Shown here piece after piece: positions 1 to 64,000 of a DNA stretch of 64,000 nucleotides. The notes under the pieces are model-generated. The model was given only the letters and a program-made list of their open reading frames with translations, was not told where the DNA came from and made no database searches. Made by a program: the position numbers and the translations under genes. The DNA is from Candidatus Poribacteria bacterium (GTDB lineage Bacteria; Poribacteria; WGA-4E; WGA-3G): contig OZ251518.1 of assembly GCA_965242965.1 (NCBI GenBank), positions 1,696,001-1,760,000 on the forward strand. Reading direction: 5' to 3'. Position 1 is the stretch's first letter. Each line of letters opens with the position of its first letter.

Positions 1-1381
1 GGCGTTTGCCGAGCAACCTGCCGGTAGGATGCCCGATAATATGGACGAAGGGGTTCTCAATTGCGCGAACGATGCGCCGCGTCATTCGCTCCTCCGAAAG
101 CGTGAAGTGACTGTGAACGCTGGCCACGACGATATCCAGTTTCTCCAAAATCGCCTCCGGAAAATCGAGGTATCCATATTCACGGATATCCACCTCAGAA
201 CCTGCAAGCACCGCGATGCCTTCGATTTCCGCATCCAGTTCGCGAATCTGCTCAATCTGGTGCAACAACCGCCCCCTATCTAATCCGTTGGCGATGGAGG
301 AGGAGACAGAATGATCGGTGATGGCGATGTATTCAAACCCCGCCGCTTTCGCCGCTTCTATCATGTCTCGGAGGGTGTTTCTGCCGTCACTCCAGTCGGT
401 GTGCGCGTGAAGATCACCGCGTAAATCGCTGAATGCCACGAGGCGCGGTAAGGTGCCTTCCGCCGCCGCGGTAATCGATTCTGCACCGCCTCGGAGTTCC
501 GGTGGAATGTAGGACAAACCCATTTTTTCATAGATGGATTCCTCTGTATCGGCGGTAGGCGGATATGGCAACGTCTGGAGCGCGGTGAGATGTTCCTCGG
601 TGGCGGTGGTGCGAAAGCGCGTCGCCTCGTATTCGGCAGCGGTGCAGAGATGGAGCGTTCCCAAAAAATCGCGTTCAACGCGGAAATGGATTTGGTTGGC
701 ATCCTCGTCCGAAACCGAAGCGTTTTCTCCAAGGCGTGTCAATAGCGATTGTCGGACAGTCCCGATTTCTCCATCGGCTTGGACAACGCAATCGAGGCCG
801 CGGCAAATCTCTTCGCGACGGCGCAGCCCTCCGGTGAATTCGTGGCGTTGGATGCCAGCGTTTTTGAGCATATCTGCAACCCGTTCCGCCATTTTGAGTG
901 CCTCCCGCAGCGGGCGCGTCCCCTGTTGTTCTGCGTGAAACTTCAGGCTTTCGGCAATGAGTTTCAGGGTTCTCTTGCCAATACCCTTCATTCTTCGGAG
1001 TTGTCCGCTTTCCAGTGCTTCCCCGAGGTCAGCGAGATTTCGGATGCCGAGTTCGTAATAGAATCTGCCGGCGGTTTTCACGCCGATGCCGCGGATTTTC
1101 AACAAATCCAACACTTCTTTCCCCATTTCGGCGGTGAGTTCATCGTAGACTTTGCAGCGTCCGGTTTCAATCATTTCTACCGTTTTGTCTTCAATGGCTT
1201 TGCCGATGCCGGGGCGGGCGCGGAATTCTGCCAGTGTGTGCATCTCAGCGAGTTCACGGGGTAAACTGTCGATGATATCGGCGGCGCGTTCGTAAATGCG
1301 CGCGCGGAATGCATCGTCACCGCGGATTTGCAAAAGTGTGCCGATGGCTCTGAAGATGGCACTGATGTCACTATTTTTCAT
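1..1381 (-). CDS. polX: DNA polymerase X family / PHP-domain protein (3' end runs off the window)
   Basis: Translated by hand from ATG at 1381 (RBS GGAG 1387-1390): MKNSDISAIFRAIGTLLQIRGDDAFRARIYERAA. PHP motifs DLHAHTDWSDG and YIAITDHS. Absent from the ORF track because it has no stop in the window. Confidence 0.9.
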   Translation of the reverse strand, partial: MKNSDISAIFRAIGTLLQIRGDDAFRARIYERAADIIDSLPRELAEMHTLAEFRARPGIGKAIEDKTVEMIETGRCKVYDELTAEMGKEVLDLLKIRGIGVKTAGRFYYELGIRNLADLGEALESGQLRRMKGIGKRTLKLIAESLKFHAEQQGTRPLREALKMAERVADMLKNAGIQRHEFTGGLRRREEICRGLDCVVQADGEIGTVRQSLLTRLGENASVSDEDANQIHFRVERDFLGTLHLCTAAEYEATRFRTTATEEHLTALQTLPYPPTADTEESIYEKMGLSYIPPELRGGAESITAAAEGTLPRLVAFSDLRGDLHAHTDWSDGRNTLRDMIEAAKAAGFEYIAITDHSVSSSIANGLDRGRLLHQIEQIRELDAEIEGIAVLAGSEVDIREYGYLDFPEAILEKLDIVVASVHSHFTLSEERMTRRIVRAIENPFVHIIGHPTGRLLGKR

Positions 1382-1399
1382 TTTTTCTCCTAATAAAGC

Positions 1400-1679
1400 G
1401 AGGGTGTTTCCTAAATCGCTCAACGTCGCGGGGGACAGGCCCCCGCGCTACGGTGAAAAAAACGCCTCTCCTTCACGTAGGGCGAGGGCCCTCGGATGCC
1501 ACACGCGCATCCGAGCGGGTTCCCCTCGCCATGCGTTTGGCTGGCAGACTGCATCACCTTTGTAGGTCAGGATCGCCTGATCCTGACCCGTTCGGGAGCA
1601 GGTGCTCCCGAACTACAGAGGCGGGCATCGCTCGTATTGAGACCGGGAGGGCGCGCCAACGGAGTTATGAAATACCCTC
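1400..1679. mobile_element. MITE-like element copy 1 carrying GTAG hairpin cargo
   Basis: Ends GAGGGTGTTTCCTAA and TTATGAAATACCCTC; flanks AATAAAGC (1392-1399) and AATAAAGT (1680-1687). Confidence 0.8.
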
Positions 1680-1685
1680 AATAAA

Positions 1686-1745
1686 GTAGGGGAGCCATCC
1701 CTGTCTCGGTTTTCAACATGTCGGGACAAGGATGTCCCTCCTACC
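1686..1745. repeat. Inverted pair of GTAG hairpins (GTAGGAGGGACATCCTTGTCCCGA family)
   Basis: GTAGGGGAGCCATCCCTGTCTCGG...TCGGGACAAGGATGTCCCTCCTAC. Confidence 0.65.
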
Positions 1746-1767
1746 GAAGAGGAGGTTGCGCGCCTAT

Positions 1768-2646
1768 TTATCGACGTGTTAATTTTCGGTGTGCGAAAAG
1801 CCCGGCAATGATGCCCACTGTTATGCCACCCACAACGATGGCAATAGGTTGATAAATGGGTAGAAAATGCATCGCGCCGAGTTGATATTTGAACATAAGA
1901 AACAAGCCGTAAAAAATGCCGAGTCCACCCCCCGTTCCGAGCGCGCCAAGGAAAATCCCATGCGTAAGTAACGGCAAGAGGTGATACCTAGGGAACGCGC
2001 CGAGGAGCTCCATGAGCGCGAGTTCCTCGTGACGCGCAGTCATCGTCTTGCCAACGGTGTAACGGATAATCAACCAGCAGACAGCGACAGCGATGGCGAT
2101 GCCTGCGAACGTTATCCGCTCCGCCTCGCGCAACAAATCGTTCAACACGCCTTGTCCCTTCAGCATGACATCCTCAATCTCGTCATACGCTTTAATCTCC
2201 AAAGCGATTTTTTCTAAGTCGTGCTGCGATAAAATTCCTTCGTCAATGTAAATTTCAAGGGAGGCTTGAAAAGGGATGACACCGGGAAAAGCCTCTTTAA
2301 TGAGTTTGCCTAACGCCTTAAATTCAGTTTCGCCGCGCGCCAATTCTTCCGCCTTGGAGACGTAATGCACAGCGATAATGCGATTGTCCTTCTCAATTTG
2401 GCTGACAAACGCGCGTCCTTTCGGTTCGTTTACGGTATCCTTGAGAAATGCGACGAGTGTTGGCTCGTCTTGGGCTAATGCCAGCTGCCGTGCGATGAAA
2501 GTGTGGTTGAGCAATAAGAGCGTGAGCAGCACTGTTGTCAACGCGATGCTGAGGAGACTCGTCACATTTGCGATGCCGGTGTGCCGGATATGAGAGAAGG
2601 CGTTTTCCAGATGATAGCGCATGTTTTGTCGTAGGTTGTTACGCAA
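1768..2646 (-). CDS. ftsX: FtsX-like ABC permease
   Basis: N-terminal TM, extracytoplasmic domain (YVSKAEEL), C-terminal TMs with ELALMELLGA; directly downstream of the ftsE-like gene. Start uncertain. Confidence 0.75.
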   Translation of the reverse strand: MRNNLRQNMRYHLENAFSHIRHTGIANVTSLLSIALTTVLLTLLLLNHTFIARQLALAQDEPTLVAFLKDTVNEPKGRAFVSQIEKDNRIIAVHYVSKAEELARGETEFKALGKLIKEAFPGVIPFQASLEIYIDEGILSQHDLEKIALEIKAYDEIEDVMLKGQGVLNDLLREAERITFAGIAIAVAVCWLIIRYTVGKTMTARHEELALMELLGAFPRYHLLPLLTHGIFLGALGTGGGLGIFYGLFLMFKYQLGAMHFLPIYQPIAIVVGGITVGIIAGLFAHRKLTRR

Positions 2647-2680
2647 GGCACAACAGAAGAAATGCTGAACCTATACAAAA

Positions 2681-3328
2681 TCAACGAATACTGCCGTCTC
2701 TCAGTTCAATGATTCGCTTATTGCATTTTTGCGCGAGCTGTTTGTCGTTCGTTGCGACGAAGATAGTCATGCCTTGGAAGTTCAGGGCATCCAAGAGTGT
2801 CATCATCTCAAGCGAGAGACGTGCGTCTAAATCCCCTGTCGGCGCATCGGCGAGCAGTAACAGCGGCCGGTTGATAACGGCGCGCGCGATAGCCAGCCGC
2901 TGCCGTTCGTTACCGGATATGTCTGCAGGACGCGCGTCTTTGTGGTGTGCAAGCCCCATCTGATGGAGGAGTTTGTTGACATTTTCTCGCAGCGTCGCCG
3001 GCTTCGCGCCTATCAGTTTCTGCGGAAGGGCCAGATTTTGCTGAACGGTTTTGTGCGGCACAAACTTGAAGTCCTGAAAAACAAGCCCGATTTTCTGACG
3101 AAAATACGGAAGACTCAGCCGCGTCAATTCCGACAGTTGTTGCCCGAGAACGCTCATGTCACCGGACATCGGCATCAAATCTCGATATAACAGCCGGAGT
3201 AACGTTGTCTTCCCGGCACCACTCGGGCCGACGAGAAAGGCGAACTCGCCGCGTTCTACGCGAAAACTCACCTTCTCAAGCACACTGAGCTCACCATAAC
3301 TGAAACTGACTTGGTGGACTTGAATCAT
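2681..3328 (-). CDS. ftsE: FtsE-like ABC ATP-binding protein with degenerate catalytic motifs
   Basis: Walker A GPSGAGKTT, IGLVFQDFK, LPYFRQKIG typical of FtsE. Confidence 0.8.
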   Translation of the reverse strand: MIQVHQVSFSYGELSVLEKVSFRVERGEFAFLVGPSGAGKTTLLRLLYRDLMPMSGDMSVLGQQLSELTRLSLPYFRQKIGLVFQDFKFVPHKTVQQNLALPQKLIGAKPATLRENVNKLLHQMGLAHHKDARPADISGNERQRLAIARAVINRPLLLLADAPTGDLDARLSLEMMTLLDALNFQGMTIFVATNDKQLAQKCNKRIIELRDGSIR

Positions 3329-3362
3329 TTTCCCTCTGGCATTACGCAGAATGTTTCAGGCA

Positions 3363-3386
3363 AGCGCGGTTTCAAACCGCGCCTAC
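3363..3386 (-). repeat. Single GTAG hairpin GTAGGCGCGGTTTGAAACCGCG
   Basis: Related copies near 20930-20953, 27530-27550 and 49431-49447. Confidence 0.65.
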
Positions 3387-3410
3387 CGGAGCGGTGTTGC
3401 ATGCCTGCTC

Positions 3411-5705
3411 CTATTCGTTGGTATAGCCACACTCTTTTGAGTTGCAGGCGATGTGCGTCGTCACCTCTTGGCTCCCCCTCACCTTTCGAGTTTTCTCAAG
3501 GAGAAACGGCGCGCCGCAGTCAGGACAGGGATTCGGCACCGGTTTATCCCACGTCGAAAATTCGCACTTGGGATAGTTGCTGCAGCCGTAGAAGATTTTG
3601 CCACGGCGCGTGCGGCGTTCACCGAGGTAGCCGTCGCAGTCTTTCTCCGGGCAATCGATGCCCATCGGGAGCGGCTTCGCGTTTTTGCACTTCGGATACC
3701 CGCTACACGATAAAAACTTGGCACCCGCGCGGCTCATTTTGATTACCATCGGTGCCCCGCACTTTTCGCACTTCCTATCGGTGGGTTCCGGTTCGGCGGA
3801 CACGATATCATCGCCGTTCAAACGTTTGATGTTCTGGCATTCCGGATAGTTTGCACAGCCGAGGAACCGTCCGTAACGTCCCCACTTGACAATCATCTTG
3901 CCGCCGCACTTCTCGCACGTCTCCTCCGACTCAGTCTCCATCGCCTTGCGCGCCTCATACATTTTATCGGGTGCTTCTTTCAGTGCGGTTTGGAACGGCG
4001 GATAGAACTCGCTTAACGTCCGCACCCATTCCACCTTGCCATCAGCAACGGTATCCAATTGCTCCTCCATCTTCGCCGTGAATTCCACATCAACGATGTT
4101 CGGAAAGCCGTGGATGAGGAGTTGATTGACAAGTCTTCCGATGTCTGTCGGTAGCAAGCGTCCCCTGTCCTTCTCCGCATAGCCTCTGTCTTGGATAGTA
4201 GAGAGGATTGTCGCGTAGGTGCTTGGGCGGCCGATTTCCTTCGCCTCTAACGCCTTGACGAGCGTGGCCTCGTTGTAACGGGGCGGCGGTTGCGTGAAGT
4301 GTTGCTTCGGCTCCAATTTGTGAAGCGCAAGCCGTTCCCCCTCTTTAACAGCGGGCAGCGTGGTATCTTCCTCCGAATCGCTATCGCTGTCTGTCGGGAC
4401 ATCGTCTTGTCCCTCCATATAGATAGTGCGGAAACCCTTAAACTTGATAACGGAACCAGTCGCCCGGAAGAGATACTGCCCGGCTTTGATGTCAATAGTT
4501 GTTGCATCAAGCACAGCAGGTTTCATCTGGCACGCGATGAACCGCTTCCAGATGAGTTCGTAGAGGCGATATTGTTCATCGCTGAGATACGGCTCCACTT
4601 CTGCGGGTGTGCGCAACGGAACACTCGGCCGCACTGCTTCGTGCGCGTCTTGCGCGCCCTTTTTGCTCCGATACTGCACCGCGCGCGCCGGCAGATATTC
4701 CGCGCCGTAAGTGGTTTTGATGAACGCGCGCGCTGAGGTGAGCGCATCTTGTGCGAGGCGCGTGGAATCTGTGCGCATATAGGTGATGAGCCCTACCGAA
4801 CCTTCACTGCCGAGCTCCACCCCTTCATAGAGTTGCTGCGCGATGCGCATCGTCCTTTTCGCCGTAAATCGGAGTTTTCGGGATGCCTCCTGCTGCAAAC
4901 TACTCGTAATAAAGGGTGGCACAGGACGTTGTTTCCGCTCCTTTTTCACCACCTTTTCGACGATGTAGGTTTGCGTCTCTGCATCGGCGGCGAGTTCCTT
5001 CGCCCTGGCCTCATCAATGAGAAAGCCGTAGTTGTTAATCTGCCCCTTCTCTTTCCCGATGCGGTGCAGTTTGGCAAGGAAGCGCGAGCGCGACGACGGG
5101 CCCGCAGTTGGTGATAACGTCGCAGTGAGCGTCCAATATTCCTGTGGTTTGAACGCCTCGATTTCTGCTTCGCGCGTGCAGATGAGACGCACGGCAACAG
5201 ATTGCACCCGGCCGGCACTCAACCCCGGTTTGACGCTCCGCCACAGAATAGGGCTAATCTGGTATCCGACGAGTCTATCCAAGACACGCCGGGCTTGTTG
5301 TGCATCAACGAGTGCCATGTTAATCTGCCCTGGATGCTGAATCGCCTCCAAGATAGCACCTTTCGTAACCTCGTTATACACGATGCGATAGATAGGTTTC
5401 TTCGCCTTTTTGAGCTCCTCAGCGAGGTGCCAACAAATGGCTTCACCCTCCCGGTCCGGGTCCGCGGCGAGGTAGATGGTATCCACCTTCTTCGCTGATT
5501 CTGTCAGTGCCTTGATAACCTTTCCCTTGCCGCGGATGAGGACATACTTGGGGGCGAAGGCGTTCTCAATATCAACACCGAGCTCCTTTTTCGGCAAATC
5601 GCGGATATGCCCGACGGAGGATTCAACGAGGTAATCCCTACCCAGAATCTTTTTGATGGTTTTCGCTTTCGCCGGCGATTCCACAACGACGAGTGATTTC
5701 GGCAT
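3411..5705 (-). CDS. topA: DNA topoisomerase I
   Basis: LVVVESPAKAKTI, DPDREGEAI, SAGRVQS, LITYMRTDS active site, C-terminal C4 zinc ribbons. Confidence 0.98.
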   Translation of the reverse strand: MPKSLVVVESPAKAKTIKKILGRDYLVESSVGHIRDLPKKELGVDIENAFAPKYVLIRGKGKVIKALTESAKKVDTIYLAADPDREGEAICWHLAEELKKAKKPIYRIVYNEVTKGAILEAIQHPGQINMALVDAQQARRVLDRLVGYQISPILWRSVKPGLSAGRVQSVAVRLICTREAEIEAFKPQEYWTLTATLSPTAGPSSRSRFLAKLHRIGKEKGQINNYGFLIDEARAKELAADAETQTYIVEKVVKKERKQRPVPPFITSSLQQEASRKLRFTAKRTMRIAQQLYEGVELGSEGSVGLITYMRTDSTRLAQDALTSARAFIKTTYGAEYLPARAVQYRSKKGAQDAHEAVRPSVPLRTPAEVEPYLSDEQYRLYELIWKRFIACQMKPAVLDATTIDIKAGQYLFRATGSVIKFKGFRTIYMEGQDDVPTDSDSDSEEDTTLPAVKEGERLALHKLEPKQHFTQPPPRYNEATLVKALEAKEIGRPSTYATILSTIQDRGYAEKDRGRLLPTDIGRLVNQLLIHGFPNIVDVEFTAKMEEQLDTVADGKVEWVRTLSEFYPPFQTALKEAPDKMYEARKAMETESEETCEKCGGKMIVKWGRYGRFLGCANYPECQNIKRLNGDDIVSAEPEPTDRKCEKCGAPMVIKMSRAGAKFLSCSGYPKCKNAKPLPMGIDCPEKDCDGYLGERRTRRGKIFYGCSNYPKCEFSTWDKPVPNPCPDCGAPFLLEKTRKVRGSQEVTTHIACNSKECGYTNE

Positions 5706-5769
5706 GTTCTATTCCTATTTTGCTTTTTTGAAATATTAACGCTTATTTTTCATTAAAGACTACAAAAAA

Positions 5770-6543
5770 TCAGCCCGCGAATTCAATCAAATCTGTCACC
5801 ATGTGCCGCATTTCCGCGCGATGAACGATGGCATCGATGAATCCGTGTTCCAATAACGACTCGGCTTTCTGAAAGTCTTCGGGAAGTTCTTCGCGTAGAC
5901 TCGCGACGGCTAGCGGGCCTGCGAATCCAATGCGCGCACCGGGTTCGGCGATAATCACATCTCCGAGGGAGGTGTAACTCGCCGTCGCGCCGCCAAACGT
6001 CGGATCGGTGACGACAGAGATGTAAAAAACCCCCTCTTTGGCGTATGTCGCACACGCAGCCGCTGTCTTCGCCATTTGCATCAATGCCAGCGTGCCTTCC
6101 TGCATCCGCATCCCGCCGCTCACGGAGACAATCACCAGCGGCAGCCTGTTTTCAAGGGCACGTTCGATGCATCGCGTCACCTTTTCGCCGATGACAGAAC
6201 CGCACGTTCCGCCGATAAACCCGACATCCCCGATGGCAATGGCAGTCGGATATCCGCCGATAGTGGCGATACCGGAGAGCATCTCAGACCTGAGCCCTGT
6301 TTTCGCAATGTCTCGCGCTAGTTTTTGCGGATATTCCGGGAATTCCAACGAATCAATGGAATATAAATCCGCGTCGTGTTCCTTAAAACTGCCCGCGTCA
6401 ATGAGGAGCTCAAGCCGTTCGTGAGCCGTCAGATAGTGGTGATGTCCGCAGTTATCGCACACTTTCAGATTTTTAACGAATGTTTCCGCATCGTTCTCCG
6501 CGTTGCAATTTCTGCAGACAACTGTTTTGATAGGTTCGCGCAT
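5770..6543 (-). CDS. accD: Acetyl-CoA carboxylase carboxyltransferase beta subunit
   Basis: CxxC..CxxC zinc finger, GSVIGEKVTR, SGGMRMQEG, QMAKT, IGFAGP. Confidence 0.95.
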   Translation of the reverse strand: MREPIKTVVCRNCNAENDAETFVKNLKVCDNCGHHHYLTAHERLELLIDAGSFKEHDADLYSIDSLEFPEYPQKLARDIAKTGLRSEMLSGIATIGGYPTAIAIGDVGFIGGTCGSVIGEKVTRCIERALENRLPLVIVSVSGGMRMQEGTLALMQMAKTAAACATYAKEGVFYISVVTDPTFGGATASYTSLGDVIIAEPGARIGFAGPLAVASLREELPEDFQKAESLLEHGFIDAIVHRAEMRHMVTDLIEFAG

Positions 6544-6561
6544 ATTTTTATCAATTATACT

Positions 6562-6796
6562 GAGGGTGTTTCATATATCAATACCTTACGATAAAAAACG
6601 CTATCCCTTACCGTAGGGCGAGGGCCTGTCCCTCGCCAGCGTCCGCGCGCCAGGCCTGTAAGTCAAGATCGCCTAATCTTGACCCGTTTGTGATCAGGCG
6701 ATCACAAACTACAGACAGGGAAACACACATCAGGACGATGGACAACGCGGGGACAGACCCCCGCCCTACGGGAAAATCGAGATATGAAACACCCTC
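6562..6796. mobile_element. MITE-like element copy 2
   Basis: Perfect TIR GAGGGTGTTTCATAT/ATATGAAACACCCTC; exact 9-bp duplication AATTATACT (6553-6561, 6797-6805). Confidence 0.9.
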
Positions 6797-6797
6797 A

Positions 6798-6827
6798 ATT
6801 ATACTCTTCGGTGTGAGAATTTGTCAA
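6798..6827 (-). promoter_or_regulatory. Sigma70-like promoter for accD-topA
   Basis: TTGACA-18-TATAAT on the minus strand. Confidence 0.7.
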
Positions 6828-6865
6828 GCAAATTAGTTTTTCCCTTCTGTCGTTTGCAATTGCCG

Positions 6866-6960
6866 GAAGGTTCGGAAACTCTTGTCCTACAAGGCGGGGC
6901 ACGCCTCTGTAGTTCGGGAGCGCCTGCTCCCGAAACGGGCATAGGAGCTCTTGTCCTACA
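6866..6960. repeat. Degenerate GTAG hairpin doublet
   Basis: CTGTAGTTCGGGAGCGCCTGCTCCCGAA flanked by CTCTTGTCCTACA remnants. Confidence 0.6.
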
Positions 6961-7033
6961 GGACGGAACACATTGGTAGAGTTTAGATGATAAGGGCGGA
7001 TAGAAACATCCGCCCTGACAACTTCTGAACCGT

Positions 7034-7807
7034 TTACCGGGACGTTTTGATGCGGCCCCAGGTAGTTGAGAGTTTACCTCTCGGGTCAACAGCGAGAGCC
7101 TCTTTCGCACCTTGTTCCATGAAGGTGTTAATATCATCTTCGCTGAGGGCGCGGTTCCAAAGGCGCACCTCATCAATAATGCCGGCGAAGATATAGTTCT
7201 CGCGTTCGCAATCCTGTCCGATGCGCCACGGGTCTTCGTTAGCACCGAGTTTTCCCGGCACCGCATCATCGACCACGGCATCGCCATCAATATAGATGAC
7301 TCCCTCTTTACCATCGTTGGTAAAAGCGACATGCACCCACTTTTCGGTATCCGGCAAATCGGTGGCGATGTCGGCGCGGCCGCCTTCGGTTTCAAAACGG
7401 AGTTTGAAAGTGCCGGCTTCGCTGAAAAGCCCGTATTGCACGCGGCCGCCGCATCCGCCGTGGACAGATTTGCCGACAATTTGGCGCGTGCCGTTCCAAT
7501 GTTCGGCGTTAATCCACGCCATGAACGTGCATTCGTCGACGTTCAGTTTCGGGGTGCTTTCAACGGTAACGAACGTGCCGCTGCCCTCACCGCCGAATTC
7601 AAGTGCCTTTTCAAACTTGCCGTCCACCCAGACAGGGCTCTCGATTTCGCCATCGTGCCCGTTGCCGCTAAGGTCTTCGGCGACAGCACCTTTGCCTTCA
7701 TCGTAGGCGTGGTAGAGGACAAGCCCGTCCGTAAATTCCTCCGCCGTTGTGAACGGAGACATCGCCAGAAATAGCGCGATGCAAACACAGATAACCAGTT
7801 TCATCAT
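7034..7807 (-). CDS. Secreted LamG/concanavalin-like jellyroll protein
   Basis: Signal peptide MMKLVICVCIALFLA, WVHVAFT, FAGIIDEVRLWNRALS, C-terminal AVDPRGKLSTTWGRIK; RBS GGAGGA. Confidence 0.9.
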   Translation of the reverse strand: MMKLVICVCIALFLAMSPFTTAEEFTDGLVLYHAYDEGKGAVAEDLSGNGHDGEIESPVWVDGKFEKALEFGGEGSGTFVTVESTPKLNVDECTFMAWINAEHWNGTRQIVGKSVHGGCGGRVQYGLFSEAGTFKLRFETEGGRADIATDLPDTEKWVHVAFTNDGKEGVIYIDGDAVVDDAVPGKLGANEDPWRIGQDCERENYIFAGIIDEVRLWNRALSEDDINTFMEQGAKEALAVDPRGKLSTTWGRIKTSR

Positions 7808-7841
7808 GAGAATTTCCTCCTTATGAGTTAAAGATGAGAAA

Positions 7842-7870
7842 ATTCTATCACTTTTCGTAAAATCTGTCAA
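7842..7870 (-). promoter_or_regulatory. Sigma70-like promoter for the LamG gene
   Basis: TTGACA-17-TAGAAT with TG extension. Confidence 0.65.
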
Positions 7871-7888
7871 GCGGAAATTTTGTCCAGA

Positions 7889-8443
7889 TTAACGAACTTC
7901 TGATGAATCGGTTCTGAGTTTATCCTTAAAATCCTTTGTGAACTTCCGCATTTTCGGATGAATCACAAACTGGCAATACGGCTGATAGGGATTGTTCAGG
8001 AAATAGTTGTGGTGGTAATCCTCCGCCGGATAGAAGGTTGCCGCCGCCGTTATCTCGGTGACGATGGGCGCGTCCCAGGTATCGGAGTTATCCATTTCGC
8101 TCTTGGACTGCTCGGCGATGTGCCGTTGTGCCTCATCGTGGTAGAAAATCGCTGAGCGATACTGCGTCCCGTGGTCTGCCCCTTGCTGGTTTAATGTCGT
8201 CGGATCATGTGTGTGCCAGAAAACGTCTAGCAATTCCGCGAAGGTGATAACACTCGGGCCGAAGCGGATCTGGACGACTTCCGCATGTCCTGTCATCCCC
8301 GTGCAAATCTCTTGATAAGTCGGGTTGTCGGTGGTGCCGCCGGTGTAGCCGGAGACAACTTCGTGAACGCCTTCTAGTTGCTGAAAAACTGCCTCAACGC
8401 ACCAAAAACAGCCTGCGCCAAAGGTTGCGGTTGCTAATTGCAT
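7889..8443 (-). CDS. msrA: Peptide-methionine (S)-S-oxide reductase
   Basis: GAGCFWCVE, GYTGG, TGHAEVV, QYRSAIF, AEDYH. Confidence 0.97.
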   Translation of the reverse strand: MQLATATFGAGCFWCVEAVFQQLEGVHEVVSGYTGGTTDNPTYQEICTGMTGHAEVVQIRFGPSVITFAELLDVFWHTHDPTTLNQQGADHGTQYRSAIFYHDEAQRHIAEQSKSEMDNSDTWDAPIVTEITAAATFYPAEDYHHNYFLNNPYQPYCQFVIHPKMRKFTKDFKDKLRTDSSEVR

Positions 8444-8535
8444 TTTTCTTTTTGCGGTTATCGCACGGTGGCGAATGCCGCGCCTCCTTGAATTTGGTTT
8501 GCAAAAATCAGGAAACTCTGGTATGCTATTTCAAA

Positions 8536-8565
8536 ATGATAACATGTCCAATAAAACAATGTCAA
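8536..8565 (-). promoter_or_regulatory. Sigma70-like promoter upstream of msrA (paralogous to 13594-13623)
   Basis: TTGACA-18-TATCAT with TG extension. Confidence 0.6.
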
Positions 8566-8587
8566 ATAAAATTGAAAATCAAAACCG

Positions 8588-9082
8588 TGTAGGAGAGACC
8601 TCCTGGTCTCGATTTCCCGGTAGGAGAGACCTCCTGGTCTTGATGCAATTTGTCCCTTGTCCCTCGCTACGGTGAAAAAACGATCCCCTCTCCGTAGGGC
8701 GAGGGCCTGTCCCTCGCCGTGCCCAGACCTTGGAAAAAACCGTAGTTCGGGTGCGCCTGCACTCGAACGGGTCAAGAGCGGGCGCTCTTGCCCTACAGAG
8801 TGGGGTGCCCCGTCTTACCGTAGGGCTTGGGCCCTCGCATGCCACACGCGCATGCGAGAGGGTTCCCCTCGCCGTGCCCAGACTCCTTGAATTTGGTTTG
8901 CAAAAATCAGGAAATTCTGGTATACTAGGGGAAATCGAGACCAGGAGGTCTCTCCTACCGCACCCTCTTGGTAGGAGGGACAGCCTTGTCCCGATTACGG
9001 TATTGCATCGAGACCAGGAGGTCTCTCCTACCGGGAAATCGAGACCAGGAGGTCTCTCCTACTGATTCTTATGAAATACCGA
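8588..9082. repeat. Mosaic GTAG hairpin array
   Basis: Several GTAGGAGAGACCTCCTGGTCTCG copies, GTAGGGCGAGGGCCTGTCCCTCGCC and doublet hairpins; ends in a TIR-like TTATGAAATACC. Confidence 0.9.
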
Positions 9083-9781
9083 TTTTGGGTACCGAGGTTT
9101 CTCCTCCTATTTTTGCTTTTATGTGTGTCGGCGTGTCATTCGCCAACGCGCCAAGCGAAGATGCTTGTCGCGCAGCTAGGTGACACGAATGCGGAACGCC
9201 GTGCGCAAGCCGCCAAGGCACTCGTGACGATGGGCCCCGCCGCGATTGACGCGCTCGTCTGGGGAATCTCTCAGGAAAATCCGCCGCGGATTCGGGAGAA
9301 GGCGGTCTGGACGTTGAGCGATATTGCAACGCCTTCTGCTCGTGTCGTGCCTGCGCTAATCTCCGTGCTGTCCGATCCGGACGAGAACGTGCGCGTCGCC
9401 GGTTCGATCGCGCTACCGCAACTTGGAGAACCTGCCGTGCCGTTCCTGCTTGAGGCATTGGCTGCAGAATCAATAGAGACTCGGCTTCATGTGGCGTATG
9501 CCCTCGGCGAGATAGGCAAGCAGCTTGATGGCGAGTCGCCCCTACCCGACATTGTCAGTGCCCTGATTGATTCTCTCACCGATCCGGAGTGGAACGTCCG
9601 CAGGCTTGTGGTTCGCGCGCTTGCCACTATCGGCGCGCCAGCCGTTCCCGCGCTCACGGAGGCACTCAACGGAGTGGACAAGGAGCTTCGCGGGATGGCA
9701 GAACGCGCTTTGAACGACATCGGGACACCTGCAGCGCGCCAAGCAATTGAGGCGGCGAAGAAACGTTCCGCGGCAGAGTAA
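9071..9781 (+). CDS. HEAT-repeat (PBS-lyase-like) lipoprotein
   Basis: Signal/lipobox LLLCVSAC; repeats such as VVPALISVLSDPDENVR and LIDSLTDPEWNVRR. Confidence 0.85.
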   Translation: MKYRFWVPRFLLLFLLLCVSACHSPTRQAKMLVAQLGDTNAERRAQAAKALVTMGPAAIDALVWGISQENPPRIREKAVWTLSDIATPSARVVPALISVLSDPDENVRVAGSIALPQLGEPAVPFLLEALAAESIETRLHVAYALGEIGKQLDGESPLPDIVSALIDSLTDPEWNVRRLVVRALATIGAPAVPALTEALNGVDKELRGMAERALNDIGTPAARQAIEAAKKRSAAE

Positions 9782-9788
9782 CGCAGTG

Positions 9789-10724
9789 CTACAAAAACAT
9801 CGGCTTCGGGCTGTCTGGCTTCAGGCATTCATCCCAATAAGTGGCAGCATACTGCTGCACTGCCTCCGGCTGTTTGGCTTCAGCGAGATAAGCCGCGATC
9901 CAGTCCAGCAGGCGTTGGCGGAGCGGTAACAAGATTTCGCCATCCTCATAAGCCATCGCGATGAAATCTGCGTAGGTGTGCATGTTAATCTGAAAATCAA
10001 TTCGCCGATGGAGCGTCAGATTCACCATCAACCCGAGGGTGAGGTATTCAATCGGATTCGCGATGGAGCTCAGCGGCGGCGTGAGTTTCAAGATGTTATC
10101 CAACGGCAAAGCCTTGACATACCGCAGCCGATTCTCAATCCCGCTCAATTGCCTGTTGATGATTTCTGTGTCTGTCAGGCGAAAGAGCGGTTGCGCTGGA
10201 AACGCCTCACGTATCGTCACCTGCGAGGTGCGAATGGTGGTGTGATATATCGTGACAGCCTCCAAAAAATCTTGTTCGGCCGCGTTGTAAATCCGAATCT
10301 CTGAAGTGCCTGGCGGTTCACCCGGAATAGGGGGAAGAATCGTGCCTTTTTCCAAGAGTTTGTGTGCCCTGTCCAACAATTCGCGGGTCAGCGTGTTCCC
10401 AATCTGGAAAAATTTGACAGCGCGATTCCTGAGTATCAACCGCACTGCCTTGTCAAGATTCCCTTGGCTGCCGTATTCAAGTCCCAGGCTTGTGAGCGTG
10501 AACGCGTTTTGAACGTGTCTCCGGAGTTGCGATTCATCGGCAAGATCATTCGTCTTCATCAGGATGAGTTTGTGCGCAATCGCGGCGATGTTCTGGTAGA
10601 GCGCGTCCGCTTCCTCCGTAGAGAATTTTCCCTGCGCGTCGCCGTGTGCGAGTGCTTGCGCGAGGAACAGATGCTCGCTGAGCGTTGGCACGGCGACGAG
10701 TGCTGCCCTATTCGTCGTCATCAT
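9789..10724 (-). CDS. Hypothetical protein resembling the C-terminal half of DUF6178
   Basis: Long ORF with TSLGLE..AVRLIL..KFFQIG; start MMTTNR overlaps the upstream stop. Confidence 0.6.
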   Translation of the reverse strand: MMTTNRAALVAVPTLSEHLFLAQALAHGDAQGKFSTEEADALYQNIAAIAHKLILMKTNDLADESQLRRHVQNAFTLTSLGLEYGSQGNLDKAVRLILRNRAVKFFQIGNTLTRELLDRAHKLLEKGTILPPIPGEPPGTSEIRIYNAAEQDFLEAVTIYHTTIRTSQVTIREAFPAQPLFRLTDTEIINRQLSGIENRLRYVKALPLDNILKLTPPLSSIANPIEYLTLGLMVNLTLHRRIDFQINMHTYADFIAMAYEDGEILLPLRQRLLDWIAAYLAEAKQPEAVQQYAATYWDECLKPDSPKPMFL

Positions 10725-11529
10725 AATAGTAGTAGGAATCCTCCTCCTCGTCTTCCCGAAGGTCAAGGGCATCCAAATCTACCCCCTGGCTCAGGTCTGC
10801 CTCGGTGACATCGATGCCCGCTTCTCTGTCGCGTTCTACCACCCGTTCGTCTCTGGCTGCTTGGGCATCGGCTTCGGAGACGGCATGGAAATCCTCAATA
10901 TTGCCTTCTTCGCCAATGGCAGAGATTTCGCGAAGCAATTGCGCGAAGATATCGGCATCTGCCTCCCAGACGGCATCGACAACGGCGCGAGCGCGTTCAT
11001 CGGCATAGTTAATCGCGGGGGAACCCGGGTCTAAGAGTCCGGCTTCCAGGAACATCGCGCCGAAACCATCGCTTAAGCTGACTCTGTCATTGAGCAATTG
11101 CGCGATGAGCCGAACGTCTATCTCGGACAATAACCGCCCCAGGTCATCCCGTTCGCATTCGGAGAGTTCAAATAGCCAGAGTTCAAGTGAATTCTCGTCT
11201 AATTTTCCATCGCGCCAGATTGCCGTGTCCATGAGTCTCTCGAACTGTTCATTCGAGAGACAGGGTAGCAACCCGGCCGCGAGCCCCGTGCCGAGCATCG
11301 TGTCGAGGACCTGGAGCACCTCCTCTGCCGGGCTTTCTTGGATGAGTTCCGTGCAATCCGGCACGAGATAATAGAGTTGTTCCCGCTCCTTCGGGTCGCG
11401 AGTGGCGCGAATAATCTCAAGTTGCTGCTGTTTGCCGTAACTTTGGAACAGCTGTTCTGCTTCGCGCGTCGGCAATGTCAGCAGTTTGCCGCTTTCAACG
11501 TGCGGGACTATCGTCTTTGGATTATTCAT
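10708..11529 (-). CDS. Hypothetical protein resembling the N-terminal half of DUF6178, acidic tail
   Basis: LIQESPAEEV..LLPCLSNEQFERLMDTAIWRDGKL; RBS GGAGG. Confidence 0.65.
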   Translation of the reverse strand: MNNPKTIVPHVESGKLLTLPTREAEQLFQSYGKQQQLEIIRATRDPKEREQLYYLVPDCTELIQESPAEEVLQVLDTMLGTGLAAGLLPCLSNEQFERLMDTAIWRDGKLDENSLELWLFELSECERDDLGRLLSEIDVRLIAQLLNDRVSLSDGFGAMFLEAGLLDPGSPAINYADERARAVVDAVWEADADIFAQLLREISAIGEEGNIEDFHAVSEADAQAARDERVVERDREAGIDVTEADLSQGVDLDALDLREDEEEDSYYYYDDDE

Positions 11530-11618
11530 GAGCAAACCCCTCCATTAGTTAATTGGTGTGGTCCCCTTGATTTTTCGGGCGGCAACCATAGACAGCCGCC
11601 CTGACACATCCGTGGAAT

Positions 11619-12383
11619 TTAGAAACTCGTCCTGACGAAGTTGAGGTTTTTCTCCGCCGACGCAACCGGTGCATCTTTCCCTGGTGTTTCAAGCACGAAC
11701 CAACTGTCATAACCGATGGCATGCACCGCATCAAAAACAGCGGGGAAATCGACATCGCCTTCGCCTGCGTGGTTGCCGCCGGTGTCTTTAATGTGCATCT
11801 GCGTAATCGCGCTCCCCAACTCTCGGATTTCGGCGGGGGCATCGTAGCCGAATCCGGTCGCGTTGCCCATGTCGTAATAGACACCGACAGCCGAGGAGCC
11901 AACGCCATCAATAATCTGGAGGTGCTGCTCGGCACTCAGCGTGGATTCAAGCGCGAGCGATACGCCCTGTTTTTCGGCGGTTTCCGCGGCGGCTTTCAAA
12001 CCGTCAAGGAAGCGCGGGGCAGCGATGTGCTCCGCCTGAATCTGGCCGTTTCCAAAAAAGGGCACAAGGATAACCTTCGCGCCCAATTGCGGGCAAGTTT
12101 CTGCCAGATATTGCAGTTTCGCAATCCCTTCGCTCCGCGTGCTATCGGTGGGATGCATGAACGAATAGGCGGTGAATCCACCCGGCGACAGCGACGATAC
12201 CTCAATGCCAGCGGCATCGGCAAGGCTGTTCACTTTATCAATGCCGTCCGCTTGCCAGAGGGGGTGTTCGCGGTAGTTGACTCCCATGCACAACTCAATG
12301 CCGTCAAATCCGATGTCTTTCGCTTTCTGAAACGAGTCTTCAAAGGCAACGGGCAACATCCCGTCTCGAATACCGACTTTCAT
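11619..12383 (-). CDS. Sugar phosphate isomerase/epimerase (AP endonuclease 2 TIM barrel)
   Basis: GFDGIEL, LALES, YYDMGN, QMHIKD, GEGDVDF, FVLET. Confidence 0.9.
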   Translation of the reverse strand: MKVGIRDGMLPVAFEDSFQKAKDIGFDGIELCMGVNYREHPLWQADGIDKVNSLADAAGIEVSSLSPGGFTAYSFMHPTDSTRSEGIAKLQYLAETCPQLGAKVILVPFFGNGQIQAEHIAAPRFLDGLKAAAETAEKQGVSLALESTLSAEQHLQIIDGVGSSAVGVYYDMGNATGFGYDAPAEIRELGSAITQMHIKDTGGNHAGEGDVDFPAVFDAVHAIGYDSWFVLETPGKDAPVASAEKNLNFVRTSF

Positions 12384-12480
12384 ATCTTTCTCCTTTGCAA
12401 ACATTTCTGTTAACATTGCATTATACCACAAATTTAAGGCGATTGCAAATTTTGACAGACTCCCCGCTCAATGTCTTCCC

Positions 12481-12724
12481 TGTAGGAGGGACATCCTTGT
12501 CCCGATTACGGTATTGCATCGAGACCGGGAGGTCTCCCCTACGCGTCTGGGTAGGAGGGACATCCTTGTCCCGATTACGGTATTGCATCGAGACCGGGAG
12601 GTCTCCCCTACGCGTCTGGGTAGGAGGGACATCCTTGTCCCGATTTGGCTATTGCATCGAGACCGGGAGGTCTCTCCTACGGTGGCATCGCTTGTATTGA
12701 GACACCGATTTATGAAACACCCTC
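12481..12724. repeat. Three tandem 69-bp hairpin doublets followed by a lone right TIR
   Basis: Unit GTAGGAGGGACATCCTTGTCCCGAT..ATCGAGACCGGGAGGTCTCCCCTAC at 12482, 12551, 12620; GATTTATGAAACACCCTC ends at 12724. Confidence 0.9.
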
Positions 12725-12856
12725 AGGGTAATCTTAAGGATACCACACCTTGTCTCGAAATGCAAATCTTTTTTCGAGCTCGGCGCAGTGCATAGAACAG
12801 CACATCTTCGCGCAAAGGCTCGCCTACCGGGGCGAACGGCATCGCGCTGATCTGAC

Positions 12857-13570
12857 TTATGCGCGTCCGTAAACCGGGATAGCGGCACCATTAATCACCG
12901 CCGCATCGTCAGAGGTAAGAAAACATATCACCTTAGCGATGTCAGCAGGAGATACCCAGCGTTTGTAATCTTCGTCCGGCATCGATTCGCGGTTCGCTGG
13001 CGTATCGATAACGCTCGGCATGATGGCGTTGACGTTCACACCGGCATCCATCACTTCGGCGGCGAGCGATTCAGTCAGCGTTCGGACACCGCCTTTAGAG
13101 ACGCAATAGGCACTCATCCCCGCCTCGCCTTTTAAACCTGCACGTGCGGAGACGTTGACAATTTTGCCAGAACCGCGCGCCGTCATCTCCGGAAGTGCCG
13201 CCTTGCAACAGAGGAAAACGGATTTGAGGTTGAGATTCATCATGAAATCCCATCTGTCCGCTTCAAGTTCTGTCGCCGGAATGCCGCCGACGAAACCGCC
13301 GACGATGTTTACCAGAATGTCCAGCTCCCCGACGCTAGCGTGGAAATCTTGGATGCATTTCTGCACTTCGGATTCTTCGGTGACATTTGCGAACAAGAAG
13401 GGAACCTTGTCGCTGATGTCGGGATTGAACTGCTTGAAGCGTTCCACCTCGTTTTCAAAGAGGTATGTGACAGCGACGTTGTCGCCTTGCGCGATGTAGG
13501 CTTTCGTGACAGCACTGCCTAAGATGCCGGTGCCGCCAGTGATTAGAATGTTGCGAGTTTGTGTAGGCAT
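12857..13570 (-). CDS. Short-chain dehydrogenase/reductase
   Basis: ITGGTGILG, NVSA, YCVSK catalytic YxxxK. Confidence 0.93.
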   Translation of the reverse strand: MPTQTRNILITGGTGILGSAVTKAYIAQGDNVAVTYLFENEVERFKQFNPDISDKVPFLFANVTEESEVQKCIQDFHASVGELDILVNIVGGFVGGIPATELEADRWDFMMNLNLKSVFLCCKAALPEMTARGSGKIVNVSARAGLKGEAGMSAYCVSKGGVRTLTESLAAEVMDAGVNVNAIMPSVIDTPANRESMPDEDYKRWVSPADIAKVICFLTSDDAAVINGAAIPVYGRA

Positions 13571-13593
13571 ATCTAAAATTCCTCCTTTTCAAA

Positions 13594-13623
13594 ATGATAA
13601 CATATCCAATAAGACGATGTCAA
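13594..13623 (-). promoter_or_regulatory. Sigma70-like promoter for the SDR gene
   Basis: TTGACA-18-TATCAT with TG extension. Confidence 0.6.
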
Positions 13624-13649
13624 ATGCAATTGAAAATTGAAACCTGTCT

Positions 13650-14100
13650 GTTCCCGCGCTACGATAAAAAACGGCCCGGGTTGCCGTAGGGCGAGGGCCT
13701 GTCCCTCGCCGTGCCTAGACCTTGGAAAAGACCGTCGTTCGGGAGCACCCGCTCCCGAACGGGTTGACGGTAAAAAAAACGGCCCGTATTCCCGTAGGGC
13801 GAGGGCCTGTCCCTCGCCATGCAACGATCGCGGGGGACAGGCCCCCGCGCTACGGGAAACAACGGCACTCGTTCTCTTCAGGTCCTTTAGGTCCTGAATG
13901 TCTATAGCACGTGCGGCTGCGAAGAACGCTAAGGTCCTTTAGGTCCTTAATAGCCTTTGAGATGCCGCGTGTTTTTTATTAAGGACCTAAAGGACCTTGC
14001 CGTGGGACCGGCACGTTTTTCTATAGACATGTAGGTCCTAAAGGACCTAAGAGGCCATCTTGCCGACAGGCATCGCGGGGGACAGGCCCCCGCGCTACGG
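13650..14100. repeat. Mosaic hairpin array including the CTATAG/AGGTCCT module
   Basis: GTAG hairpins plus AGGTCCTTTAGGTCCT and CTATAGACATGTAGGTCCTAAAGGACCT. Confidence 0.85.
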
Positions 14101-14139
14101 TAAAAAAAAACGGCCTCCCTTCTCCAAAAAAAATAAAAT

Positions 14140-14168
14140 TTGACATTTTCCCACATTTATGATACAAT
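14140..14168 (+). promoter_or_regulatory. Sigma70-like promoter
   Basis: TTGACA-17-TACAAT with TG extension. Confidence 0.7.
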
Positions 14169-14278
14169 TAAAACATAATGCTGAATAGGCTGCGCGCGAC
14201 ACAACCGCAAACCCAAACCGCACGTTACCCAAAAACCGGGCATCGCGCAACGATAACGCATAGGAAACAACGACTCTG

Positions 14279-15769
14279 ATGATACGCAACATCCTCCGAA
14301 AATTCACCCGCGAAGACGGCATCTTCCTCGCATGCTTCATAGCCGTTATCGGCGGCATCATCCTCTTCAAAGCCTACAAACAGGCAGACGGATTTATCAC
14401 CGTTGCACATGACCATCCTGAACGGTTTGTCAACGGCGAAAATGTCCTCATCAAACGCGTCCACGAAGAACATTGGGACATATTCTATGACTTTGGCCCC
14501 TCCTGCCCTGCCAGCCTCAAAACCGAAGAAAACTACCGGGTCCTCCGCGAAAACCTTGAAAGGGGAATCAGGACTTGGCTAGCACCACTACGGGAAATCA
14601 CCGACAGACCTATCGTCGATAAATTTGTCTTCTACACGGAGAATGAGGAGAAGGAGGAGGGGAATGAGAATGTTAGACATGAGGTTCATGTATTGTTCAA
14701 GTGTGAAGGGGGGCGATCAGTCGCTAGTCGGGAAAGTAGATCAATAAGCATGAAAACAACTAATCTAGACATAGTGGAGGCACTATTTACACCCTCTCTT
14801 CGCTATAGAATAAGCACCCTTCTACACGAGTTGGGTCATGCCTTTGATCTGGCTGACACCTATGTTGGGAATCCAAGTGTTTCTCCTCCCAACACTGGAA
14901 GTTACAGCAGCACAATCGGTCGTCAACCTCGGTCGACTATGTCAAGTGGAGTGACGTGCGGAGATCAAGGTCCGGATCAGTGGACTCTTTGTCTTGATGA
15001 CATACGCGCAATCCAATGGCTCTACCGTTACCACTGGGAAGGACTCGACCCAACCAATTGCCCCCCTGAATTTGAATACGAGGAACTAACTTGGGAGGGG
15101 AAGACAGTTGGAGGATGTGTCCTTAAGCAACCGCTTATCGTAGAACTTCGGCAAGGACATCTATGGCGCGCGAAGCAGATACTCTTTAGCGACAAAAACC
15201 TCAAAATCAACGATCAGGATGAGCATGGGCTAACCGCACTTCACTATATTGCAAGGTTGTATCCTGAACTCCACTGGGCAGATATTCGGGGTGGTATTTT
15301 AAATCAAATCCTCAAACACCCCGGTATCGACATCAACGTTACCAACAAGTGGCGTAATACTCCATTGCATACGGCTGCGTGGGTAGGAAACGCGGGTATG
15401 GTTTCTGATTTTCTGTTTATTCATACCGAACTTGTCCGAGAAGGAATTATGCTTAATGCTCAAAACGATTATGGCATGACTGCGTTACACTACGCGGCTA
15501 AGTCTGGACGAAATGATTGTGCTATGATTCTGTTGATGCGCACAGACATCAAACCCAACATCAAGGATAACCGTGGCAACACCCCTCTCCACGAAGCCGC
15601 CAAGAACGGACGAACCGAGATAGTCACAATGTTGCTCGCGCATCAGGACATCAACCCCAATCTCCGCAATGCAGCCGGTTTCACACCGTTGCAGCTAGCC
15701 ATGCAGGGAGGCGCAGTATCAGACGCAGACAGTGATGCCAGTTTCCAAGCGGATTACCCAGAATTCTGA
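14279..15769 (+). CDS. Membrane-anchored zincin-like metalloprotease with ankyrin repeats
   Basis: N-terminal TM, LLHELGHAFDL (HExxH), ankyrin repeats GLTALHY, NTPLHTAA, GMTALHYAA, GNTPLHEAA. Confidence 0.88.
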   Translation: MIRNILRKFTREDGIFLACFIAVIGGIILFKAYKQADGFITVAHDHPERFVNGENVLIKRVHEEHWDIFYDFGPSCPASLKTEENYRVLRENLERGIRTWLAPLREITDRPIVDKFVFYTENEEKEEGNENVRHEVHVLFKCEGGRSVASRESRSISMKTTNLDIVEALFTPSLRYRISTLLHELGHAFDLADTYVGNPSVSPPNTGSYSSTIGRQPRSTMSSGVTCGDQGPDQWTLCLDDIRAIQWLYRYHWEGLDPTNCPPEFEYEELTWEGKTVGGCVLKQPLIVELRQGHLWRAKQILFSDKNLKINDQDEHGLTALHYIARLYPELHWADIRGGILNQILKHPGIDINVTNKWRNTPLHTAAWVGNAGMVSDFLFIHTELVREGIMLNAQNDYGMTALHYAAKSGRNDCAMILLMRTDIKPNIKDNRGNTPLHEAAKNGRTEIVTMLLAHQDINPNLRNAAGFTPLQLAMQGGAVSDADSDASFQADYPEF

Positions 15770-16051
15770 TCTTCGTTATCGGAGGAAAATCGGCAGCACT
15801 TGAGTTCGCGTCTCTCCCCTGCAGCGTTGCAGCAGGCACACGTTGAGATCGCCGCATTGCTCCGCGCGCATCCCGGAATTATCCTCCCCGATGCCTCGGA
15901 TGTCAACGGTGATGGTGTCGTCAACATCTTGGATCTCGTGCGGGTCTCCAATGCATTCGGTCAGCGCGGACAGATACCAGAAGATGTCAACGGCGATGGT
16001 GTCGTGAACGTTCAGGATTTAGTGTGGGTATCCGGTGCGTTTGGGCAGTAG
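15770..16051 (+). pseudogene. In-frame continuation beyond TGA: end of last ankyrin repeat plus dockerin-like EF-hand pair
   Basis: Same frame as 14279; HVEIAALL, then DVNGDGVVNILDLV and DVNGDGVVNVQDLV. Confidence 0.7.
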
Positions 16052-16385
16052 GGCCCAACGCTCGCGGGGCCCAGAGACCGTAGTTCGGGAGCGCCTGCTC
16101 CCGAACGGGTCAAGAGCAGGCGCTCTTGACCTACAGAGGGGGAGGCCCCGGGTTACCGTAGGGCGAGGGCCTGTCCCTCGCCATGCCCGGACCCTATAAA
16201 AGACCGTAGTTCGGGAGCACCCGCTCCCGAACGGGTCAAGATCAGGCGATCTTGACCTACAGAAGGGGGGCAACGCTCGCGGGGGACAGGCCCCCGCGCT
16301 ACGGTGTAAGCGGCATTTCTCGCAGCAATCGCGGGGGACAGGCCCCCGCGCTACGGGGCATCGAGACGCAGGAGGGCTCTCCTAC
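16048..16385. repeat. Mosaic GTAG hairpin array
   Basis: Two GTAGTTCGGGAGC..GCTCCCGAAC/GGTCAAGA..TCTTGACCTAC doublets and CGCGGGGGACAGGCCCCCGCGCTAC copies. Confidence 0.9.
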
Positions 16386-16483
16386 CTGGCTCCGGAACAG
16401 AAATCAATTGTCCTTGCATAAAAACGCGAAAGATGGTAATCTATTTGTGTAGACGCAATTCCGCAGTCAATCAGGAGAAACAT

Positions 16484-17863
16484 GTGAAAATCACAATTAT
16501 CGGGACAGGCTACGTCGGTTTGACAACGGCGGTTGTCCTCGCCTACCTGAACCACCAGGTCGCGGCGGTTGATAAAGATACCCACAAACTTAAACTGTTA
16601 CACGAAGGGAAAAGCCCCATCCATGAGCCCGGCATCCAAAGGCTTCTTGACGAGGTAGGACAGACTATCCGTTTCACGCCGAGCGTCGCCGATGTTGTTC
16701 CGGCGGCGGAGCTCATCTTAATTGCTGTCGGAACACCGCCGAAAAAGAACGGGGAAGCAGATACGCGGCACGTCGAACAAGCGGCGAGAGAAGTCGCGCA
16801 GGTCTGCCATCCACATCGGCATTATACGCTTGTAGTCAAATCGACGGTGCCTATCGGCACGAATCGGCGCGTCGCTGAAGTTGTTGAGGAGGTGTTTGCT
16901 GCGCGCGGGATTCAGGGAAACGTTGCTGTCGCGTCGAACCCGGAGTTTTTGCAGGAAGGTTTGGCGTTGCAAGGCGCGTTCTACCCAGACCGGATTGTCG
17001 TCGGCGCGCACTGCGATGATGCTATTGATGCGTTACGTCGCCTCTATCAGCCGGTGCTTGAACAGACGTTCGACCCGCCGAGCATGTTCCCGCGCCCCGA
17101 GGCATATCATCTTCCGCCGATGATGACGACAGACCCGAGCAGCGCGGAGATGCTCAAATACGCCGCGAACACGTTCCTCGCGCTGAAGATCAGTTTTATC
17201 AACGAAATCGCTGGACTTTGCGAGAAGGTCGGCGCAGATGTGACAGAAGTCGCACGCGGTATAGGACTTGACGCGCGCATCGGGCATCGGTTCCTGCAGG
17301 CGGGCCTCGGTTGGGGCGGCAGTTGCTACCCGAAGGATACGGCGGCGTTGTTAGGTGTCGCGGCACAATCAGCCTATGAAATGCCGATTACGGAAGCCGC
17401 CCGCGCCGTGAATTTTCGGCAACGCGAAGTCATCGTTGAAAAGTTGCGCGATGCGTTTAAAACGTTCGGTGGCGAGGGGAACGCGATGCAGGGGAAAACC
17501 GTTGGGATTCTTGGGCTCGCCTTTAAGCCGAACACCGATGACGTTCGTTCGGCACCGGCGTTAGATATTATCCGCTGTCTCGTTGCGGAGGGAGTAAGCG
17601 TTCGCGCGCACGATCCGATTGCGATGCAGAATGCAGAGAGTGCTCTGGAGGGAACGACGGTGGATTTTCAGGAAGATGTGTATCGTCTCGCCTCTGGGGC
17701 AGATGCGCTGGTGCTGGTCACCGAATGGGATGCTTACCACCGGCTGGAGTTGCGCAGGCTGGCGAAGCAGATGCGGACTCCGATTTTGATTGATGGCCGC
17801 AATGTGTATTCGCCGCAAGAGGCGCGCGATGCAGGATTTCATTATGTCGGCGTGGGCCGGTAG
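16484..17863 (+). CDS. ugd: UDP-glucose/GDP-mannose dehydrogenase
   Basis: IGTGYVGL, KSTVPIGT, NPEFL, GWGGSCYPKD, GLAFKPNTDDVR; GTG start after AGGAG. Confidence 0.93.
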   Translation: MKITIIGTGYVGLTTAVVLAYLNHQVAAVDKDTHKLKLLHEGKSPIHEPGIQRLLDEVGQTIRFTPSVADVVPAAELILIAVGTPPKKNGEADTRHVEQAAREVAQVCHPHRHYTLVVKSTVPIGTNRRVAEVVEEVFAARGIQGNVAVASNPEFLQEGLALQGAFYPDRIVVGAHCDDAIDALRRLYQPVLEQTFDPPSMFPRPEAYHLPPMMTTDPSSAEMLKYAANTFLALKISFINEIAGLCEKVGADVTEVARGIGLDARIGHRFLQAGLGWGGSCYPKDTAALLGVAAQSAYEMPITEAARAVNFRQREVIVEKLRDAFKTFGGEGNAMQGKTVGILGLAFKPNTDDVRSAPALDIIRCLVAEGVSVRAHDPIAMQNAESALEGTTVDFQEDVYRLASGADALVLVTEWDAYHRLELRRLAKQMRTPILIDGRNVYSPQEARDAGFHYVGVGR

Positions 17864-17962
17864 ATGGGACATCCTTGTCCCGATGTGGATAGGCCATTGA
17901 GATCGGGAGAGATAGAAAATTGAGACCAGGAGGTCTCTCCTACCGGGCCCGAACAGTTAACA

Positions 17963-18260
17963 CAGGGTGTTTCATAAATCGCCTAACGTCGCGGGGGACA
18001 GGCCCCCGCGCTACGACGAAAAAAACGCTGCCCCTTCACGTAGGGCGAGGGCCCTCGGATGCCACACGCGCATCCGAGCGGGTTTCCCTCGCCATGCGGT
18101 TGGCTAGCAAACTGCATAACCCTTGTAGGTCAGGATCGCCTGATCCTGACCCGTTCGGGATCAGGCGATCCCGAACTACAGAGGTGGGCCCAATGCCATC
18201 CGGTATTCGCCCTCCCTCCAAGGCTGGATAAATACCGAAACAGAGTTATGAAACACCCTC
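17963..18260. mobile_element. MITE-like element copy 3
   Basis: CAGGGTGTTTCATAAATC...GAGTTATGAAACACCCTC; exact 8-bp duplication AGTTAACA (17955-17962, 18261-18268). Confidence 0.9.
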
Positions 18261-18283
18261 AGTTAACAAAGAGGAAAACAGCC

Positions 18284-18865
18284 ATGATTCAACAACCGCA
18301 ACCTTTTGATGCACAGTGGCCGCGATATTGCCCACAGAGACCTTTTCCGCCGTATCGGCATATTCCGGGTGTAACGCCGCATCCTATTCGGGATCCGCTT
18401 GGACATAGTTATGAACCAGTTGAGGAGACCTCGGTTCACGGTTCTTCCGATGCCCTGCTTCCACCGGAGAAGTGGCGGGAAAACGAGGAGTATCTCTACG
18501 GCGTGGATCTCTATAACTTTGCGTATTGGTGGGAGGCGCACGAGGCGTGGGAGGGGCTGTGGCATCAAGCGGAGGATACGTATCGGCTTTTCCTGCAAGG
18601 GTTGATTCAGATTTCGGCGGCGCATATCAAGTATCATTCACGGATGTTGCGTCCTTTGCGGACGCTCTCCACTGCTGGCCGCGAGAAGTTGCGGCAGGTT
18701 GTGTATGAGTCTTCCGGCACGCGCGGTGTCTATATGGGAGTAGACCTGTCTGAATTTTTGGAGAATGCCGATGCGTTTTTCGCGCCGTTCTTTGCGGATG
18801 TTGTCACAGAAGATACCTATCGGGAGGCCGCCGTGAGGGCTCCGCTGATTTCGCTTAAGTTCTAA
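18284..18865 (+). CDS. DUF309 family protein
   Basis: GVDLYNFAYWWEAHEAWEGLW, FLQGLIQISAA. Confidence 0.88.
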   Translation: MIQQPQPFDAQWPRYCPQRPFPPYRHIPGVTPHPIRDPLGHSYEPVEETSVHGSSDALLPPEKWRENEEYLYGVDLYNFAYWWEAHEAWEGLWHQAEDTYRLFLQGLIQISAAHIKYHSRMLRPLRTLSTAGREKLRQVVYESSGTRGVYMGVDLSEFLENADAFFAPFFADVVTEDTYREAAVRAPLISLKF

Positions 18866-18869
18866 GTGC

Positions 18870-19520
18870 GTATCGGGACAAGGATGTCCCTCCTACCCGA
18901 AATGATGCAATACCGTAGGAGAGACCTCCTGGTCTCGATTTCATCGTAGGGCGAGGGCCTGTCCCTCGCCATCGTTCGCGCGCCAGTCTCTGTAGGTCAG
19001 GATCGCCTGATCCTGACCTGTTTGTGATCAGGCGATCAAAAACTACAGAGGGGGAAACACGCATCGTGACGATGGAGCTCGCGGGGGAAACCCGCTCGCA
19101 TGCGCGGATGGCATCCGAGGGCCCCCGCGCTACGGGCGGAGAAAAGCCCCTTTCATCGTAGGGCGAGGGCCTGTCCCTCGCCATCGTTCGTGCGCCAGTC
19201 TCTGTAGGTCAGGATCGCCTGATCCTGACCTGTTTGTGATCAGGCGATCAAAAACTACAGATGGGCAACACACATCGGGACGATGGAGATCGCGGGGGAC
19301 AGGCCCCCGCGCTACGGGCGGAGAAAAGCCCCTTTCATCGTAGGGCGAGGGCCTGTCCCTCGCCATCGTGCTTGCACGCGCATTCCAACGATCGCGGGGG
19401 ACAGGCCCCCGCGCTACGATAAAAAAAACGGTTCTTGAGCCATCGCGGGGGACAGGCCCCCGCGCTACGGGAAAATTGAGACCCGGCGGCAGCCATCGAG
19501 ACCGGGAGGTCTCTCCTACG
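18870..19520. repeat. Mosaic hairpin array with a ~213-bp tandem duplication
   Basis: TTTCATCGTAGGGCGAGGGCCTGTCCCTCGCCATCG at about 18940, 19153 and 19334. Confidence 0.9.
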
Positions 19521-19525
19521 GGGAG

Positions 19526-19813
19526 GTGAGTATGGTATCCTTTTTTCCCTTCTTCATTTTTGTGGTGGTTTGCCTCTTCATCGTCGCGCTGTTGGTGGTT
19601 GCGTTTAAGATAGGCGCGCACTTCGGCAGGAGCGATGTTGATGAATTCCGCGCGGCGCGGTGCATGCAATGTCAAACGCGGCGGAAACCGGTGAAGACAG
19701 GCACCGTCCGAAACCTCGTTGAATTTGAGATGCGATGTCCACGTTGTGGGCACATTTCGTGGGATGTTCCACCGAAGACGAATTTGTCCACGCGCCCGAC
19801 AGAACGCGATTAA
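19526..19813 (+). CDS. Small membrane protein with zinc ribbon
   Basis: Hydrophobic N-terminus, CMQC...CPRCGH; RBS GGAGG. Confidence 0.65.
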   Translation: MSMVSFFPFFIFVVVCLFIVALLVVAFKIGAHFGRSDVDEFRAARCMQCQTRRKPVKTGTVRNLVEFEMRCPRCGHISWDVPPKTNLSTRPTERD

Positions 19814-20871
19814 ACCTCCCCATCCCAATAACTGAGACTCTCATCTTTCCGATAGATTTTCCCGACGACATAAGGCAGCACCTTGTTAGAGTCGGGGTAT
19901 TCACTCACATCATAGGGAATAGTTGTGCCGAGGATGAACAACGTCACAGGCGCATCGGTTTCGTTGATGAATTTGTGCGCGCCGATTGCCCCCGGTGGAA
20001 ACGCGATGAAGTCTCCCTGTCGCACGCTGACATCACCGCGCGGCGTTTTGAGGGTGCACGTGCCCTCCATCACATAACACATTTCCTCGCCGAAGTTGTG
20101 GAAATGCATCGGGAAACTCATCTTGCCCGGCTGTAGACGAATTATCCGATACCCCAGATTTTTGCTGCCGATAAGCGCATCGATGTCTTTATCCTCAAAA
20201 TCATAAGGCGACGGTGCGTTTTTCTGCGCCCATGCTATTTCATCAATGTGGATGCGGTTGATATAGATGTCGCGTCGCGCTTGCAGGCAGTCAATGAGGC
20301 GTTGCCGCCCATCTCTGAAGATGGAGTGGCCATCTCCGACAAGAACGGCGTTGAAGTGGAGTGCCAGGATTTTGCGGAGTTCCAGCGCGGCTTTCGGCGC
20401 GTTCTCCAACTTTTCATCTGCCAATAGCGTCAGCGCGCCCATCGGTTCGCCGACAACCAAATCGCCGAAGAGGACGGCCCGCTTACCGGGAAAATAGAGG
20501 GCGATTTCGCCGGGGCTCTTTCCGTGCTGCAGATGCACGGCGTGTAGCCCCTGCACAATCTCTTCGCCATCGCAAATCGTTCGCGCGGGTGTGACGTTGA
20601 GCGCATCGGCATCCGCTTCATGCACGATTATCTCGGCACCGGTGAGTTCCTGAAAGGCGGCGGCTTCGCGTTCGTGGTCCCGGTTAGTTAGGACAATCCA
20701 CTTCGCGCCGCCGAGTTCAGCGAGCTGCGCTTCGTCGGGACTGCTCATTGGAACCGGATCGATGAGGATGTTTCCTTTCTCCTGCAACCACAGATGTCCG
20801 TTAAAGTCAATCTGCCGTTCTTCACTGAAGGCAGACCAGGTGTAGATGTCTTCAAAAATCAAGCGTTTCAT
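19810..20871 (-). CDS. Metallo-beta-lactamase-fold plus cupin fusion protein
   Basis: LTNRDHER, LFGD, VGDG; cupin HFHNFGEE, AHKFIN, EYPDSNK. Confidence 0.85.
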   Translation of the reverse strand: MKRLIFEDIYTWSAFSEERQIDFNGHLWLQEKGNILIDPVPMSSPDEAQLAELGGAKWIVLTNRDHEREAAAFQELTGAEIIVHEADADALNVTPARTICDGEEIVQGLHAVHLQHGKSPGEIALYFPGKRAVLFGDLVVGEPMGALTLLADEKLENAPKAALELRKILALHFNAVLVGDGHSIFRDGRQRLIDCLQARRDIYINRIHIDEIAWAQKNAPSPYDFEDKDIDALIGSKNLGYRIIRLQPGKMSFPMHFHNFGEEMCYVMEGTCTLKTPRGDVSVRQGDFIAFPPGAIGAHKFINETDAPVTLFILGTTIPYDVSEYPDSNKVLPYVVGKIYRKDESLSYWDGEV

Positions 20872-20965
20872 GTGTGTTGATTTTCCCGTTTTTTGTTGGG
20901 TAGGCGCGTGTTGTGAGGGCGCGTAAGGCTTCGCGATTTGAAACCGCGCCTACCGGTGATGGGTA

Positions 20966-21496
20966 TCAGGGTTGCGCTTCCTTTGAAACGAACCCGTAAA
21001 CCTCAATTTCGTGGGCGTAGGCTCTACCGAGTTGGATTTGCGGCACCATCGCGTTGAGACGTTCGGAGAATTTTCGTGCCCTATGCTTATCGTCAGCAGT
21101 GCCGCTGATATAGACGCGAAGTGCCTCCGTGACGACACTCATCCGCATCTCAATTGCCTGCCCGCGGTTATTTTTGACTTGCTGGATCGCCTGCCACCGT
21201 CCATTGCCTTGGAGTTTTTGATACACCATTGCATCCCGAATGTTCGTGCCGCGGATAACGATACGGTGGATAGGCTTCCGAGTCGGCAGCGTGATGTGAA
21301 TCCACCTTCCATCGGCATACCCTCTGGTTTTCAGATCGCCGTCTATCATGCCCGGGTCGGTGCAGGTTACGCCTTCCGTGATGGCGTAGTTTGTCCATTC
21401 TTGCGGTTCGATGAGGGCGCGGAGTGCCTGGGATTGGCATCCGGAGAATGGGATAATCGCGCAGAGTGATAAGAGAATGATAAGGTAATGTCGCAT
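20966..21496 (-). CDS. Hypothetical lipoprotein (galactose-binding-like fold suspected)
   Basis: MRHYLIILLSLCAIIPFSGC lipobox; ends EIEVYG. Confidence 0.7.
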   Translation of the reverse strand: MRHYLIILLSLCAIIPFSGCQSQALRALIEPQEWTNYAITEGVTCTDPGMIDGDLKTRGYADGRWIHITLPTRKPIHRIVIRGTNIRDAMVYQKLQGNGRWQAIQQVKNNRGQAIEMRMSVVTEALRVYISGTADDKHRARKFSERLNAMVPQIQLGRAYAHEIEVYGFVSKEAQP

Positions 21497-21507
21497 GGGT
21501 TTTTCCT

Positions 21508-21571
21508 TGCGAGGGACAGGCCCTCGCGCTGCGGGTTCCGGGGCATCGCGAGGGACAGGCCCTCGCGCTAC
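21508..21571 (-). repeat. Two tandem GTAGCGCGAGGGCCTGTCCCTCGC hairpins
   Basis: Seen directly; the first supplies the TAG stop of the methyltransferase gene. Confidence 0.85.
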
Positions 21572-22452
21572 GGGTTCCGAGGCGGCGTTTCTTGTTTTGT
21601 ATACGCCTGCACTAAGTCGCCTTTGCGGAAGCCGGGGACGGCGGTGGCGCACTCCTGTGCTAAGCGTTCATAATCGATGCGCATGAGCCGCGCTAAGACA
21701 TGAGGATTTTTCGCCTTCAGCAATAGCCATTGCTTATTCCGTTCGCACTGCTTTTCGTCGGTCTCCTTGCGGGAGTAATCTTGCCATCCTTGGCACGGCA
21801 CGGCGAAATCAAAGGCGTTTCGGAAGACCTTCAGCGCGGCAGGCGTGTTGTTATACTGCCACATCTGGAAATCCGGGTGCGCGATAGGCAACGGTTGATG
21901 GAGCCGCATGTCGGGATACGCGTTCGCTTCGCCCCGGGTCCAGATTTGGAATTCTGTGTTCACGGCGTAAGGTTTGTCATTGCCGAGTTGAAACGCTTCC
22001 CTCGGCAGTGCCAATTTGCTGATGAACCGCATGCTGGAGTCAAGTTGCTTATGCACCGTCCACTTCCTGAAAATGACTGGCACGATGAAGGCGACGGTAT
22101 CCGCCAAATAGGCGGCGTGATTGAAGAACGCTATCGCCAATTTCCCGCGTTTGCCAAACGGCGGGTTGCCGATGATGGCAGTTTCTGTTGGTGCTACATC
22201 GGTCGCGCTTACTGACAACGGCATTGGGAAACCGGTCACTTTAAAAAAATCTTGTGCGATGACCCCTTCGCATTTGGGTTCAATGTCCATGCCTAATCTG
22301 CGTTGTGGCGGCAAGAGGTTGTAAAACGCGCCGGTGCCAGCGGAAGGTTCAAGAAAAAATAGGTTATCCACTGCGAAGATTTCAGTGAAATGCTTCCAAC
22401 AAGCGGCGGCGATTTCTTTTTTTGTGTAAAATTGGTCCAATGCGTTTTGCAT
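21568..22452 (-). CDS. SAM-dependent amino (N6-adenine type) DNA methyltransferase-like protein
   Basis: DQFYT, FLEPSAGTGAF, IIGNPPFG. Confidence 0.8.
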   Translation of the reverse strand: MQNALDQFYTKKEIAAACWKHFTEIFAVDNLFFLEPSAGTGAFYNLLPPQRRLGMDIEPKCEGVIAQDFFKVTGFPMPLSVSATDVAPTETAIIGNPPFGKRGKLAIAFFNHAAYLADTVAFIVPVIFRKWTVHKQLDSSMRFISKLALPREAFQLGNDKPYAVNTEFQIWTRGEANAYPDMRLHQPLPIAHPDFQMWQYNNTPAALKVFRNAFDFAVPCQGWQDYSRKETDEKQCERNKQWLLLKAKNPHVLARLMRIDYERLAQECATAVPGFRKGDLVQAYTKQETPPRNP

Positions 22453-22517
22453 AGTGATTAAAGTATAGCAAAGTTTGAGGTGTGATGTCAAGGTTTTTTC
22501 GTTAACGCCGTTTTTCC

Positions 22518-23033
22518 CGTAGCGCGGGGGCCTGTCCCCCGCGATCCTTCATTTGTAGTTCGGGATCGCCTGATCCCGAACAGGTCAAGATCAGGCGATC
22601 TTGACCTACAGGGACGAAACAAACCTATCCTCAACCGAGGCGAGAACGCCGCGTGGAACGTAGCGCGGGGGCCTGTCCCCCGCGATCTCACCGACGAAAC
22701 GAAAAACGCCCGCAGTCCGGAGGCCACGGACGTTTGCTGCTAAGACCTAGGCATGGCGAGGGACAGGCCCTCGCCCTACGGTAAGACGTGCCGTTTTTTT
22801 CCCGTAGCGCGGGGGGCTGTCCCCCGCGAGTGTTCGATCCACACGAAAAACGTCGCTTGGAACGTAGCGCGGGGGCCTGTCCCCCGCGATCTCCCCGCCG
22901 AAATGAAAAACGCCCGCAGCCCAGAGACCACGGTCGTTTGCTGCCAAGACCGAGGCACGGCGAGGGACAGGCCCTCGCCCTACGGTGAAGGGATGGCGTT
23001 TTTTCATCGTAGGGCGGGGGCCTGTCCCCCGCG
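22518..23033. repeat. Mosaic hairpin array with a ~220-bp internal duplication
   Basis: GGAACGTAGCGCGGGGGCCTGTCCCCCGCGATCTC..GAAAAACGCCCGCAG occurs twice. Confidence 0.9.
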
Positions 23034-23122
23034 TTCCAACTAAAACGCATTGCATTCTTGCTTTAAAATCGCTTCTATGGTATCATCGACACAAATTAGG
23101 AATGTGGATACGGAGAAACCGA

Positions 23123-24163
23123 ATGTATAAAAGCGCGATTTTGGGGTGCAGAGGACGTGCAAGAGGACACGCCCGCGCCTATGAACACGTCAAAGGCGGA
23201 AAATTGGCAGCGATTTGTGATATGAATGAAGAGCTGCTCAACGGCTTCGGTGATGAGTTCGGGATAGATGCCCGATACACCGATCTTGACGAGATGCTCA
23301 CAAAGGAGAAACCAGACCTGTTGCATATCGTGACTGCGCCGGTGCTGCGCGGGTCGAACGAACGCATCCGATACCCGCTGATGCATCAGGCATCCGAGCA
23401 CGGGGTGCCGGCGGCGATTGTCGAAAAACCGATTGCGGTGGAGAGTGAGGATTGGCGGCAGATTTCTGAGCTCTCGCAGCAGACAAAAACGAAGTTCGTC
23501 GTGAATACGCAACTCAATTTCCATCCGCAGAACCTTGCGTTGAAACGCGATGTAGCGGAAGGGAAGATCGGCGCGATTAAGTTTATTGAGGCGAGCGCGC
23601 GGAATCCGCCTGTCGATCAGGCACCGCACGTGTTGCAATTGGTGTCGTCTTACATTGACAACTCGCGTCCGGTGAGAGTGCATGGACAGATTTCGGGTGC
23701 CGGGCAGTTGGATGGCGCGCAGCCATCGCCGGCAAATGCGACAGCGTTGGTGACTTACGCGAACGGCGTGCAAGCCTCCGTCGCTTTCGGGCCGGAAATG
23801 GCACCGCGCGTGTTGCCGGATACCGGGAATAATCGGCATAAGCGGGTCTGCGTATTTGGACAACACGGGTTTGTCCACTGGCGGTTCGAGAGTTGGGAAC
23901 GCAACACCCCCGAAGGCGGGTATGAAGGCGGAGACCTGAGTTACGGCGCGCAGGATGTCATCGCGCAGGGCGGCCTCACCGATGCAGTGTTTGAATGGCT
24001 GGACGATGAGAGTCGGGTGCATCCGACGCACTTGCCGCAGTCCCTGGCGGAATTCAATCTGCTGTTGGGGATTTATTATAGCGGGTTGACGAATACCGTA
24101 GTCGATTTGCCGTTCGATCCGCCAGATGGGATGATGGCGATGTTCCGGGCCTCCTTATCGTAG
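23123..24163 (+). CDS. Gfo/Idh/MocA family oxidoreductase
   Basis: AILGCRGRARGH, AAICD, EKPDLLHIVT, IVEKPIA. Confidence 0.9.
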   Translation: MYKSAILGCRGRARGHARAYEHVKGGKLAAICDMNEELLNGFGDEFGIDARYTDLDEMLTKEKPDLLHIVTAPVLRGSNERIRYPLMHQASEHGVPAAIVEKPIAVESEDWRQISELSQQTKTKFVVNTQLNFHPQNLALKRDVAEGKIGAIKFIEASARNPPVDQAPHVLQLVSSYIDNSRPVRVHGQISGAGQLDGAQPSPANATALVTYANGVQASVAFGPEMAPRVLPDTGNNRHKRVCVFGQHGFVHWRFESWERNTPEGGYEGGDLSYGAQDVIAQGGLTDAVFEWLDDESRVHPTHLPQSLAEFNLLLGIYYSGLTNTVVDLPFDPPDGMMAMFRASLS

Positions 24164-24452
24164 GGCGAGGGCCTGTCCCTCGCCGTGCCTCGATCGGGAG
24201 GGAGATGGCGTTGGTTGGCGTGCGTTTTTTTGCGCGGGTCGAGCGATCGCGGGGGACAGGCCCCCGCGCTACGGTTGGTGAGGCCGTCTCCATTTATCGT
24301 AGGGCGAGGGCCTGTCCCTCGTCATGCCAGGTTCGCGGGGGACAGGCCCCCGCGCTACGGGCCACGGCGCGCGTTATCGTAGGGCGAGGGCCTGTCCCTC
24401 GCCATCGTTCGCGGCCGCGGACACTCGCGGGGGACAGGCCCCCGCGCTACGG
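24160..24452. repeat. Three inverted GTAG hairpin pairs
   Basis: GTAGGGCGAGGGCCTGTCCCTCG..CGCGGGGGACAGGCCCCCGCGCTAC x3 with different spacers. Confidence 0.9.
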
Positions 24453-24487
24453 GCCAAAGATATATCTGTCCAGCGGAATTAAAAAAC

Positions 24488-26479
24488 ATGCTCACATTTA
24501 AACAACTCATCGCTTATGGATTCGGAGAAGAGGAAGCGAAGGCAGTGAACGCGCTTTTGGCAGAGAAAGATGCAGCGGCGTGTTGGCGCGAACTTTCACG
24601 CAATATCTTGTCACCAAGACATCCGTTCGCCATCCATCAACTGCTTTATGAGACGGTGTATGCAGCGTGGCATGCCGAAACGCAAGGCCCGCCACCGGCT
24701 TGGTTTCCTTATGAAACGGATATTGCGCATGCCAACATTACGCAGTTAATGGAGAAGTTGGAGATAGAAACCTATCGCGAATTTCATGCATGGAGTGTGA
24801 GCAACCGTGCCGCGTTTTGGGAGACGATGATCGAAACATTGGGGGTTCATGTTCCTTCCCTAAAGGTGGAGATTGCGGGTAGAAACCTGAATATCACAAA
24901 GCGCTGCTATAACATCGTTGAGAGTTGTTTCAGCGCGCCTGACGATGCCGTCGCGATTATCGCGCGGAGCGAAACGGATGCAACGCTGAAAAAAATTACC
25001 TATCGCGAGTTAGAATCTCTAACGAACCGCGTTGCGAATGGACTCGTGGCACTCGGCATTGAACCGGGGGATGCGGTGGCGGTTGATATGCCGATGCACG
25101 CAGAATCGGTCGCAATTTATTTGGGCATCGTGAAGGCGGGGTGCGCGGTAGTATCCATCGCCGATAGTTTCGCGCCAGCCGAAATTGCGACGCGGCTTCG
25201 CATCGGCAACGCGAAGGCGGTTTTTACGCAGGACGCTATTTATCGGGATGGGAAACGGCTGCCGTTATATGAGAAGATTGTTGCCGCGGAAGCACCGAAG
25301 GCGGTTGTGTTGTCTGCACCAAAAGCGGGATTAGCGGATAGGGACGATGTGACGTGGGAGGATTTTCTAAGCGACTGCGAGACGTTTACAGCCGTGCCGT
25401 GTCATCCCGAAACGCATACGAATATCCTCTTTTCCTCTGGCACGACAGGGGAGCCGAAGGCAATTCCGTGGACGCATACCACGCCGATTAAATGCGCTGC
25501 CGATGCTTTCCTCCATCACGATATTCATCCCAACGATGTCCTCGCCTGGCCGACAAACCTTGGCTGGATGATGGGACCGTGGCTTATCTACGCGAGTCTT
25601 ATCAATCGGGGCACTATTGCGCTGTATGACGGCGTGCCAACCGGGCGCGATTTCGGCATTTTCGTGCAGGATGCCAAGGTAAATCTGCTCGGTGTGGTGC
25701 CGACGCTCGTGCGCGCATGGAAAAATAGTGAGTGCATGAAGGGACTAGACTGGAGCGCGATTCGGGTTTTTAGTTCGACCGGGGAGTGTTCTAATCCAAT
25801 GGAGATGCTGTTTTTGATGTCGCTCGCAGGGTATCGGCCCGTGATTGAATACTGCGGTGGTACAGAAATCGGAGGCGCGTATGTGACAGGGACGCGCGTG
25901 CAACCAGCTGCGCCATCAACGTTTACCACACCCGCGCTCGGTTTGGATTTTGTGCTTTGCGATGAAGAGGGGAATTTTGCCGATAACGGCGAGGTTTTTA
26001 TCGTCCCGCCATCGCTGGGATTGTCGGGGAGTTTGGTGAACGCCGAACATGACGCTGTTTACTTTTCGGGAACGCCGCAGCCGAATTTGCGTCGGCACGG
26101 GGATGCGCTAGAACGGCTGGCGAACGGGTATTATCGCATTCATGGGCGCGTTGACGATACGATGAATCTGAGCGGGATTAAGGTGAGTTCCGCGGAAATT
26201 GAGGAAGTCCTGAACGGCGTTGATGGAATTCGGGAGACAGCGGCGGTGGCAGTATCGCCGAGGGATGGAGGACCGAGTCGATTGGTAATTTATGTTGTGC
26301 CTCTCGATGCGATTTCCATCCCGGAAAGTCACGCAGCGTTGCAGACTGCATTGCGTCAGCGGCTGAATCCGTTGTTTCGGATTGATGAGATTGTTGTCGT
26401 TGATGCATTGCCGCGCACTGCATCGAATAAGGTGATGCGGCGATTGCTGCGGGAGCAAAAAGCCGGTAGTGAACCGTAG
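24488..26479 (+). CDS. AMP-dependent acyl-CoA synthetase (acetate-CoA ligase-like)
   Basis: ILFSSGTTGEPK, YCGGTEIGG, GRVDD, LPRTASNKVMRR. Confidence 0.92.
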   Translation: MLTFKQLIAYGFGEEEAKAVNALLAEKDAAACWRELSRNILSPRHPFAIHQLLYETVYAAWHAETQGPPPAWFPYETDIAHANITQLMEKLEIETYREFHAWSVSNRAAFWETMIETLGVHVPSLKVEIAGRNLNITKRCYNIVESCFSAPDDAVAIIARSETDATLKKITYRELESLTNRVANGLVALGIEPGDAVAVDMPMHAESVAIYLGIVKAGCAVVSIADSFAPAEIATRLRIGNAKAVFTQDAIYRDGKRLPLYEKIVAAEAPKAVVLSAPKAGLADRDDVTWEDFLSDCETFTAVPCHPETHTNILFSSGTTGEPKAIPWTHTTPIKCAADAFLHHDIHPNDVLAWPTNLGWMMGPWLIYASLINRGTIALYDGVPTGRDFGIFVQDAKVNLLGVVPTLVRAWKNSECMKGLDWSAIRVFSSTGECSNPMEMLFLMSLAGYRPVIEYCGGTEIGGAYVTGTRVQPAAPSTFTTPALGLDFVLCDEEGNFADNGEVFIVPPSLGLSGSLVNAEHDAVYFSGTPQPNLRRHGDALERLANGYYRIHGRVDDTMNLSGIKVSSAEIEEVLNGVDGIRETAAVAVSPRDGGPSRLVIYVVPLDAISIPESHAALQTALRQRLNPLFRIDEIVVVDALPRTASNKVMRRLLREQKAGSEP

Positions 26480-27125
26480 GGCGCGGGTGATTTTTTGTGC
26501 TCGGGCAGTCGCGAGGGACAGGCCCTCGCGCTACGGTAAGCAGCACGTTTTTTCACTGTAGCGCGGGGGCCCTCGGATGCCATACGCGCATCCGAGCGGG
26601 TTTCCCCCGCGATCGTTCTCCCACTCCATCTGTAGTTCGGGAGCACCCGCTCCCGACCGGGCAAGAGCAGGCGCTCTTGCCCTACAGATAGGGGCCGCCT
26701 CCTACTCCCGTGTCTGCTTAAGAGTCTTCGCATTGCAAGGTGCTATAGACATTAAGGTCCTACGGACCTAAAGAGACGTTTTATCGCGATAAACCTCCTA
26801 ATCTTGCAAATCCGGAGCAGGATTCACAAGATTATCACGATTTACCAGGATTAGGAGCAGGATTATCACGATTATCACGATTATCAAGATTATAGATTCT
26901 GATTCACCAACCCCCCGTGGCCTGCCAAAACCACGCCGGCGCACCAGAAACCTAATCCTGTGAAATCCTGGAAATCGTGAAAATCCTGCTCAAAATCGTG
27001 AAAATCCTGCTCGTTTCTTGCTCTAGGCGATTGGACGATTGCGAGGGACAGGCCCTCGCGCTACGATGTGTGGGAGATTTTTGCTGTGGTCGGACGATCG
27101 CGAGGGACAGGCCCTCGCGCTACGG
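26476..27125. repeat. Mosaic array with a 210-bp unit repeated at 28681-28892 and 9-mer GATTATCAC/AAATCCTG inverted repeats
   Basis: Direct sequence comparison. Confidence 0.88.
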
Positions 27126-27181
27126 TGCGAGGGGATTTTCGGGACGCGCGGGATTTTCTGTTAAAAAATTCACAAAAAAAT

Positions 27182-27210
27182 TTGACAAACTAGGATTTTT
27201 GTGGTATAAT
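27182..27210 (+). promoter_or_regulatory. Consensus sigma70 promoter
   Basis: TTGACA-17-TATAAT with TG extension. Confidence 0.85.
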
Positions 27211-27215
27211 TCTTA

Positions 27216-27413
27216 TTGATTGAAAAATGGGTGACACGGCAATCCGAAATCTCTCAAAAGGCGGCAACTATGCAAAACGCACGTATCCATCGTAACATCG
27301 AAAAGGCGATACCTCTCCGTAGTGCATCGCGTTGCGCCTTCGCGCCCTCACAGGCGATCGGTTGTTTTGACAATCGGTTAGGACGATTTACCCCCCCTTA
27401 TCACGTAGGTTAA
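27216..27413 (+). other. Possible leader ORF ending just after a C7 tract
   Basis: 65-codon ORF directly after the promoter; contains a motif shared with 53431-53461. Confidence 0.35.
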
Positions 27414-27602
27414 GTATAGTTTCACAAGGTAACGTTCGATATTCATCGTCGTTTTGCCTTCAATCCCGCGCGAGCTCTGTCTCGTTGCGGGCTATTTCTG
27501 TTGCACAAGACAGGCGCGATTTCTTGTCTGCGCGGTTTCAAACCGCGCCTTTGCGCCTATTTTCTTTAACTGCTCGCCAGAGTGCGAGAAAGGAGATTTT
27601 TG

Positions 27603-28004
27603 ATGAAAAATAGTTTTCGCGTTTTCGCGTTAATGCTGGTTGCGTTATTCGCCATTGCCTTCGTCGGTTGCGGCGGAGACGATGAAGATGAAGCAGTGGA
27701 GGAACTCACCGGAAGGTATACGGCTACTGAGGTGAGTGTTGAAGGAGGCGGAACTTCTGTTGTTGTCCGTCCTCCAGACCTCTTTGGCCAACTTACCCTC
27801 GGTAGTAAAGGTGGCCCCTGGTCTCTAACTCTTTTGTTCCCCGAGTCTGATCGGATTGACGAATCCGGCACCACTTGGATTGCCAATGGAACAGATTTAT
27901 GGCTGGACGAAGAACCTAGCCCTTACACATGGGATGGAACGTATCTCATATTTTCTAATACCGCAGATGGAGTGACGTTGCGTATTAAGTGGCAGAAAAC
28001 TTAA
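27603..28004 (+). CDS. Lipoprotein, lipocalin-like beta protein
   Basis: RBS AAGGAG; MKNSFRVFALMLVALFAIAFVGC lipobox; LTGRY, YTWDG. Confidence 0.85.
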   Translation: MKNSFRVFALMLVALFAIAFVGCGGDDEDEAVEELTGRYTATEVSVEGGGTSVVVRPPDLFGQLTLGSKGGPWSLTLLFPESDRIDESGTTWIANGTDLWLDEEPSPYTWDGTYLIFSNTADGVTLRIKWQKT

Positions 28005-28063
28005 CGCCACGTTCATCCGCAACTGGGGGCTGCAGGATTGCTCAAACCGTGTCACCTTTTCAC

Positions 28064-28897
28064 CGTAGGGCAGGGGCCTGTCCCTCGTGAGTCTAAAGGT
28101 TCCGTATCGCGGGGGGCTGTCTCCCGCGAAGGACCTGTTCCTCGTGAACCTAAAGGTTCCGTAGCGCGGGGGCCTGTCTCCCGCGATCGTTGCGTGGCGA
28201 GGGACAGGCCCTCGCCCTACGGTAAGTGGCCCGTTTTTTCACCGTAGCGCGGGGGCCTGTCTCCCGCGATCGTTCTCCCCCCCCTATCTGTAGTTCGGGA
28301 GTGCCTCCCGAACAGGCAACGGTCATCGGCACGTTTTTTGCCCGTATCGCGGGGGCCCTCGGATGCCACACGCGCATCCGAGCGGGTTTCCCCCGCGATC
28401 GCAGCATGGCGAGGGACAGGCCCTCGCCCTACGGTAAGTGGCCCGTTTTTCACCGTAGCGCGGGGGCCTGTCCCCCGCGATCGTTCTCCCCCCCTATCTG
28501 TAGTTCGGGAGTGCCTCCCGAACAGGCAACGGTCATCGGCACGTTTTTCCCCGTAGCGCGGGGGCCCTCGGATGCCACACGCGCATCCGAGTGGGTTTCC
28601 CCCGCGATCGTTGCTTGGCGAGGGACAGGCCCTCGCCCTACGGTAAGTGGCCCGTTTTTCACCGTAGCGCGGGGGCCTGTCCCCCGCGATCGTTCTCCCA
28701 CTCCATCTGTAGTTCGGGAGCACCTGCTCCCGAACGGGCAAGAGCAGGTGCTCTTGCCCTACAGATAGGGGCCGCATCCTACTCCCGGGTCTGCTTAAGA
28801 GTCTTCGCATTGCAAGGTGCTATAGACATTAAGGTCTTCCAGACCTAAAGAGACGTTTTATCGCGATAAAACCCCCCTAATCTTGCAAATCCTGCTC
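28064..28897. repeat. Mosaic array with ~210-bp tandem units
   Basis: GGCGAGGGACAGGCCCTCGCCCTACGGTAAGTGGCCCGTTTTT occurs three times. Confidence 0.9.
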
Positions 28898-28902
28898 ATT
28901 TC

Positions 28903-28931
28903 TTGACAATTTTCGTGAACGATGCTATATT
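28903..28931 (+). promoter_or_regulatory. Sigma70-like promoter
   Basis: TTGACA-17-TATATT with TG extension. Confidence 0.65.
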
Positions 28932-28962
28932 ATTAATAATTCAGAATTGTCAGGAGAGTCAC

Positions 28963-30180
28963 ATGGCAGAAAAGCAGTTTAAGGTGCGGGCAGCGCATTG
29001 TGATTATCGGGCGACAGAAGAAGAAATTTATCAGACGCTGCGCCGAGTTACCGATCCGTTGACACGCGCCTGGAAACCCATTGAAACCGCCAACAAGATT
29101 GTCATCAAACTGAATATGATGAAGCCGCACGAGCGGATTATCTATTACGAAGGCAGACGACGAGAATTAGTAGATGACGCGGTGTGCCGCGCAGTGTTTC
29201 GGCTGCTGAGGGAGCATACGCGCGCGCAAATTGTCGCCACCGATACGAATCCGTATACGCACGGGCATCGGATGCCCCCCGGTTTCAACTATCAGCATCA
29301 CCTCAAGGAATTCGGGGTGGAGTTTGTCGATTCTAACCTGCCGCCGTTCAAGGTTTACGATGTCCCCGATGGCGGTTCCATGTTCGATCGTTACACGCTG
29401 AGTGCCTGTTTTGACGATGCCGATGCTGTCGTCTCTGTGGCGAAAATGAAAAATCATGCGTTCATGGGCATCACGTTATGCACCAAGAATCTGTTCGGGT
29501 TGCCGCCGATGTTGCTGCCAGAAGGCAGGACGCGGAGTTATTATCACCACCTGATCCGGCTGTCTTATGTCCTGCCAGATCTGGCGTTGATAACGAAGCC
29601 GTGCCTCAATATCATTGACGCACTCACCGGACAGTGGGGACGCGAATGGGGCGGCGAAGGGAGAATCTGTAACGCACTCATCGCAGGAGACCATCCCATT
29701 GCAACCGATACCGTCGGAATGCATCTGATGGGACATGACCCGGGCTCAGATTGGCCGACACCGCCTTTCAAGCGGGACAGGAATCATATCCTCATCGCCG
29801 CACAGCGCGGATATGGGACGGTAAACCTTAACGAAATTGATTGGACGAGCGAGGTTACCGCGCCGCTGGCAGAGTTTGATTCGGTGGAGACAGATAGCCC
29901 GGAGACGGTTGCGAATTGGCGGCGGACGACGTGTGAGCAGGGGTTGGTTTATCTGGAAAACCAGAAACCGCTGATCGACCGGTATCGCGGGAATTTCATT
30001 TATTTGCAGGACGGTGAGGTAGTCTGGAGCGGTCCGGACCCGGCGCATCTCGGCAGTCGTCGGCAGTTGAGCGGCGCGAAGAAAGATAGCGCGCTGTGGT
30101 TGAAGCTGGTCGACCCGGAAGAGCACGAGGGTGAACGGTTCGGCGCGTATGAGGAATGTTTGAAAGATTTTGCCGCGTAG
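28963..30180 (+). CDS. DUF362 domain protein
   Basis: KIVIKLN, VSVAKMKNH, ITLCTKNLFG, LNIIDA; RBS AGGAG. Confidence 0.85.
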   Translation: MAEKQFKVRAAHCDYRATEEEIYQTLRRVTDPLTRAWKPIETANKIVIKLNMMKPHERIIYYEGRRRELVDDAVCRAVFRLLREHTRAQIVATDTNPYTHGHRMPPGFNYQHHLKEFGVEFVDSNLPPFKVYDVPDGGSMFDRYTLSACFDDADAVVSVAKMKNHAFMGITLCTKNLFGLPPMLLPEGRTRSYYHHLIRLSYVLPDLALITKPCLNIIDALTGQWGREWGGEGRICNALIAGDHPIATDTVGMHLMGHDPGSDWPTPPFKRDRNHILIAAQRGYGTVNLNEIDWTSEVTAPLAEFDSVETDSPETVANWRRTTCEQGLVYLENQKPLIDRYRGNFIYLQDGEVVWSGPDPAHLGSRRQLSGAKKDSALWLKLVDPEEHEGERFGAYEECLKDFAA

Positions 30181-30345
30181 GAGGGAAGCCCGGTAGGAGA
30201 GCCCTCCGGCGCACGATGGCCCAGTAGGAGAGACCTCCTGGTCTCGATGCATCCGACTTGCCCTCTCTGTAGTTTGCGATCGCCTGATCGCAAACAGGTC
30301 TCGATGCGTTCCCTGTAGGCGAGACCTCCTGGTCTCGATGCATCC
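30177..30345. repeat. GTAG hairpin array
   Basis: GTAGGAGAGACCTCCTGGTCTCGATGC and GTAGTTTGCGATCGCCTGATCGCAAAC. Confidence 0.85.
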
Positions 30346-30363
30346 TTATAGGAGGGAAATAAA

Positions 30364-31119
30364 ATGCATATCACCGAAGCCCAGAAAACAGAATTGGATG
30401 AGCAGGGGTGCATCGTGATACCCGATGTGCTTTCTGCTGAGGAGATCGAGATGTATCGCGCCGATTTGCTGCGACTCGCCGCGGCAGAACGGCGCGAAGG
30501 CACCGCACGTCGGCATACCGATAACCACGGACAACACGTGCGATGGTTGGTGAATAAAGGTGAGATTTACGAGCGGCTCGTTGCGCATCCGAAGGTAATG
30601 CCGTTTTTTGAATACCTGCTCGGTGAGGATTATACGCTAAGCACGCTTACCTCCAATATCATTGAGCCCGGCGCGCCGGATGGCGGTTACCATGTAGATA
30701 GCGTGCTAGGCACGATGCCGGAGCCGCTGCCCAGTTTTCCAGTCGTGGCGAATAGCCTCTGGCTGCTAGACGATTTCACGCCGGTGAACGGTGGAACGCG
30801 GTATGTGCCGGGGATACATCGGCAAGGCGTGAAGCCACCGCAAGGCACCACGCATCATCCGGATGAAGTGCGTGTGACTGCGCCGAAGGGTTCAGTGTTT
30901 CTGTTTAACGGTGCCATTTGGCATTCTGCCGGCGCGAATAAGACTGAGCGCGAGCGGATTGCGTTAATCTGTTTCTGTTGCCGTTCATTTATCAAGCCGA
31001 TGTTTGATTTCGTGCATTATTTGGAGCCGGAGGTAGTTGCGCGGGCCACGCCGACGATGCGTCGGATTTATGGGTTTGATTCGCAGCCGAATCCGCCGGA
31101 TAGGGTGGGGGTTTCGTAA
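30364..31119 (+). CDS. Phytanoyl-CoA dioxygenase (PhyH) family protein
   Basis: YHVD, LDDFTPVNGGTRYVPG, IWHSAGAN..R. Confidence 0.92.
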   Translation: MHITEAQKTELDEQGCIVIPDVLSAEEIEMYRADLLRLAAAERREGTARRHTDNHGQHVRWLVNKGEIYERLVAHPKVMPFFEYLLGEDYTLSTLTSNIIEPGAPDGGYHVDSVLGTMPEPLPSFPVVANSLWLLDDFTPVNGGTRYVPGIHRQGVKPPQGTTHHPDEVRVTAPKGSVFLFNGAIWHSAGANKTERERIALICFCCRSFIKPMFDFVHYLEPEVVARATPTMRRIYGFDSQPNPPDRVGVS

Positions 31120-31137
31120 ATTTCTATTTCCTCTGGG

Positions 31138-31385
31138 CATCGAGACCGGGATGTCTCTCCTACGGCTGTCGGGGTAGGCGGGACATCCTTGTCCCGATAC
31201 GGTGCGCCTCGAGACCGGGATGTCTCTCCTACTGAATTGCATCGAGACCAGGAGGTCTCTCCTACTGGGCCGAACTGAATTTGACATTTTGGCGAAAGTT
31301 GTGGTAAATTAATGAAAACCGGACGGATAGAGACATCCACTCTGAGGCTCGGTTAATGGCGTGGGACAGGCCCTCGCCCTACGGT
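31138..31385. repeat. GTAG hairpin array with an embedded TTGACA promoter candidate at 31281
   Basis: GAGACCGGGATGTCTCTCCTAC copies. Confidence 0.8.
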
Positions 31386-31433
31386 GAAGTGGATATTTCG
31401 GGAGCAGACAGAAGATAGCGAGAGTATACCGCA

Positions 31434-32888
31434 ATGTCAATGTTTGATGGATACACCACCGATGGATTTTACGATGAGATGTTTGCACCAGATGGCAGCC
31501 CGCTGCCCGCTGCGCAGATGTTGATGGAGCGCATCGAACAAATGCCCGATGGCGAGCTGCTGCGTCGACAGATTGCCGCAGAGCGAGCGCTGCTGCAACT
31601 GGGGATTACCTTCAATGTCTACGCAGATGAGCAAGGCGTTGAAAAGATTTTTCCCTTCGATCTCATCCCGCGCATCATCGATGCAAACGAGTGGGAGTGG
31701 ATGGAACGCGGGCTGAAGCAGCGCATCCGTGCACTCAATCTCTTCATTGATGATGTCTACCATGAACAGAAGATTCTGAAGGACGGCGTAGTGCCAGCGG
31801 AGGTAGTGCTGTCGTCTAATCGCTACCTTGAACCGTGCATCGGTTTGGAACCGCCTCGCGGCATTTGGTGCCATATCACCGGGACAGACCTGGTGCGGGA
31901 CAGCGATGGACAGTATTATGTGTTAGAAGATAATCTCGGCTGTCCATCTGGTGTCTCCTACGTGTTGGAGAATCGAAATCTCATGAAGCGCACGTTCCCG
32001 CAGCTGTTCGGGATGTCGCAGATTGAACCCGTGGAAGATTATCCGAGTCGGCTGCTGAACATGCTCCAATACCTTGCGAACGACAAGGTGAATGCCCCGA
32101 AAGTTGCAGTGTTGACACCCGGTGTCTACAATTCCGCCTATTTTGAGCATTCATTTCTCGCGCAGCAGATGGGGGTGGAGCTCGTTGAAGGCCGAGATCT
32201 GGTGGTGCAGGAGGGGTTCGTGCACATGCGGACAACGAAGGGGTTTGAACGCATTGATGTGCTCTATCGCCGAATTAACGACGATTTCTTGGATCCGAAG
32301 ATGTTCCGCCCGGACTCGATGCTCGGTGTACCGGGGTTGATGGAGGCTTATCAAGCGGGCCGCCTCGCTTTAGTGAACGCGCCCGGCACCTGCGTCGCCG
32401 ATGATAAAGTAATCTGCGCGTTCGTGCCGCAGATTATCAAATACTACCTTGACGAAGAGATTATTGTCCCGAACGTGCCGACTTATATGTGCTGGGAAGA
32501 CTCGGACCGGAAGTATGTATTGGAGCATCTAGACGAACTCGTTGTGAAAGCGGCGAACGAGTCGGGCGGCCACGGTATGCTAATTGGACCGCATTCAACA
32601 AAGGCTGAGCAGGAAGAATTCGCGCGGCGCATTCAGGCGAATCCGCGCAACTATATCGCGCAGCCGACGCTTGCCCTTTCACGAGTGCCGGTGCTAATTG
32701 ATGACAACGCGCATTGGCGTTTTGAGGGACGGCACGTCGATTTGCGTCCCTTTATCCTGTATGGAGAGGAGATTTATGTCCTGCCAGGTGGATTGACGCG
32801 CGTCGCGCTGAAGAAAGATTCGTTGGTGGTGAATTCATCGCAGGGTGGCGGGAGTAAGGATACGTGGGTGTTGTCGAATATGTCGTAG
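31434..32888 (+). CDS. Circularly permuted type 2 ATP-grasp protein
   Basis: GITFNVY, FPFDLIPR, VLEDN..PSGVSY, NSAYFEH, VNSSQGGGSKDTWV. Confidence 0.95.
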   Translation: MSMFDGYTTDGFYDEMFAPDGSPLPAAQMLMERIEQMPDGELLRRQIAAERALLQLGITFNVYADEQGVEKIFPFDLIPRIIDANEWEWMERGLKQRIRALNLFIDDVYHEQKILKDGVVPAEVVLSSNRYLEPCIGLEPPRGIWCHITGTDLVRDSDGQYYVLEDNLGCPSGVSYVLENRNLMKRTFPQLFGMSQIEPVEDYPSRLLNMLQYLANDKVNAPKVAVLTPGVYNSAYFEHSFLAQQMGVELVEGRDLVVQEGFVHMRTTKGFERIDVLYRRINDDFLDPKMFRPDSMLGVPGLMEAYQAGRLALVNAPGTCVADDKVICAFVPQIIKYYLDEEIIVPNVPTYMCWEDSDRKYVLEHLDELVVKAANESGGHGMLIGPHSTKAEQEEFARRIQANPRNYIAQPTLALSRVPVLIDDNAHWRFEGRHVDLRPFILYGEEIYVLPGGLTRVALKKDSLVVNSSQGGGSKDTWVLSNMS

Positions 32889-32899
32889 TTAAGCAGGAG

Positions 32900-33115
32900 C
32901 ACGGCGAGGGGATGGCGTTTTTTTATCGTAGCGCGGGGGCCTGTCCCCCGAGATCGTTGGATTGCGCGAACCATGGCGAGGGGATGGCGTTTTTTATCGT
33001 AGCGCGGGGGCCTGTCCCCCGCGAGTGTCGTGGGCCGCGAACGATGGCGAGGGACAGGGTAGGAGAGACCTCCCGGTCTCGATGAGCATGGCGAGGGACA
33101 GGCCCTCGCCCTACG
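32900..33115. repeat. GTAG hairpin array inside the operon
   Basis: GGCGAGGGGATGGCGTTTTTTATCGTAGCGCGGGGGCCTGTCCCCCG x2. Confidence 0.85.
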
Positions 33116-33148
33116 GTGAACGTGAAGGGAAACACAGGGAATAGCACT

Positions 33149-34153
33149 ATGTTGAGTCGCGTGGCAGAATCAATTTATTGGATGAGCCGTTATATTGAAC
33201 GTGCAGAAAACGTCGCAAGATTTGTTGATGTCAATCTGCATCTGATGCTGGATTTGCCGGTGGGGATGCAGACGCAGTGGAGACCGCTCGTCGCAACGAC
33301 AGGCGACGACGACGTGTTCGCTGAGCGATACGGCGACGCATCCCAAGAGACAGTGATTCGGTTCCTGACGTTTGACAGGAAGAACCCGAATTCGATCATC
33401 TCGTGTTTGCGGGCGGCGCGAGAGAACGCCCGCTCTATCCGAGAAAATATCTCATCGGAAATGTGGGAGCAGCTCAACGTCGCCTATTTGACAGTAACCG
33501 AGACGACGGAAGAGTGGGCAAGGACTGAACCGCACGAATTTTTCGGCGAAATCAAACGTGCCTCGCAACTGTTTATGGGGCTAACCGATAACAGCATGTC
33601 TCACAGCGAGGGATGGCATTTCTGTCGGTTGGGACGGTTGATTGAACGTGCCGACAAGACTTCACGCATCGTCGATGTGAAATACTTTATTCTCCTGCCA
33701 TCTGTCTGGCATGTGGATACCCCGTTTGACGATATTCAGTGGGGCGCGCTGTTGCATTCGGCAAGTGCTTTTGAGATGTATCGACGGACGCATGGGCTAA
33801 TCGCGCCAAAACAAGTCGTGGCGTTTTTGTTGCTGGACCGGGAGTTTCCGCGTTCGGTGCTTTATTGCCTGTCAAAGGCAGAGGAATCCCTCCATGCCAT
33901 CTCGGGCACGCCGTTGGAGACATTCTCGAATTCGGCGGAGCAGCGATTGGGACAGCTGCGTTCGGAGTTCGCTTATGCGCAGGTGAAGCAGGTGCTTTCA
34001 ACTGGTTTGCATGAGTTTTTGGATGCATTTCAGACGAAGTTGAATCTGGTAGGAGAGGATGTGCATAAGACGTTTTTCGCGTTGCGGCCGGTGGATGAGA
34101 ATGGAATGGAAAACAGGAGGATGGGCCAGAGCCAGGTCTTCGGCCTACGATGA
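33149..34153 (+). CDS. Alpha-E domain protein
   Basis: MLSRVAESIYWMSRYIERAEN, ARENAR, GRLIERADKTSR, FPRS. Confidence 0.95.
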   Translation: MLSRVAESIYWMSRYIERAENVARFVDVNLHLMLDLPVGMQTQWRPLVATTGDDDVFAERYGDASQETVIRFLTFDRKNPNSIISCLRAARENARSIRENISSEMWEQLNVAYLTVTETTEEWARTEPHEFFGEIKRASQLFMGLTDNSMSHSEGWHFCRLGRLIERADKTSRIVDVKYFILLPSVWHVDTPFDDIQWGALLHSASAFEMYRRTHGLIAPKQVVAFLLLDREFPRSVLYCLSKAEESLHAISGTPLETFSNSAEQRLGQLRSEFAYAQVKQVLSTGLHEFLDAFQTKLNLVGEDVHKTFFALRPVDENGMENRRMGQSQVFGLR

Positions 34154-34157
34154 GATT

Positions 34158-34350
34158 GGCGAGGGACAGGCCCTCTGTCTCTGTAGGGCAGGATCGCCTG
34201 ATCCTGCGAGGGATCTCCTACGGTGGCGAGGGACAGGCCCTCGCCCTACGTGAAGGGGCAGCGTTTTTTTCATCGTAGCGCGGGGCCCCTCGGATGCCAC
34301 ACGCGCATCCGAGCGGGTTTCCCCCGCGATGTTGGGCGATTTATGAAATT
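34158..34350. repeat. GTAG hairpin array ending in a partial TIR
   Basis: Hairpins, then GCGATTTATGAAA. Confidence 0.8.
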
Positions 34351-34388
34351 TGATAAATTAACGAAAAGTGGAAGAACGGTAACAGAAT

Positions 34389-37079
34389 ATGCAACGTTCA
34401 AACAACACACACTACACCGTCATTGACGAAAATTATCGGTTAACCAAATCGCGCAGCGGGGATGCCTCAGATGACGAGCTGGTCGCGAGCAATGGGCAAG
34501 TCCATGCGCATTGGCAGGCATTTATTGCGGCCCTAGAAACCCTCGGGCTTGAGGAAATGGAGGCGCGGCATCAACAACTGCGACGGCTGTTGCGCGAGAA
34601 CGGTGTCACCTATGTCGTGCATGGAGAGGAACAGGGACATCGGCCGTGGGAACTGGATCCGATTCCGTTGATATTCTCATCGGCGGAATGGGAGAAGATT
34701 GCGGCAGGGTTGACGCAGCGCGCCGAGTTGCTGAACCTCGTGCTGACAGATGTTTACGGCGAACGTCGGCTGATTAAAGAGGGAGTGCTGCCACCGGAGG
34801 TTGTGTATGCGCACGCGGGATTTTTGCGGGAATGTGATGGCATCGCGAGCGGTTTGGCGGCCGGCACCACATCAGGGAAGGCACTCCTACTGTATGCAGC
34901 GGATTTGGCACGAGGGTCAGATGGCCAGATGTGGGTACTGAGCGACCGGGCGCAAGCCCCCTCCGGCGCGGGATATGCGTTGGAGAACCGCACCGCACTG
35001 GCGCGGGTGATGCCGAATCTGTTCGGGGATATCGGCGTGCATCGGCTTTCGTTCTTCTTCCGTGCGATGCAGAACGAACTGGCGGAGATTGCGCCGCACG
35101 GGAAGGCGAATCCGCATGTCGTGATGCTAACCCCCGGTCCGCTGAACGAAACCTATTTTGAGCATGCGTATCTGGCAAGTTATCTCGGCTATACGCTGGT
35201 GCAGGGCAACGATTTGACGGTGTGGGACGGGCGCGTCTGGTTGAAATCGCTGGATGGGTTGCAGCCCGTGGATATTATTTTCAGGCGAGTAGACGATGTA
35301 TTCTGCGATGCGCTGGAGTTGCGGCAGGACTCTCGGCTCGGCGTTGCGGGGTTGATGGAGGCGATTCGGCTCGGGAATGTTGTTGTCGTCAACGCGCCGG
35401 GGACTAGCGTTTTGGAGAACCCGGGGCTCATGCCGTTTTTGCCAAACATCGCGAAGTGGTTTGGCATTACCGCCGATTGCTCACTGCTGTTGCCATCGGT
35501 GGCGACGTGGTGGTGCGGGCAGCGAGCGGAGCGCGCTTATGTGCTGGATAACCTTGAACACCTCGTTATCAAGACAATTCACCGGAAGCCGATGAATGCT
35601 TATCCCTTGTTTGGCGCGGCATTGAGTTCGGCGGAGTTGGCGACGCTGCGCTCGCAAATCCACGCCGAACCGCATCTTTACGTCGGACAGGAGCAGGTGC
35701 ATTTCTCGACAACGCCTTCGTTGATTGACGGCAAGTTGGAGCCGCGGCATGCAACACTGCGCAGTTTCTTGTTCGCACAGCGAGAAGGATATGTCGTGAT
35801 GCCGGGGGGATTAACGCGGAGTGCGGCGAAGAAGGGCGCGCTGATCGTTTCAAGTCGCGCCGGGGGAGTGAGTAAGGATACATGGATTCTCGCCGATGAG
35901 CCTACACAGCATGTCAGTTTATGGCGGCAGCCGAAGAACGGGTTGCGTCCGTTGGCTTATGATAACGTCGGGAATTCGCGCGGGTTGTCAAGTCGCGCGG
36001 CGGAGAATCTGTTTTGGGTGGGCCGTTATGCCGAGCGCGCCGAGGGACAGGCACGGTTGCTACGGATTATTTTGGAGACATTGCAGTCAAGTCCGTTAGC
36101 TGAGGATGCGCGAGAGCTCGCTGAATTGACGTATCTCCGCAGCCTGTTTCGTTCGATTACGGGGTTTTATGGGACAGCCGCTGCCATGGAGAAACGCAAC
36201 GTTGCGTTATCCGATGAACTGTTTTCTCTCACGCTGGATACCCAAAATGACAGTAGCCTCGTGTCAACGCTCAAGTCAATGGTAACAGCGGCTTACGCAG
36301 TGCGCGACCGCTGGTCTACCGATACCTGGCGTGTCATGAATAACATTGAAAATTTATGCACAACGCTTGAGAAAAATCTTACGGAAGGACGGATGGGGGA
36401 GTCGGAATCGGGTGAGGAGACATTGAGAACGGGAGAAGAGGCATCGAAAACGGCGTTGGATGCGCAGACGCTGCAGGAGATCCAGACAGAATTGGATAGG
36501 TTGATGATTTTTCTGGCTGCGCTGACAGGCTTGAACGCGGAGAGCATGACGCAGACGATAGGATGGCTGAGTCTAGATATGGGGCGGCGGATTGAACGCG
36601 CGCTGCTTCTGATTCGGCTATGCCGTTCTAGCCTTGTCGGTGCGTATTATGACGACTGGCTCGAAAATCGACTGCTGGAGTCAATGTTGGCGGCGGCGGA
36701 GAGTCTGATTACGTATCGCGGGCGGTATCGCGCCGAGTTACACTTCCCGACGGTGCTGGAGTTGCTGCTGCTTGACGAGAGCAACCCGCGCGCCCTAGTC
36801 TATCAGTTAAAACGGCTTCAGGAGCAGATTCGTTCGTTGCCGCGCGAGAAATTGGGGTATCGGCTCAGCAAGGAGGAGCAGTTGATTTTGGAGGCGTTGA
36901 CGCAGCTGCAACTCTCGAATACGATGCAGCTTGCAGAACGTTCGGGGCAGATGCGGCAGGGATTGGAAAAGTTGCTGGCGCGGTTGGCGCAGCTGTTGCA
37001 CGAACTTTCGGAGGCGTTGACGCTGAACTATTTCAGTCATGTGCAAGGGCCGCAGCAGTTCGTAGCGGTGAATTCATGA
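34389..37079 (+). CDS. Circularly permuted ATP-grasp / alpha-E fusion protein
   Basis: NGVTY, PWELDPIP, APSGAGYALENR, SKDTW, then SRAAENLFWVGRYAERAE. Confidence 0.93.
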   Translation: MQRSNNTHYTVIDENYRLTKSRSGDASDDELVASNGQVHAHWQAFIAALETLGLEEMEARHQQLRRLLRENGVTYVVHGEEQGHRPWELDPIPLIFSSAEWEKIAAGLTQRAELLNLVLTDVYGERRLIKEGVLPPEVVYAHAGFLRECDGIASGLAAGTTSGKALLLYAADLARGSDGQMWVLSDRAQAPSGAGYALENRTALARVMPNLFGDIGVHRLSFFFRAMQNELAEIAPHGKANPHVVMLTPGPLNETYFEHAYLASYLGYTLVQGNDLTVWDGRVWLKSLDGLQPVDIIFRRVDDVFCDALELRQDSRLGVAGLMEAIRLGNVVVVNAPGTSVLENPGLMPFLPNIAKWFGITADCSLLLPSVATWWCGQRAERAYVLDNLEHLVIKTIHRKPMNAYPLFGAALSSAELATLRSQIHAEPHLYVGQEQVHFSTTPSLIDGKLEPRHATLRSFLFAQREGYVVMPGGLTRSAAKKGALIVSSRAGGVSKDTWILADEPTQHVSLWRQPKNGLRPLAYDNVGNSRGLSSRAAENLFWVGRYAERAEGQARLLRIILETLQSSPLAEDARELAELTYLRSLFRSITGFYGTAAAMEKRNVALSDELFSLTLDTQNDSSLVSTLKSMVTAAYAVRDRWSTDTWRVMNNIENLCTTLEKNLTEGRMGESESGEETLRTGEEASKTALDAQTLQEIQTELDRLMIFLAALTGLNAESMTQTIGWLSLDMGRRIERALLLIRLCRSSLVGAYYDDWLENRLLESMLAAAESLITYRGRYRAELHFPTVLELLLLDESNPRALVYQLKRLQEQIRSLPREKLGYRLSKEEQLILEALTQLQLSNTMQLAERSGQMRQGLEKLLARLAQLLHELSEALTLNYFSHVQGPQQFVAVNS

Positions 37080-38128
37080 ACTATCAGATTACACATAAGA
37101 CGCACTATATCTACAGCGATACGGCGAATTTGTCCTATAACGAGGCGCGGTTGACACCGCGGAGTTTTGCGAGGTATCCGTATAAACATTACTCGCCGAG
37201 TGGGGTTTTGGCGGCGTGGGGGCATTTGCAGCAGGTTCACCGCAGTCGGTTTGTCGTTGAGCCGCAGCCGACGAATTATCGCGAGCGCGAGGATTTCTTC
37301 GGGAATACCGTCAGTTATTTTGCGATTCAACGGCCGCATCAGACACTTACCGTCACGGTGACAAGTCAGGTGGAGGTGAAGCGTCAAAGCACGACAGCGC
37401 GCGAGGGCTCTGAAAGCGTGGCATGGGAGACGGCGCGGGAGCAGCTTCAAACATCGATGCATCCGGAGATTTTAGAGGCGCGGCAGTATGTGTTGGATTC
37501 GCCGATGATTCCGACGCGATTGACAGAACTTCGCGAGTATGCAACGCCATCGTTTGCACCGGGCAGACCATTGCGAGAGGCGGTGCGCGAACTGACAGAG
37601 CGACTCTATACCGATTTTACCTACGAGCCGGGGGAGACGACGGTTGCGACTCCGTTGGAGGAGGCGTTAGCGCATCGCCGCGGTGTCTGCCAAGATTTTG
37701 CGCATTTAGGGATTGGATGTCTCCGCGCGATGGGGTTGGCGGCGCGTTATGTGAGTGGATACATTGAGACGATGCCGCCGCCGGGACAGGAGCGGCTGGT
37801 GGGTGCTGATGCATCGCATGCGTGGTTTTCGGTGTATGTGCCGGATGTGGCGCGCTTGGAACGCGCGCCTACAAAAGACAATTTACAAAGTATCCCTTCC
37901 GGCAACGCTTTGGGAAGTTGCGGCGAGTGGTTAGATTTCGATCCGACGAATAATCAGGTGCTAGGTGAGCAGCATATCACGGTGGCGTGGGGACGCGATT
38001 ATTCGGATGTGACGCTGCTGAAGGGTGTCGTTTTTGGGAGTGGGACGCATGAATTATCAGTCTCCGTAGATTGTCAGCGGGAAGCTGGTAATGATGTCCC
38101 AGAAACAACTTACGGTTTCCAAAAATAG
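37076..38128 (+). CDS. Transglutaminase family protein
   Basis: HKTHYIY, DFFGN, GVCQDFAH, ARYVSGY, ASHAW, DPTN, AWGRDYSDV. Confidence 0.95.
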   Translation: MNYQITHKTHYIYSDTANLSYNEARLTPRSFARYPYKHYSPSGVLAAWGHLQQVHRSRFVVEPQPTNYREREDFFGNTVSYFAIQRPHQTLTVTVTSQVEVKRQSTTAREGSESVAWETAREQLQTSMHPEILEARQYVLDSPMIPTRLTELREYATPSFAPGRPLREAVRELTERLYTDFTYEPGETTVATPLEEALAHRRGVCQDFAHLGIGCLRAMGLAARYVSGYIETMPPPGQERLVGADASHAWFSVYVPDVARLERAPTKDNLQSIPSGNALGSCGEWLDFDPTNNQVLGEQHITVAWGRDYSDVTLLKGVVFGSGTHELSVSVDCQREAGNDVPETTYGFQK

Positions 38129-39003
38129 AGCGTCCCATCGTGGTTTGCGCTCATGAACTCCCCGGCTTCGGTGAAGGCTAAGGCGCGGATAGCACTTTCC
38201 TGTGCCGGGAGTTTGGACACCGCGATGTTAGCACGTTCGTGCACGGCATCAGTGCCTCGCGTTTCGGATAAGCTGGGCAGGCCCCATAGCCGGAGCTGCC
38301 TGTCTTTCCCGCCGGAGGCGAGGTGTGTGCAGTCTTGTGAGAATGCCACCGCATGCACCGAATCAGCGTGCGAGAGGAGTGTGGCAAAGAGCTCATAACT
38401 TTCCATGTCCCACAGCCGAACGGTGGTATCGGAGCTGCTGCTGGCGAGGCGTTTGCCATCAGCGGAAAATGCCAAGGCTAAGACGAGCCCATCATGTGCG
38501 GCGAGAGTGTGAAGACGATACCCGGTATCCAGATTCCATAACCGAATTCTGCCATCGGTGCTGCCGCTGGCAAGTATGCTTTCTGCGGCGAACGCCAAGG
38601 AGCGGACGCGCCCGGGGGATTCCGTAAACGTCGGCAAAACTTCGTCCCAGGCGGGGATAGGCATTCCATCGGGGGCGGCTGCGCTGGCCGCAAGCATCGC
38701 GGAATGTCCTGCGAGAAGCGCGATTTCGCGGGCTGTCTCGGTGTCCCAAAGCCATAGTGTGTTATCGTCACAGCCGCTAACCAGCCTTCGGTTATCAGGG
38801 GCGAAGGCAAGGGCACGGATGCGCGCGGTATGCCCAGGGAGCATGGCGAATTGCGCGCCGGTGTCCAAACGGTAAATCCAGATGCGTCCCTCGCCACCGG
38901 CGGCGATTTTGGTGCCATCAAGTGAAAAGGCGAGCGCGGTGACTTGGTTCTGGCTGAGGCGGGATTGCAGTCCCGCTGGAAGTTGTGAGTGGATGCAGTT
39001 CAT
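38110..39003 (-). CDS. WD40 repeat protein
   Basis: GHTARIRALAFAPD..LWLWD, ASGSTDGRIRLWN, SSDTTVRLWD. Confidence 0.9.
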   Translation of the reverse strand: MNCIHSQLPAGLQSRLSQNQVTALAFSLDGTKIAAGGEGRIWIYRLDTGAQFAMLPGHTARIRALAFAPDNRRLVSGCDDNTLWLWDTETAREIALLAGHSAMLAASAAAPDGMPIPAWDEVLPTFTESPGRVRSLAFAAESILASGSTDGRIRLWNLDTGYRLHTLAAHDGLVLALAFSADGKRLASSSSDTTVRLWDMESYELFATLLSHADSVHAVAFSQDCTHLASGGKDRQLRLWGLPSLSETRGTDAVHERANIAVSKLPAQESAIRALAFTEAGEFMSANHDGTLYFWKP

Positions 39004-39045
39004 GAAAATATCGCTCCTAGAACAATTTGAACAACTTGCGAACGA

Positions 39046-40068
39046 CTAAAGATTCCAATCCAAAACGACCCCGGTGTAAACGTTCGGTTCGTTGAGGAGG
39101 CCGTCATAGGCGTGCTTGATTTGTTCGGGTTTGAGGCGGTGCGAGATGAGCGGTTCGACGTGCAACTGCCCGCGCGCCATCCAGTCGAAAATAGTCTGCT
39201 GCTTGCTCCATTGTGAAGTGCGGTTACCGATATCGGGATACATCGGCACGCACCACTCCAACGCACCGCGGATGGTAATCCATCGCAAGTGAGTGTCGGA
39301 GAGCAGCTCGGTGAGGTTACCGTGGACAGCGACGCGCGGTGAACCGAGGATAATAAGTTGCCCGTGACTGGCGGTGGCGCGGAGTGCTTGCATCACAACG
39401 CCGCTATGCCCGACAGCATCGATGGTAATGTTGCCGAGTTCGCCGTTGGTGAGTTCCTGCAGTTGTGCCTGCGCTTCGTCTGCGGTGCCTCCGACGGTGT
39501 GTTCAATGCCGCACCGTTCCGCGAGCTCGCGCCGCTCCGCGACCGGATCTACGCCGATAACGCGGCATCCGTGTATCTGGAACATCTGCGCGGCGAGGTT
39601 ACCGACAAGCCCCATTCCAAACACAATGACGGTGGCGTTCGTCGGGATTTCGGCGACGATGATGGCAGTCATCGCAACGCCTGCCATGCGCGATGCGGCG
39701 ACAACGTCAGGTTCTACCGCCTGCGTGATGGGCGCGATGAGCCTGTCTTGAGAGTAACGGATAGTCGATGCGTGTCGTCCGTATGTGAAGACGCGCGCGC
39801 CGGGTTGGGTTCGCGTTACGTTCGCGCCGACTTCGCGCACGATGCCGACGTTGGCGTAGCCGGAACGCCACGGATAGGCGCACCACGCACCTTTCTCGAA
39901 AACTTTCGGCTCTCGCCCGGTGTAGTTGGCGAGTTCGGTGCCGCTGCTGATGAAGGTGTATTCAGTGTCAATGAGCACTTCGTTGGCAGAAAGTGCGGGG
40001 ACATCAAGTTCGGCGGTTTGGAGTTCCACCTGATTTTGCCCAGTGACGACGACTTCTCGGATTGTCAT
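39046..40068 (-). CDS. Zinc-binding alcohol dehydrogenase (MDR) family
   Basis: ISSGTE, GYANVG, VFGMGLVG, IDAVG. Confidence 0.88.
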   Translation of the reverse strand: MTIREVVVTGQNQVELQTAELDVPALSANEVLIDTEYTFISSGTELANYTGREPKVFEKGAWCAYPWRSGYANVGIVREVGANVTRTQPGARVFTYGRHASTIRYSQDRLIAPITQAVEPDVVAASRMAGVAMTAIIVAEIPTNATVIVFGMGLVGNLAAQMFQIHGCRVIGVDPVAERRELAERCGIEHTVGGTADEAQAQLQELTNGELGNITIDAVGHSGVVMQALRATASHGQLIILGSPRVAVHGNLTELLSDTHLRWITIRGALEWCVPMYPDIGNRTSQWSKQQTIFDWMARGQLHVEPLISHRLKPEQIKHAYDGLLNEPNVYTGVVLDWNL

Positions 40069-40388
40069 GAGGTATTTCCTTCTCCTAGTTCTTTCTTTTT
40101 AATCTCGCGGATGAGTGCCTGCATCCGTTTATATCTGACAAGGCCGACGAAAAATGTGGCGATGCCGAGTAAAATGAAAATCACGCCGATAGTTTCAACG
40201 ACAGGCGAACTGAAAATTTTGAGATGCACGAAGGATAATCCCGCGACGAACAGCGTCAGCGCGGTTCGGATGTAAGCCAGAAACGTCCGTTCGTTTGCGA
40301 GGATTGTCCGGTCTGCGGCGAGATGATCTCGCAGGATAAGCCGGTCTTCCAGTCCATGGTATGGGGCTGGTTTTTCTTGCATAGGCAT
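40065..40388 (-). CDS. DUF202 membrane protein
   Basis: LRDHLAADRTILANERTFLAYIRT. Confidence 0.9.
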   Translation of the reverse strand: MPMQEKPAPYHGLEDRLILRDHLAADRTILANERTFLAYIRTALTLFVAGLSFVHLKIFSSPVVETIGVIFILLGIATFFVGLVRYKRMQALIREIKKKELGEGNTS

Positions 40389-40428
40389 GCTTTTTCCTTT
40401 CTGAAAGTGATCGATAATGAATTATTAT

Positions 40429-41224
40429 GACGGTGTTTCATAACTCGCTCAACGTCGCGGGGACAGGCCCCGCGCTCCGGTGAAAAAACGCGGCCCTTTC
40501 ACGTAGGGCGAGGGCCCTCGGATGCCACACGCGCATCCGAGCGGGTTTCCCACGCCATGCGTTTGGCTGGCAGACTTCCTCACCCCTGTAGGTCAGGATC
40601 GCCTGATCCTGACTCGTTCGGGATCAGGCGATCCCGAACTACAGAATAGGTGGCGCGCGAAGAAAAACGCCTCCCTTTACCGTAGGGCGAGGGCCTGTCC
40701 CTCGCCAGCGTCCGCGCACTCCAACGATCGCGGGGGACAGGCCCCCGCGCTACGGTGAAAAAAACGTCTCTTCAGGTCCGTAGGACCTGAATGTCTATAG
40801 CACGTAGGGCCTGCGAAGAGATTTAAGGTCCTTTAGGTCCTTAATATCCTTTGACGCGCCGCATGTTTTCCTATTAAGGTCCTACGGACCTTGACATGGG
40901 CGGATACCTTTTTCTATAGACATGTAGGTCCTAAAGGACCTAAGACGATGCATCCGAAAAAAACGCCTTCCTTTCATCGTAGGGCGAGGGCCTGTCCCTC
41001 GTCATCGCTCGCGCGCCAGGCTCTGTAGGGCAGGATCGTCTGAAGCTCTGGCATCTTGGTTTCCAAGCGATCCTGACCTGTTTGTGATCAGGCGATCACA
41101 AACTACAGAAGCGGAAACACACATCGTGACGATAGAGCTCGCGGGGGACAGGCCCCCGCGCTACGGGAACATCGAGACCAGAGGTCTCTCCTACCGGGAA
41201 GAAATCGAAATATGAAACCCCTTC
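40429..41224. mobile_element. MITE-like element copy 4 (largest copy with a target duplication)
   Basis: GACGGTGTTTCATAA...TATGAAACCCCTTC; exact 9-bp duplication AATTATTAT (40420-40428, 41225-41233). Confidence 0.85.
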
Positions 41225-41413
41225 AATTATTATAGCATATTTTGGGGTTTAATTGCCGAAAAAAAACGCGGGAGCAGAGATATTCCGGCCGGTTTTCACG
41301 TTTTCTTGACATCAATTGGTTTTTTGTGTTAAACTATCCTGCATAGTTTCATATCGGCAGGAAGTTTGTTCCTACCGATGATACCAGAGAAAAACAATGG
41401 AGTAAACACTTTG

Positions 41414-42010
41414 ATGAATATCAAGCAACAACTTGATGCCAAAATCGCAGATTACAATTTACTGAACCACCCGTTCTATGAAGCGTGGAGTGCCGGCGAA
41501 TTGCCAGTCGCATCGCTGCAGCACTACGCGCGTGAATACGGTGCTTTCATCGCCACCCTGCCGAAGGGATGGGAAACACTCAACGATGCCGAAACCGCCG
41601 AGGAGGAGACAGAACACATCGATATGTGGGCTGACTTCGCCGATGGCCTGGACACCGCTGTCTCCGAGGCACAGATTCCGCAGGTGAAAGCGTTGCTGCA
41701 GACAGCGGACGCACTCTTCGCTGAGCCGGCTACGGCATTGGGTGCGCTCTACGCGTTTGAAGCGCAGCAACCTGCCACTGCGCAGTCCAAACTTGCCGGG
41801 TTGAAGGAGTTCTATCGGCTTCCCGAAAAGGTGGAGCCGTATTTTGAGACGCATTCGCATAACGAGCACGAAGCGGAGAAACTGCTGGACCAGATCGGCG
41901 CGTTACCGGCGGACGCTCAGGCATCCGTGGTGCAGGCGTGCGAGCAGATGAGCGGTGCTTTGTGGAACGCGCTCACCGGAATTCACGATGCAGCAGACCA
42001 CGGCGCATGA
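41414..42010 (+). CDS. TenA/PqqC/CADD-like heme-oxygenase-fold diiron protein
   Basis: LLNHPFYEAWSAGEL, EEETEH, GALYAFEAQ, YFETH. Confidence 0.8.
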   Translation: MNIKQQLDAKIADYNLLNHPFYEAWSAGELPVASLQHYAREYGAFIATLPKGWETLNDAETAEEETEHIDMWADFADGLDTAVSEAQIPQVKALLQTADALFAEPATALGALYAFEAQQPATAQSKLAGLKEFYRLPEKVEPYFETHSHNEHEAEKLLDQIGALPADAQASVVQACEQMSGALWNALTGIHDAADHGA

Positions 42011-42383
42011 TGCGGTGACAGCCTATTTTGGCGCGCTCGTCGCGAGAGATGCTGAAACCCTCATCGCGCTGATGCATCCCGTTTCGCACTACGTGAAAAT
42101 CGGCACGGATGCCGATGAGATTCTCACGGGCGGCGCGGAGATCGCGGCGTATTACGAAAACCACGTCGCCAGCACCGAGGATTTCAGCATCACCTTTCTC
42201 AGCCTAGATGTGCAGGCACGGGCCGAGGTGGCGTGGTTTTATGCGCGACAAATCTGGCGGCTTCGGTGGCAAGGAAACCCGATGGAAGAGTTTGTCATGC
42301 GGATGACAGGTGTTTTGGAAAGGGTTGATACGGCGTGGAAGTTTGTCCAAATCCATGCTTCAATCGGCGTGCCGACGACGTAA
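41988..42383 (+). CDS. SnoaL/NTF2-like protein
   Basis: KIGTDADE, RMTGVLER..WKFVQIHAS. Confidence 0.85.
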   Translation: MQQTTAHDAVTAYFGALVARDAETLIALMHPVSHYVKIGTDADEILTGGAEIAAYYENHVASTEDFSITFLSLDVQARAEVAWFYARQIWRLRWQGNPMEEFVMRMTGVLERVDTAWKFVQIHASIGVPTT

Positions 42384-42396
42384 GTGGAGAAGCACC

Positions 42397-43089
42397 GTGA
42401 AAATTTCAGCTGTCTCTTTTGACGCTGACATGACGTTGTGGGACTTCCAGAAAGTCATGCGGCATTCCCTAAAACAGACATTGATAGAACTCCGCCGACA
42501 TGTCCAGACACAACATGCCCGCGCTTTAACCGTTGAAGCGATGATAGGCATTCGTGAACGCGTCGCCGACGAAGTGAAGGGTGAAATCTGGAACCTGGAG
42601 CACATCAGACGACTCGCATTTGAGCGGACGCTTGAACATGTCGGGCACCCGGACAAAGCACTCGCCGCGCATCTCAACGCGATATATCTGAAGCACCGTT
42701 TTGAGGATATTATCTTGTATCCGGATGTTTTGCCAACACTTGATGCTTTGGCACCGCATGTCGCGCTAGGCATACTGTCGAACGGAAACACTTATCCGGA
42801 ACGCTGCGGACTTGAACGACGTTTTGAATTCGTCGTCTTTGCCCAAGATGTAGGCGTTGAGAAGCCCGACCGGCGTATCTTTGAAATTACTGCCCGGAAG
42901 GCAGGATATCCATTAACGGCGTTATTACACGTCGGAGATTCACTAGAAAGTGATGTGGCAGGTGCACGGGCAGCGGGCGCGTATGCTATCTGGCTGAATC
43001 GCGAAGGAATGCCGAACAACACCGATATCCGTGCGGATTATGAAATCGCTTCGTTGGACGAAATTCCAGCAATTTTGGGCGTATTGTAG
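42397..43089 (+). CDS. HAD-superfamily hydrolase
   Basis: FDADMTL, LSNG, KPD, HVGDSLESDV. Confidence 0.92.
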   Translation: MKISAVSFDADMTLWDFQKVMRHSLKQTLIELRRHVQTQHARALTVEAMIGIRERVADEVKGEIWNLEHIRRLAFERTLEHVGHPDKALAAHLNAIYLKHRFEDIILYPDVLPTLDALAPHVALGILSNGNTYPERCGLERRFEFVVFAQDVGVEKPDRRIFEITARKAGYPLTALLHVGDSLESDVAGARAAGAYAIWLNREGMPNNTDIRADYEIASLDEIPAILGVL

Positions 43090-43213
43090 GGGTGGAGGTG
43101 GCAATTCGCCCTTACAGTTCATCCAAGAATTGGAGTCTTCTTGGAAAACAGAAGCAAAAAAGTTGATATTTGAAGGTTCACTATGCTATAATAGTGTCTG
43201 TGGAGAATTAATC

Positions 43214-43727
43214 GAGGGTGTTTCATAACTCCGTGTCGGAGAGCTCTCCCGGTCTCGATGCAAGCGGTATCCCTTTCATCGTAGGGCGAGGGCCTGTCCC
43301 TCGCCATCGTTCATGCACGTGCACCCCAACGCTCGCGGTGGCCTGTCCCCCGCGATGGCTCAAGAACCGTTTTTTTTATCGTAGCGCGGGGGCCCTCGGA
43401 TGCCATACGCGCATCCGAGCGGGTTTCCCCCGCGTTGTCCATCGTCACGATGTGTGCTTCCCCTCTGTAGTTTGTGATCGCCTGATCACAAACAGGTCAG
43501 ATCAGGCGATCCTGACCTACAGGGGAGGATGCGATCTGACAGTAAGACGCATGGCGAGGGACAGGCCCTCGCCCTACGGTGCAAGCGGCAATCAAGCATG
43601 ACGAGGGAAACCCTCTCGGATGCGCGTGTGGCATGCGAGGGCCCAAGCCCTACGTGAAGGGAAGGCGTTTTTTCACCGTAGCGCGGGGCCTGTCCCCGCG
43701 ACGTTGAACGAATTATGAAACACTCTC
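43214..43727. mobile_element. MITE-like element copy 5 (opposite orientation)
   Basis: GAGGGTGTTTCATAA...TTATGAAACACTCTC; flanks AATTAATC / AATTAAGC. Confidence 0.85.
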
Positions 43728-43771
43728 AATTAAGCCCAAACACGCCCAGGAGAAATGAGGTATCTCAATTA

Positions 43772-44206
43772 ATGACTACTAAAAAGAAAAATTCTGTTGA
43801 AACTGCGGTTCTCGCAGATAGCGCGACGCAGCCGGTGCGCGAGTATCCGGAAGAGGCATATTGCTTTAGTGCAGAGGAATTGGAGCAGTCCCCGGATTCG
43901 GAGCAGGTTAAAGCACCCTCTCCTGCCAAACGGACTCGGACGGAGGAACCGCGCATCCGTGTCAGGAAGCCGGATTACACGCTGGCAGACCTTTTGGCGC
44001 AGTTACCTAAGTCGGAAACACCCGAGTCAAACGCGGGTGCTAAGGGTTGCGCGACGCAGCCGGTGCGCGAGTATCCGGAAGAGGCGTATGACTTTGAGTT
44101 TGAGGACCCGGGCTATACGCTGGAAGACCTCTTGGCGCAAGTCACAGAAGATAATCGGCACGAAGTGGTTGACTTCGGGCCGCCGGTGGGCAAAGAGGTA
44201 TGGTAA
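43772..44206 (+). CDS. Atypical MazE-like antitoxin with internal duplication
   Basis: C-terminus YTLEDLLAQVTEDNRHEVVDFGPPVGKEVW; overlaps the toxin start. Confidence 0.7.
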   Translation: MTTKKKNSVETAVLADSATQPVREYPEEAYCFSAEELEQSPDSEQVKAPSPAKRTRTEEPRIRVRKPDYTLADLLAQLPKSETPESNAGAKGCATQPVREYPEEAYDFEFEDPGYTLEDLLAQVTEDNRHEVVDFGPPVGKEVW

Positions 44207-44559
44207 GAACAACCGATTACTTCCCGTGGCGCGGCGATGTAGTGTGGGTCGACTTGGAACCACACAGAGGCTCGGAACAAGCCGGCCATCGTCCCGCTGT
44301 TGTAGTCTCGCGAAGCGAATATAACCGAGATATGGATTTAGCGGTCATCTGTCCAATTACGTCGCGAGGGAAAGGCTATCCGTTTGAGGTGCCTATTCCT
44401 CGCGGTTTAGCAGTGAGGGGCGTTGTCCTCGCCGATCAGGTGCGATGCGTCGCTTGGAAAGAGCGAGATGCAGCGTTTGTCTGTCAGATGCCGCCTGATA
44501 CGTTGAAAGAGGTTTTGCAAAAAATTAGGCAGCTCTTGAGAATTCCGCTGGCACCTTAG
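44200..44559 (+). CDS. mazF: MazF/PemK endoribonuclease toxin
   Basis: RGDVVWVDLEP..GSEQAGHRPAVVVS, CPITS..KGYPFEV, LADQVR. Confidence 0.93.
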   Translation: MVRTTDYFPWRGDVVWVDLEPHRGSEQAGHRPAVVVSRSEYNRDMDLAVICPITSRGKGYPFEVPIPRGLAVRGVVLADQVRCVAWKERDAAFVCQMPPDTLKEVLQKIRQLLRIPLAP

Positions 44560-44572
44560 CACGTGGCGTAGC

Positions 44573-45478
44573 ATGAACAGCACTCCAAACCAGCATATCC
44601 ACAATATCACGCGGCTGAAGGAAACACGCATCGCGCTGATTGACAGCGATGAGCCAGGGGCATTCCAGAAACTCCTCCGAAACTATTGGCACTGGCACTT
44701 CAACGATGCACTCCGCGATGCGGCACGGTTGCTGTTAACTACCGAACTTGGCTGGGAGCAGATACCGCAAACCTTGATACCACCGGTTGGCGAACTCGTC
44801 TCGCCGTTGGGATACGCGCTGGCGCATTCGGATAAACAGGTTCGCGATGCCGCACTGCAGGTGCTGGATGCAACCGTTTGTATACCCGCAGGCACTGCGC
44901 TTATCGGCGAGGACTGCGCGCCGTTGGAAGTTGACGCTTATGAGATGAGCGTCTATCCTGTCACGAACGCGCAATATCAACGGTTTGTGGTGGACACCGG
45001 ACGCGAACCACCACAGGATTGGATAGATGGAAACTACCCTCAAAATCGGGGAGACCACCCTGTCGTCTGGGTTACCTGCGAAGATGCCGAAGCGTATGCG
45101 GACTACATCGGCGGCAGATTACCAACGTTTCCCGAATGGCAATACGCCGCACGCGGTGCCGACGATAGGCTTTTCCCGTGGGGATATAACATTGACACAC
45201 CGCGATGCAATACCGCTGAACTCGGTGCAGATGGCACTACCCCAGTCGGCACTTTTCGCGGCGGCGCGAGCCCTTTCGGTTGTTACGATATGGTGGGCAA
45301 TGTTTGGGAGTGGACCGGCACGTCTTATGACGATGCGGGCAATTTCCAGGTCGCGTGCGGCGGCGCGTGGTATTACAATCATGACTACAGTACCTGCACG
45401 AGTTACGATTTTTTTAGCAACGGGTATGCCGAATTCATCATCGGATGCCGAGTCGCGTGTGATATAGAGGGGCAGTGA
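44573..45478 (+). CDS. FGE-sulfatase (SUMF1-like) domain protein
   Basis: YPVTNAQY, HPVVWV, RLPTFPEW, YDMVGNVWEW. Confidence 0.9.
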   Translation: MNSTPNQHIHNITRLKETRIALIDSDEPGAFQKLLRNYWHWHFNDALRDAARLLLTTELGWEQIPQTLIPPVGELVSPLGYALAHSDKQVRDAALQVLDATVCIPAGTALIGEDCAPLEVDAYEMSVYPVTNAQYQRFVVDTGREPPQDWIDGNYPQNRGDHPVVWVTCEDAEAYADYIGGRLPTFPEWQYAARGADDRLFPWGYNIDTPRCNTAELGADGTTPVGTFRGGASPFGCYDMVGNVWEWTGTSYDDAGNFQVACGGAWYYNHDYSTCTSYDFFSNGYAEFIIGCRVACDIEGQ

Positions 45479-45483
45479 TATAG

Positions 45484-46023
45484 ATGGGCAGTGATATGGA
45501 TAAGCCAGATGAGAACCGCGCCTTAACGCCAAGCGATACGTCAGCGGCTTCCGAGAGCCAGGGACAGGCAACCCACGTTCAGCGCGGGCGCGTTGACATT
45601 CACACTTACCAAACTGTCGCGAAGCACTTAGAGCAAGGTGCAACGGCGTTAAAAGCGCGGCAATATCCGCAGGCGATTGCGGCATTTGAGACAGTGTTGC
45701 AACACAACGGCGAATCCGCAGAGGCGCATTTCCATATCGGCTTGGCGCGTTTTATGCTCGGTGATTATGAGCAGGCACTTGAGGCGTATAAAAAGGCGAT
45801 TGCGTGTGAACCGAAGGAAGCGGCGGCGCATCTCAATCTCGCTGCTACCTATCGCTTGCTGAAACGCTACGATGAAGCGGTTGAGGTGTATCAGCGCGCT
45901 ATCCATTTTATTCCGAATCATGCCGAGTTGCATTCGGAGCTCGGTGCCGTTTACACGTTCCAAGGCAAGCGTCGCGAGGCGGTGGCCGCGTATAAAACTG
46001 CCTTGCGGCTCAAACTCAAATAG
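45484..46023 (+). CDS. TPR repeat protein
   Basis: AEAHFHIG, AAHLNLA, AVEVYQRAI. Confidence 0.88.
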   Translation: MGSDMDKPDENRALTPSDTSAASESQGQATHVQRGRVDIHTYQTVAKHLEQGATALKARQYPQAIAAFETVLQHNGESAEAHFHIGLARFMLGDYEQALEAYKKAIACEPKEAAAHLNLAATYRLLKRYDEAVEVYQRAIHFIPNHAELHSELGAVYTFQGKRREAVAAYKTALRLKLK

Positions 46024-46084
46024 GATAGATGCAAAATCGACTGCGGGAAGAGTTTGCATTGCGTCCATCCGGCGAGATACAAAA

Positions 46085-46681
46085 ATGTTTGTTTCAGACG
46101 AAGATTTGATCATGCAAAGCGGGAAGGGGGATATGAGCGCGTTTGAATTGCTGGTGCGGCGGCATCAAGCACAACTGATTAACTATATTCATCGGCTCAT
46201 TAACGACTACCACCGTGCGGAAGACCTGGCGCAGGAGACGTTCCTCCGCATCTTCCAAAACGCGAGCCGCTATCAGCCGACGGCTTCCTTCAAAAGTTGG
46301 ATGTATACCATCGCTACCAACTTGTCCCGGAACGAGATACGGAATCGGGCGCGGCGGAATACCTACTTCTTTGAAGATTTGGTGGAAGAGGGCGCGGATA
46401 TCCACGAGACAAGCATGATGCAGGATACGCGCTATCAGCCAGACGTGCTGGCGGAGAAAGAGGAACGGCGACACCTGGTCAGAAAAGCACTCGCCGAATT
46501 GCCGGAGAATCAACGTTTGGCGTTAACGCTCGTCACTTACCAAGAATTGCGCTATGAAGAGGTGGCAGAAATACTGGGTATCTCCGATGGCGCAGTGAAA
46601 GCGTTAATTCACCGCGCGCGACAGCGCATGAAAAAGCTGCTCATCAAGGCAGGATTGGGAGAAGACGTTGATGAAAAATAA
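46085..46681 (+). CDS. ECF sigma-70 factor
   Basis: AEDLAQETF, FKSWMYTIATN, YEEVAEILG..VKALIHRAR. Confidence 0.93.
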   Translation: MFVSDEDLIMQSGKGDMSAFELLVRRHQAQLINYIHRLINDYHRAEDLAQETFLRIFQNASRYQPTASFKSWMYTIATNLSRNEIRNRARRNTYFFEDLVEEGADIHETSMMQDTRYQPDVLAEKEERRHLVRKALAELPENQRLALTLVTYQELRYEEVAEILGISDGAVKALIHRARQRMKKLLIKAGLGEDVDEK

Positions 46682-47297
46682 GAGAAAGCCGCCATATTAT
46701 GAACTGCTTCCCGGCGAGAGCGGGGTTCCGCTGGACGAGCGGGGATGGGAACTCCCGCCGACGAAGCACTGCGCCGAACTTCACACGCACTTTTCAGCCT
46801 ACATTGACAAGGAGCTGCCGGCGTGGAAACGGCTACTCGTCCGGCAGCACCTGAAACGGTGTCCGAATTGTGCGTTTCACGTGCGGCGGTTGGAGCAAAC
46901 CGATAAGTTCCTCCGTGCAGAGGAGGCTCTCCCATCATCCGATGATTTCGTGGTGAGGGTAATGGCGCGTGCATCGGAAATGCAGCAACATCAACAGGAG
47001 CAGCGTTCGCCATTGTTTGCCATCGGGAAGCGTCTCACGCGGCGCGTTGAGGCTTTACTCGGAGGGGTGAGAAAGAACATCCCGGCGCACAGTCCGCCTG
47101 GGCTGGCGGGTGCATTCGCGCTCTGCTTTACCATTTTCACGATGGTAGGTGTCACGCTTTACGCGCCGTCCGGCGATAGGTTTGCCGGGCCCGAACAAGC
47201 GGAATTGGATACCACAGAAAAACTCATCTCTTTTGAGGTAATTCGGGATGAACAACCGAAACGTTCGTTGGCTGAAGAACGGCCCTTGTCTCCGTAA
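46671..47297 (+). CDS. Zinc-finger (zf-HC2) anti-sigma factor
   Basis: FSAYIDKEL, HLKRCPNC, TM helix; follows the sigma gene. Confidence 0.88.
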   Translation: MKNKRKPPYYELLPGESGVPLDERGWELPPTKHCAELHTHFSAYIDKELPAWKRLLVRQHLKRCPNCAFHVRRLEQTDKFLRAEEALPSSDDFVVRVMARASEMQQHQQEQRSPLFAIGKRLTRRVEALLGGVRKNIPAHSPPGLAGAFALCFTIFTMVGVTLYAPSGDRFAGPEQAELDTTEKLISFEVIRDEQPKRSLAEERPLSP

Positions 47298-47299
47298 GG

Positions 47300-47625
47300 C
47301 GGTGAAAAAACGTCACCCTTCACCGTAGGACTTGGGCCCTCGCATGCCACACGCGCATGCGAGCGGGTTCCCCTCGCCATGCAGCGATCGCGGGGGACAG
47401 GCCCCCGCGCTACGATAAAAACGCCACCCCTCACCGTAGGGCGAGGGCCTGTCCCTCGCCATGCTGCGGTCTACCGAACCATGTTTCGGATTATCCAACG
47501 ATCGCGGGGGACAGGCCCCCGCGCTACGGTAAACAACGGCCTTCTTCCTCGCGGGGGACAGGCCCCCGCGCTACGGTAAACAACGGCCTTCTTCTTCGGA
47601 TCGCGAGGGCCTGTCCCTCGCGAAT
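47300..47625. repeat. GTAG hairpin array
   Basis: Includes a 50-bp tandem duplication CGCGGGGGACAGGCCCCCGCGCTACGGTAAACAACGGCCTTCTTC. Confidence 0.88.
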
Positions 47626-47641
47626 GTGTTGAAAAAAAACA

Positions 47642-49411
47642 ATGAAATCTGCAACGCGTCGCGCCTTGTTCAGCTCACTACTCCTTCATTTATTCCTTTT
47701 GGTAACAGCGTTCTACATCGCGGTGCAAAATGAGCCGCTGTCGCCGGTAGAAGGAAGCATTGCAGCCGAGTTGATACCAATGAACAAACCACTTCAACCG
47801 AAAGCACCGCTGAAAAAACACGTGCCCACTTTTCGCGAGCCGCTACGAGACACAGTGCCAGTCTCTGCCGCGAAAGTAGAATCCATTGCGCCGGCTGTCG
47901 GATTTCAACCGAATCTTGTTCCAACACGTCCTGTCGATACGACGCAGCCGCTTCTGAATCAAGTGCTTGTCTCACCGGAGGTAACACCGGATGTCAGCAC
48001 TGCTTCTCGTGCCTTACGAAGCGTTGCGCGCGAACTGCCGACGACTGAACCAACTGGCGTAACAGGGAGCAGCAGTTACGGGACAAAACGGAGCGGCGTG
48101 TTGCGCGTGCCGAAAGGTGGCTCCACGATGCTGAACGTCACAGCGACGACAGGCGATGGAGAATTCTTCGACTCCCCAGATAAACCGAAGGATCCGCCGG
48201 TTGTCAATCAGACGCAATTTCGGGAGGTGATGAAAGGGCTCGCGCAAGAAATCGTGGAGGCGAGCGGCGGCAGACCGGTTGATGTCGTTTTTGTCATCGA
48301 TGCAAGCGGTAGCATGGGCGATAATATCAAGGCTGTTGCGGAACATCTCATCACGATGATAGATGTTTACAACGCCGCCAACGTTGATTACGCGCTCGGT
48401 TTGACGCAATTCTGGATGAACCAAGACAGGGAGCGAAACATCATCAAAGTGTCTCAGTTGACGAGGAGTCTGGCAGACTACAAACGCACCATCCGCGGGA
48501 TAATCCCGCAACAAGATGAAAACGCGCTGGATGCCGTTGTGCAAACGGCGAAGGAACTCCGATTTCGGGCCACCTCCAAAAGGCATTTTATTCTCGTCAC
48601 CGACGAAACGTTCACGAGTTTAGAAAAATGGACGGTAGACGATGCCATCGCATACTGCCGTGAGTTCGGCATCGCTGTGAATGTGCTTGGCCTCCGCGAC
48701 GACGAACATCAGCAGTTGGCGGCGGAGACAGGTGGCAAGTGGCACCTCATTCCGCAAGACGCGCCGAAGCCGAAGCCGAAGGGCGTGCCCAAGCCGGCCG
48801 CGCCCGGATTCATTCGTTCCAAAACGCAGACGCTGCGCAACGCGCAATGGGCAAACGTTGGGAAAATCAGCGGTGCGTTGACAAAGCACGCCGCCGAACT
48901 TGGTGGGCAAACACCACTTGACGTTATCCTTTTTATTGACGGTAGCAAGAGCATGGAGGACAAGCTGCCACACTTTTTGGGGCAGCTTGAGCACCTCGTT
49001 CGAGAGTGGGATAACGCGCTGATTGACTACCAACTCGGCGTGGTGCGATTCCGGACGCGCGCCTCGGTGAATATGGTGAACGTTTTCAATCCACCGCAAA
49101 CGCTGGAGCAGGTGCGGAAGATCGCCGAATTGCCGTGCCAAGAGAATGAGATGTTACTCGATGCAGTAGCAGAAGGATTGCGCAGGCTGAAGCACCGGCC
49201 GGACGCGCAGTTGCATCTCATCTTGGTTACCGATGAACCTGCCAAGGGCAAATACTCGGCGGCAGCGACGATGCAACTCTTGCAGCAAAGACATGCGCGC
49301 GTCAGCGTTATCGGCACTTTTGACGATTTCCAACAGCAGGTAGCCGCGAAAACGGGCGGCGTGTGGGTGCCGATGCCGGAAGCGCATACGAAGAATAATG
49401 CGTATTGGTAG
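47642..49411 (+). CDS. Membrane-anchored protein with two vWA domains
   Basis: SLLLH TM anchor, VFVIDASGSM, LFIDGSKSM, LVTDE x2. Confidence 0.88.
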   Translation: MKSATRRALFSSLLLHLFLLVTAFYIAVQNEPLSPVEGSIAAELIPMNKPLQPKAPLKKHVPTFREPLRDTVPVSAAKVESIAPAVGFQPNLVPTRPVDTTQPLLNQVLVSPEVTPDVSTASRALRSVARELPTTEPTGVTGSSSYGTKRSGVLRVPKGGSTMLNVTATTGDGEFFDSPDKPKDPPVVNQTQFREVMKGLAQEIVEASGGRPVDVVFVIDASGSMGDNIKAVAEHLITMIDVYNAANVDYALGLTQFWMNQDRERNIIKVSQLTRSLADYKRTIRGIIPQQDENALDAVVQTAKELRFRATSKRHFILVTDETFTSLEKWTVDDAIAYCREFGIAVNVLGLRDDEHQQLAAETGGKWHLIPQDAPKPKPKGVPKPAAPGFIRSKTQTLRNAQWANVGKISGALTKHAAELGGQTPLDVILFIDGSKSMEDKLPHFLGQLEHLVREWDNALIDYQLGVVRFRTRASVNMVNVFNPPQTLEQVRKIAELPCQENEMLLDAVAEGLRRLKHRPDAQLHLILVTDEPAKGKYSAAATMQLLQQRHARVSVIGTFDDFQQQVAAKTGGVWVPMPEAHTKNNAYW

Positions 49412-50220
49412 AGGATTTTCATATATCCGATAGGCGCGGTTTCAAACAGAAAAGACCGTAGTTCGGGATCGCCTGATCCCGAACGGGTCAAGATCAGGCG
49501 ATCTTGACCTACAGGGGGATGCGGTCTGCCAGCCAAACGCATGGCGAGGGCCTGTCCCCCGCGCTACGGTATAGGGAAGGCGATTGGGCCCTCGGACGAT
49601 CGCGGGGGACAGGCCCCCGCGCTACGGTGAAAAAAACGCCGCCCCTTCACGTAGGGCGGGGGCCCTCGGATGCCACACGCGCATCCGAGCGGGTTCCCCC
49701 CGCCATGCTGCGGTCTCCCGAAACCTCGCGAGGGACAGGCCCTCGCGCTACGGTATCGGGAAGGCGATTGGGCCCTCGGCCGATCGCGAGGGACAGGCCC
49801 TCGCGCTACGGTGAAAAAACGTCGCCCCTTCATCGTAGGGCGAGGGACAGGCCCCCGCCATGCTGCGGTCTACCGAAACCTCGCGAGGGACAGGCCCTCG
49901 CACTACGAAATCGGGAAGGTGCTTGGGCCCTCGGACGCTCGCGAGGGACAGGCCCTCGCGCGACGGTATCGGGAAGGTGCTTGGGCCCTCGGACGCTCGC
50001 GAGGGACAGGCCCTCGCGCGACGGTAAAAAACGGCGTGCGTTACCGTAGGGCGGGGGCCTGTCCCCCGCCATGCTGTGGTCTCCCGAGAACTCGCGAGGG
50101 ACAGGCCCTCGCGCTACGGTATCGGGAAGGCGATTGGGCCATCGCGCTACGGAGTAAGGGGACGCATCGAGACCGGGAGGTCTCTCCTATCGGGAAGGTA
50201 TTGATATATGAAACACCCTC
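49411..50220. mobile_element. MITE-like element copy 6 (left end decayed, no target duplication)
   Basis: Right 26 bp are the exact reverse complement of the left end of copy 2; left end GAGGATTTTCATATATC. Confidence 0.65.
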
Positions 50221-50849
50221 AATCTATAAAGGAACAGAAATTGAAGATAGCCGTCCTCGTCTCAGGGAGCGGGACTAACCTGCAAACCCTGATAGAGCAA
50301 CTCCATCAAGAACCGGACAGCGGCATCGACATCGCTGTCGTCATCAGCGAACGGCAGAGTGCCTACGCGCTCACCCGCGCCAAAAATGCAGGCATCCCGA
50401 CGCGCGTTGTCAAAACCCAAGATTTTAAGAACCGCGTCGATTTTGACGCGGCAATTTCACGTGAAATCGAGCAGGCAGGCGCAGAATTAATAGTCCTCGC
50501 GGGTTTCATGAAAATCTTTCAACCGCCTTTTGTCCGCAAATATCGGAATCGTATCCTCAACGTGCATCCGACGCTGCTGCCTGCTTTTCCGGGCGCGCAC
50601 CCTGTCGCCGATACGTTGGCATACGGCGTGAAGGTCGCGGGAGTTACTGTGCATTTCGTTGATGAGGGTGTTGACTCCGGTCCGATTATCGCACAGAGGG
50701 CGGTGCCCGTGTTGGATACAGACGATGAGGAGAGCCTGCACGCGCGCATCCAAGTTGAAGAGCATCAACTCTATCCGCAGGTAATTAAGTGGTACGCGCA
50801 GGGACAATTGAAAATTGAGGGGCGAAAAGTCATCGTCACAGCCCAATAA
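50208..50849 (+). CDS. purN: Phosphoribosylglycinamide formyltransferase
   Basis: IAVLVSGSGTNLQ, LAGFM, NVHPTLLP, HFVDEGVDSGPII. Start is either ATG 50208 in the TIR or TTG 50241. Confidence 0.96.
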   Translation: MKHPQSIKEQKLKIAVLVSGSGTNLQTLIEQLHQEPDSGIDIAVVISERQSAYALTRAKNAGIPTRVVKTQDFKNRVDFDAAISREIEQAGAELIVLAGFMKIFQPPFVRKYRNRILNVHPTLLPAFPGAHPVADTLAYGVKVAGVTVHFVDEGVDSGPIIAQRAVPVLDTDDEESLHARIQVEEHQLYPQVIKWYAQGQLKIEGRKVIVTAQ

Positions 50850-50853
50850 AAAC

Positions 50854-51915
50854 ATGCTAGCTATTTCAACACGCTGGAACGCTTCAACACAACCCGATGG
50901 TGCGGCCCTGTTTGACGAACTGAAGGCACTCGGTTTTGAGACGATTGCACTCAGCCAGCACCTGACGCATGAACAGGTTGAGCAGCTCAAGCCGCTGCTC
51001 CGCGAAAATCCGCCTTGTTCGATTCGCGATACGGTAATTGGGAGATCGCGAGGGACAGGCCCTCGCGCTACGGGAAGCGGGGGATCGCGAGGGATAGGGC
51101 ATCGCGCTACGGTGACCGAGAGATCGCGAGGGACAGGCCCTCGCGCTACGGTGGGGGAGTCGGTGTCGGTGCGGAACAGATCGCGAGGGACAGGCCCTCG
51201 CGCTACGGTTAAGGAGGCAGATCCGGGGCATCGCGATACGGGACGCGGGGTTCACCTTGCCAGCCTTAACGCCGATAAACGAAACGAAGCTATCCGGCGG
51301 ACTGTGCGAACGATGGAACTCGCTGTCGAATTGGAAGTGCCGATAGTCGTGCTAGACCTCGGCGAAGTGGATACTTACGATAGAACTTATCTGCTGCAAA
51401 ACCTCTACGATTACGGCGAACGCGAGTTTGAGGCGTTCAGCGAGAAGGTAACCGAGGCGACAGAATGGCGCAAGCGCAAGCAGTCTAAACATCGGGACGC
51501 TGTCCTCCGAAGCCTCGACGAATTGAATGAACGCGCCTTGCGGATGCACCTCCACATTGCCGTTGAAAATCGTCCGCGCTATTATCAGATTCCGAATTTT
51601 GACGAAGTCGGACTGTTTTTTGAGGAATTCTACGGCAGTCCGATGCGCTATTGGCACGATGTGGCGCACGCCGCGCTGCAGGAATGCCTCGGTTTGTGCC
51701 GCGCGCATACGTGGTTGGAGGCATACGCCGAACACCTCATCGGTGTGAATCTGCACGACTTGCAGGGGCTTGAGGCGTATCACCCGCCGGGCACGGGGGA
51801 TTTGGATTGGGATGAAGTATTCGCACAAATGCCGGAGAATATCGTGAAGGTATTGGAGATTCAACACGGCGAAGCGGCGGCGGCACAGGAAGCGCGCGAA
51901 TTCTGCCAAACCTAG
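50854..51915 (+). CDS. Xylose-isomerase-like TIM barrel protein with in-frame repeat insertion
   Basis: LAISTRWN, IAVENR..QIP, YWHDVAHA, NLHD, HPPGTGDLDW. Confidence 0.8.
   Translation: MLAISTRWNASTQPDGAALFDELKALGFETIALSQHLTHEQVEQLKPLLRENPPCSIRDTVIGRSRGTGPRATGSGGSRGIGHRATVTERSRGTGPRATVGESVSVRNRSRGTGPRATVKEADPGHRDTGRGVHLASLNADKRNEAIRRTVRTMELAVELEVPIVVLDLGEVDTYDRTYLLQNLYDYGEREFEAFSEKVTEATEWRKRKQSKHRDAVLRSLDELNERALRMHLHIAVENRPRYYQIPNFDEVGLFFEEFYGSPMRYWHDVAHAALQECLGLCRAHTWLEAYAEHLIGVNLHDLQGLEAYHPPGTGDLDWDEVFAQMPENIVKVLEIQHGEAAAAQEAREFCQT
51024..51242 (-). repeat. Intragenic tandem GTAG hairpin array
   Basis: TCGCGAGGGACAGGCCCTCGCGCTACGG x3, plus 1 degenerate and 2 partial copies. Confidence 0.92.
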
Positions 51916-51922
51916 TCTCTCC

Positions 51923-52260
51923 CGTAGGCGGGACATCCCTGTCCCGATAGGTAACACTCTGTCACCGTAGCGCAGGGGCCTGTCCCCTGCGATCGTTGAT
52001 TTGCCCAGGAACGCCCCTTCACCGTAGCACAGGGGCCTGATGGGGGGAATCGAGACCAGGAGGTCTCTCCTACGGGAGTTAATCGAGACCGGGAGGTCTC
52101 TCCTACTGGGTTTCTTCGGTCGGAGGGACATCCCTGTCCCGATTCAGTCGGAGGGACATCCCTGTCCCGACAGGTAACACTCCCTCACCGTAGCGCAGGG
52201 GCCTGTCCCCTGCGATCGTTGATTTGTCCAGTGCATCGAGACCAGGAGGTCTCTCCTACC
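51923..52260. repeat. GTAG hairpin array
   Basis: Covariant GTAGCGCAGGGGCCTGTCCCCTGCG x2 and GGGACATCCCTGTCCC x3. Confidence 0.88.
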
Positions 52261-52273
52261 GGTGTCGTAACGC

Positions 52274-52654
52274 ATGAAAACCTACTTTTTTAGCCGAACT
52301 GAACGCCGCATCCTGAAATCCGTGTGCGCCGAGATGGTAGGCGTTGCACGCGATACGCCGTTAGATGAACCGCTGGAAGCGATGGACGCGTTCGTCATGC
52401 AACTGCCGAAGACGCTGCAAGTGCAGTTCCGATGTGGGCTGTTTGTGTTTGAGTGGGGACCGCTTCTGTTTATCACGAAACCGCGCCGTTTCACGCGCCT
52501 GTCTTCTCCTGATGCTGCGCGCTATATTGAGACTTGGGCTGCCAGCCGTTTCGGGGTGCGCCGGCTGCTTTTCCGCGGATTGCGAGACATTGCGTTCCTT
52601 GGCTACTATTGTTTTCCTGTGAAGACAGCACGCCATAGTAGGCGCGCTTTGTAA
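52274..52654 (+). CDS. Small protein resembling gluconate-2-dehydrogenase subunit 3 / GMC-associated domain
   Basis: RRFTRLS..YIETWAAS..RRLLFRGLR..FLGYY. Confidence 0.6.
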   Translation: MKTYFFSRTERRILKSVCAEMVGVARDTPLDEPLEAMDAFVMQLPKTLQVQFRCGLFVFEWGPLLFITKPRRFTRLSSPDAARYIETWAASRFGVRRLLFRGLRDIAFLGYYCFPVKTARHSRRAL

Positions 52655-52677
52655 ATTAATTGCGGATGTTTGATATT

Positions 52678-53272
52678 CTGTAGTTTGTGATCGCCTGATC
52701 ACAAACGGGTCAGGATCAGGCGATCCTGACCTACAGAGCTCGCGAGGCATCGGTCAAGACGAAAACTGCCCGTTACCGTAGCGCGAGGGCCCTCGGATGC
52801 CATACGTGCATCCGAGCGGGTTTCCCTCGCGAGCGTTCAAGTGTCTGAAGCAGGATTTTCAAGATTTTTCAAGATTTTCAGGATAAGAGTCGGCGGCATT
52901 GTAGATCGCAGCATGGCGGGGGACAGGCGCAGGGGCTCCTCCTCTGTAGGTCAGGATCGCCTGATCCTGACCTGTTTGCGATCAGGCGATCGCAAACTAC
53001 AGATGGGAACAACGAAAACCGCCGCTCCCACCGTAGCGCGAGGGCCTGTCCCTCGCGAGCGCCGGTCGAGACGAAAACCGCCACTTCACCGTAGCGCGAG
53101 GGCCTGTCCCTCGCGATCGTTGGGGTGCCGAGCACGTTTTCCTTAGATCGCAGCATGGCGGGGGACAGGCCCCCGCCCTACGATAACAGGAACGTTTTTT
53201 CCACCGTAGCGCGAGGGCCTGTCCCTCGCGAGCGCCGGTCAAGACGAAAATCGCCCATTCCCTCGCGCTACG
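52678..53272. repeat. Mosaic hairpin array upstream of the giant gene
   Basis: Shares spacers with 59542-59890. Confidence 0.9.
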
Positions 53273-53302
53273 ATACCGAAAATTAAAAAAAAGCGAAAAA
53301 AT

Positions 53303-53331
53303 TTGACATTTTTACGTGTTTATGATATTAT
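53303..53331 (+). promoter_or_regulatory. Sigma70-like promoter
   Basis: TTGACA-17-TATTAT with TG extension. Confidence 0.7.
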
Positions 53332-53400
53332 ATCTATCAACGCCGCTACGGTAGGAAAGACTACCTACCCAATAGCCAAAATATAGATAAAGGAGAAATA

Positions 53401-56400
53401 ATGAATGTTACCGCAAAATATCACAAAAGACCCCCCCCCTTCATGACATACGTGAAGTATACCCTTTAGCAACTCCGAAGCAGTTGTTAGGCTGTCTGCT
53501 CCTGCTGTGCATCGGCATGCTTCCCTGGCTAGCACCGTCAACCGCACACGCCGTCAACGACATCACCTTTACGTTATCGGCATCCGGAGCCAATGTTGGC
53601 GATGCGTTTGGATACCGTTCCAGCACCACTCTCGTCCTCCCCGCGCGTCAGGTCACCGGTCCCTTTACGCTTGAAATAGCCTTTTCAGAGAGAGTCACTG
53701 GGCTTGTGAGCGGCCACTTTACTGTTACTGGAGGCACAGGAACCTTCACCACGCTGCAGGAAGATGCCACCGATACAAAAGTCTGGAAAACGACGGTTAC
53801 TCCAACAGGCGGAGGTATCTCTCAGATTCTCGGGAACCTCACTTCCCCTCCAACAATTGCAGCAGCCGATGGCAGTGGTGATACTGTCACCTTTACAGGC
53901 AGCACAGGTCGCTTAACTTTCTATTACGACCTGCCACCGACGTTTTCTGCTGCCACCCAAGCGGTTTCCATAGCGGAAGGAACAACTACGACTACGGACA
54001 TCGCTACCTTGGCAGCCACCGATGGCAATACGGATCATACGGTGACTTATGCCATTACGGCGACCGGCGGTGGCGCAGATGGCGCGCGGTTTACGATTGC
54101 GGGGACCGGTAACGACAGATTGCGATTTGTCGCCGTGCCGGACTTTGAAAATCCGACAGACGCGGTGAGTGCCACGCCTGTCAATGCGGCGGGGAACAAC
54201 GTATATATCGTTGTCGTCACTGCCTCCAGCACTAACCCCAGCTCTACCACCTACCAGACCAGTGACACTGACAATACGCCTTATACGCTGCCGGCGCAAA
54301 CTGCCACGCAGACGTTCACTATCACCGTCACGGATGTGACAACTGAGGCACCGTCTGCGCCGACTGCACCGATGGTGACAGCGGCGAATGCAACGCCGAC
54401 GCAATTAAGCGTGACTTGGAGTGCACCTGCGAACACGGGTCCGGCGATTACGGATTACGATGTGCAGTATCGCACAACGGGTCCGCCTGCCGGCATGTGG
54501 CAAGATGCAGGTTTCAATGGCACTGGCACTTCCACGACGTTGACAGGGTTAACGGCAGGGACAGCGTATCAGGTGCAGGTGCGTGCGAAGAATGACGAGG
54601 GCACCGGACTCTGGTCTAATTCTCGCGATGCGACCACGGCGGCGAATGCTCCACCGGCTTTTGACGTTGCCACAACGGCATTCAATGTTGCGGAAAATAG
54701 CACCACGGTGACAACCGCCTCGGCGACGGATGCGGATACGGTGGTTACCGATGTGGTGAGTTATGCGATTAGTGGTGGCGCGGATAGCGCGAAGTTCTCC
54801 ATCAATGCGTCTAGCGGCGCGGTGACATTCACTTCGGCACCGGATTTTGAAGATGCGCAAGATGTCGTGAGTGCCAATCCGTCAAATGCGGCGGGGAATA
54901 ACGTGTATGTGGTGACAGTCACGGCATCGAGTGGGGCAAATGCCCGTGCGCTGTCGGTGAACAAGACGCTCACTGTCACCGTTACGGATGTGAACGAGCC
55001 GCCCTCAAAACCTGATGCACCGATGGTGACAGCGGCACCAGCTACGCCGACAGAGTTGAGCGTGACGTGGAGTGCGCCGACGAACACCGGCAAGCCGGCA
55101 ATATCGGATTACGATGTGCAGTATCGCGCGGGGACTTCTGGGGGGTTCACGAGTCATGCACACACCGGTACCACCAGAACAGCAACGATAACCGGGTTAA
55201 CGCCGAATACAGCGTATCAGGTGCAGGTGCGCGCGACGAATGCAGAGGGGACAGGGGCCTGGTCTAATTCTGGCGATGCGACCACGGCGGCGAATGCTCC
55301 ACCGGCTTTTGACGTTGCCACAACGGCATTCAATGTTGCGGAGAATAGCACCACGGTGACAACCGCCTCGGCGACGGATGCGGATACGGTGGTTACCGAT
55401 GTGGTGAGTTATGCGATTAGTGGTGGCGCGGATAGCGCGAAGTTCTCCATCAATGCGTCTAGCGGCGCGGTGACATTCACATCGGCACCGGATTTTGAAG
55501 ATGCGCAAGATGTCGTGAGTGCCAATCCGTCAAATGCGGCGGGAAATAATGAGTATATCGTGATAGTCACGGCATCGAGTGGGACAGGTGCTCGTGCGCT
55601 GTCGGAGAGTAAGACGCTCACCGTCACCGTTACGGATGTGAACGAGCCGCCCTTGAAACCTGCTGCACCGACGGTGACAGCGGCGGATGCCACGCCGACG
55701 CAGTTGAGCGTGACGTGGAGTGCGCCGACGAACACCGGCAAGCCGGCGATTACGGATTACGATGTGCAGTATCGGACGACGGGTCCGCCTGCCGGCATGT
55801 GGCAAGATGCAGGTTTCACTGGCACTGGCACTTCCACGACGTTGTCAAGTTTAACGCCGGGGACAGCGTATCAGGTGCAGGTGCGCGCGACGAATGCAGA
55901 GGGCACCGGACTCTGGTCTAATTCTGGCAGTAGGACCACGGCGGCGAACGTTGCACCGGTTTTCGACGATACCACGACGGAATTCGATGTTGCGGAAAAT
56001 AGCACCGCGGTGACAACCGCCTCGGCGACGGATGCGGATACGGTGGTTACCGATACGGTGAGTTATGCGATTAGCGGTGCGGATAGCGCGCAGTTTTCGA
56101 TTAATGAGACGACAGGTGAGTTGACGTTCACAACGGCACCGGATTTTGAAAATGCGCAAGACGTTTTGAGCACCGCACCCGCGAATGCGGCGGGAAATAA
56201 TGAGTATGTCGTGGTGGTTCAAGCGCAGAGTGGTGCTCCCGGCCGTCGACTCACGACGCAGAAAACGCTCGTTGTGACTGTGACGAATGTGGAGATCCCT
56301 CCGAAGCTGGCTGCCCCGGGCCTGACGGAGATGACGCTGACTTCGGTGAGCATTCAGTGGACAGCACCGGCGGACACGGGGTTGGCGATTACGGGTTACG

Positions 56401-59400
56401 ATGTGCGGTATCGGCAAGGGCGCAGTGGCGCGTTCACGGATGCGGGTTTTGATGGCACCGGCACTGCCACGGTGCTCACCGGGTTGACACAGCATGCGGT
56501 TTATGAGATTCAGGTGCGCGCGACGAATTCGGAGGGATCGGGGCCCTGGTCGGATGCCGTCACGGCGGTGCCACAGGATAACAATCCGCCGGCGTTCAGC
56601 GGTGATACTGCTGTCACTGTGGCAGAAAATACCCCGGCGCGCACGCCTGTTGTCACTGTCGTTGCTACTGACGAAGACCCGGCCGATGAGATTACGGGGT
56701 ATACGCTGAGCGGGACAGATAGCGGTGCCTTCACGTTGGATGCGCGCAGCGGTGTCTTGCGGTTTCGTGTATCGCCAGATTTTGAAAATCCGATAGATGT
56801 TGCGCATACGTCACCTGCGCCGGCAGATGCGGCGGGTAATAACACCTATATTGTCTTCGTCACGGCGACGAGTGGGACAGGCGGGCGCGCGCTGACAGCG
56901 ACGCAGCGTCTCACGATTACCGTTACCGCTGTTGACGATATGTCCGTCGGGTTGGTGCTTGAGAGTTCGGTTGCGTTGACAGGTGACAGGCGTTTGACAA
57001 GTGAACCGAGTTGGACAGTGACGTTCGATTTCTCGAAGCCGCTTGCCGCCGCGGGAGACGCGGCGTTTAGCGTCTCAGACATCAATGTTAGCGTCAATGG
57101 TGGCGCGGGGACAGCGACGTTCGGTGAATTGACGCGTGCTGAATCGGCGGATGCGCGTTATACGGTGCCTGTCACTGTTAGCGCGGAAGGCACTTATACG
57201 TTCCAAGTAAAAAACGGAAGTGTTGCCACGCCCACCGGCGATACTTATGGCGGTGCCGCCTCGCCGTTGGTGGTGATTTACAATACACCGCCGGTGATAA
57301 CCGATGTCGCAGTGGTGGCACCGCCGGCGACGGGGTATATCGTCGGTAGCGAACTCTCCCTTGAACTGACGTTTGACGATGACAATGTGAATATCCCTGC
57401 GAATGTGGATGTCGCGAATCGGCCGTATATCGTGCTCTATTTAGGTGAGCGCACGGCGGCGAATCAGCGGCGCGCCTATTGGCAGTCGGCGCGCGATGCG
57501 AATTCCACCGTCGTCACGTTTGCCTATGAAGTGCAGGCGGATGACGTTGCGAACGTGGTCCATTGGGAGCCGCGTCTCGTCGTGCCGGAAACAGCACCCA
57601 TCACGAATGGCGTGAGGGCGATAGTGACAGGCGAACCTGCTGGTACCGATGCCCTGCCTGACAGAGGTCCTAGCGGCATCGTGGCGTTTCCGGGGGAAAC
57701 GACGCAGCCCGCGCAGGGCCAACCGCAGGAGCCGGTTGCGCCGTTGACGCAGGAGGTGCCTGTGCTTGGTGCGCCTGTGGTATTTCTGCCGCCAGAGACA
57801 GTGGAGCCCGTGAAACCGACGCAGATTCCCCGCACGCCGTTGATTTTCAACGAACTCGGCAACGGTGCTTCGGGTGCTAACGATTGGCTGGAACTCCGGA
57901 ATGTCACGGCGGAGGCGGTGCCGCTGAAAAACTGGGGCATCAGCATCGTCGCCGATGGAAAGAAAGTGGACAAACCCTTAGTGAGATTTCCATCGGATGC
58001 GGCGTTCAGCATTCCGCCGAACGGACTCTTGCTCATCACGCGGCGGCCCCCGGAGAAAACGCGGCTCGCAGGGGCGATTGACATCACGAACCCCGGCAAG
58101 ACAGGTGCAGTGCATCACTATTTCGTCGCGCCTGAGTTCACACTGCCCGATGATGGACAGTTCCTCTTGATTCTCCGCAATGCGAAGGGGAAACTCGGCA
58201 AAGGCGAGAATGTGATTGATGTCGCTGGCGGTGGCGGACCCGATACGGATGCCTTTATTGCCGACAAAGGCGACGCGTTCCAGACAGACATCTGGCCGCT
58301 GCAAGCGACAGCGCATCCCCGTGAGGACACCGCATCGGCTCTCGCAGCAGGCAAGGTATGGCAGCGCGCGAAGGCGGATAGCGTCGGCTACCACAAAGAT
58401 GCGTGGATGCAGGCCGCCTACACCGGGGTCGGCTATGATAGGGTGACAGAAACCTCACCGGCGACAGCCGGCACACCCGGCTATCCCAACGATGCCATGA
58501 AACCGGTGGCTGCCACGCCGAAAGGCAGTGTCACCTTCAGTGAACTCATGGTGGATTCAGCCGGTGGTAAACTGCCGCAGTGGATTGAGCTGTATAATGC
58601 CTCGAAAACGGAAGCACTGAACCTCAACCGCTGGAAACTAGAAATCCAGAATGTCGATTCCGAAGATTTAATCGGCAGACCGGTTGTGACGTTGACGCTG
58701 AAGGAAAAAATAATTCAGCCGAATCAGACGTTGCTCATCGTGGCAGGTCCGGCGCGTGCCTCGTCGGATTCGTATCTACCGGCGGATAGAGTTTACGACC
58801 TGCTTGCATTACACGAGAAGAATCTGCGTATCAAGCGTGCGCAGGATACCTTCTTGAGTATCGAGGGGTTCTACCTGAAACTCACCGATAGAAATGGGCA
58901 TCTCGTTGACGAAGTCGGGAATAGGGACAGCGACAGGCATTCGGATGATGCACCGGCGTGGGCATTACCGTTGAGTAGCGAGGAAGGTTCGCGGAGTTCT
59001 CTCATTCGGCGTTACACCGAGGGCACCTCGGCGGCGGGACCGGGGAGAAAGAGGTCGAGTTGGGTCTTGGCGGCGCGTGTCAAGAAAGTCGCTTCTAGCA
59101 GCGATGCGCTCTACTGGGGGGATGCGGATGACATCGGCACGCCGGGTTATCGTGAGGGTGGCGCGTTACCGGTGGAGTTATCGAGTTTCTCGATGGCGCG
59201 CAATGAAGCCGGTGCTGTCATCTTGACATGGACAACCGAGTCCGAGGTCGACAACGCGGGCTTCAACCTGCGCCGGAGTTTGAAACGCGATAGCGGTTTC
59301 ACGCTTTTGAATCCTGCCTTAATCGCCGGTGCCGGCACGACTGGGGAACGTCAGACGTATACGTTTACGGATACGTCTGCGAAGCCGGGGATTGAGTATT

Positions 59401-59528
59401 ACTATCAGATTGAGGAAGTTGCGTCTGATGGTAAGCCGGCGACGTTAGCGATGCGTCTGTTGCGCGGTTCCGTGTCTGCGTCAAATCGGATGCTGACTAC
59501 GTTCGGTGAGGTGAAACGGCAAAAATAG
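53401..59528 (+). CDS. Giant secreted protein with Ig-like, alternating cadherin/FN3 and lamin-tail-like domains; likely true start 53401 is out of frame at a C9 tract
   Basis: Signal ..LLLLCIGMLPWLAPSTAHA; cadherin PDFE/ATDAD; FN3 VTWSAP..YDVQYR..YQVQVRA; LIFNE/WLEL; LPVELSSF. RBS AAGGAG precedes ATG 53401. Confidence 0.88.
54340..56290 (+). repeat. ~648-bp tandem FN3+cadherin coding repeats (3 units)
   Basis: 54611-54900 nearly identical to 55259-55548. Confidence 0.9.
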
Positions 59529-59541
59529 CCGTGCTCAGTAC

Positions 59542-59890
59542 CGTAGCGCGGGGGCCTGTCCCCCGCGAGCGTCCGATTAACGCAGCATGGCGAGGGACAG
59601 GCCCTCGCCCTACGGTGAAGGGGGGTTGTTATCGTAGCGCGAGGGCCTGTCCCTCGCGATCCTCCGGTCGAGACGAAAACCGCCGCCTCCACCGTAGCGC
59701 GAGGGCCTGTCCCTCGCGATCGTTCAGGTCTGAAGCAGGATTTCCAAGAGTATCAAGATTTTCAGGATAAGAGATCTGCTGCATCGTCGTGCGCGGCATG
59801 GCGGGGGACAGGCCCCCGCCCTACGGTAACAAAACCGCCTGTTCACCTACGCTCAGGCGAGCGGAAACTACAGAACGGAACAACAAAAAT
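59542..59890. repeat. Mosaic hairpin array downstream of the giant gene
   Basis: GTAG hairpins plus a CAGGATTTCCAAGAGTATCAAGATTTTCAGGAT unit. Confidence 0.9.
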
Positions 59891-59894
59891 CAAT

Positions 59895-59923
59895 TTGACA
59901 AACGCGTTTAAATGTGGTATCAT
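59895..59923 (+). promoter_or_regulatory. Sigma70-like promoter for trpDC
   Basis: TTGACA-17-TATCAT with TG extension. Confidence 0.7.
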
Positions 59924-59962
59924 ATACTCCTTGACATCTTTACGCGCTTGGAGGAAAATCAC

Positions 59963-60976
59963 ATGATACAGGAAGCAATCCAAAAAGTCATCGCAGGAAA
60001 TTCACTCACCGAAGAGGAGATGGTCAGCACCATGAACACCATCATGGAAGGTAAGGCGACAGACGCACAAATCGCCTGCCTGCTAACCGCGCTTCGGTTA
60101 AAAGGCGAAACTATCGCCGAAATTACCGGGGCAGCACGCGTCATGCGCGCCAAAGCCACACCTGTCCCGACAAAACATTCACTCGTCGTAGATACCTGCA
60201 GCACCGGGGGCTCCGGACTGAACTCGTTCAACATCTCAACCACGGCCGCCTTTGTTGTCGCGGGGACAGGCGTGCCGGTAGCTAAGCACGGCAACCGAGG
60301 CGTGACGCGCCAGAGCGGCAGCGCGAACGTCCTCGCAGCACTCGGCGTGAACATTGAAATCGGGCCAGAACATGTCGGACGATGCATCGATGAAGTTGGC
60401 ATCGGCTTCCTCTTCGCACCGATGCTGCAAGGCGCGATGAAATATGCCATCGGACCGCGGCGAGAAATCGGTATCCGCACGATTTTCAATGCACTCGGAC
60501 CACTCACCAATCCGGCGGGCGCGCAGGCACAAGTCCTCGGCGTTTACGCGCCAGAACTCACCGAAACACACGCGAACGTGCTTAACAATCTTGGCTGCCG
60601 CAACGCCTTCGTCGTGCATGGTAACGATGGACTTGACGAAATCACGACGACGACAACGACGCAGGTATCGGAACTTGCAAACGGCACTGTGAAAACCTAT
60701 ACCCTTGAGCCCACCGAGTTAGGCATTCCGCGGGCAGACGCGGCATCGCTTGTCGGCGGCGCGCCGGAGGTGAATGCCGAGATAACCCAAAATATCCTGA
60801 ACGGCGAAACGGGCGCGCGACGCGATATTGTGGTGCTGAATGCAGCGGCGGCGATTGTCGCAGGCGGGAAAGCAGAGGATCTTGAAGCGGGGTTGGAACT
60901 TGCACGAAACTCTATTGACACTGGAAAGGCATTGGAGAAATTGGAAGGATTGAAGGCAAGATCTAATCAAACGTAG
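59963..60976 (+). CDS. trpD: Anthranilate phosphoribosyltransferase
   Basis: DTCSTGG..FNIST, KHGNR, RTIFNALGPLTNP, DGLDEI; RBS GGAGG. Confidence 0.96.
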   Translation: MIQEAIQKVIAGNSLTEEEMVSTMNTIMEGKATDAQIACLLTALRLKGETIAEITGAARVMRAKATPVPTKHSLVVDTCSTGGSGLNSFNISTTAAFVVAGTGVPVAKHGNRGVTRQSGSANVLAALGVNIEIGPEHVGRCIDEVGIGFLFAPMLQGAMKYAIGPRREIGIRTIFNALGPLTNPAGAQAQVLGVYAPELTETHANVLNNLGCRNAFVVHGNDGLDEITTTTTTQVSELANGTVKTYTLEPTELGIPRADAASLVGGAPEVNAEITQNILNGETGARRDIVVLNAAAAIVAGGKAEDLEAGLELARNSIDTGKALEKLEGLKARSNQT

Positions 60977-61157
60977 GGCGGGGGCCTGTCCCTCGCCATG
61001 CAATCCGTCACGACATCGTAGGGCGAGGGCCTGTCCCTCGCCATGCAACGATCGCGGGGGACAGGCCCCCGCGCTACGGTATCCAGAACGACCCCTCTTA
61101 CCGTAGGGCTTGGGCCCTCGCATGCCACACGCGCATGCGAGAGGGTTTCCCTCGCCA
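60973..61157. repeat. GTAG hairpin array between trpD and trpC
   Basis: Starts at the trpD stop: GTAGGGCGGGGGCCTGTCCCTCGCC. Confidence 0.9.
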
Positions 61158-61178
61158 CGCATCTATTAGGAATAAACC

Positions 61179-61949
61179 TTGATACTAAACACAATTATCC
61201 AACATAAATTGACGGAACTGAAAACTGAACAGGCACAGGTGCCGCTAGCCGCATTAAAAGACGCTATCACAGCCCTGCTGCCACCGCGGAATTTCCGTGC
61301 AGCCATTTCAGCCCCCGGCGCGGTGAACCTCATCGCGGAAGTGAAGAAAAAATCGCCGAGCAAAGGGACCATCCGCGAAGATTTCAACCCAGTCGAAATT
61401 GCCGAAACCTACGCCGCAAACGGCGCAGCCGCCATCTCCGTGCTAACCGACAGCCATTTTTTCGCGGGAGAACTCGGATATCTGTCCGCGATTCGTCAAG
61501 CCGTTGACATCCCTCTCCTCCGGAAAGATTTCACACTGGATGCGTATCACATCTATCAGGCGCGCGCAGCGGGGGCGGATGCCATCCTCCTCATCGTGGC
61601 GGCGTTGACACCGAGTCAGCTGCGTGAGTTTATGGATATCGCGGAAACGTTGTCCCTAGCATGCCTCGTGGAGGTGCATACGCAGGAAGAATTAACGGTG
61701 GCTTTAGACATAAACGCGCAGATCATCGGTATCAACAACCGAGATCTGCGCACCTTCCACACCGATATTGAGACGACGTTCCGTTTACGCGAATCGATTC
61801 CGGAAGACAAGGTGGTTGTCAGTGAAAGTGGGATTCATACGCGTGAAGACGTTGTGAGTCTGCGCGCAGCGGATGTCCAGGCGATGTTGGTAGGTGAGTC
61901 GTTGATGCGTAGTGCGGATATTGGCGCGCAGGTGCGGCGGTTGCTCTAA
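61179..61949 (+). CDS. trpC: Indole-3-glycerol phosphate synthase
   Basis: IAEVKKKSPSKG, ISVLTD, LRKDF, GINNRDL, SESGI, LVGESLM. Confidence 0.97.
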   Translation: MILNTIIQHKLTELKTEQAQVPLAALKDAITALLPPRNFRAAISAPGAVNLIAEVKKKSPSKGTIREDFNPVEIAETYAANGAAAISVLTDSHFFAGELGYLSAIRQAVDIPLLRKDFTLDAYHIYQARAAGADAILLIVAALTPSQLREFMDIAETLSLACLVEVHTQEELTVALDINAQIIGINNRDLRTFHTDIETTFRLRESIPEDKVVVSESGIHTREDVVSLRAADVQAMLVGESLMRSADIGAQVRRLL

Positions 61950-62656
61950 TCTAACGTCTCCCCAACTTCCAACGCGACGATTTCCACACCCTGGTCCGCC
62001 GTTAACTCGCGCAGTTCTTCCGGGGTGCCTGTCAACAACGGGAACGTCCCGTAGTGAATCGGCACGACTGCGGGGACGTTGAGCAATCGCGTCGCGTAAG
62101 CCGCTTCCCGCGGCCCCATCGTGAAGTGGTCTCCGATGGGCAACAACGCAAGATTTGGTTGGTATAGTTCACCGATGATGCGCATGTCACCAAAGACGTT
62201 CGTATCCCCGGCGTGGTAAATTTTATACCCATTCGCGAATTCCAGCACGTAGCCAGCCGGCTCACCGAGATAAACTGTCGTGCCATCTTCCTCCGTGAAA
62301 CTACTGCTGTGATTCGCCGTGACCATGGTGGCTTTCACGCCGCCGACGGTAACGGTGCCGCCCTTATTTATACCGATAGTGTTTTCAACGCCTTTCCCGC
62401 TGAGCCATCCCGCAATTTCAACAATGGAGACAACCGTTGGCGAATGCGTTTTCGCCAATGCGACTGCGTCGCTAACGTGGTCCGCGTGGCCGTGCGTTAT
62501 CAGCATCAAATCGAGTTTGTCAAAGGTTTTGAGGGCATCGGGACATACCGGGTTGCTCATTACCCACGGATCGATGAGGAGGGTTTGTCCATGCGCTTCG
62601 ATTTTGAACGTAGAATGCCCGAGCCATGTGAGTTGAATGCCGTTGTTTAGTCTCAT
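61946..62656 (-). CDS. Metal-dependent hydrolase, MBL fold (UPF0173-like)
   Basis: WLGHS, THGHADH, YHAGDT, PIHYGTF. Confidence 0.92.
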   Translation of the reverse strand: MRLNNGIQLTWLGHSTFKIEAHGQTLLIDPWVMSNPVCPDALKTFDKLDLMLITHGHADHVSDAVALAKTHSPTVVSIVEIAGWLSGKGVENTIGINKGGTVTVGGVKATMVTANHSSSFTEEDGTTVYLGEPAGYVLEFANGYKIYHAGDTNVFGDMRIIGELYQPNLALLPIGDHFTMGPREAAYATRLLNVPAVVPIHYGTFPLLTGTPEELRELTADQGVEIVALEVGETLD

Positions 62657-63780
62657 ATTTTTAAGATTTCCTTTAATCTGCGAGCGATGATTTGCACTTC
62701 GCCCGGCATCAGCGTCTGTCCATTAATCAGCACGCCGTTGCTGCCTGCGCCGGCGATGTCAATCGCAGGTTCTCCCGCCGCAAGTTTGTGAAGAACTGCA
62801 TCCCGTGTGATGCCCAACCGATTTTCGTCAAAACGGATTTCCGTGCGCGGCATCGGCTGTCCCGCTTCGGAGGGAAAACTGCGCTGCACCTCAACTCCCG
62901 GAACATCCGCAAATTCTTGCGCGAAGTAGACAACCTGCTTCTCGTAAACTTGCTGGAACGCGTCGGCGTGTTTCAGATACCATTTTACGGCGGCGAGCAA
63001 GCCTACCATCTCCTCCTTACCTACCTTCATCCCTCTGCCGATGAACGGATGCGGGGGGCCGTTGAAGGCGATGGCATCGATAAGCTGTTGCGTCCCGACA
63101 ATTAACCCGCTACTCTGGGGTCCGCACAATCCTTTTCCGCCGCTGAACATCACCAGGTCTGCGCCCATCTCTGTGAACCGCCACAGATTTTCTTTCGGGG
63201 GCAGTTGCGCGGCGGCATCCACAATGACAGGGACACCGTGCCGTTTGGCAATTGCAATGCCTTCAGCGTAAGGCACCCAGAGATGCTCTCGACTCGGATT
63301 CGCGAAGTAGAAGAGCGCGGCGGTTTTGTCGGTAATCGCTGCTTCCAACTCATCGGGAGAGGTGCCGTTTTCGTCGCCGAGCTCCACGAACGTCACACCT
63401 ACCTGCCGCACGGCGAAATCGTATCCGACGCGCCCGTATCTATGAACGATGACTTCGCTTTTCATCGTTGCTAGGTTAGACTCGCCTGAACCCAACGGCA
63501 GTTGTTCGCGTTTGGCGGCATCAAGTCCAGTGATGCACGCCGCCGTGCTGAGCGTCAATGCCGCCGCGGCACCACATGAGACATACGCCGCTTCGTTATG
63601 CGTCAACCTCGCGAGTTCTTCGCCTACCCGTTTTTGGAGCGCGATGATGTCGACAAAGTGCTTCGATGCCTCTATCATCGCCGTGACAACCTCCACGGGC
63701 ATGATGGAACCGCCGAGGCGCGTCAGCGTCGCGTTGCCGTTGATGATGGTGCGAATGCCGAGTTCGTCGTAAACGTTCAT
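62653..63780 (-). CDS. PLP-dependent SelA/DgaE-like protein
   Basis: TRLGGS, IVDAAAQ, FSGGKGLCGPQSSG, RGMKVGKEE. Confidence 0.85.
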   Translation of the reverse strand: MNVYDELGIRTIINGNATLTRLGGSIMPVEVVTAMIEASKHFVDIIALQKRVGEELARLTHNEAAYVSCGAAAALTLSTAACITGLDAAKREQLPLGSGESNLATMKSEVIVHRYGRVGYDFAVRQVGVTFVELGDENGTSPDELEAAITDKTAALFYFANPSREHLWVPYAEGIAIAKRHGVPVIVDAAAQLPPKENLWRFTEMGADLVMFSGGKGLCGPQSSGLIVGTQQLIDAIAFNGPPHPFIGRGMKVGKEEMVGLLAAVKWYLKHADAFQQVYEKQVVYFAQEFADVPGVEVQRSFPSEAGQPMPRTEIRFDENRLGITRDAVLHKLAAGEPAIDIAGAGSNGVLINGQTLMPGEVQIIARRLKEILKI

Positions 63781-63789
63781 AAGTCTCTT

Positions 63790-64000
63790 GTGTGTTTCAT
63801 AAATCGCTCAACGTCGCGGTGCCAGGCTCCCCCGCGCTACGATGAAAAAACGCCGCCCCCTCACCGTAGGGCGAGGGCCCTCGCATGCCACACGCGCGTC
63901 CGAGCGGGTTCCCCTCGCGAGCGTCCGCGCGCGCCAGGCTCTGTAGGTCAGGATCGCCTGATCCTGACCTGTTTGTGATCGGGCGATCACAAACTACAGA
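63790..64000. mobile_element. Left part of another MITE-like copy, truncated by the window edge
   Basis: GTGTTTCATAAATCGCTCAACGTCGCG matches the left ends of copies 1, 3 and 4. Confidence 0.7.

What the first reader, a model, noticed from the sequence alone, without database searches (positions are those of the whole stretch)
1392..50229. MITE-like shell with TIRs and 8-9 bp target duplications that packages variable REP-hairpin cargo
Seen: five complete elements (1400-1679, 6562-6796, 17963-18260, 40429-41224, 43214-43727) share the terminal inverted repeat GAGGGTGTTTCATA..TATGAAACACCCTC. Their flanking direct repeats are AATAAAGC/AATAAAGT, AATTATACT x2, AGTTAACA x2, AATTATTAT x2 and AATTAATC/AATTAAGC. 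Partial copies lie at 12707-12724, 34338-34348, 49411-50220 and 63790. Interiors (235-796 bp) are different combinations of GTAG hairpin modules. Known: TIR plus 8-9 bp duplication indicates DDE transposition (IS256/IS4-like), whereas GTAG REPs are substrates of HUH RAYT transposases, which do not make such duplications. Inference: a two-tier element in which a DDE-mobilised shell disperses, and is remodelled by, HUH-type hairpins. I do not know of this combination being described.
Basis: partly seen in the sequence, partly recalled or inferred. Interest (0 to 1): 0.88.

Follow-up and report, generated by a model that had tools for sequence, protein, structure and literature searches.

The report
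IS-derived MITE carrying REP hairpin modules
A sponge-symbiont (Poribacteria-type) genome holds hundreds of copies of a small transposon relic whose interior is built from a second kind of mobile hairpin repeat, so one class of selfish DNA has been copied around the genome inside another.

Summary
The 14-bp inverted repeat occurs 12 times in the window (0.2 expected) and 1026 times in the 5.7-Mb genome. There are 300 end-to-end pairs of at most 1.2 kb, and 144 of them carry 8- or 9-bp target duplications (control 1.9%) at a palindromic A-TTAA-T site. Same-genus genomes have empty sites with a single target copy. The repeat is the terminus of a 1.1-kb insertion sequence encoding a 332-aa DDE transposase (Pfam DDE_Tnp_1_3; IS982/IS5-like, not IS256). 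Intact copies with 8-9-bp duplications occur in other Poribacteria. This genome keeps only a decayed remnant, so its MITEs are orphaned fossils (about 86% pairwise identity).

The interiors are GTAG REPs. The genome has about 9000 REP modules and one RAYT gene flanked by its own REPs. A 266-bp master element (TIR-a-B-C-d-TIR, with MITE-specific linkers) was copied at least 64 times, so REPs were co-mobilised by the DDE enzyme. Copies then diverged by whole-REP insertions.

Two-thirds of REP modules are not linked to the repeat, and RAYT-driven remodelling is unproven. Verdict: a new variant of known kinds. I found no prior description of the combination.

The parts
1392..1687 (.). MITE copy 1 (1400-1679, 280 bp) with flanking 8-bp repeats at 1392-1399 and 1680-1687 (1 mismatch). 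Cargo is a-B(+nested hairpin)-C-d plus an E-like end.
   Evidence: No TIR at the orthologous site in G001 or G002.
6553..6805 (.). MITE copy 2 (6562-6796, 235 bp) with an exact 9-bp target duplication, AATTATACT.
   Evidence: Empty site with a single target copy in G001 and G002.
17955..18268 (.). MITE copy 3 (17963-18260, 298 bp) with an exact 8-bp duplication, AGTTAACA. It belongs to a 13-copy same-cargo family.
   Evidence: G002 has one copy of the site region and no TIR.
40420..41233 (.). MITE copy 4 (40429-41224, 796 bp, enlarged by extra REP modules) with an exact 9-bp duplication, AATTATTAT.
   Evidence: Precise empty sites in G001 and G002. Contigs of other runs cross both junctions.
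43206..43735 (.). MITE copy 5 (43214-43727, 514 bp) with an 8-bp repeat (1 mismatch). It is inserted between a promoter-like TTGAAG..TATAAT and the next start codon.
   Evidence: Absent at the orthologous site in G002.
49411..50220 (.). An 810-bp element with a degenerate left TIR (one base missing, one changed), an exact right TIR and an array of a/k-B REP doublets. No matching flank repeat.
   Evidence: Absent in G001 and G002.
12480..12724 (.). Solo right end (TIR 12711-12724) attached to three F-e REP doublets. The left TIR is missing.
   Evidence: Absent in G001 and G002.
34140..34348 (.). REP cluster ending in a truncated right terminus that lacks the last bases of the TIR.
63790..64000 (.). 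Left end of a further element (degenerate TIR, then type-0 subterminal sequence, then a-B-C-j) that runs off the window.

Best explanation
These are copies of a non-autonomous transposon (MITE) derived from, and once moved in trans by, a 1.1-kb insertion sequence of Poribacteria.

How it moves. The IS encodes a 332-aa DDE transposase. I infer, from how DDE enzymes of this superfamily work, that it recognises the 14-17-bp terminal inverted repeat and inserts with an 8- or 9-bp staggered cut. The target is a palindromic AT-rich site (A-TTAA-T), mostly in promoter-side or other intergenic DNA.

What it carries. The MITE backbone is a 266-bp unit. It runs: TIR, 13-nt subterminal, REP A (inverted), spacer, REP B, linker, REPIN doublet C-d, 66-nt subterminal, TIR. 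Four GTAG REPs of the genome's REP/RAYT system are therefore built into it and were copied passively with every DDE transposition.

When it spread. The family burst to about 300 intact and about 400 solo or degenerate ends in this lineage after it split from its congeners.

What happened afterwards. Individual copies changed in place by gain or loss of whole REP units: a 29-bp hairpin nested in REP loops, extra a-B doublets, and E modules. This gave 226 architectures among 300 copies. The enzyme behind these changes is unresolved. RAYT, or recombination or slippage between REPs, would both fit.

Current state. The transposase gene has since decayed, so the copies are now fossils.

Shown versus inferred. 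Shown: TIR, TSD, target logo, empty sites, the IS partner, co-mobilised cargo, REP-unit indels, RAYT presence and transposase decay. Inferred: the catalytic details, trans-mobilisation, the order of events, and the cause of the REP indels.
For: Termini, duplications and target:
- TIR counts: 12 in the window against 0.2 expected; 1026 genome-wide.
- TSD: 144 of 300 against 1.9% in the control.
- The palindromic target shows in the flank logo: T 81% at -1, A 74% at -4, T 74% at -6.

The autonomous partner:
- G022 has 7 copies of a 1107-bp element bounded by exact TIRs.
- Its ORF matches DDE_Tnp_1_3 at 39.3 bits (cut-off 27) and DDE_Tnp_1 at 26.9 bits (cut-off 23).
- 75 of 79 related loci come from records titled Poribacteria.
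- 21 of 31 full-length IS copies have 8-bp (18) or 9-bp (3) duplications.
- The IS and the MITE share the first 17 bases.
- One MITE end type (42 ends) also resembles the IS subterminal GTTGTCAAAA region.

Own genome:
- It holds only a remnant: exact TIR plus transposase residues 1-37 and 192-243 at about 45% identity, with a stop.
- PF01609, PF13612, PF00872, PF12762 and PF01610 all gave no match.

Empty sites:
- No TIR (up to 3 mismatches) in any of the 13 orthologous stretches of G001/G002 that were fetched for 7 G000 insertions; for an eighth, element 2, both congeners show the empty site by alignment.
- A single target copy is visible for elements 2 and 4 in both genomes and for the 2.9-kb unit in G001.

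Co-mobilised cargo:
- Same-cargo clusters of 25, 13, 6, 4, 4 and 3 copies sit at different loci, each with its own TSD.
- 64 copies share a 266-bp consensus.
- The MITE-specific 66-nt subterminal segment has 92 hits, 89 of them within 400 bp of a TIR.

REP-unit remodelling:
- 40 of 64 copies carry insertions of at least 12 bp at recurrent sites that are REP loops or REP borders.
- Unique-cargo copies keep TSDs as often as family members, 112 of 231 against 32 of 69. This argues for change between intact ends rather than exchange between copies.

REP/RAYT system:
- 7081 GTAG+hairpin sites, against 480-1594 for control tetramers.
- The RAYT ORF scores 120.6 bits on NF047646 (cut-off 80) and is flanked by arrays of REP D.

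Age: identity to consensus has a median of 91.5%; pairwise identity is 85.6% with a maximum of 94%.

Not an assembly artefact: contigs of other runs cross flank-to-MITE junctions, and G001 holds a copy of the same MITE.
Against: - No intact cognate transposase is encoded in this genome or in the two congeners searched. Trans-mobilisation therefore rests on relatives from another genus.
- 156 of 300 pairs show no recognisable duplication, and 426 of 1026 ends are unpaired at my thresholds.
- Only 1452 of 8957 REP modules lie inside intact pairs, and 2976 of 8957 lie in TIR-linked clusters. Most REPs spread without this element.
- G001 is a fragmented assembly (86% complete, 210 contigs), so its low TIR count (5 exact) is a lower bound.
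- Family assignment of the transposase is weak. The best NCBIfam match is IS982 at 55 bits, against a cut-off of 130.
- Nothing here shows which enzyme makes the REP indels.
Confidence: 0.82

Rival explanations
1. The RAYT (HUH) enzyme actively inserts and excises REPs or REPINs inside the MITE, so interior variation is RAYT-catalysed. The DDE shell is a main dispersal vehicle of REPs.
For: - A RAYT gene is present with its cognate REP D arrays.
- REP D and its REPIN partners C and J are the families most often TIR-linked, at 43-51%.
- Insertions in MITE copies are whole REP units at recurrent sites.
- REP B is 4-12 times commoner here than in congeners: 1683 against 416 and 136.
Against: - No signature separates RAYT action from recombination or slippage.
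- The commonest 'insertions' (the nested 29-bp hairpin) define subfamilies that then transposed, so they represent few events.
- 67% of modules sit in TIR-free clusters.
- The two most abundant families, A and B, do not flank the RAYT.
Confidence: 0.3
2. Composite origin copy by copy. Independent insertions of two IS or MITE ends happened to flank pre-existing REP clusters, so most TIR pairs are not single transposed units.
For: - 156 of 300 pairs lack a flank repeat.
- Many solo ends sit beside REP clusters: 497 clusters have one TIR.
- Long pairs of 0.8-4 kb mostly lack matching flanks and enclose ordinary genes.
Against: - 144 of 300 pairs have TSDs spanning the whole unit, including 64 of 131 pairs longer than 400 bp.
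- End types pair non-randomly: (0,1) 64, (0,2) 31, (0,0) 3.
- There are same-cargo families and whole-unit empty sites.
Confidence: 0.08
3. The 14-bp repeat is a protein-binding or regulatory palindrome rather than a transposon end.
For: - It lies in AT-rich promoter-side DNA.
- It is very well conserved: 530 of 1026 hits are exact.
Against: - It bounds a transposase gene in relatives.
- It is flanked by target duplications.
- It is absent from orthologous sites in congeners.
Confidence: 0.01

Closest known systems
IS-derived bacterial MITEs (for example Nezha, RUP, Correia/NEMIS, MITEAba12; the names appear in passages of PMC3733652 and in the search listing)
   Same: - Short and non-coding, with 14-17-bp TIRs identical to those of an IS.
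- Target-site duplication, high copy number, intergenic position and empty sites in relatives.
- The parent IS has been lost from the genome.
   Different: - The interior is made of GTAG REP/REPIN modules of a RAYT system rather than IS-derived or anonymous sequence.
- Architectural diversity is extreme: 226 forms among 300 copies.
- Only 17 bp are shared with the IS in most copies.
REP/REPIN-RAYT systems and BIMEs (Nunvar 2010 PMC2817692 and Bertels & Rainey 2011 PMC3116915, both seen as abstracts in the search listing; Di Nocera 2013 PMC3733652, passages read)
   Same: - GTAG-headed GC-rich hairpins of about 25 nt.
- Inverted doublets, mosaic clusters and thousands of extragenic copies.
- A single RAYT gene flanked by its own REPs.
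   Different: - A sixth of the modules lie inside TIR-bounded units with 8-9-bp duplications, which HUH enzymes are not known to make (my own knowledge).
- About 10 REP families coexist with one RAYT.
IS982 / IS5 / IS4 group of DDE transposases (Pfam DDE_Tnp_1_3 and DDE_Tnp_1; NCBIfam IS982)
   Same: - A single ORF of about 330 aa in an element of about 1.1 kb.
- The DDE_Tnp_1_3 domain scores over its cut-off.
- Duplications fall within the 3-9-bp range that I recall for IS982 and the 8-9 bp that I recall for some IS5 subgroups.
   Different: - The score is below NCBIfam's IS982 cut-off (55 against 130 bits).
- The termini start with GAGGG, not the 'AC' ends that I recall for IS982.
- Sources name it only 'hypothetical protein'.
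Pneumococcal BOX elements (modular boxA-boxB(n)-boxC; PMC3049150 seen in the search listing only, details recalled)
   Same: Conserved ends with a variable number of internal modules.
   Different: BOX modules are not REP/RAYT substrates, and I recall no IS partner or 8-9-bp duplication for them.
Mobile insertion cassettes / transporter IS (TIR-bounded units carrying passenger genes without a transposase; recalled, no call)
   Same: The 2.9-kb TIR-bounded unit at G000:C1:54311-57212 carries an ankyrin/dockerin gene. It has an 8-bp duplication and a precise empty site in G001.
   Different: It is a single example here, and it also carries REP modules at both ends.

Membership tests
MITE (non-autonomous DDE element) | Terminal inverted repeats | tested here: met
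   14-bp TIR: 12 in the window against 0.2 expected; 1026 in the genome.
MITE (non-autonomous DDE element) | Target-site duplication of fixed length | tested here: met
   144 of 300 pairs with 8 bp (100) or 9 bp (44) at up to 1 mismatch; control 166 of 8963.
MITE (non-autonomous DDE element) | Small, with no transposase gene | tested here: met
   Median length is 389 bp. No transposase ORF was found in TIR pairs of 0.8-4 kb.
MITE (non-autonomous DDE element) | An autonomous IS with the same termini | tested here: met
   A 1106-1124-bp IS with the identical 17-bp ends and a DDE ORF occurs in relatives. Only a decayed remnant is in the own genome.
MITE (non-autonomous DDE element) | Empty sites with one target copy in related genomes | tested here: met
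   Elements 2 and 4 in G001 and G002, and the 2.9-kb unit in G001. No TIR in any of the 13 orthologous stretches fetched.
MITE (non-autonomous DDE element) | Mobilisation by the IS transposase | not testable with these tools
   Needs a transposition assay.
REP/REPIN-RAYT system | Short GC-rich palindromes headed by GTAG, in high copy and extragenic | tested here: met
   7081 GTAG+hairpin sites against 480-1594 for other tetramers. 8957 modules of 10 families.
REP/RAYT system | A RAYT gene flanked by its REPs | tested here: met
   NF047646 at 120.6 bits (cut-off 80). REP D arrays lie on both sides. PDB 4er8 TnpArep matches at E 1.6e-4.
REP/RAYT system | REPs in the MITE are cut or moved by the RAYT | not testable with these tools
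   Needs biochemistry. Only co-occurrence is shown.
IS982 family | Transposase reaches the NCBIfam IS982 cut-off | tested here: not met
   55.2 bits against a cut-off of 130. It is the best-scoring family, and Pfam DDE_Tnp_1_3 is over its cut-off.
   No PF00872 match in the own genome. PF00872 was not among the three families Pfam reported for the IS transposase at E<=0.01.

The most novel reading that the evidence does not exclude
Two mechanistically unrelated classes of non-autonomous DNA have fused into one nested replicator. RAYT-type REPs/REPINs hitch-hike inside a DDE-type MITE. A MITE burst therefore multiplies REPs far faster than RAYT does, and without needing RAYT.

This would explain a material part of the REP load of this lineage. 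A third of about 9000 modules are TIR-linked, and REP B is 4-12 times commoner than in congeners.

The REP modules in turn make the MITE interior a fast-evolving, recombining cassette. The same termini can also carry a host-interaction (ankyrin) gene.
Probability: 0.35. Interest if true: 0.7.

Novelty: new variant of a known kind. Interest (0 to 1): 0.55.

Why it matters
REPINs and MITEs are treated in the literature as separate classes with very different dynamics. A preprint I read in passages (10.1101/2021.07.10.451892) gives REPIN duplication as about 1e-8 per host replication and MITE duplication as about 1e-5.

Here at least 64 copies of one master element, each with four REPs, were made by a DDE enzyme. 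REP copy number can therefore rise by a route that bypasses RAYT. That matters for models that read REPIN population structure as RAYT-driven.

The case also documents three further things:
- An unnamed IS family is widespread in Poribacteria.
- This is one of the heaviest REP loads I know of: about 9000 modules, or about 4% of the genome.
- It is a natural example of a MITE family outliving its transposase.

The insertions sit between promoters and start codons, and one unit carries an ankyrin gene. The family may therefore have reshaped gene regulation and the eukaryote-like protein repertoire of a sponge symbiont. That last point is untested.

Tried and rejected
- Searching the own genome for a TIR-bounded transposase. 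Among TIR pairs of 0.8-4 kb, only three had matching flanks and none held a transposase.
- Self-megablast for IS-like repeats of at least 700 bp. It gave 71 regions. The four roughly 1.48-kb ones I inspected were duplicated genes, not IS (one search crashed on a script error and was rerun).
- Family searches of the own genome with PF01609, PF00872, PF12762, PF01610 and PF13612 gave no match.
- Rfam on the window gave no family at gathering score.
- Contig C2 against plasmids gave no match. The transposase against plasmids gave one weak partial hit, Spirosoma at 34%.
- A relaxed partner search for solo ends (3-5 mismatches) was uninformative: 414 inward against 412 outward.
- The fuzzy-regex module census timed out and was replaced by blastn-short.
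- Laying contigs of four runs on 38000-46000 listed no joint that skips exactly one MITE. Only the best-supported joints were shown (15 shown, 462 not), and contigs drop rare variants, so this says nothing about polymorphism.
- Gene-context test. MITEs are only mildly enriched between divergent genes (64 of 286 placed in intergenic regions, against 416 of 2661 intergenic regions). This used crude ORF calls, so I make no claim from it.
- Literature. Six full-text searches found no paper on REPs or MITEs in Poribacteria and none describing REPs as MITE cargo. The library lacks most subscription journals, and supplements were not consulted.


Full report
**1. Observation**

The 14-bp motif GAGGGTGTTTCATA occurs 12 times in the window at up to 2 mismatches. 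Dinucleotide shuffles give 0.20 on average and never more than 2. Reading the five stated elements confirms their coordinates, their inverted termini and the flanking direct repeats of 8 or 9 bp.

The four partial copies are also there:
- A solo right end at 12711-12724.
- A whole 810-bp element at 49411-50220 whose left terminus is degenerate.
- A truncated right end near 34338.
- A degenerate left end near 63790 that runs off the window.

**2. Genome-wide test**

The window is G000:C1:1696001-1760000 of a 5.70-Mb, two-contig genome with 54% G+C.
- The motif occurs 1026 times at up to 2 mismatches, 530 of them exact.
- Adjacent + then - hits within 4 kb give 322 pairs with a median length of 389 bp. 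65 have an exact 8-bp flank repeat and 27 an exact 9-bp one. With shuffled partners, 11 of 6415 do.
- For the 300 pairs of at most 1200 bp, 144 have an 8-bp (100) or 9-bp (44) repeat with at most one mismatch. The control is 166 of 8963.
- The outward flank of all 1026 ends has the consensus A-TTAA-T next to the terminus, which is a palindromic 8-bp target.

**3. The transposase**

In the own genome no TIR pair of 0.8-4 kb holds a transposase. Repeats of at least 700 bp are few. Pfam searches for DDE_Tnp_1, Transposase_mut, IS1595, ISL3 and DDE_Tnp_1_3 domains all find nothing.

A scan of 40 relatives for the exact motif gave these counts:

| Genome | Exact TIR hits |
|---|---|
| G000 (own) | 530 |
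| G001 (same genus) | 5 |
| G002 (same genus) | 1 |
| G022 (another genus of the same family) | 14 |

The 14 hits in G022 form seven pairs exactly 1107 bp apart. One such unit (L005) has an 8-bp duplication and a 332-aa ORF. The ORF matches DDE_Tnp_1_3 (39.3 bits, cut-off 27) and DDE_Tnp_1 (26.9 bits, cut-off 23). Its best NCBIfam model is IS982, at 55 bits, below the cut-off of 130.

A scan of species-representative genomes found 79 loci, 75 of them in records titled Candidatus or uncultured Poribacteria and 4 in Chloroflexota. From this I infer that the window's organism is a poribacterium. This fits the sponge-metagenome runs that hold the window.

Of 31 full-length IS copies examined (one locus is present twice), 21 have duplications: 18 of 8 bp and 3 of 9 bp. 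The first 17 bases of both ends are conserved. The IS thus has the same termini, the same duplication lengths and the same kind of target as the small elements. Sources call the protein only 'hypothetical protein'.

The own genome keeps a remnant at C1:2371347-2371746. It has an exact terminus, then transposase residues 1-37, a deletion, and residues 192-243 at about 45% identity with a stop. No intact copy was found in G000, G001 or G002.

**4. Empty sites**

The window is syntenic with G001 and G002 at 73-92% nucleotide identity across the aligned blocks.
- Element 2: both genomes have the flanks abutting around one copy of the target.
- Element 4: both have one copy, and the two G001 blocks overlap by exactly 9 bp.
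- Elements 1, 3 and 5, the 49411 element and the solo end at 12711: the orthologous intergenic DNA lacks any TIR-like match at up to 3 mismatches. The same holds for all 13 fetched stretches.
- In some places the congeners carry other REPs instead.

The insertions are therefore specific to the G000 lineage. G001 does hold at least one copy of the same MITE elsewhere, so the element predates the split, or moved between them.

**5. The hairpins**

GTAG followed by a stem of at least 7 bp occurs 7081 times. Seven control tetramers give 480-1594. A census of ten families by blastn-short finds 8957 modules in 2330 clusters.

The genome has two Y1-transposase matches:
- One is a broken IS200/IS605 TnpA next to a TnpB.
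- The other is a 154-aa ORF that scores 120.6 bits on the NCBIfam REP-associated tyrosine transposase model (cut-off 80). It matches the solved E. coli TnpArep and is flanked on both sides by arrays of one REP family, my 'D'.

So the REP/RAYT reading is sound. REP B is genus-specific: 1683 in G000, 416 in G001, 136 in G002, and 0-1 in the 22 other relatives searched.

**6. How the two relate**

The elements are not featureless shells.
- The ends fall into types that pair non-randomly: (0,1) 64, (0,2) 31, (0,0) 3.
- The 64 (0,1) copies align to a 266-bp consensus. It consists of TIR, short subterminal, REP A inverted, spacer, REP B, linker, REPIN doublet C-d, a 66-nt non-REP subterminal segment, and TIR.
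- That 66-nt segment has 92 genomic hits, 89 of them within 400 bp of a TIR. The B-C linker has 174 hits, 132 near a TIR.
- Near-full-length clustering gives families of 25, 13, 6, 4, 4 and 3 copies at different loci with their own duplications.

The REPs in the backbone were therefore copied by DDE transposition.

Variation is then layered on top.
- 40 of the 64 copies carry 63 insertions of at least 12 bp, concentrated at six positions.
- The commonest is a 29-bp hairpin nested in the loop of REP A (10 copies) or REP B (14 copies).
- The others are extra a-B doublets and E modules.
- Genome-wide, that 29-bp hairpin sits in a REP loop in a fixed orientation in at least 537 of 552 cases.
- Overall there are 226 module architectures among 300 pairs, and 231 pairs have no near-full-length sibling.
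- Unique copies keep duplications as often as family members: 112 of 231 against 32 of 69. Long copies do too: 64 of 131 above 400 bp.

This favours change between intact ends, or transposition of already changed copies, over exchange between copies.

**7. Limits of the hitch-hiking claim**

- Only 1452 of 8957 modules lie inside intact pairs.
- 2976 lie in clusters with at least one TIR nearby, and 5981 in TIR-free clusters.
- The TIR-linked share by family runs from 6% (H) to 51% (C). The RAYT-cognate D is at 43%.

Most REPs therefore spread by another route, and I cannot tell which enzyme makes the REP-unit indels.

**8. Age and activity**

Backbone identity to consensus has a median of 91.5%. 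Pairwise identity is 85.6% and no pair exceeds 94%. With the decayed transposase, this indicates an old, finished burst.

Contigs from other sponge-metagenome runs run from unique flank into elements 4 and 5. The insertions are therefore not artefacts of this assembly.

**9. Comparison and novelty**

Each half is a known kind: an IS-derived MITE and a REP/RAYT system. The combination is a MITE whose backbone is built of REPs and whose copies diversify by REP units.

I did not find this combination described in six full-text searches. Nor did I find it in the passages I read of Di Nocera 2013, Delihas 2011 and the Bertels preprint, which treat MITEs and REPs/REPINs as separate classes. Known links run the other way, with IS elements that target REPs (passage in PMC3184786).

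I rate it a new variant of known kinds, of moderate interest. The library lacks most subscription journals, and I saw no supplements.

Noticed in passing
G000:C1:54311-57212 (L003 311-3212); paralog at window 14279-15769: A 2.9-kb unit is bounded by the same TIRs and has an 8-bp duplication (ATTTAAGT). It carries a 588-aa ankyrin-repeat plus dockerin gene with REP modules at both ends. G001 has a precise empty site with one target copy. Its closest relative in G001 lies at the position syntenic with window 14279-15769, an ankyrin-repeat gene with the same Pfam domains. It looks like a mobile insertion cassette carrying a eukaryote-like protein gene.
   Followed up: partly
whole genome; e.g. 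window 49411-50220, 12480-12710: The REP load is extreme: 8957 modules of ten GTAG families in 2330 clusters, about 4% of the genome. Only one RAYT gene was found (G000:C1, about 3147499-3147963, in L002), and it is flanked only by family D. How about ten families persist with one RAYT is unexplained.
   Followed up: partly
e.g. window 18047-18096, 1480-1530, 49660-49705: A 29-bp hairpin without GTAG sits inside the loop of a GTAG REP (families A, B or a variant) in a fixed orientation in at least 537 of 552 genomic cases. It is either a REP-loop-specific mini-insertion or a compound REP type.
   Followed up: partly
window 1384-1766 against L099 (G001) and L100 (G002); window 49411-50220 against L110: Orthologous intergenic regions of congeners carry different REP families or none. 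G001 has arrays of a GGCGCGGTTTCC-type REP where G000 has the MITE, and G002 has 11 bp. REP content therefore turns over quickly between species of one genus.
   Followed up: no
G000:C1:2371347-2371746: A decayed remnant of the parent IS is present: an exact terminus, two transposase fragments, an internal deletion and a stop.
   Followed up: yes
L001 (G000:C1:3123891-3127127): An IS200/IS605-type element has a broken TnpA (two in-frame TGA) next to an intact-looking 408-aa TnpB.
   Followed up: no
window 43150-43790; L003 250-320: Several MITEs sit between a sigma-70-like promoter (TTGAAG or TTGACA, then TATAAT or TATCAT) and the start codon of the next gene. The hairpin-rich element would therefore be part of the 5' untranslated region.
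   Followed up: no
L024-L027 (one Poribacteria MAG): The right flank of one IS copy equals the left flank of another (for example AGACAATT, ACTTAATT). This suggests rearrangements by recombination between IS copies in that genome.
   Followed up: no
L008 209-495 (G001:C102): The G001 copy of the MITE is flanked by a 14-bp direct repeat with one mismatch, offset by one base from the right terminus, rather than by a plain 8-9-bp duplication.
   Followed up: no
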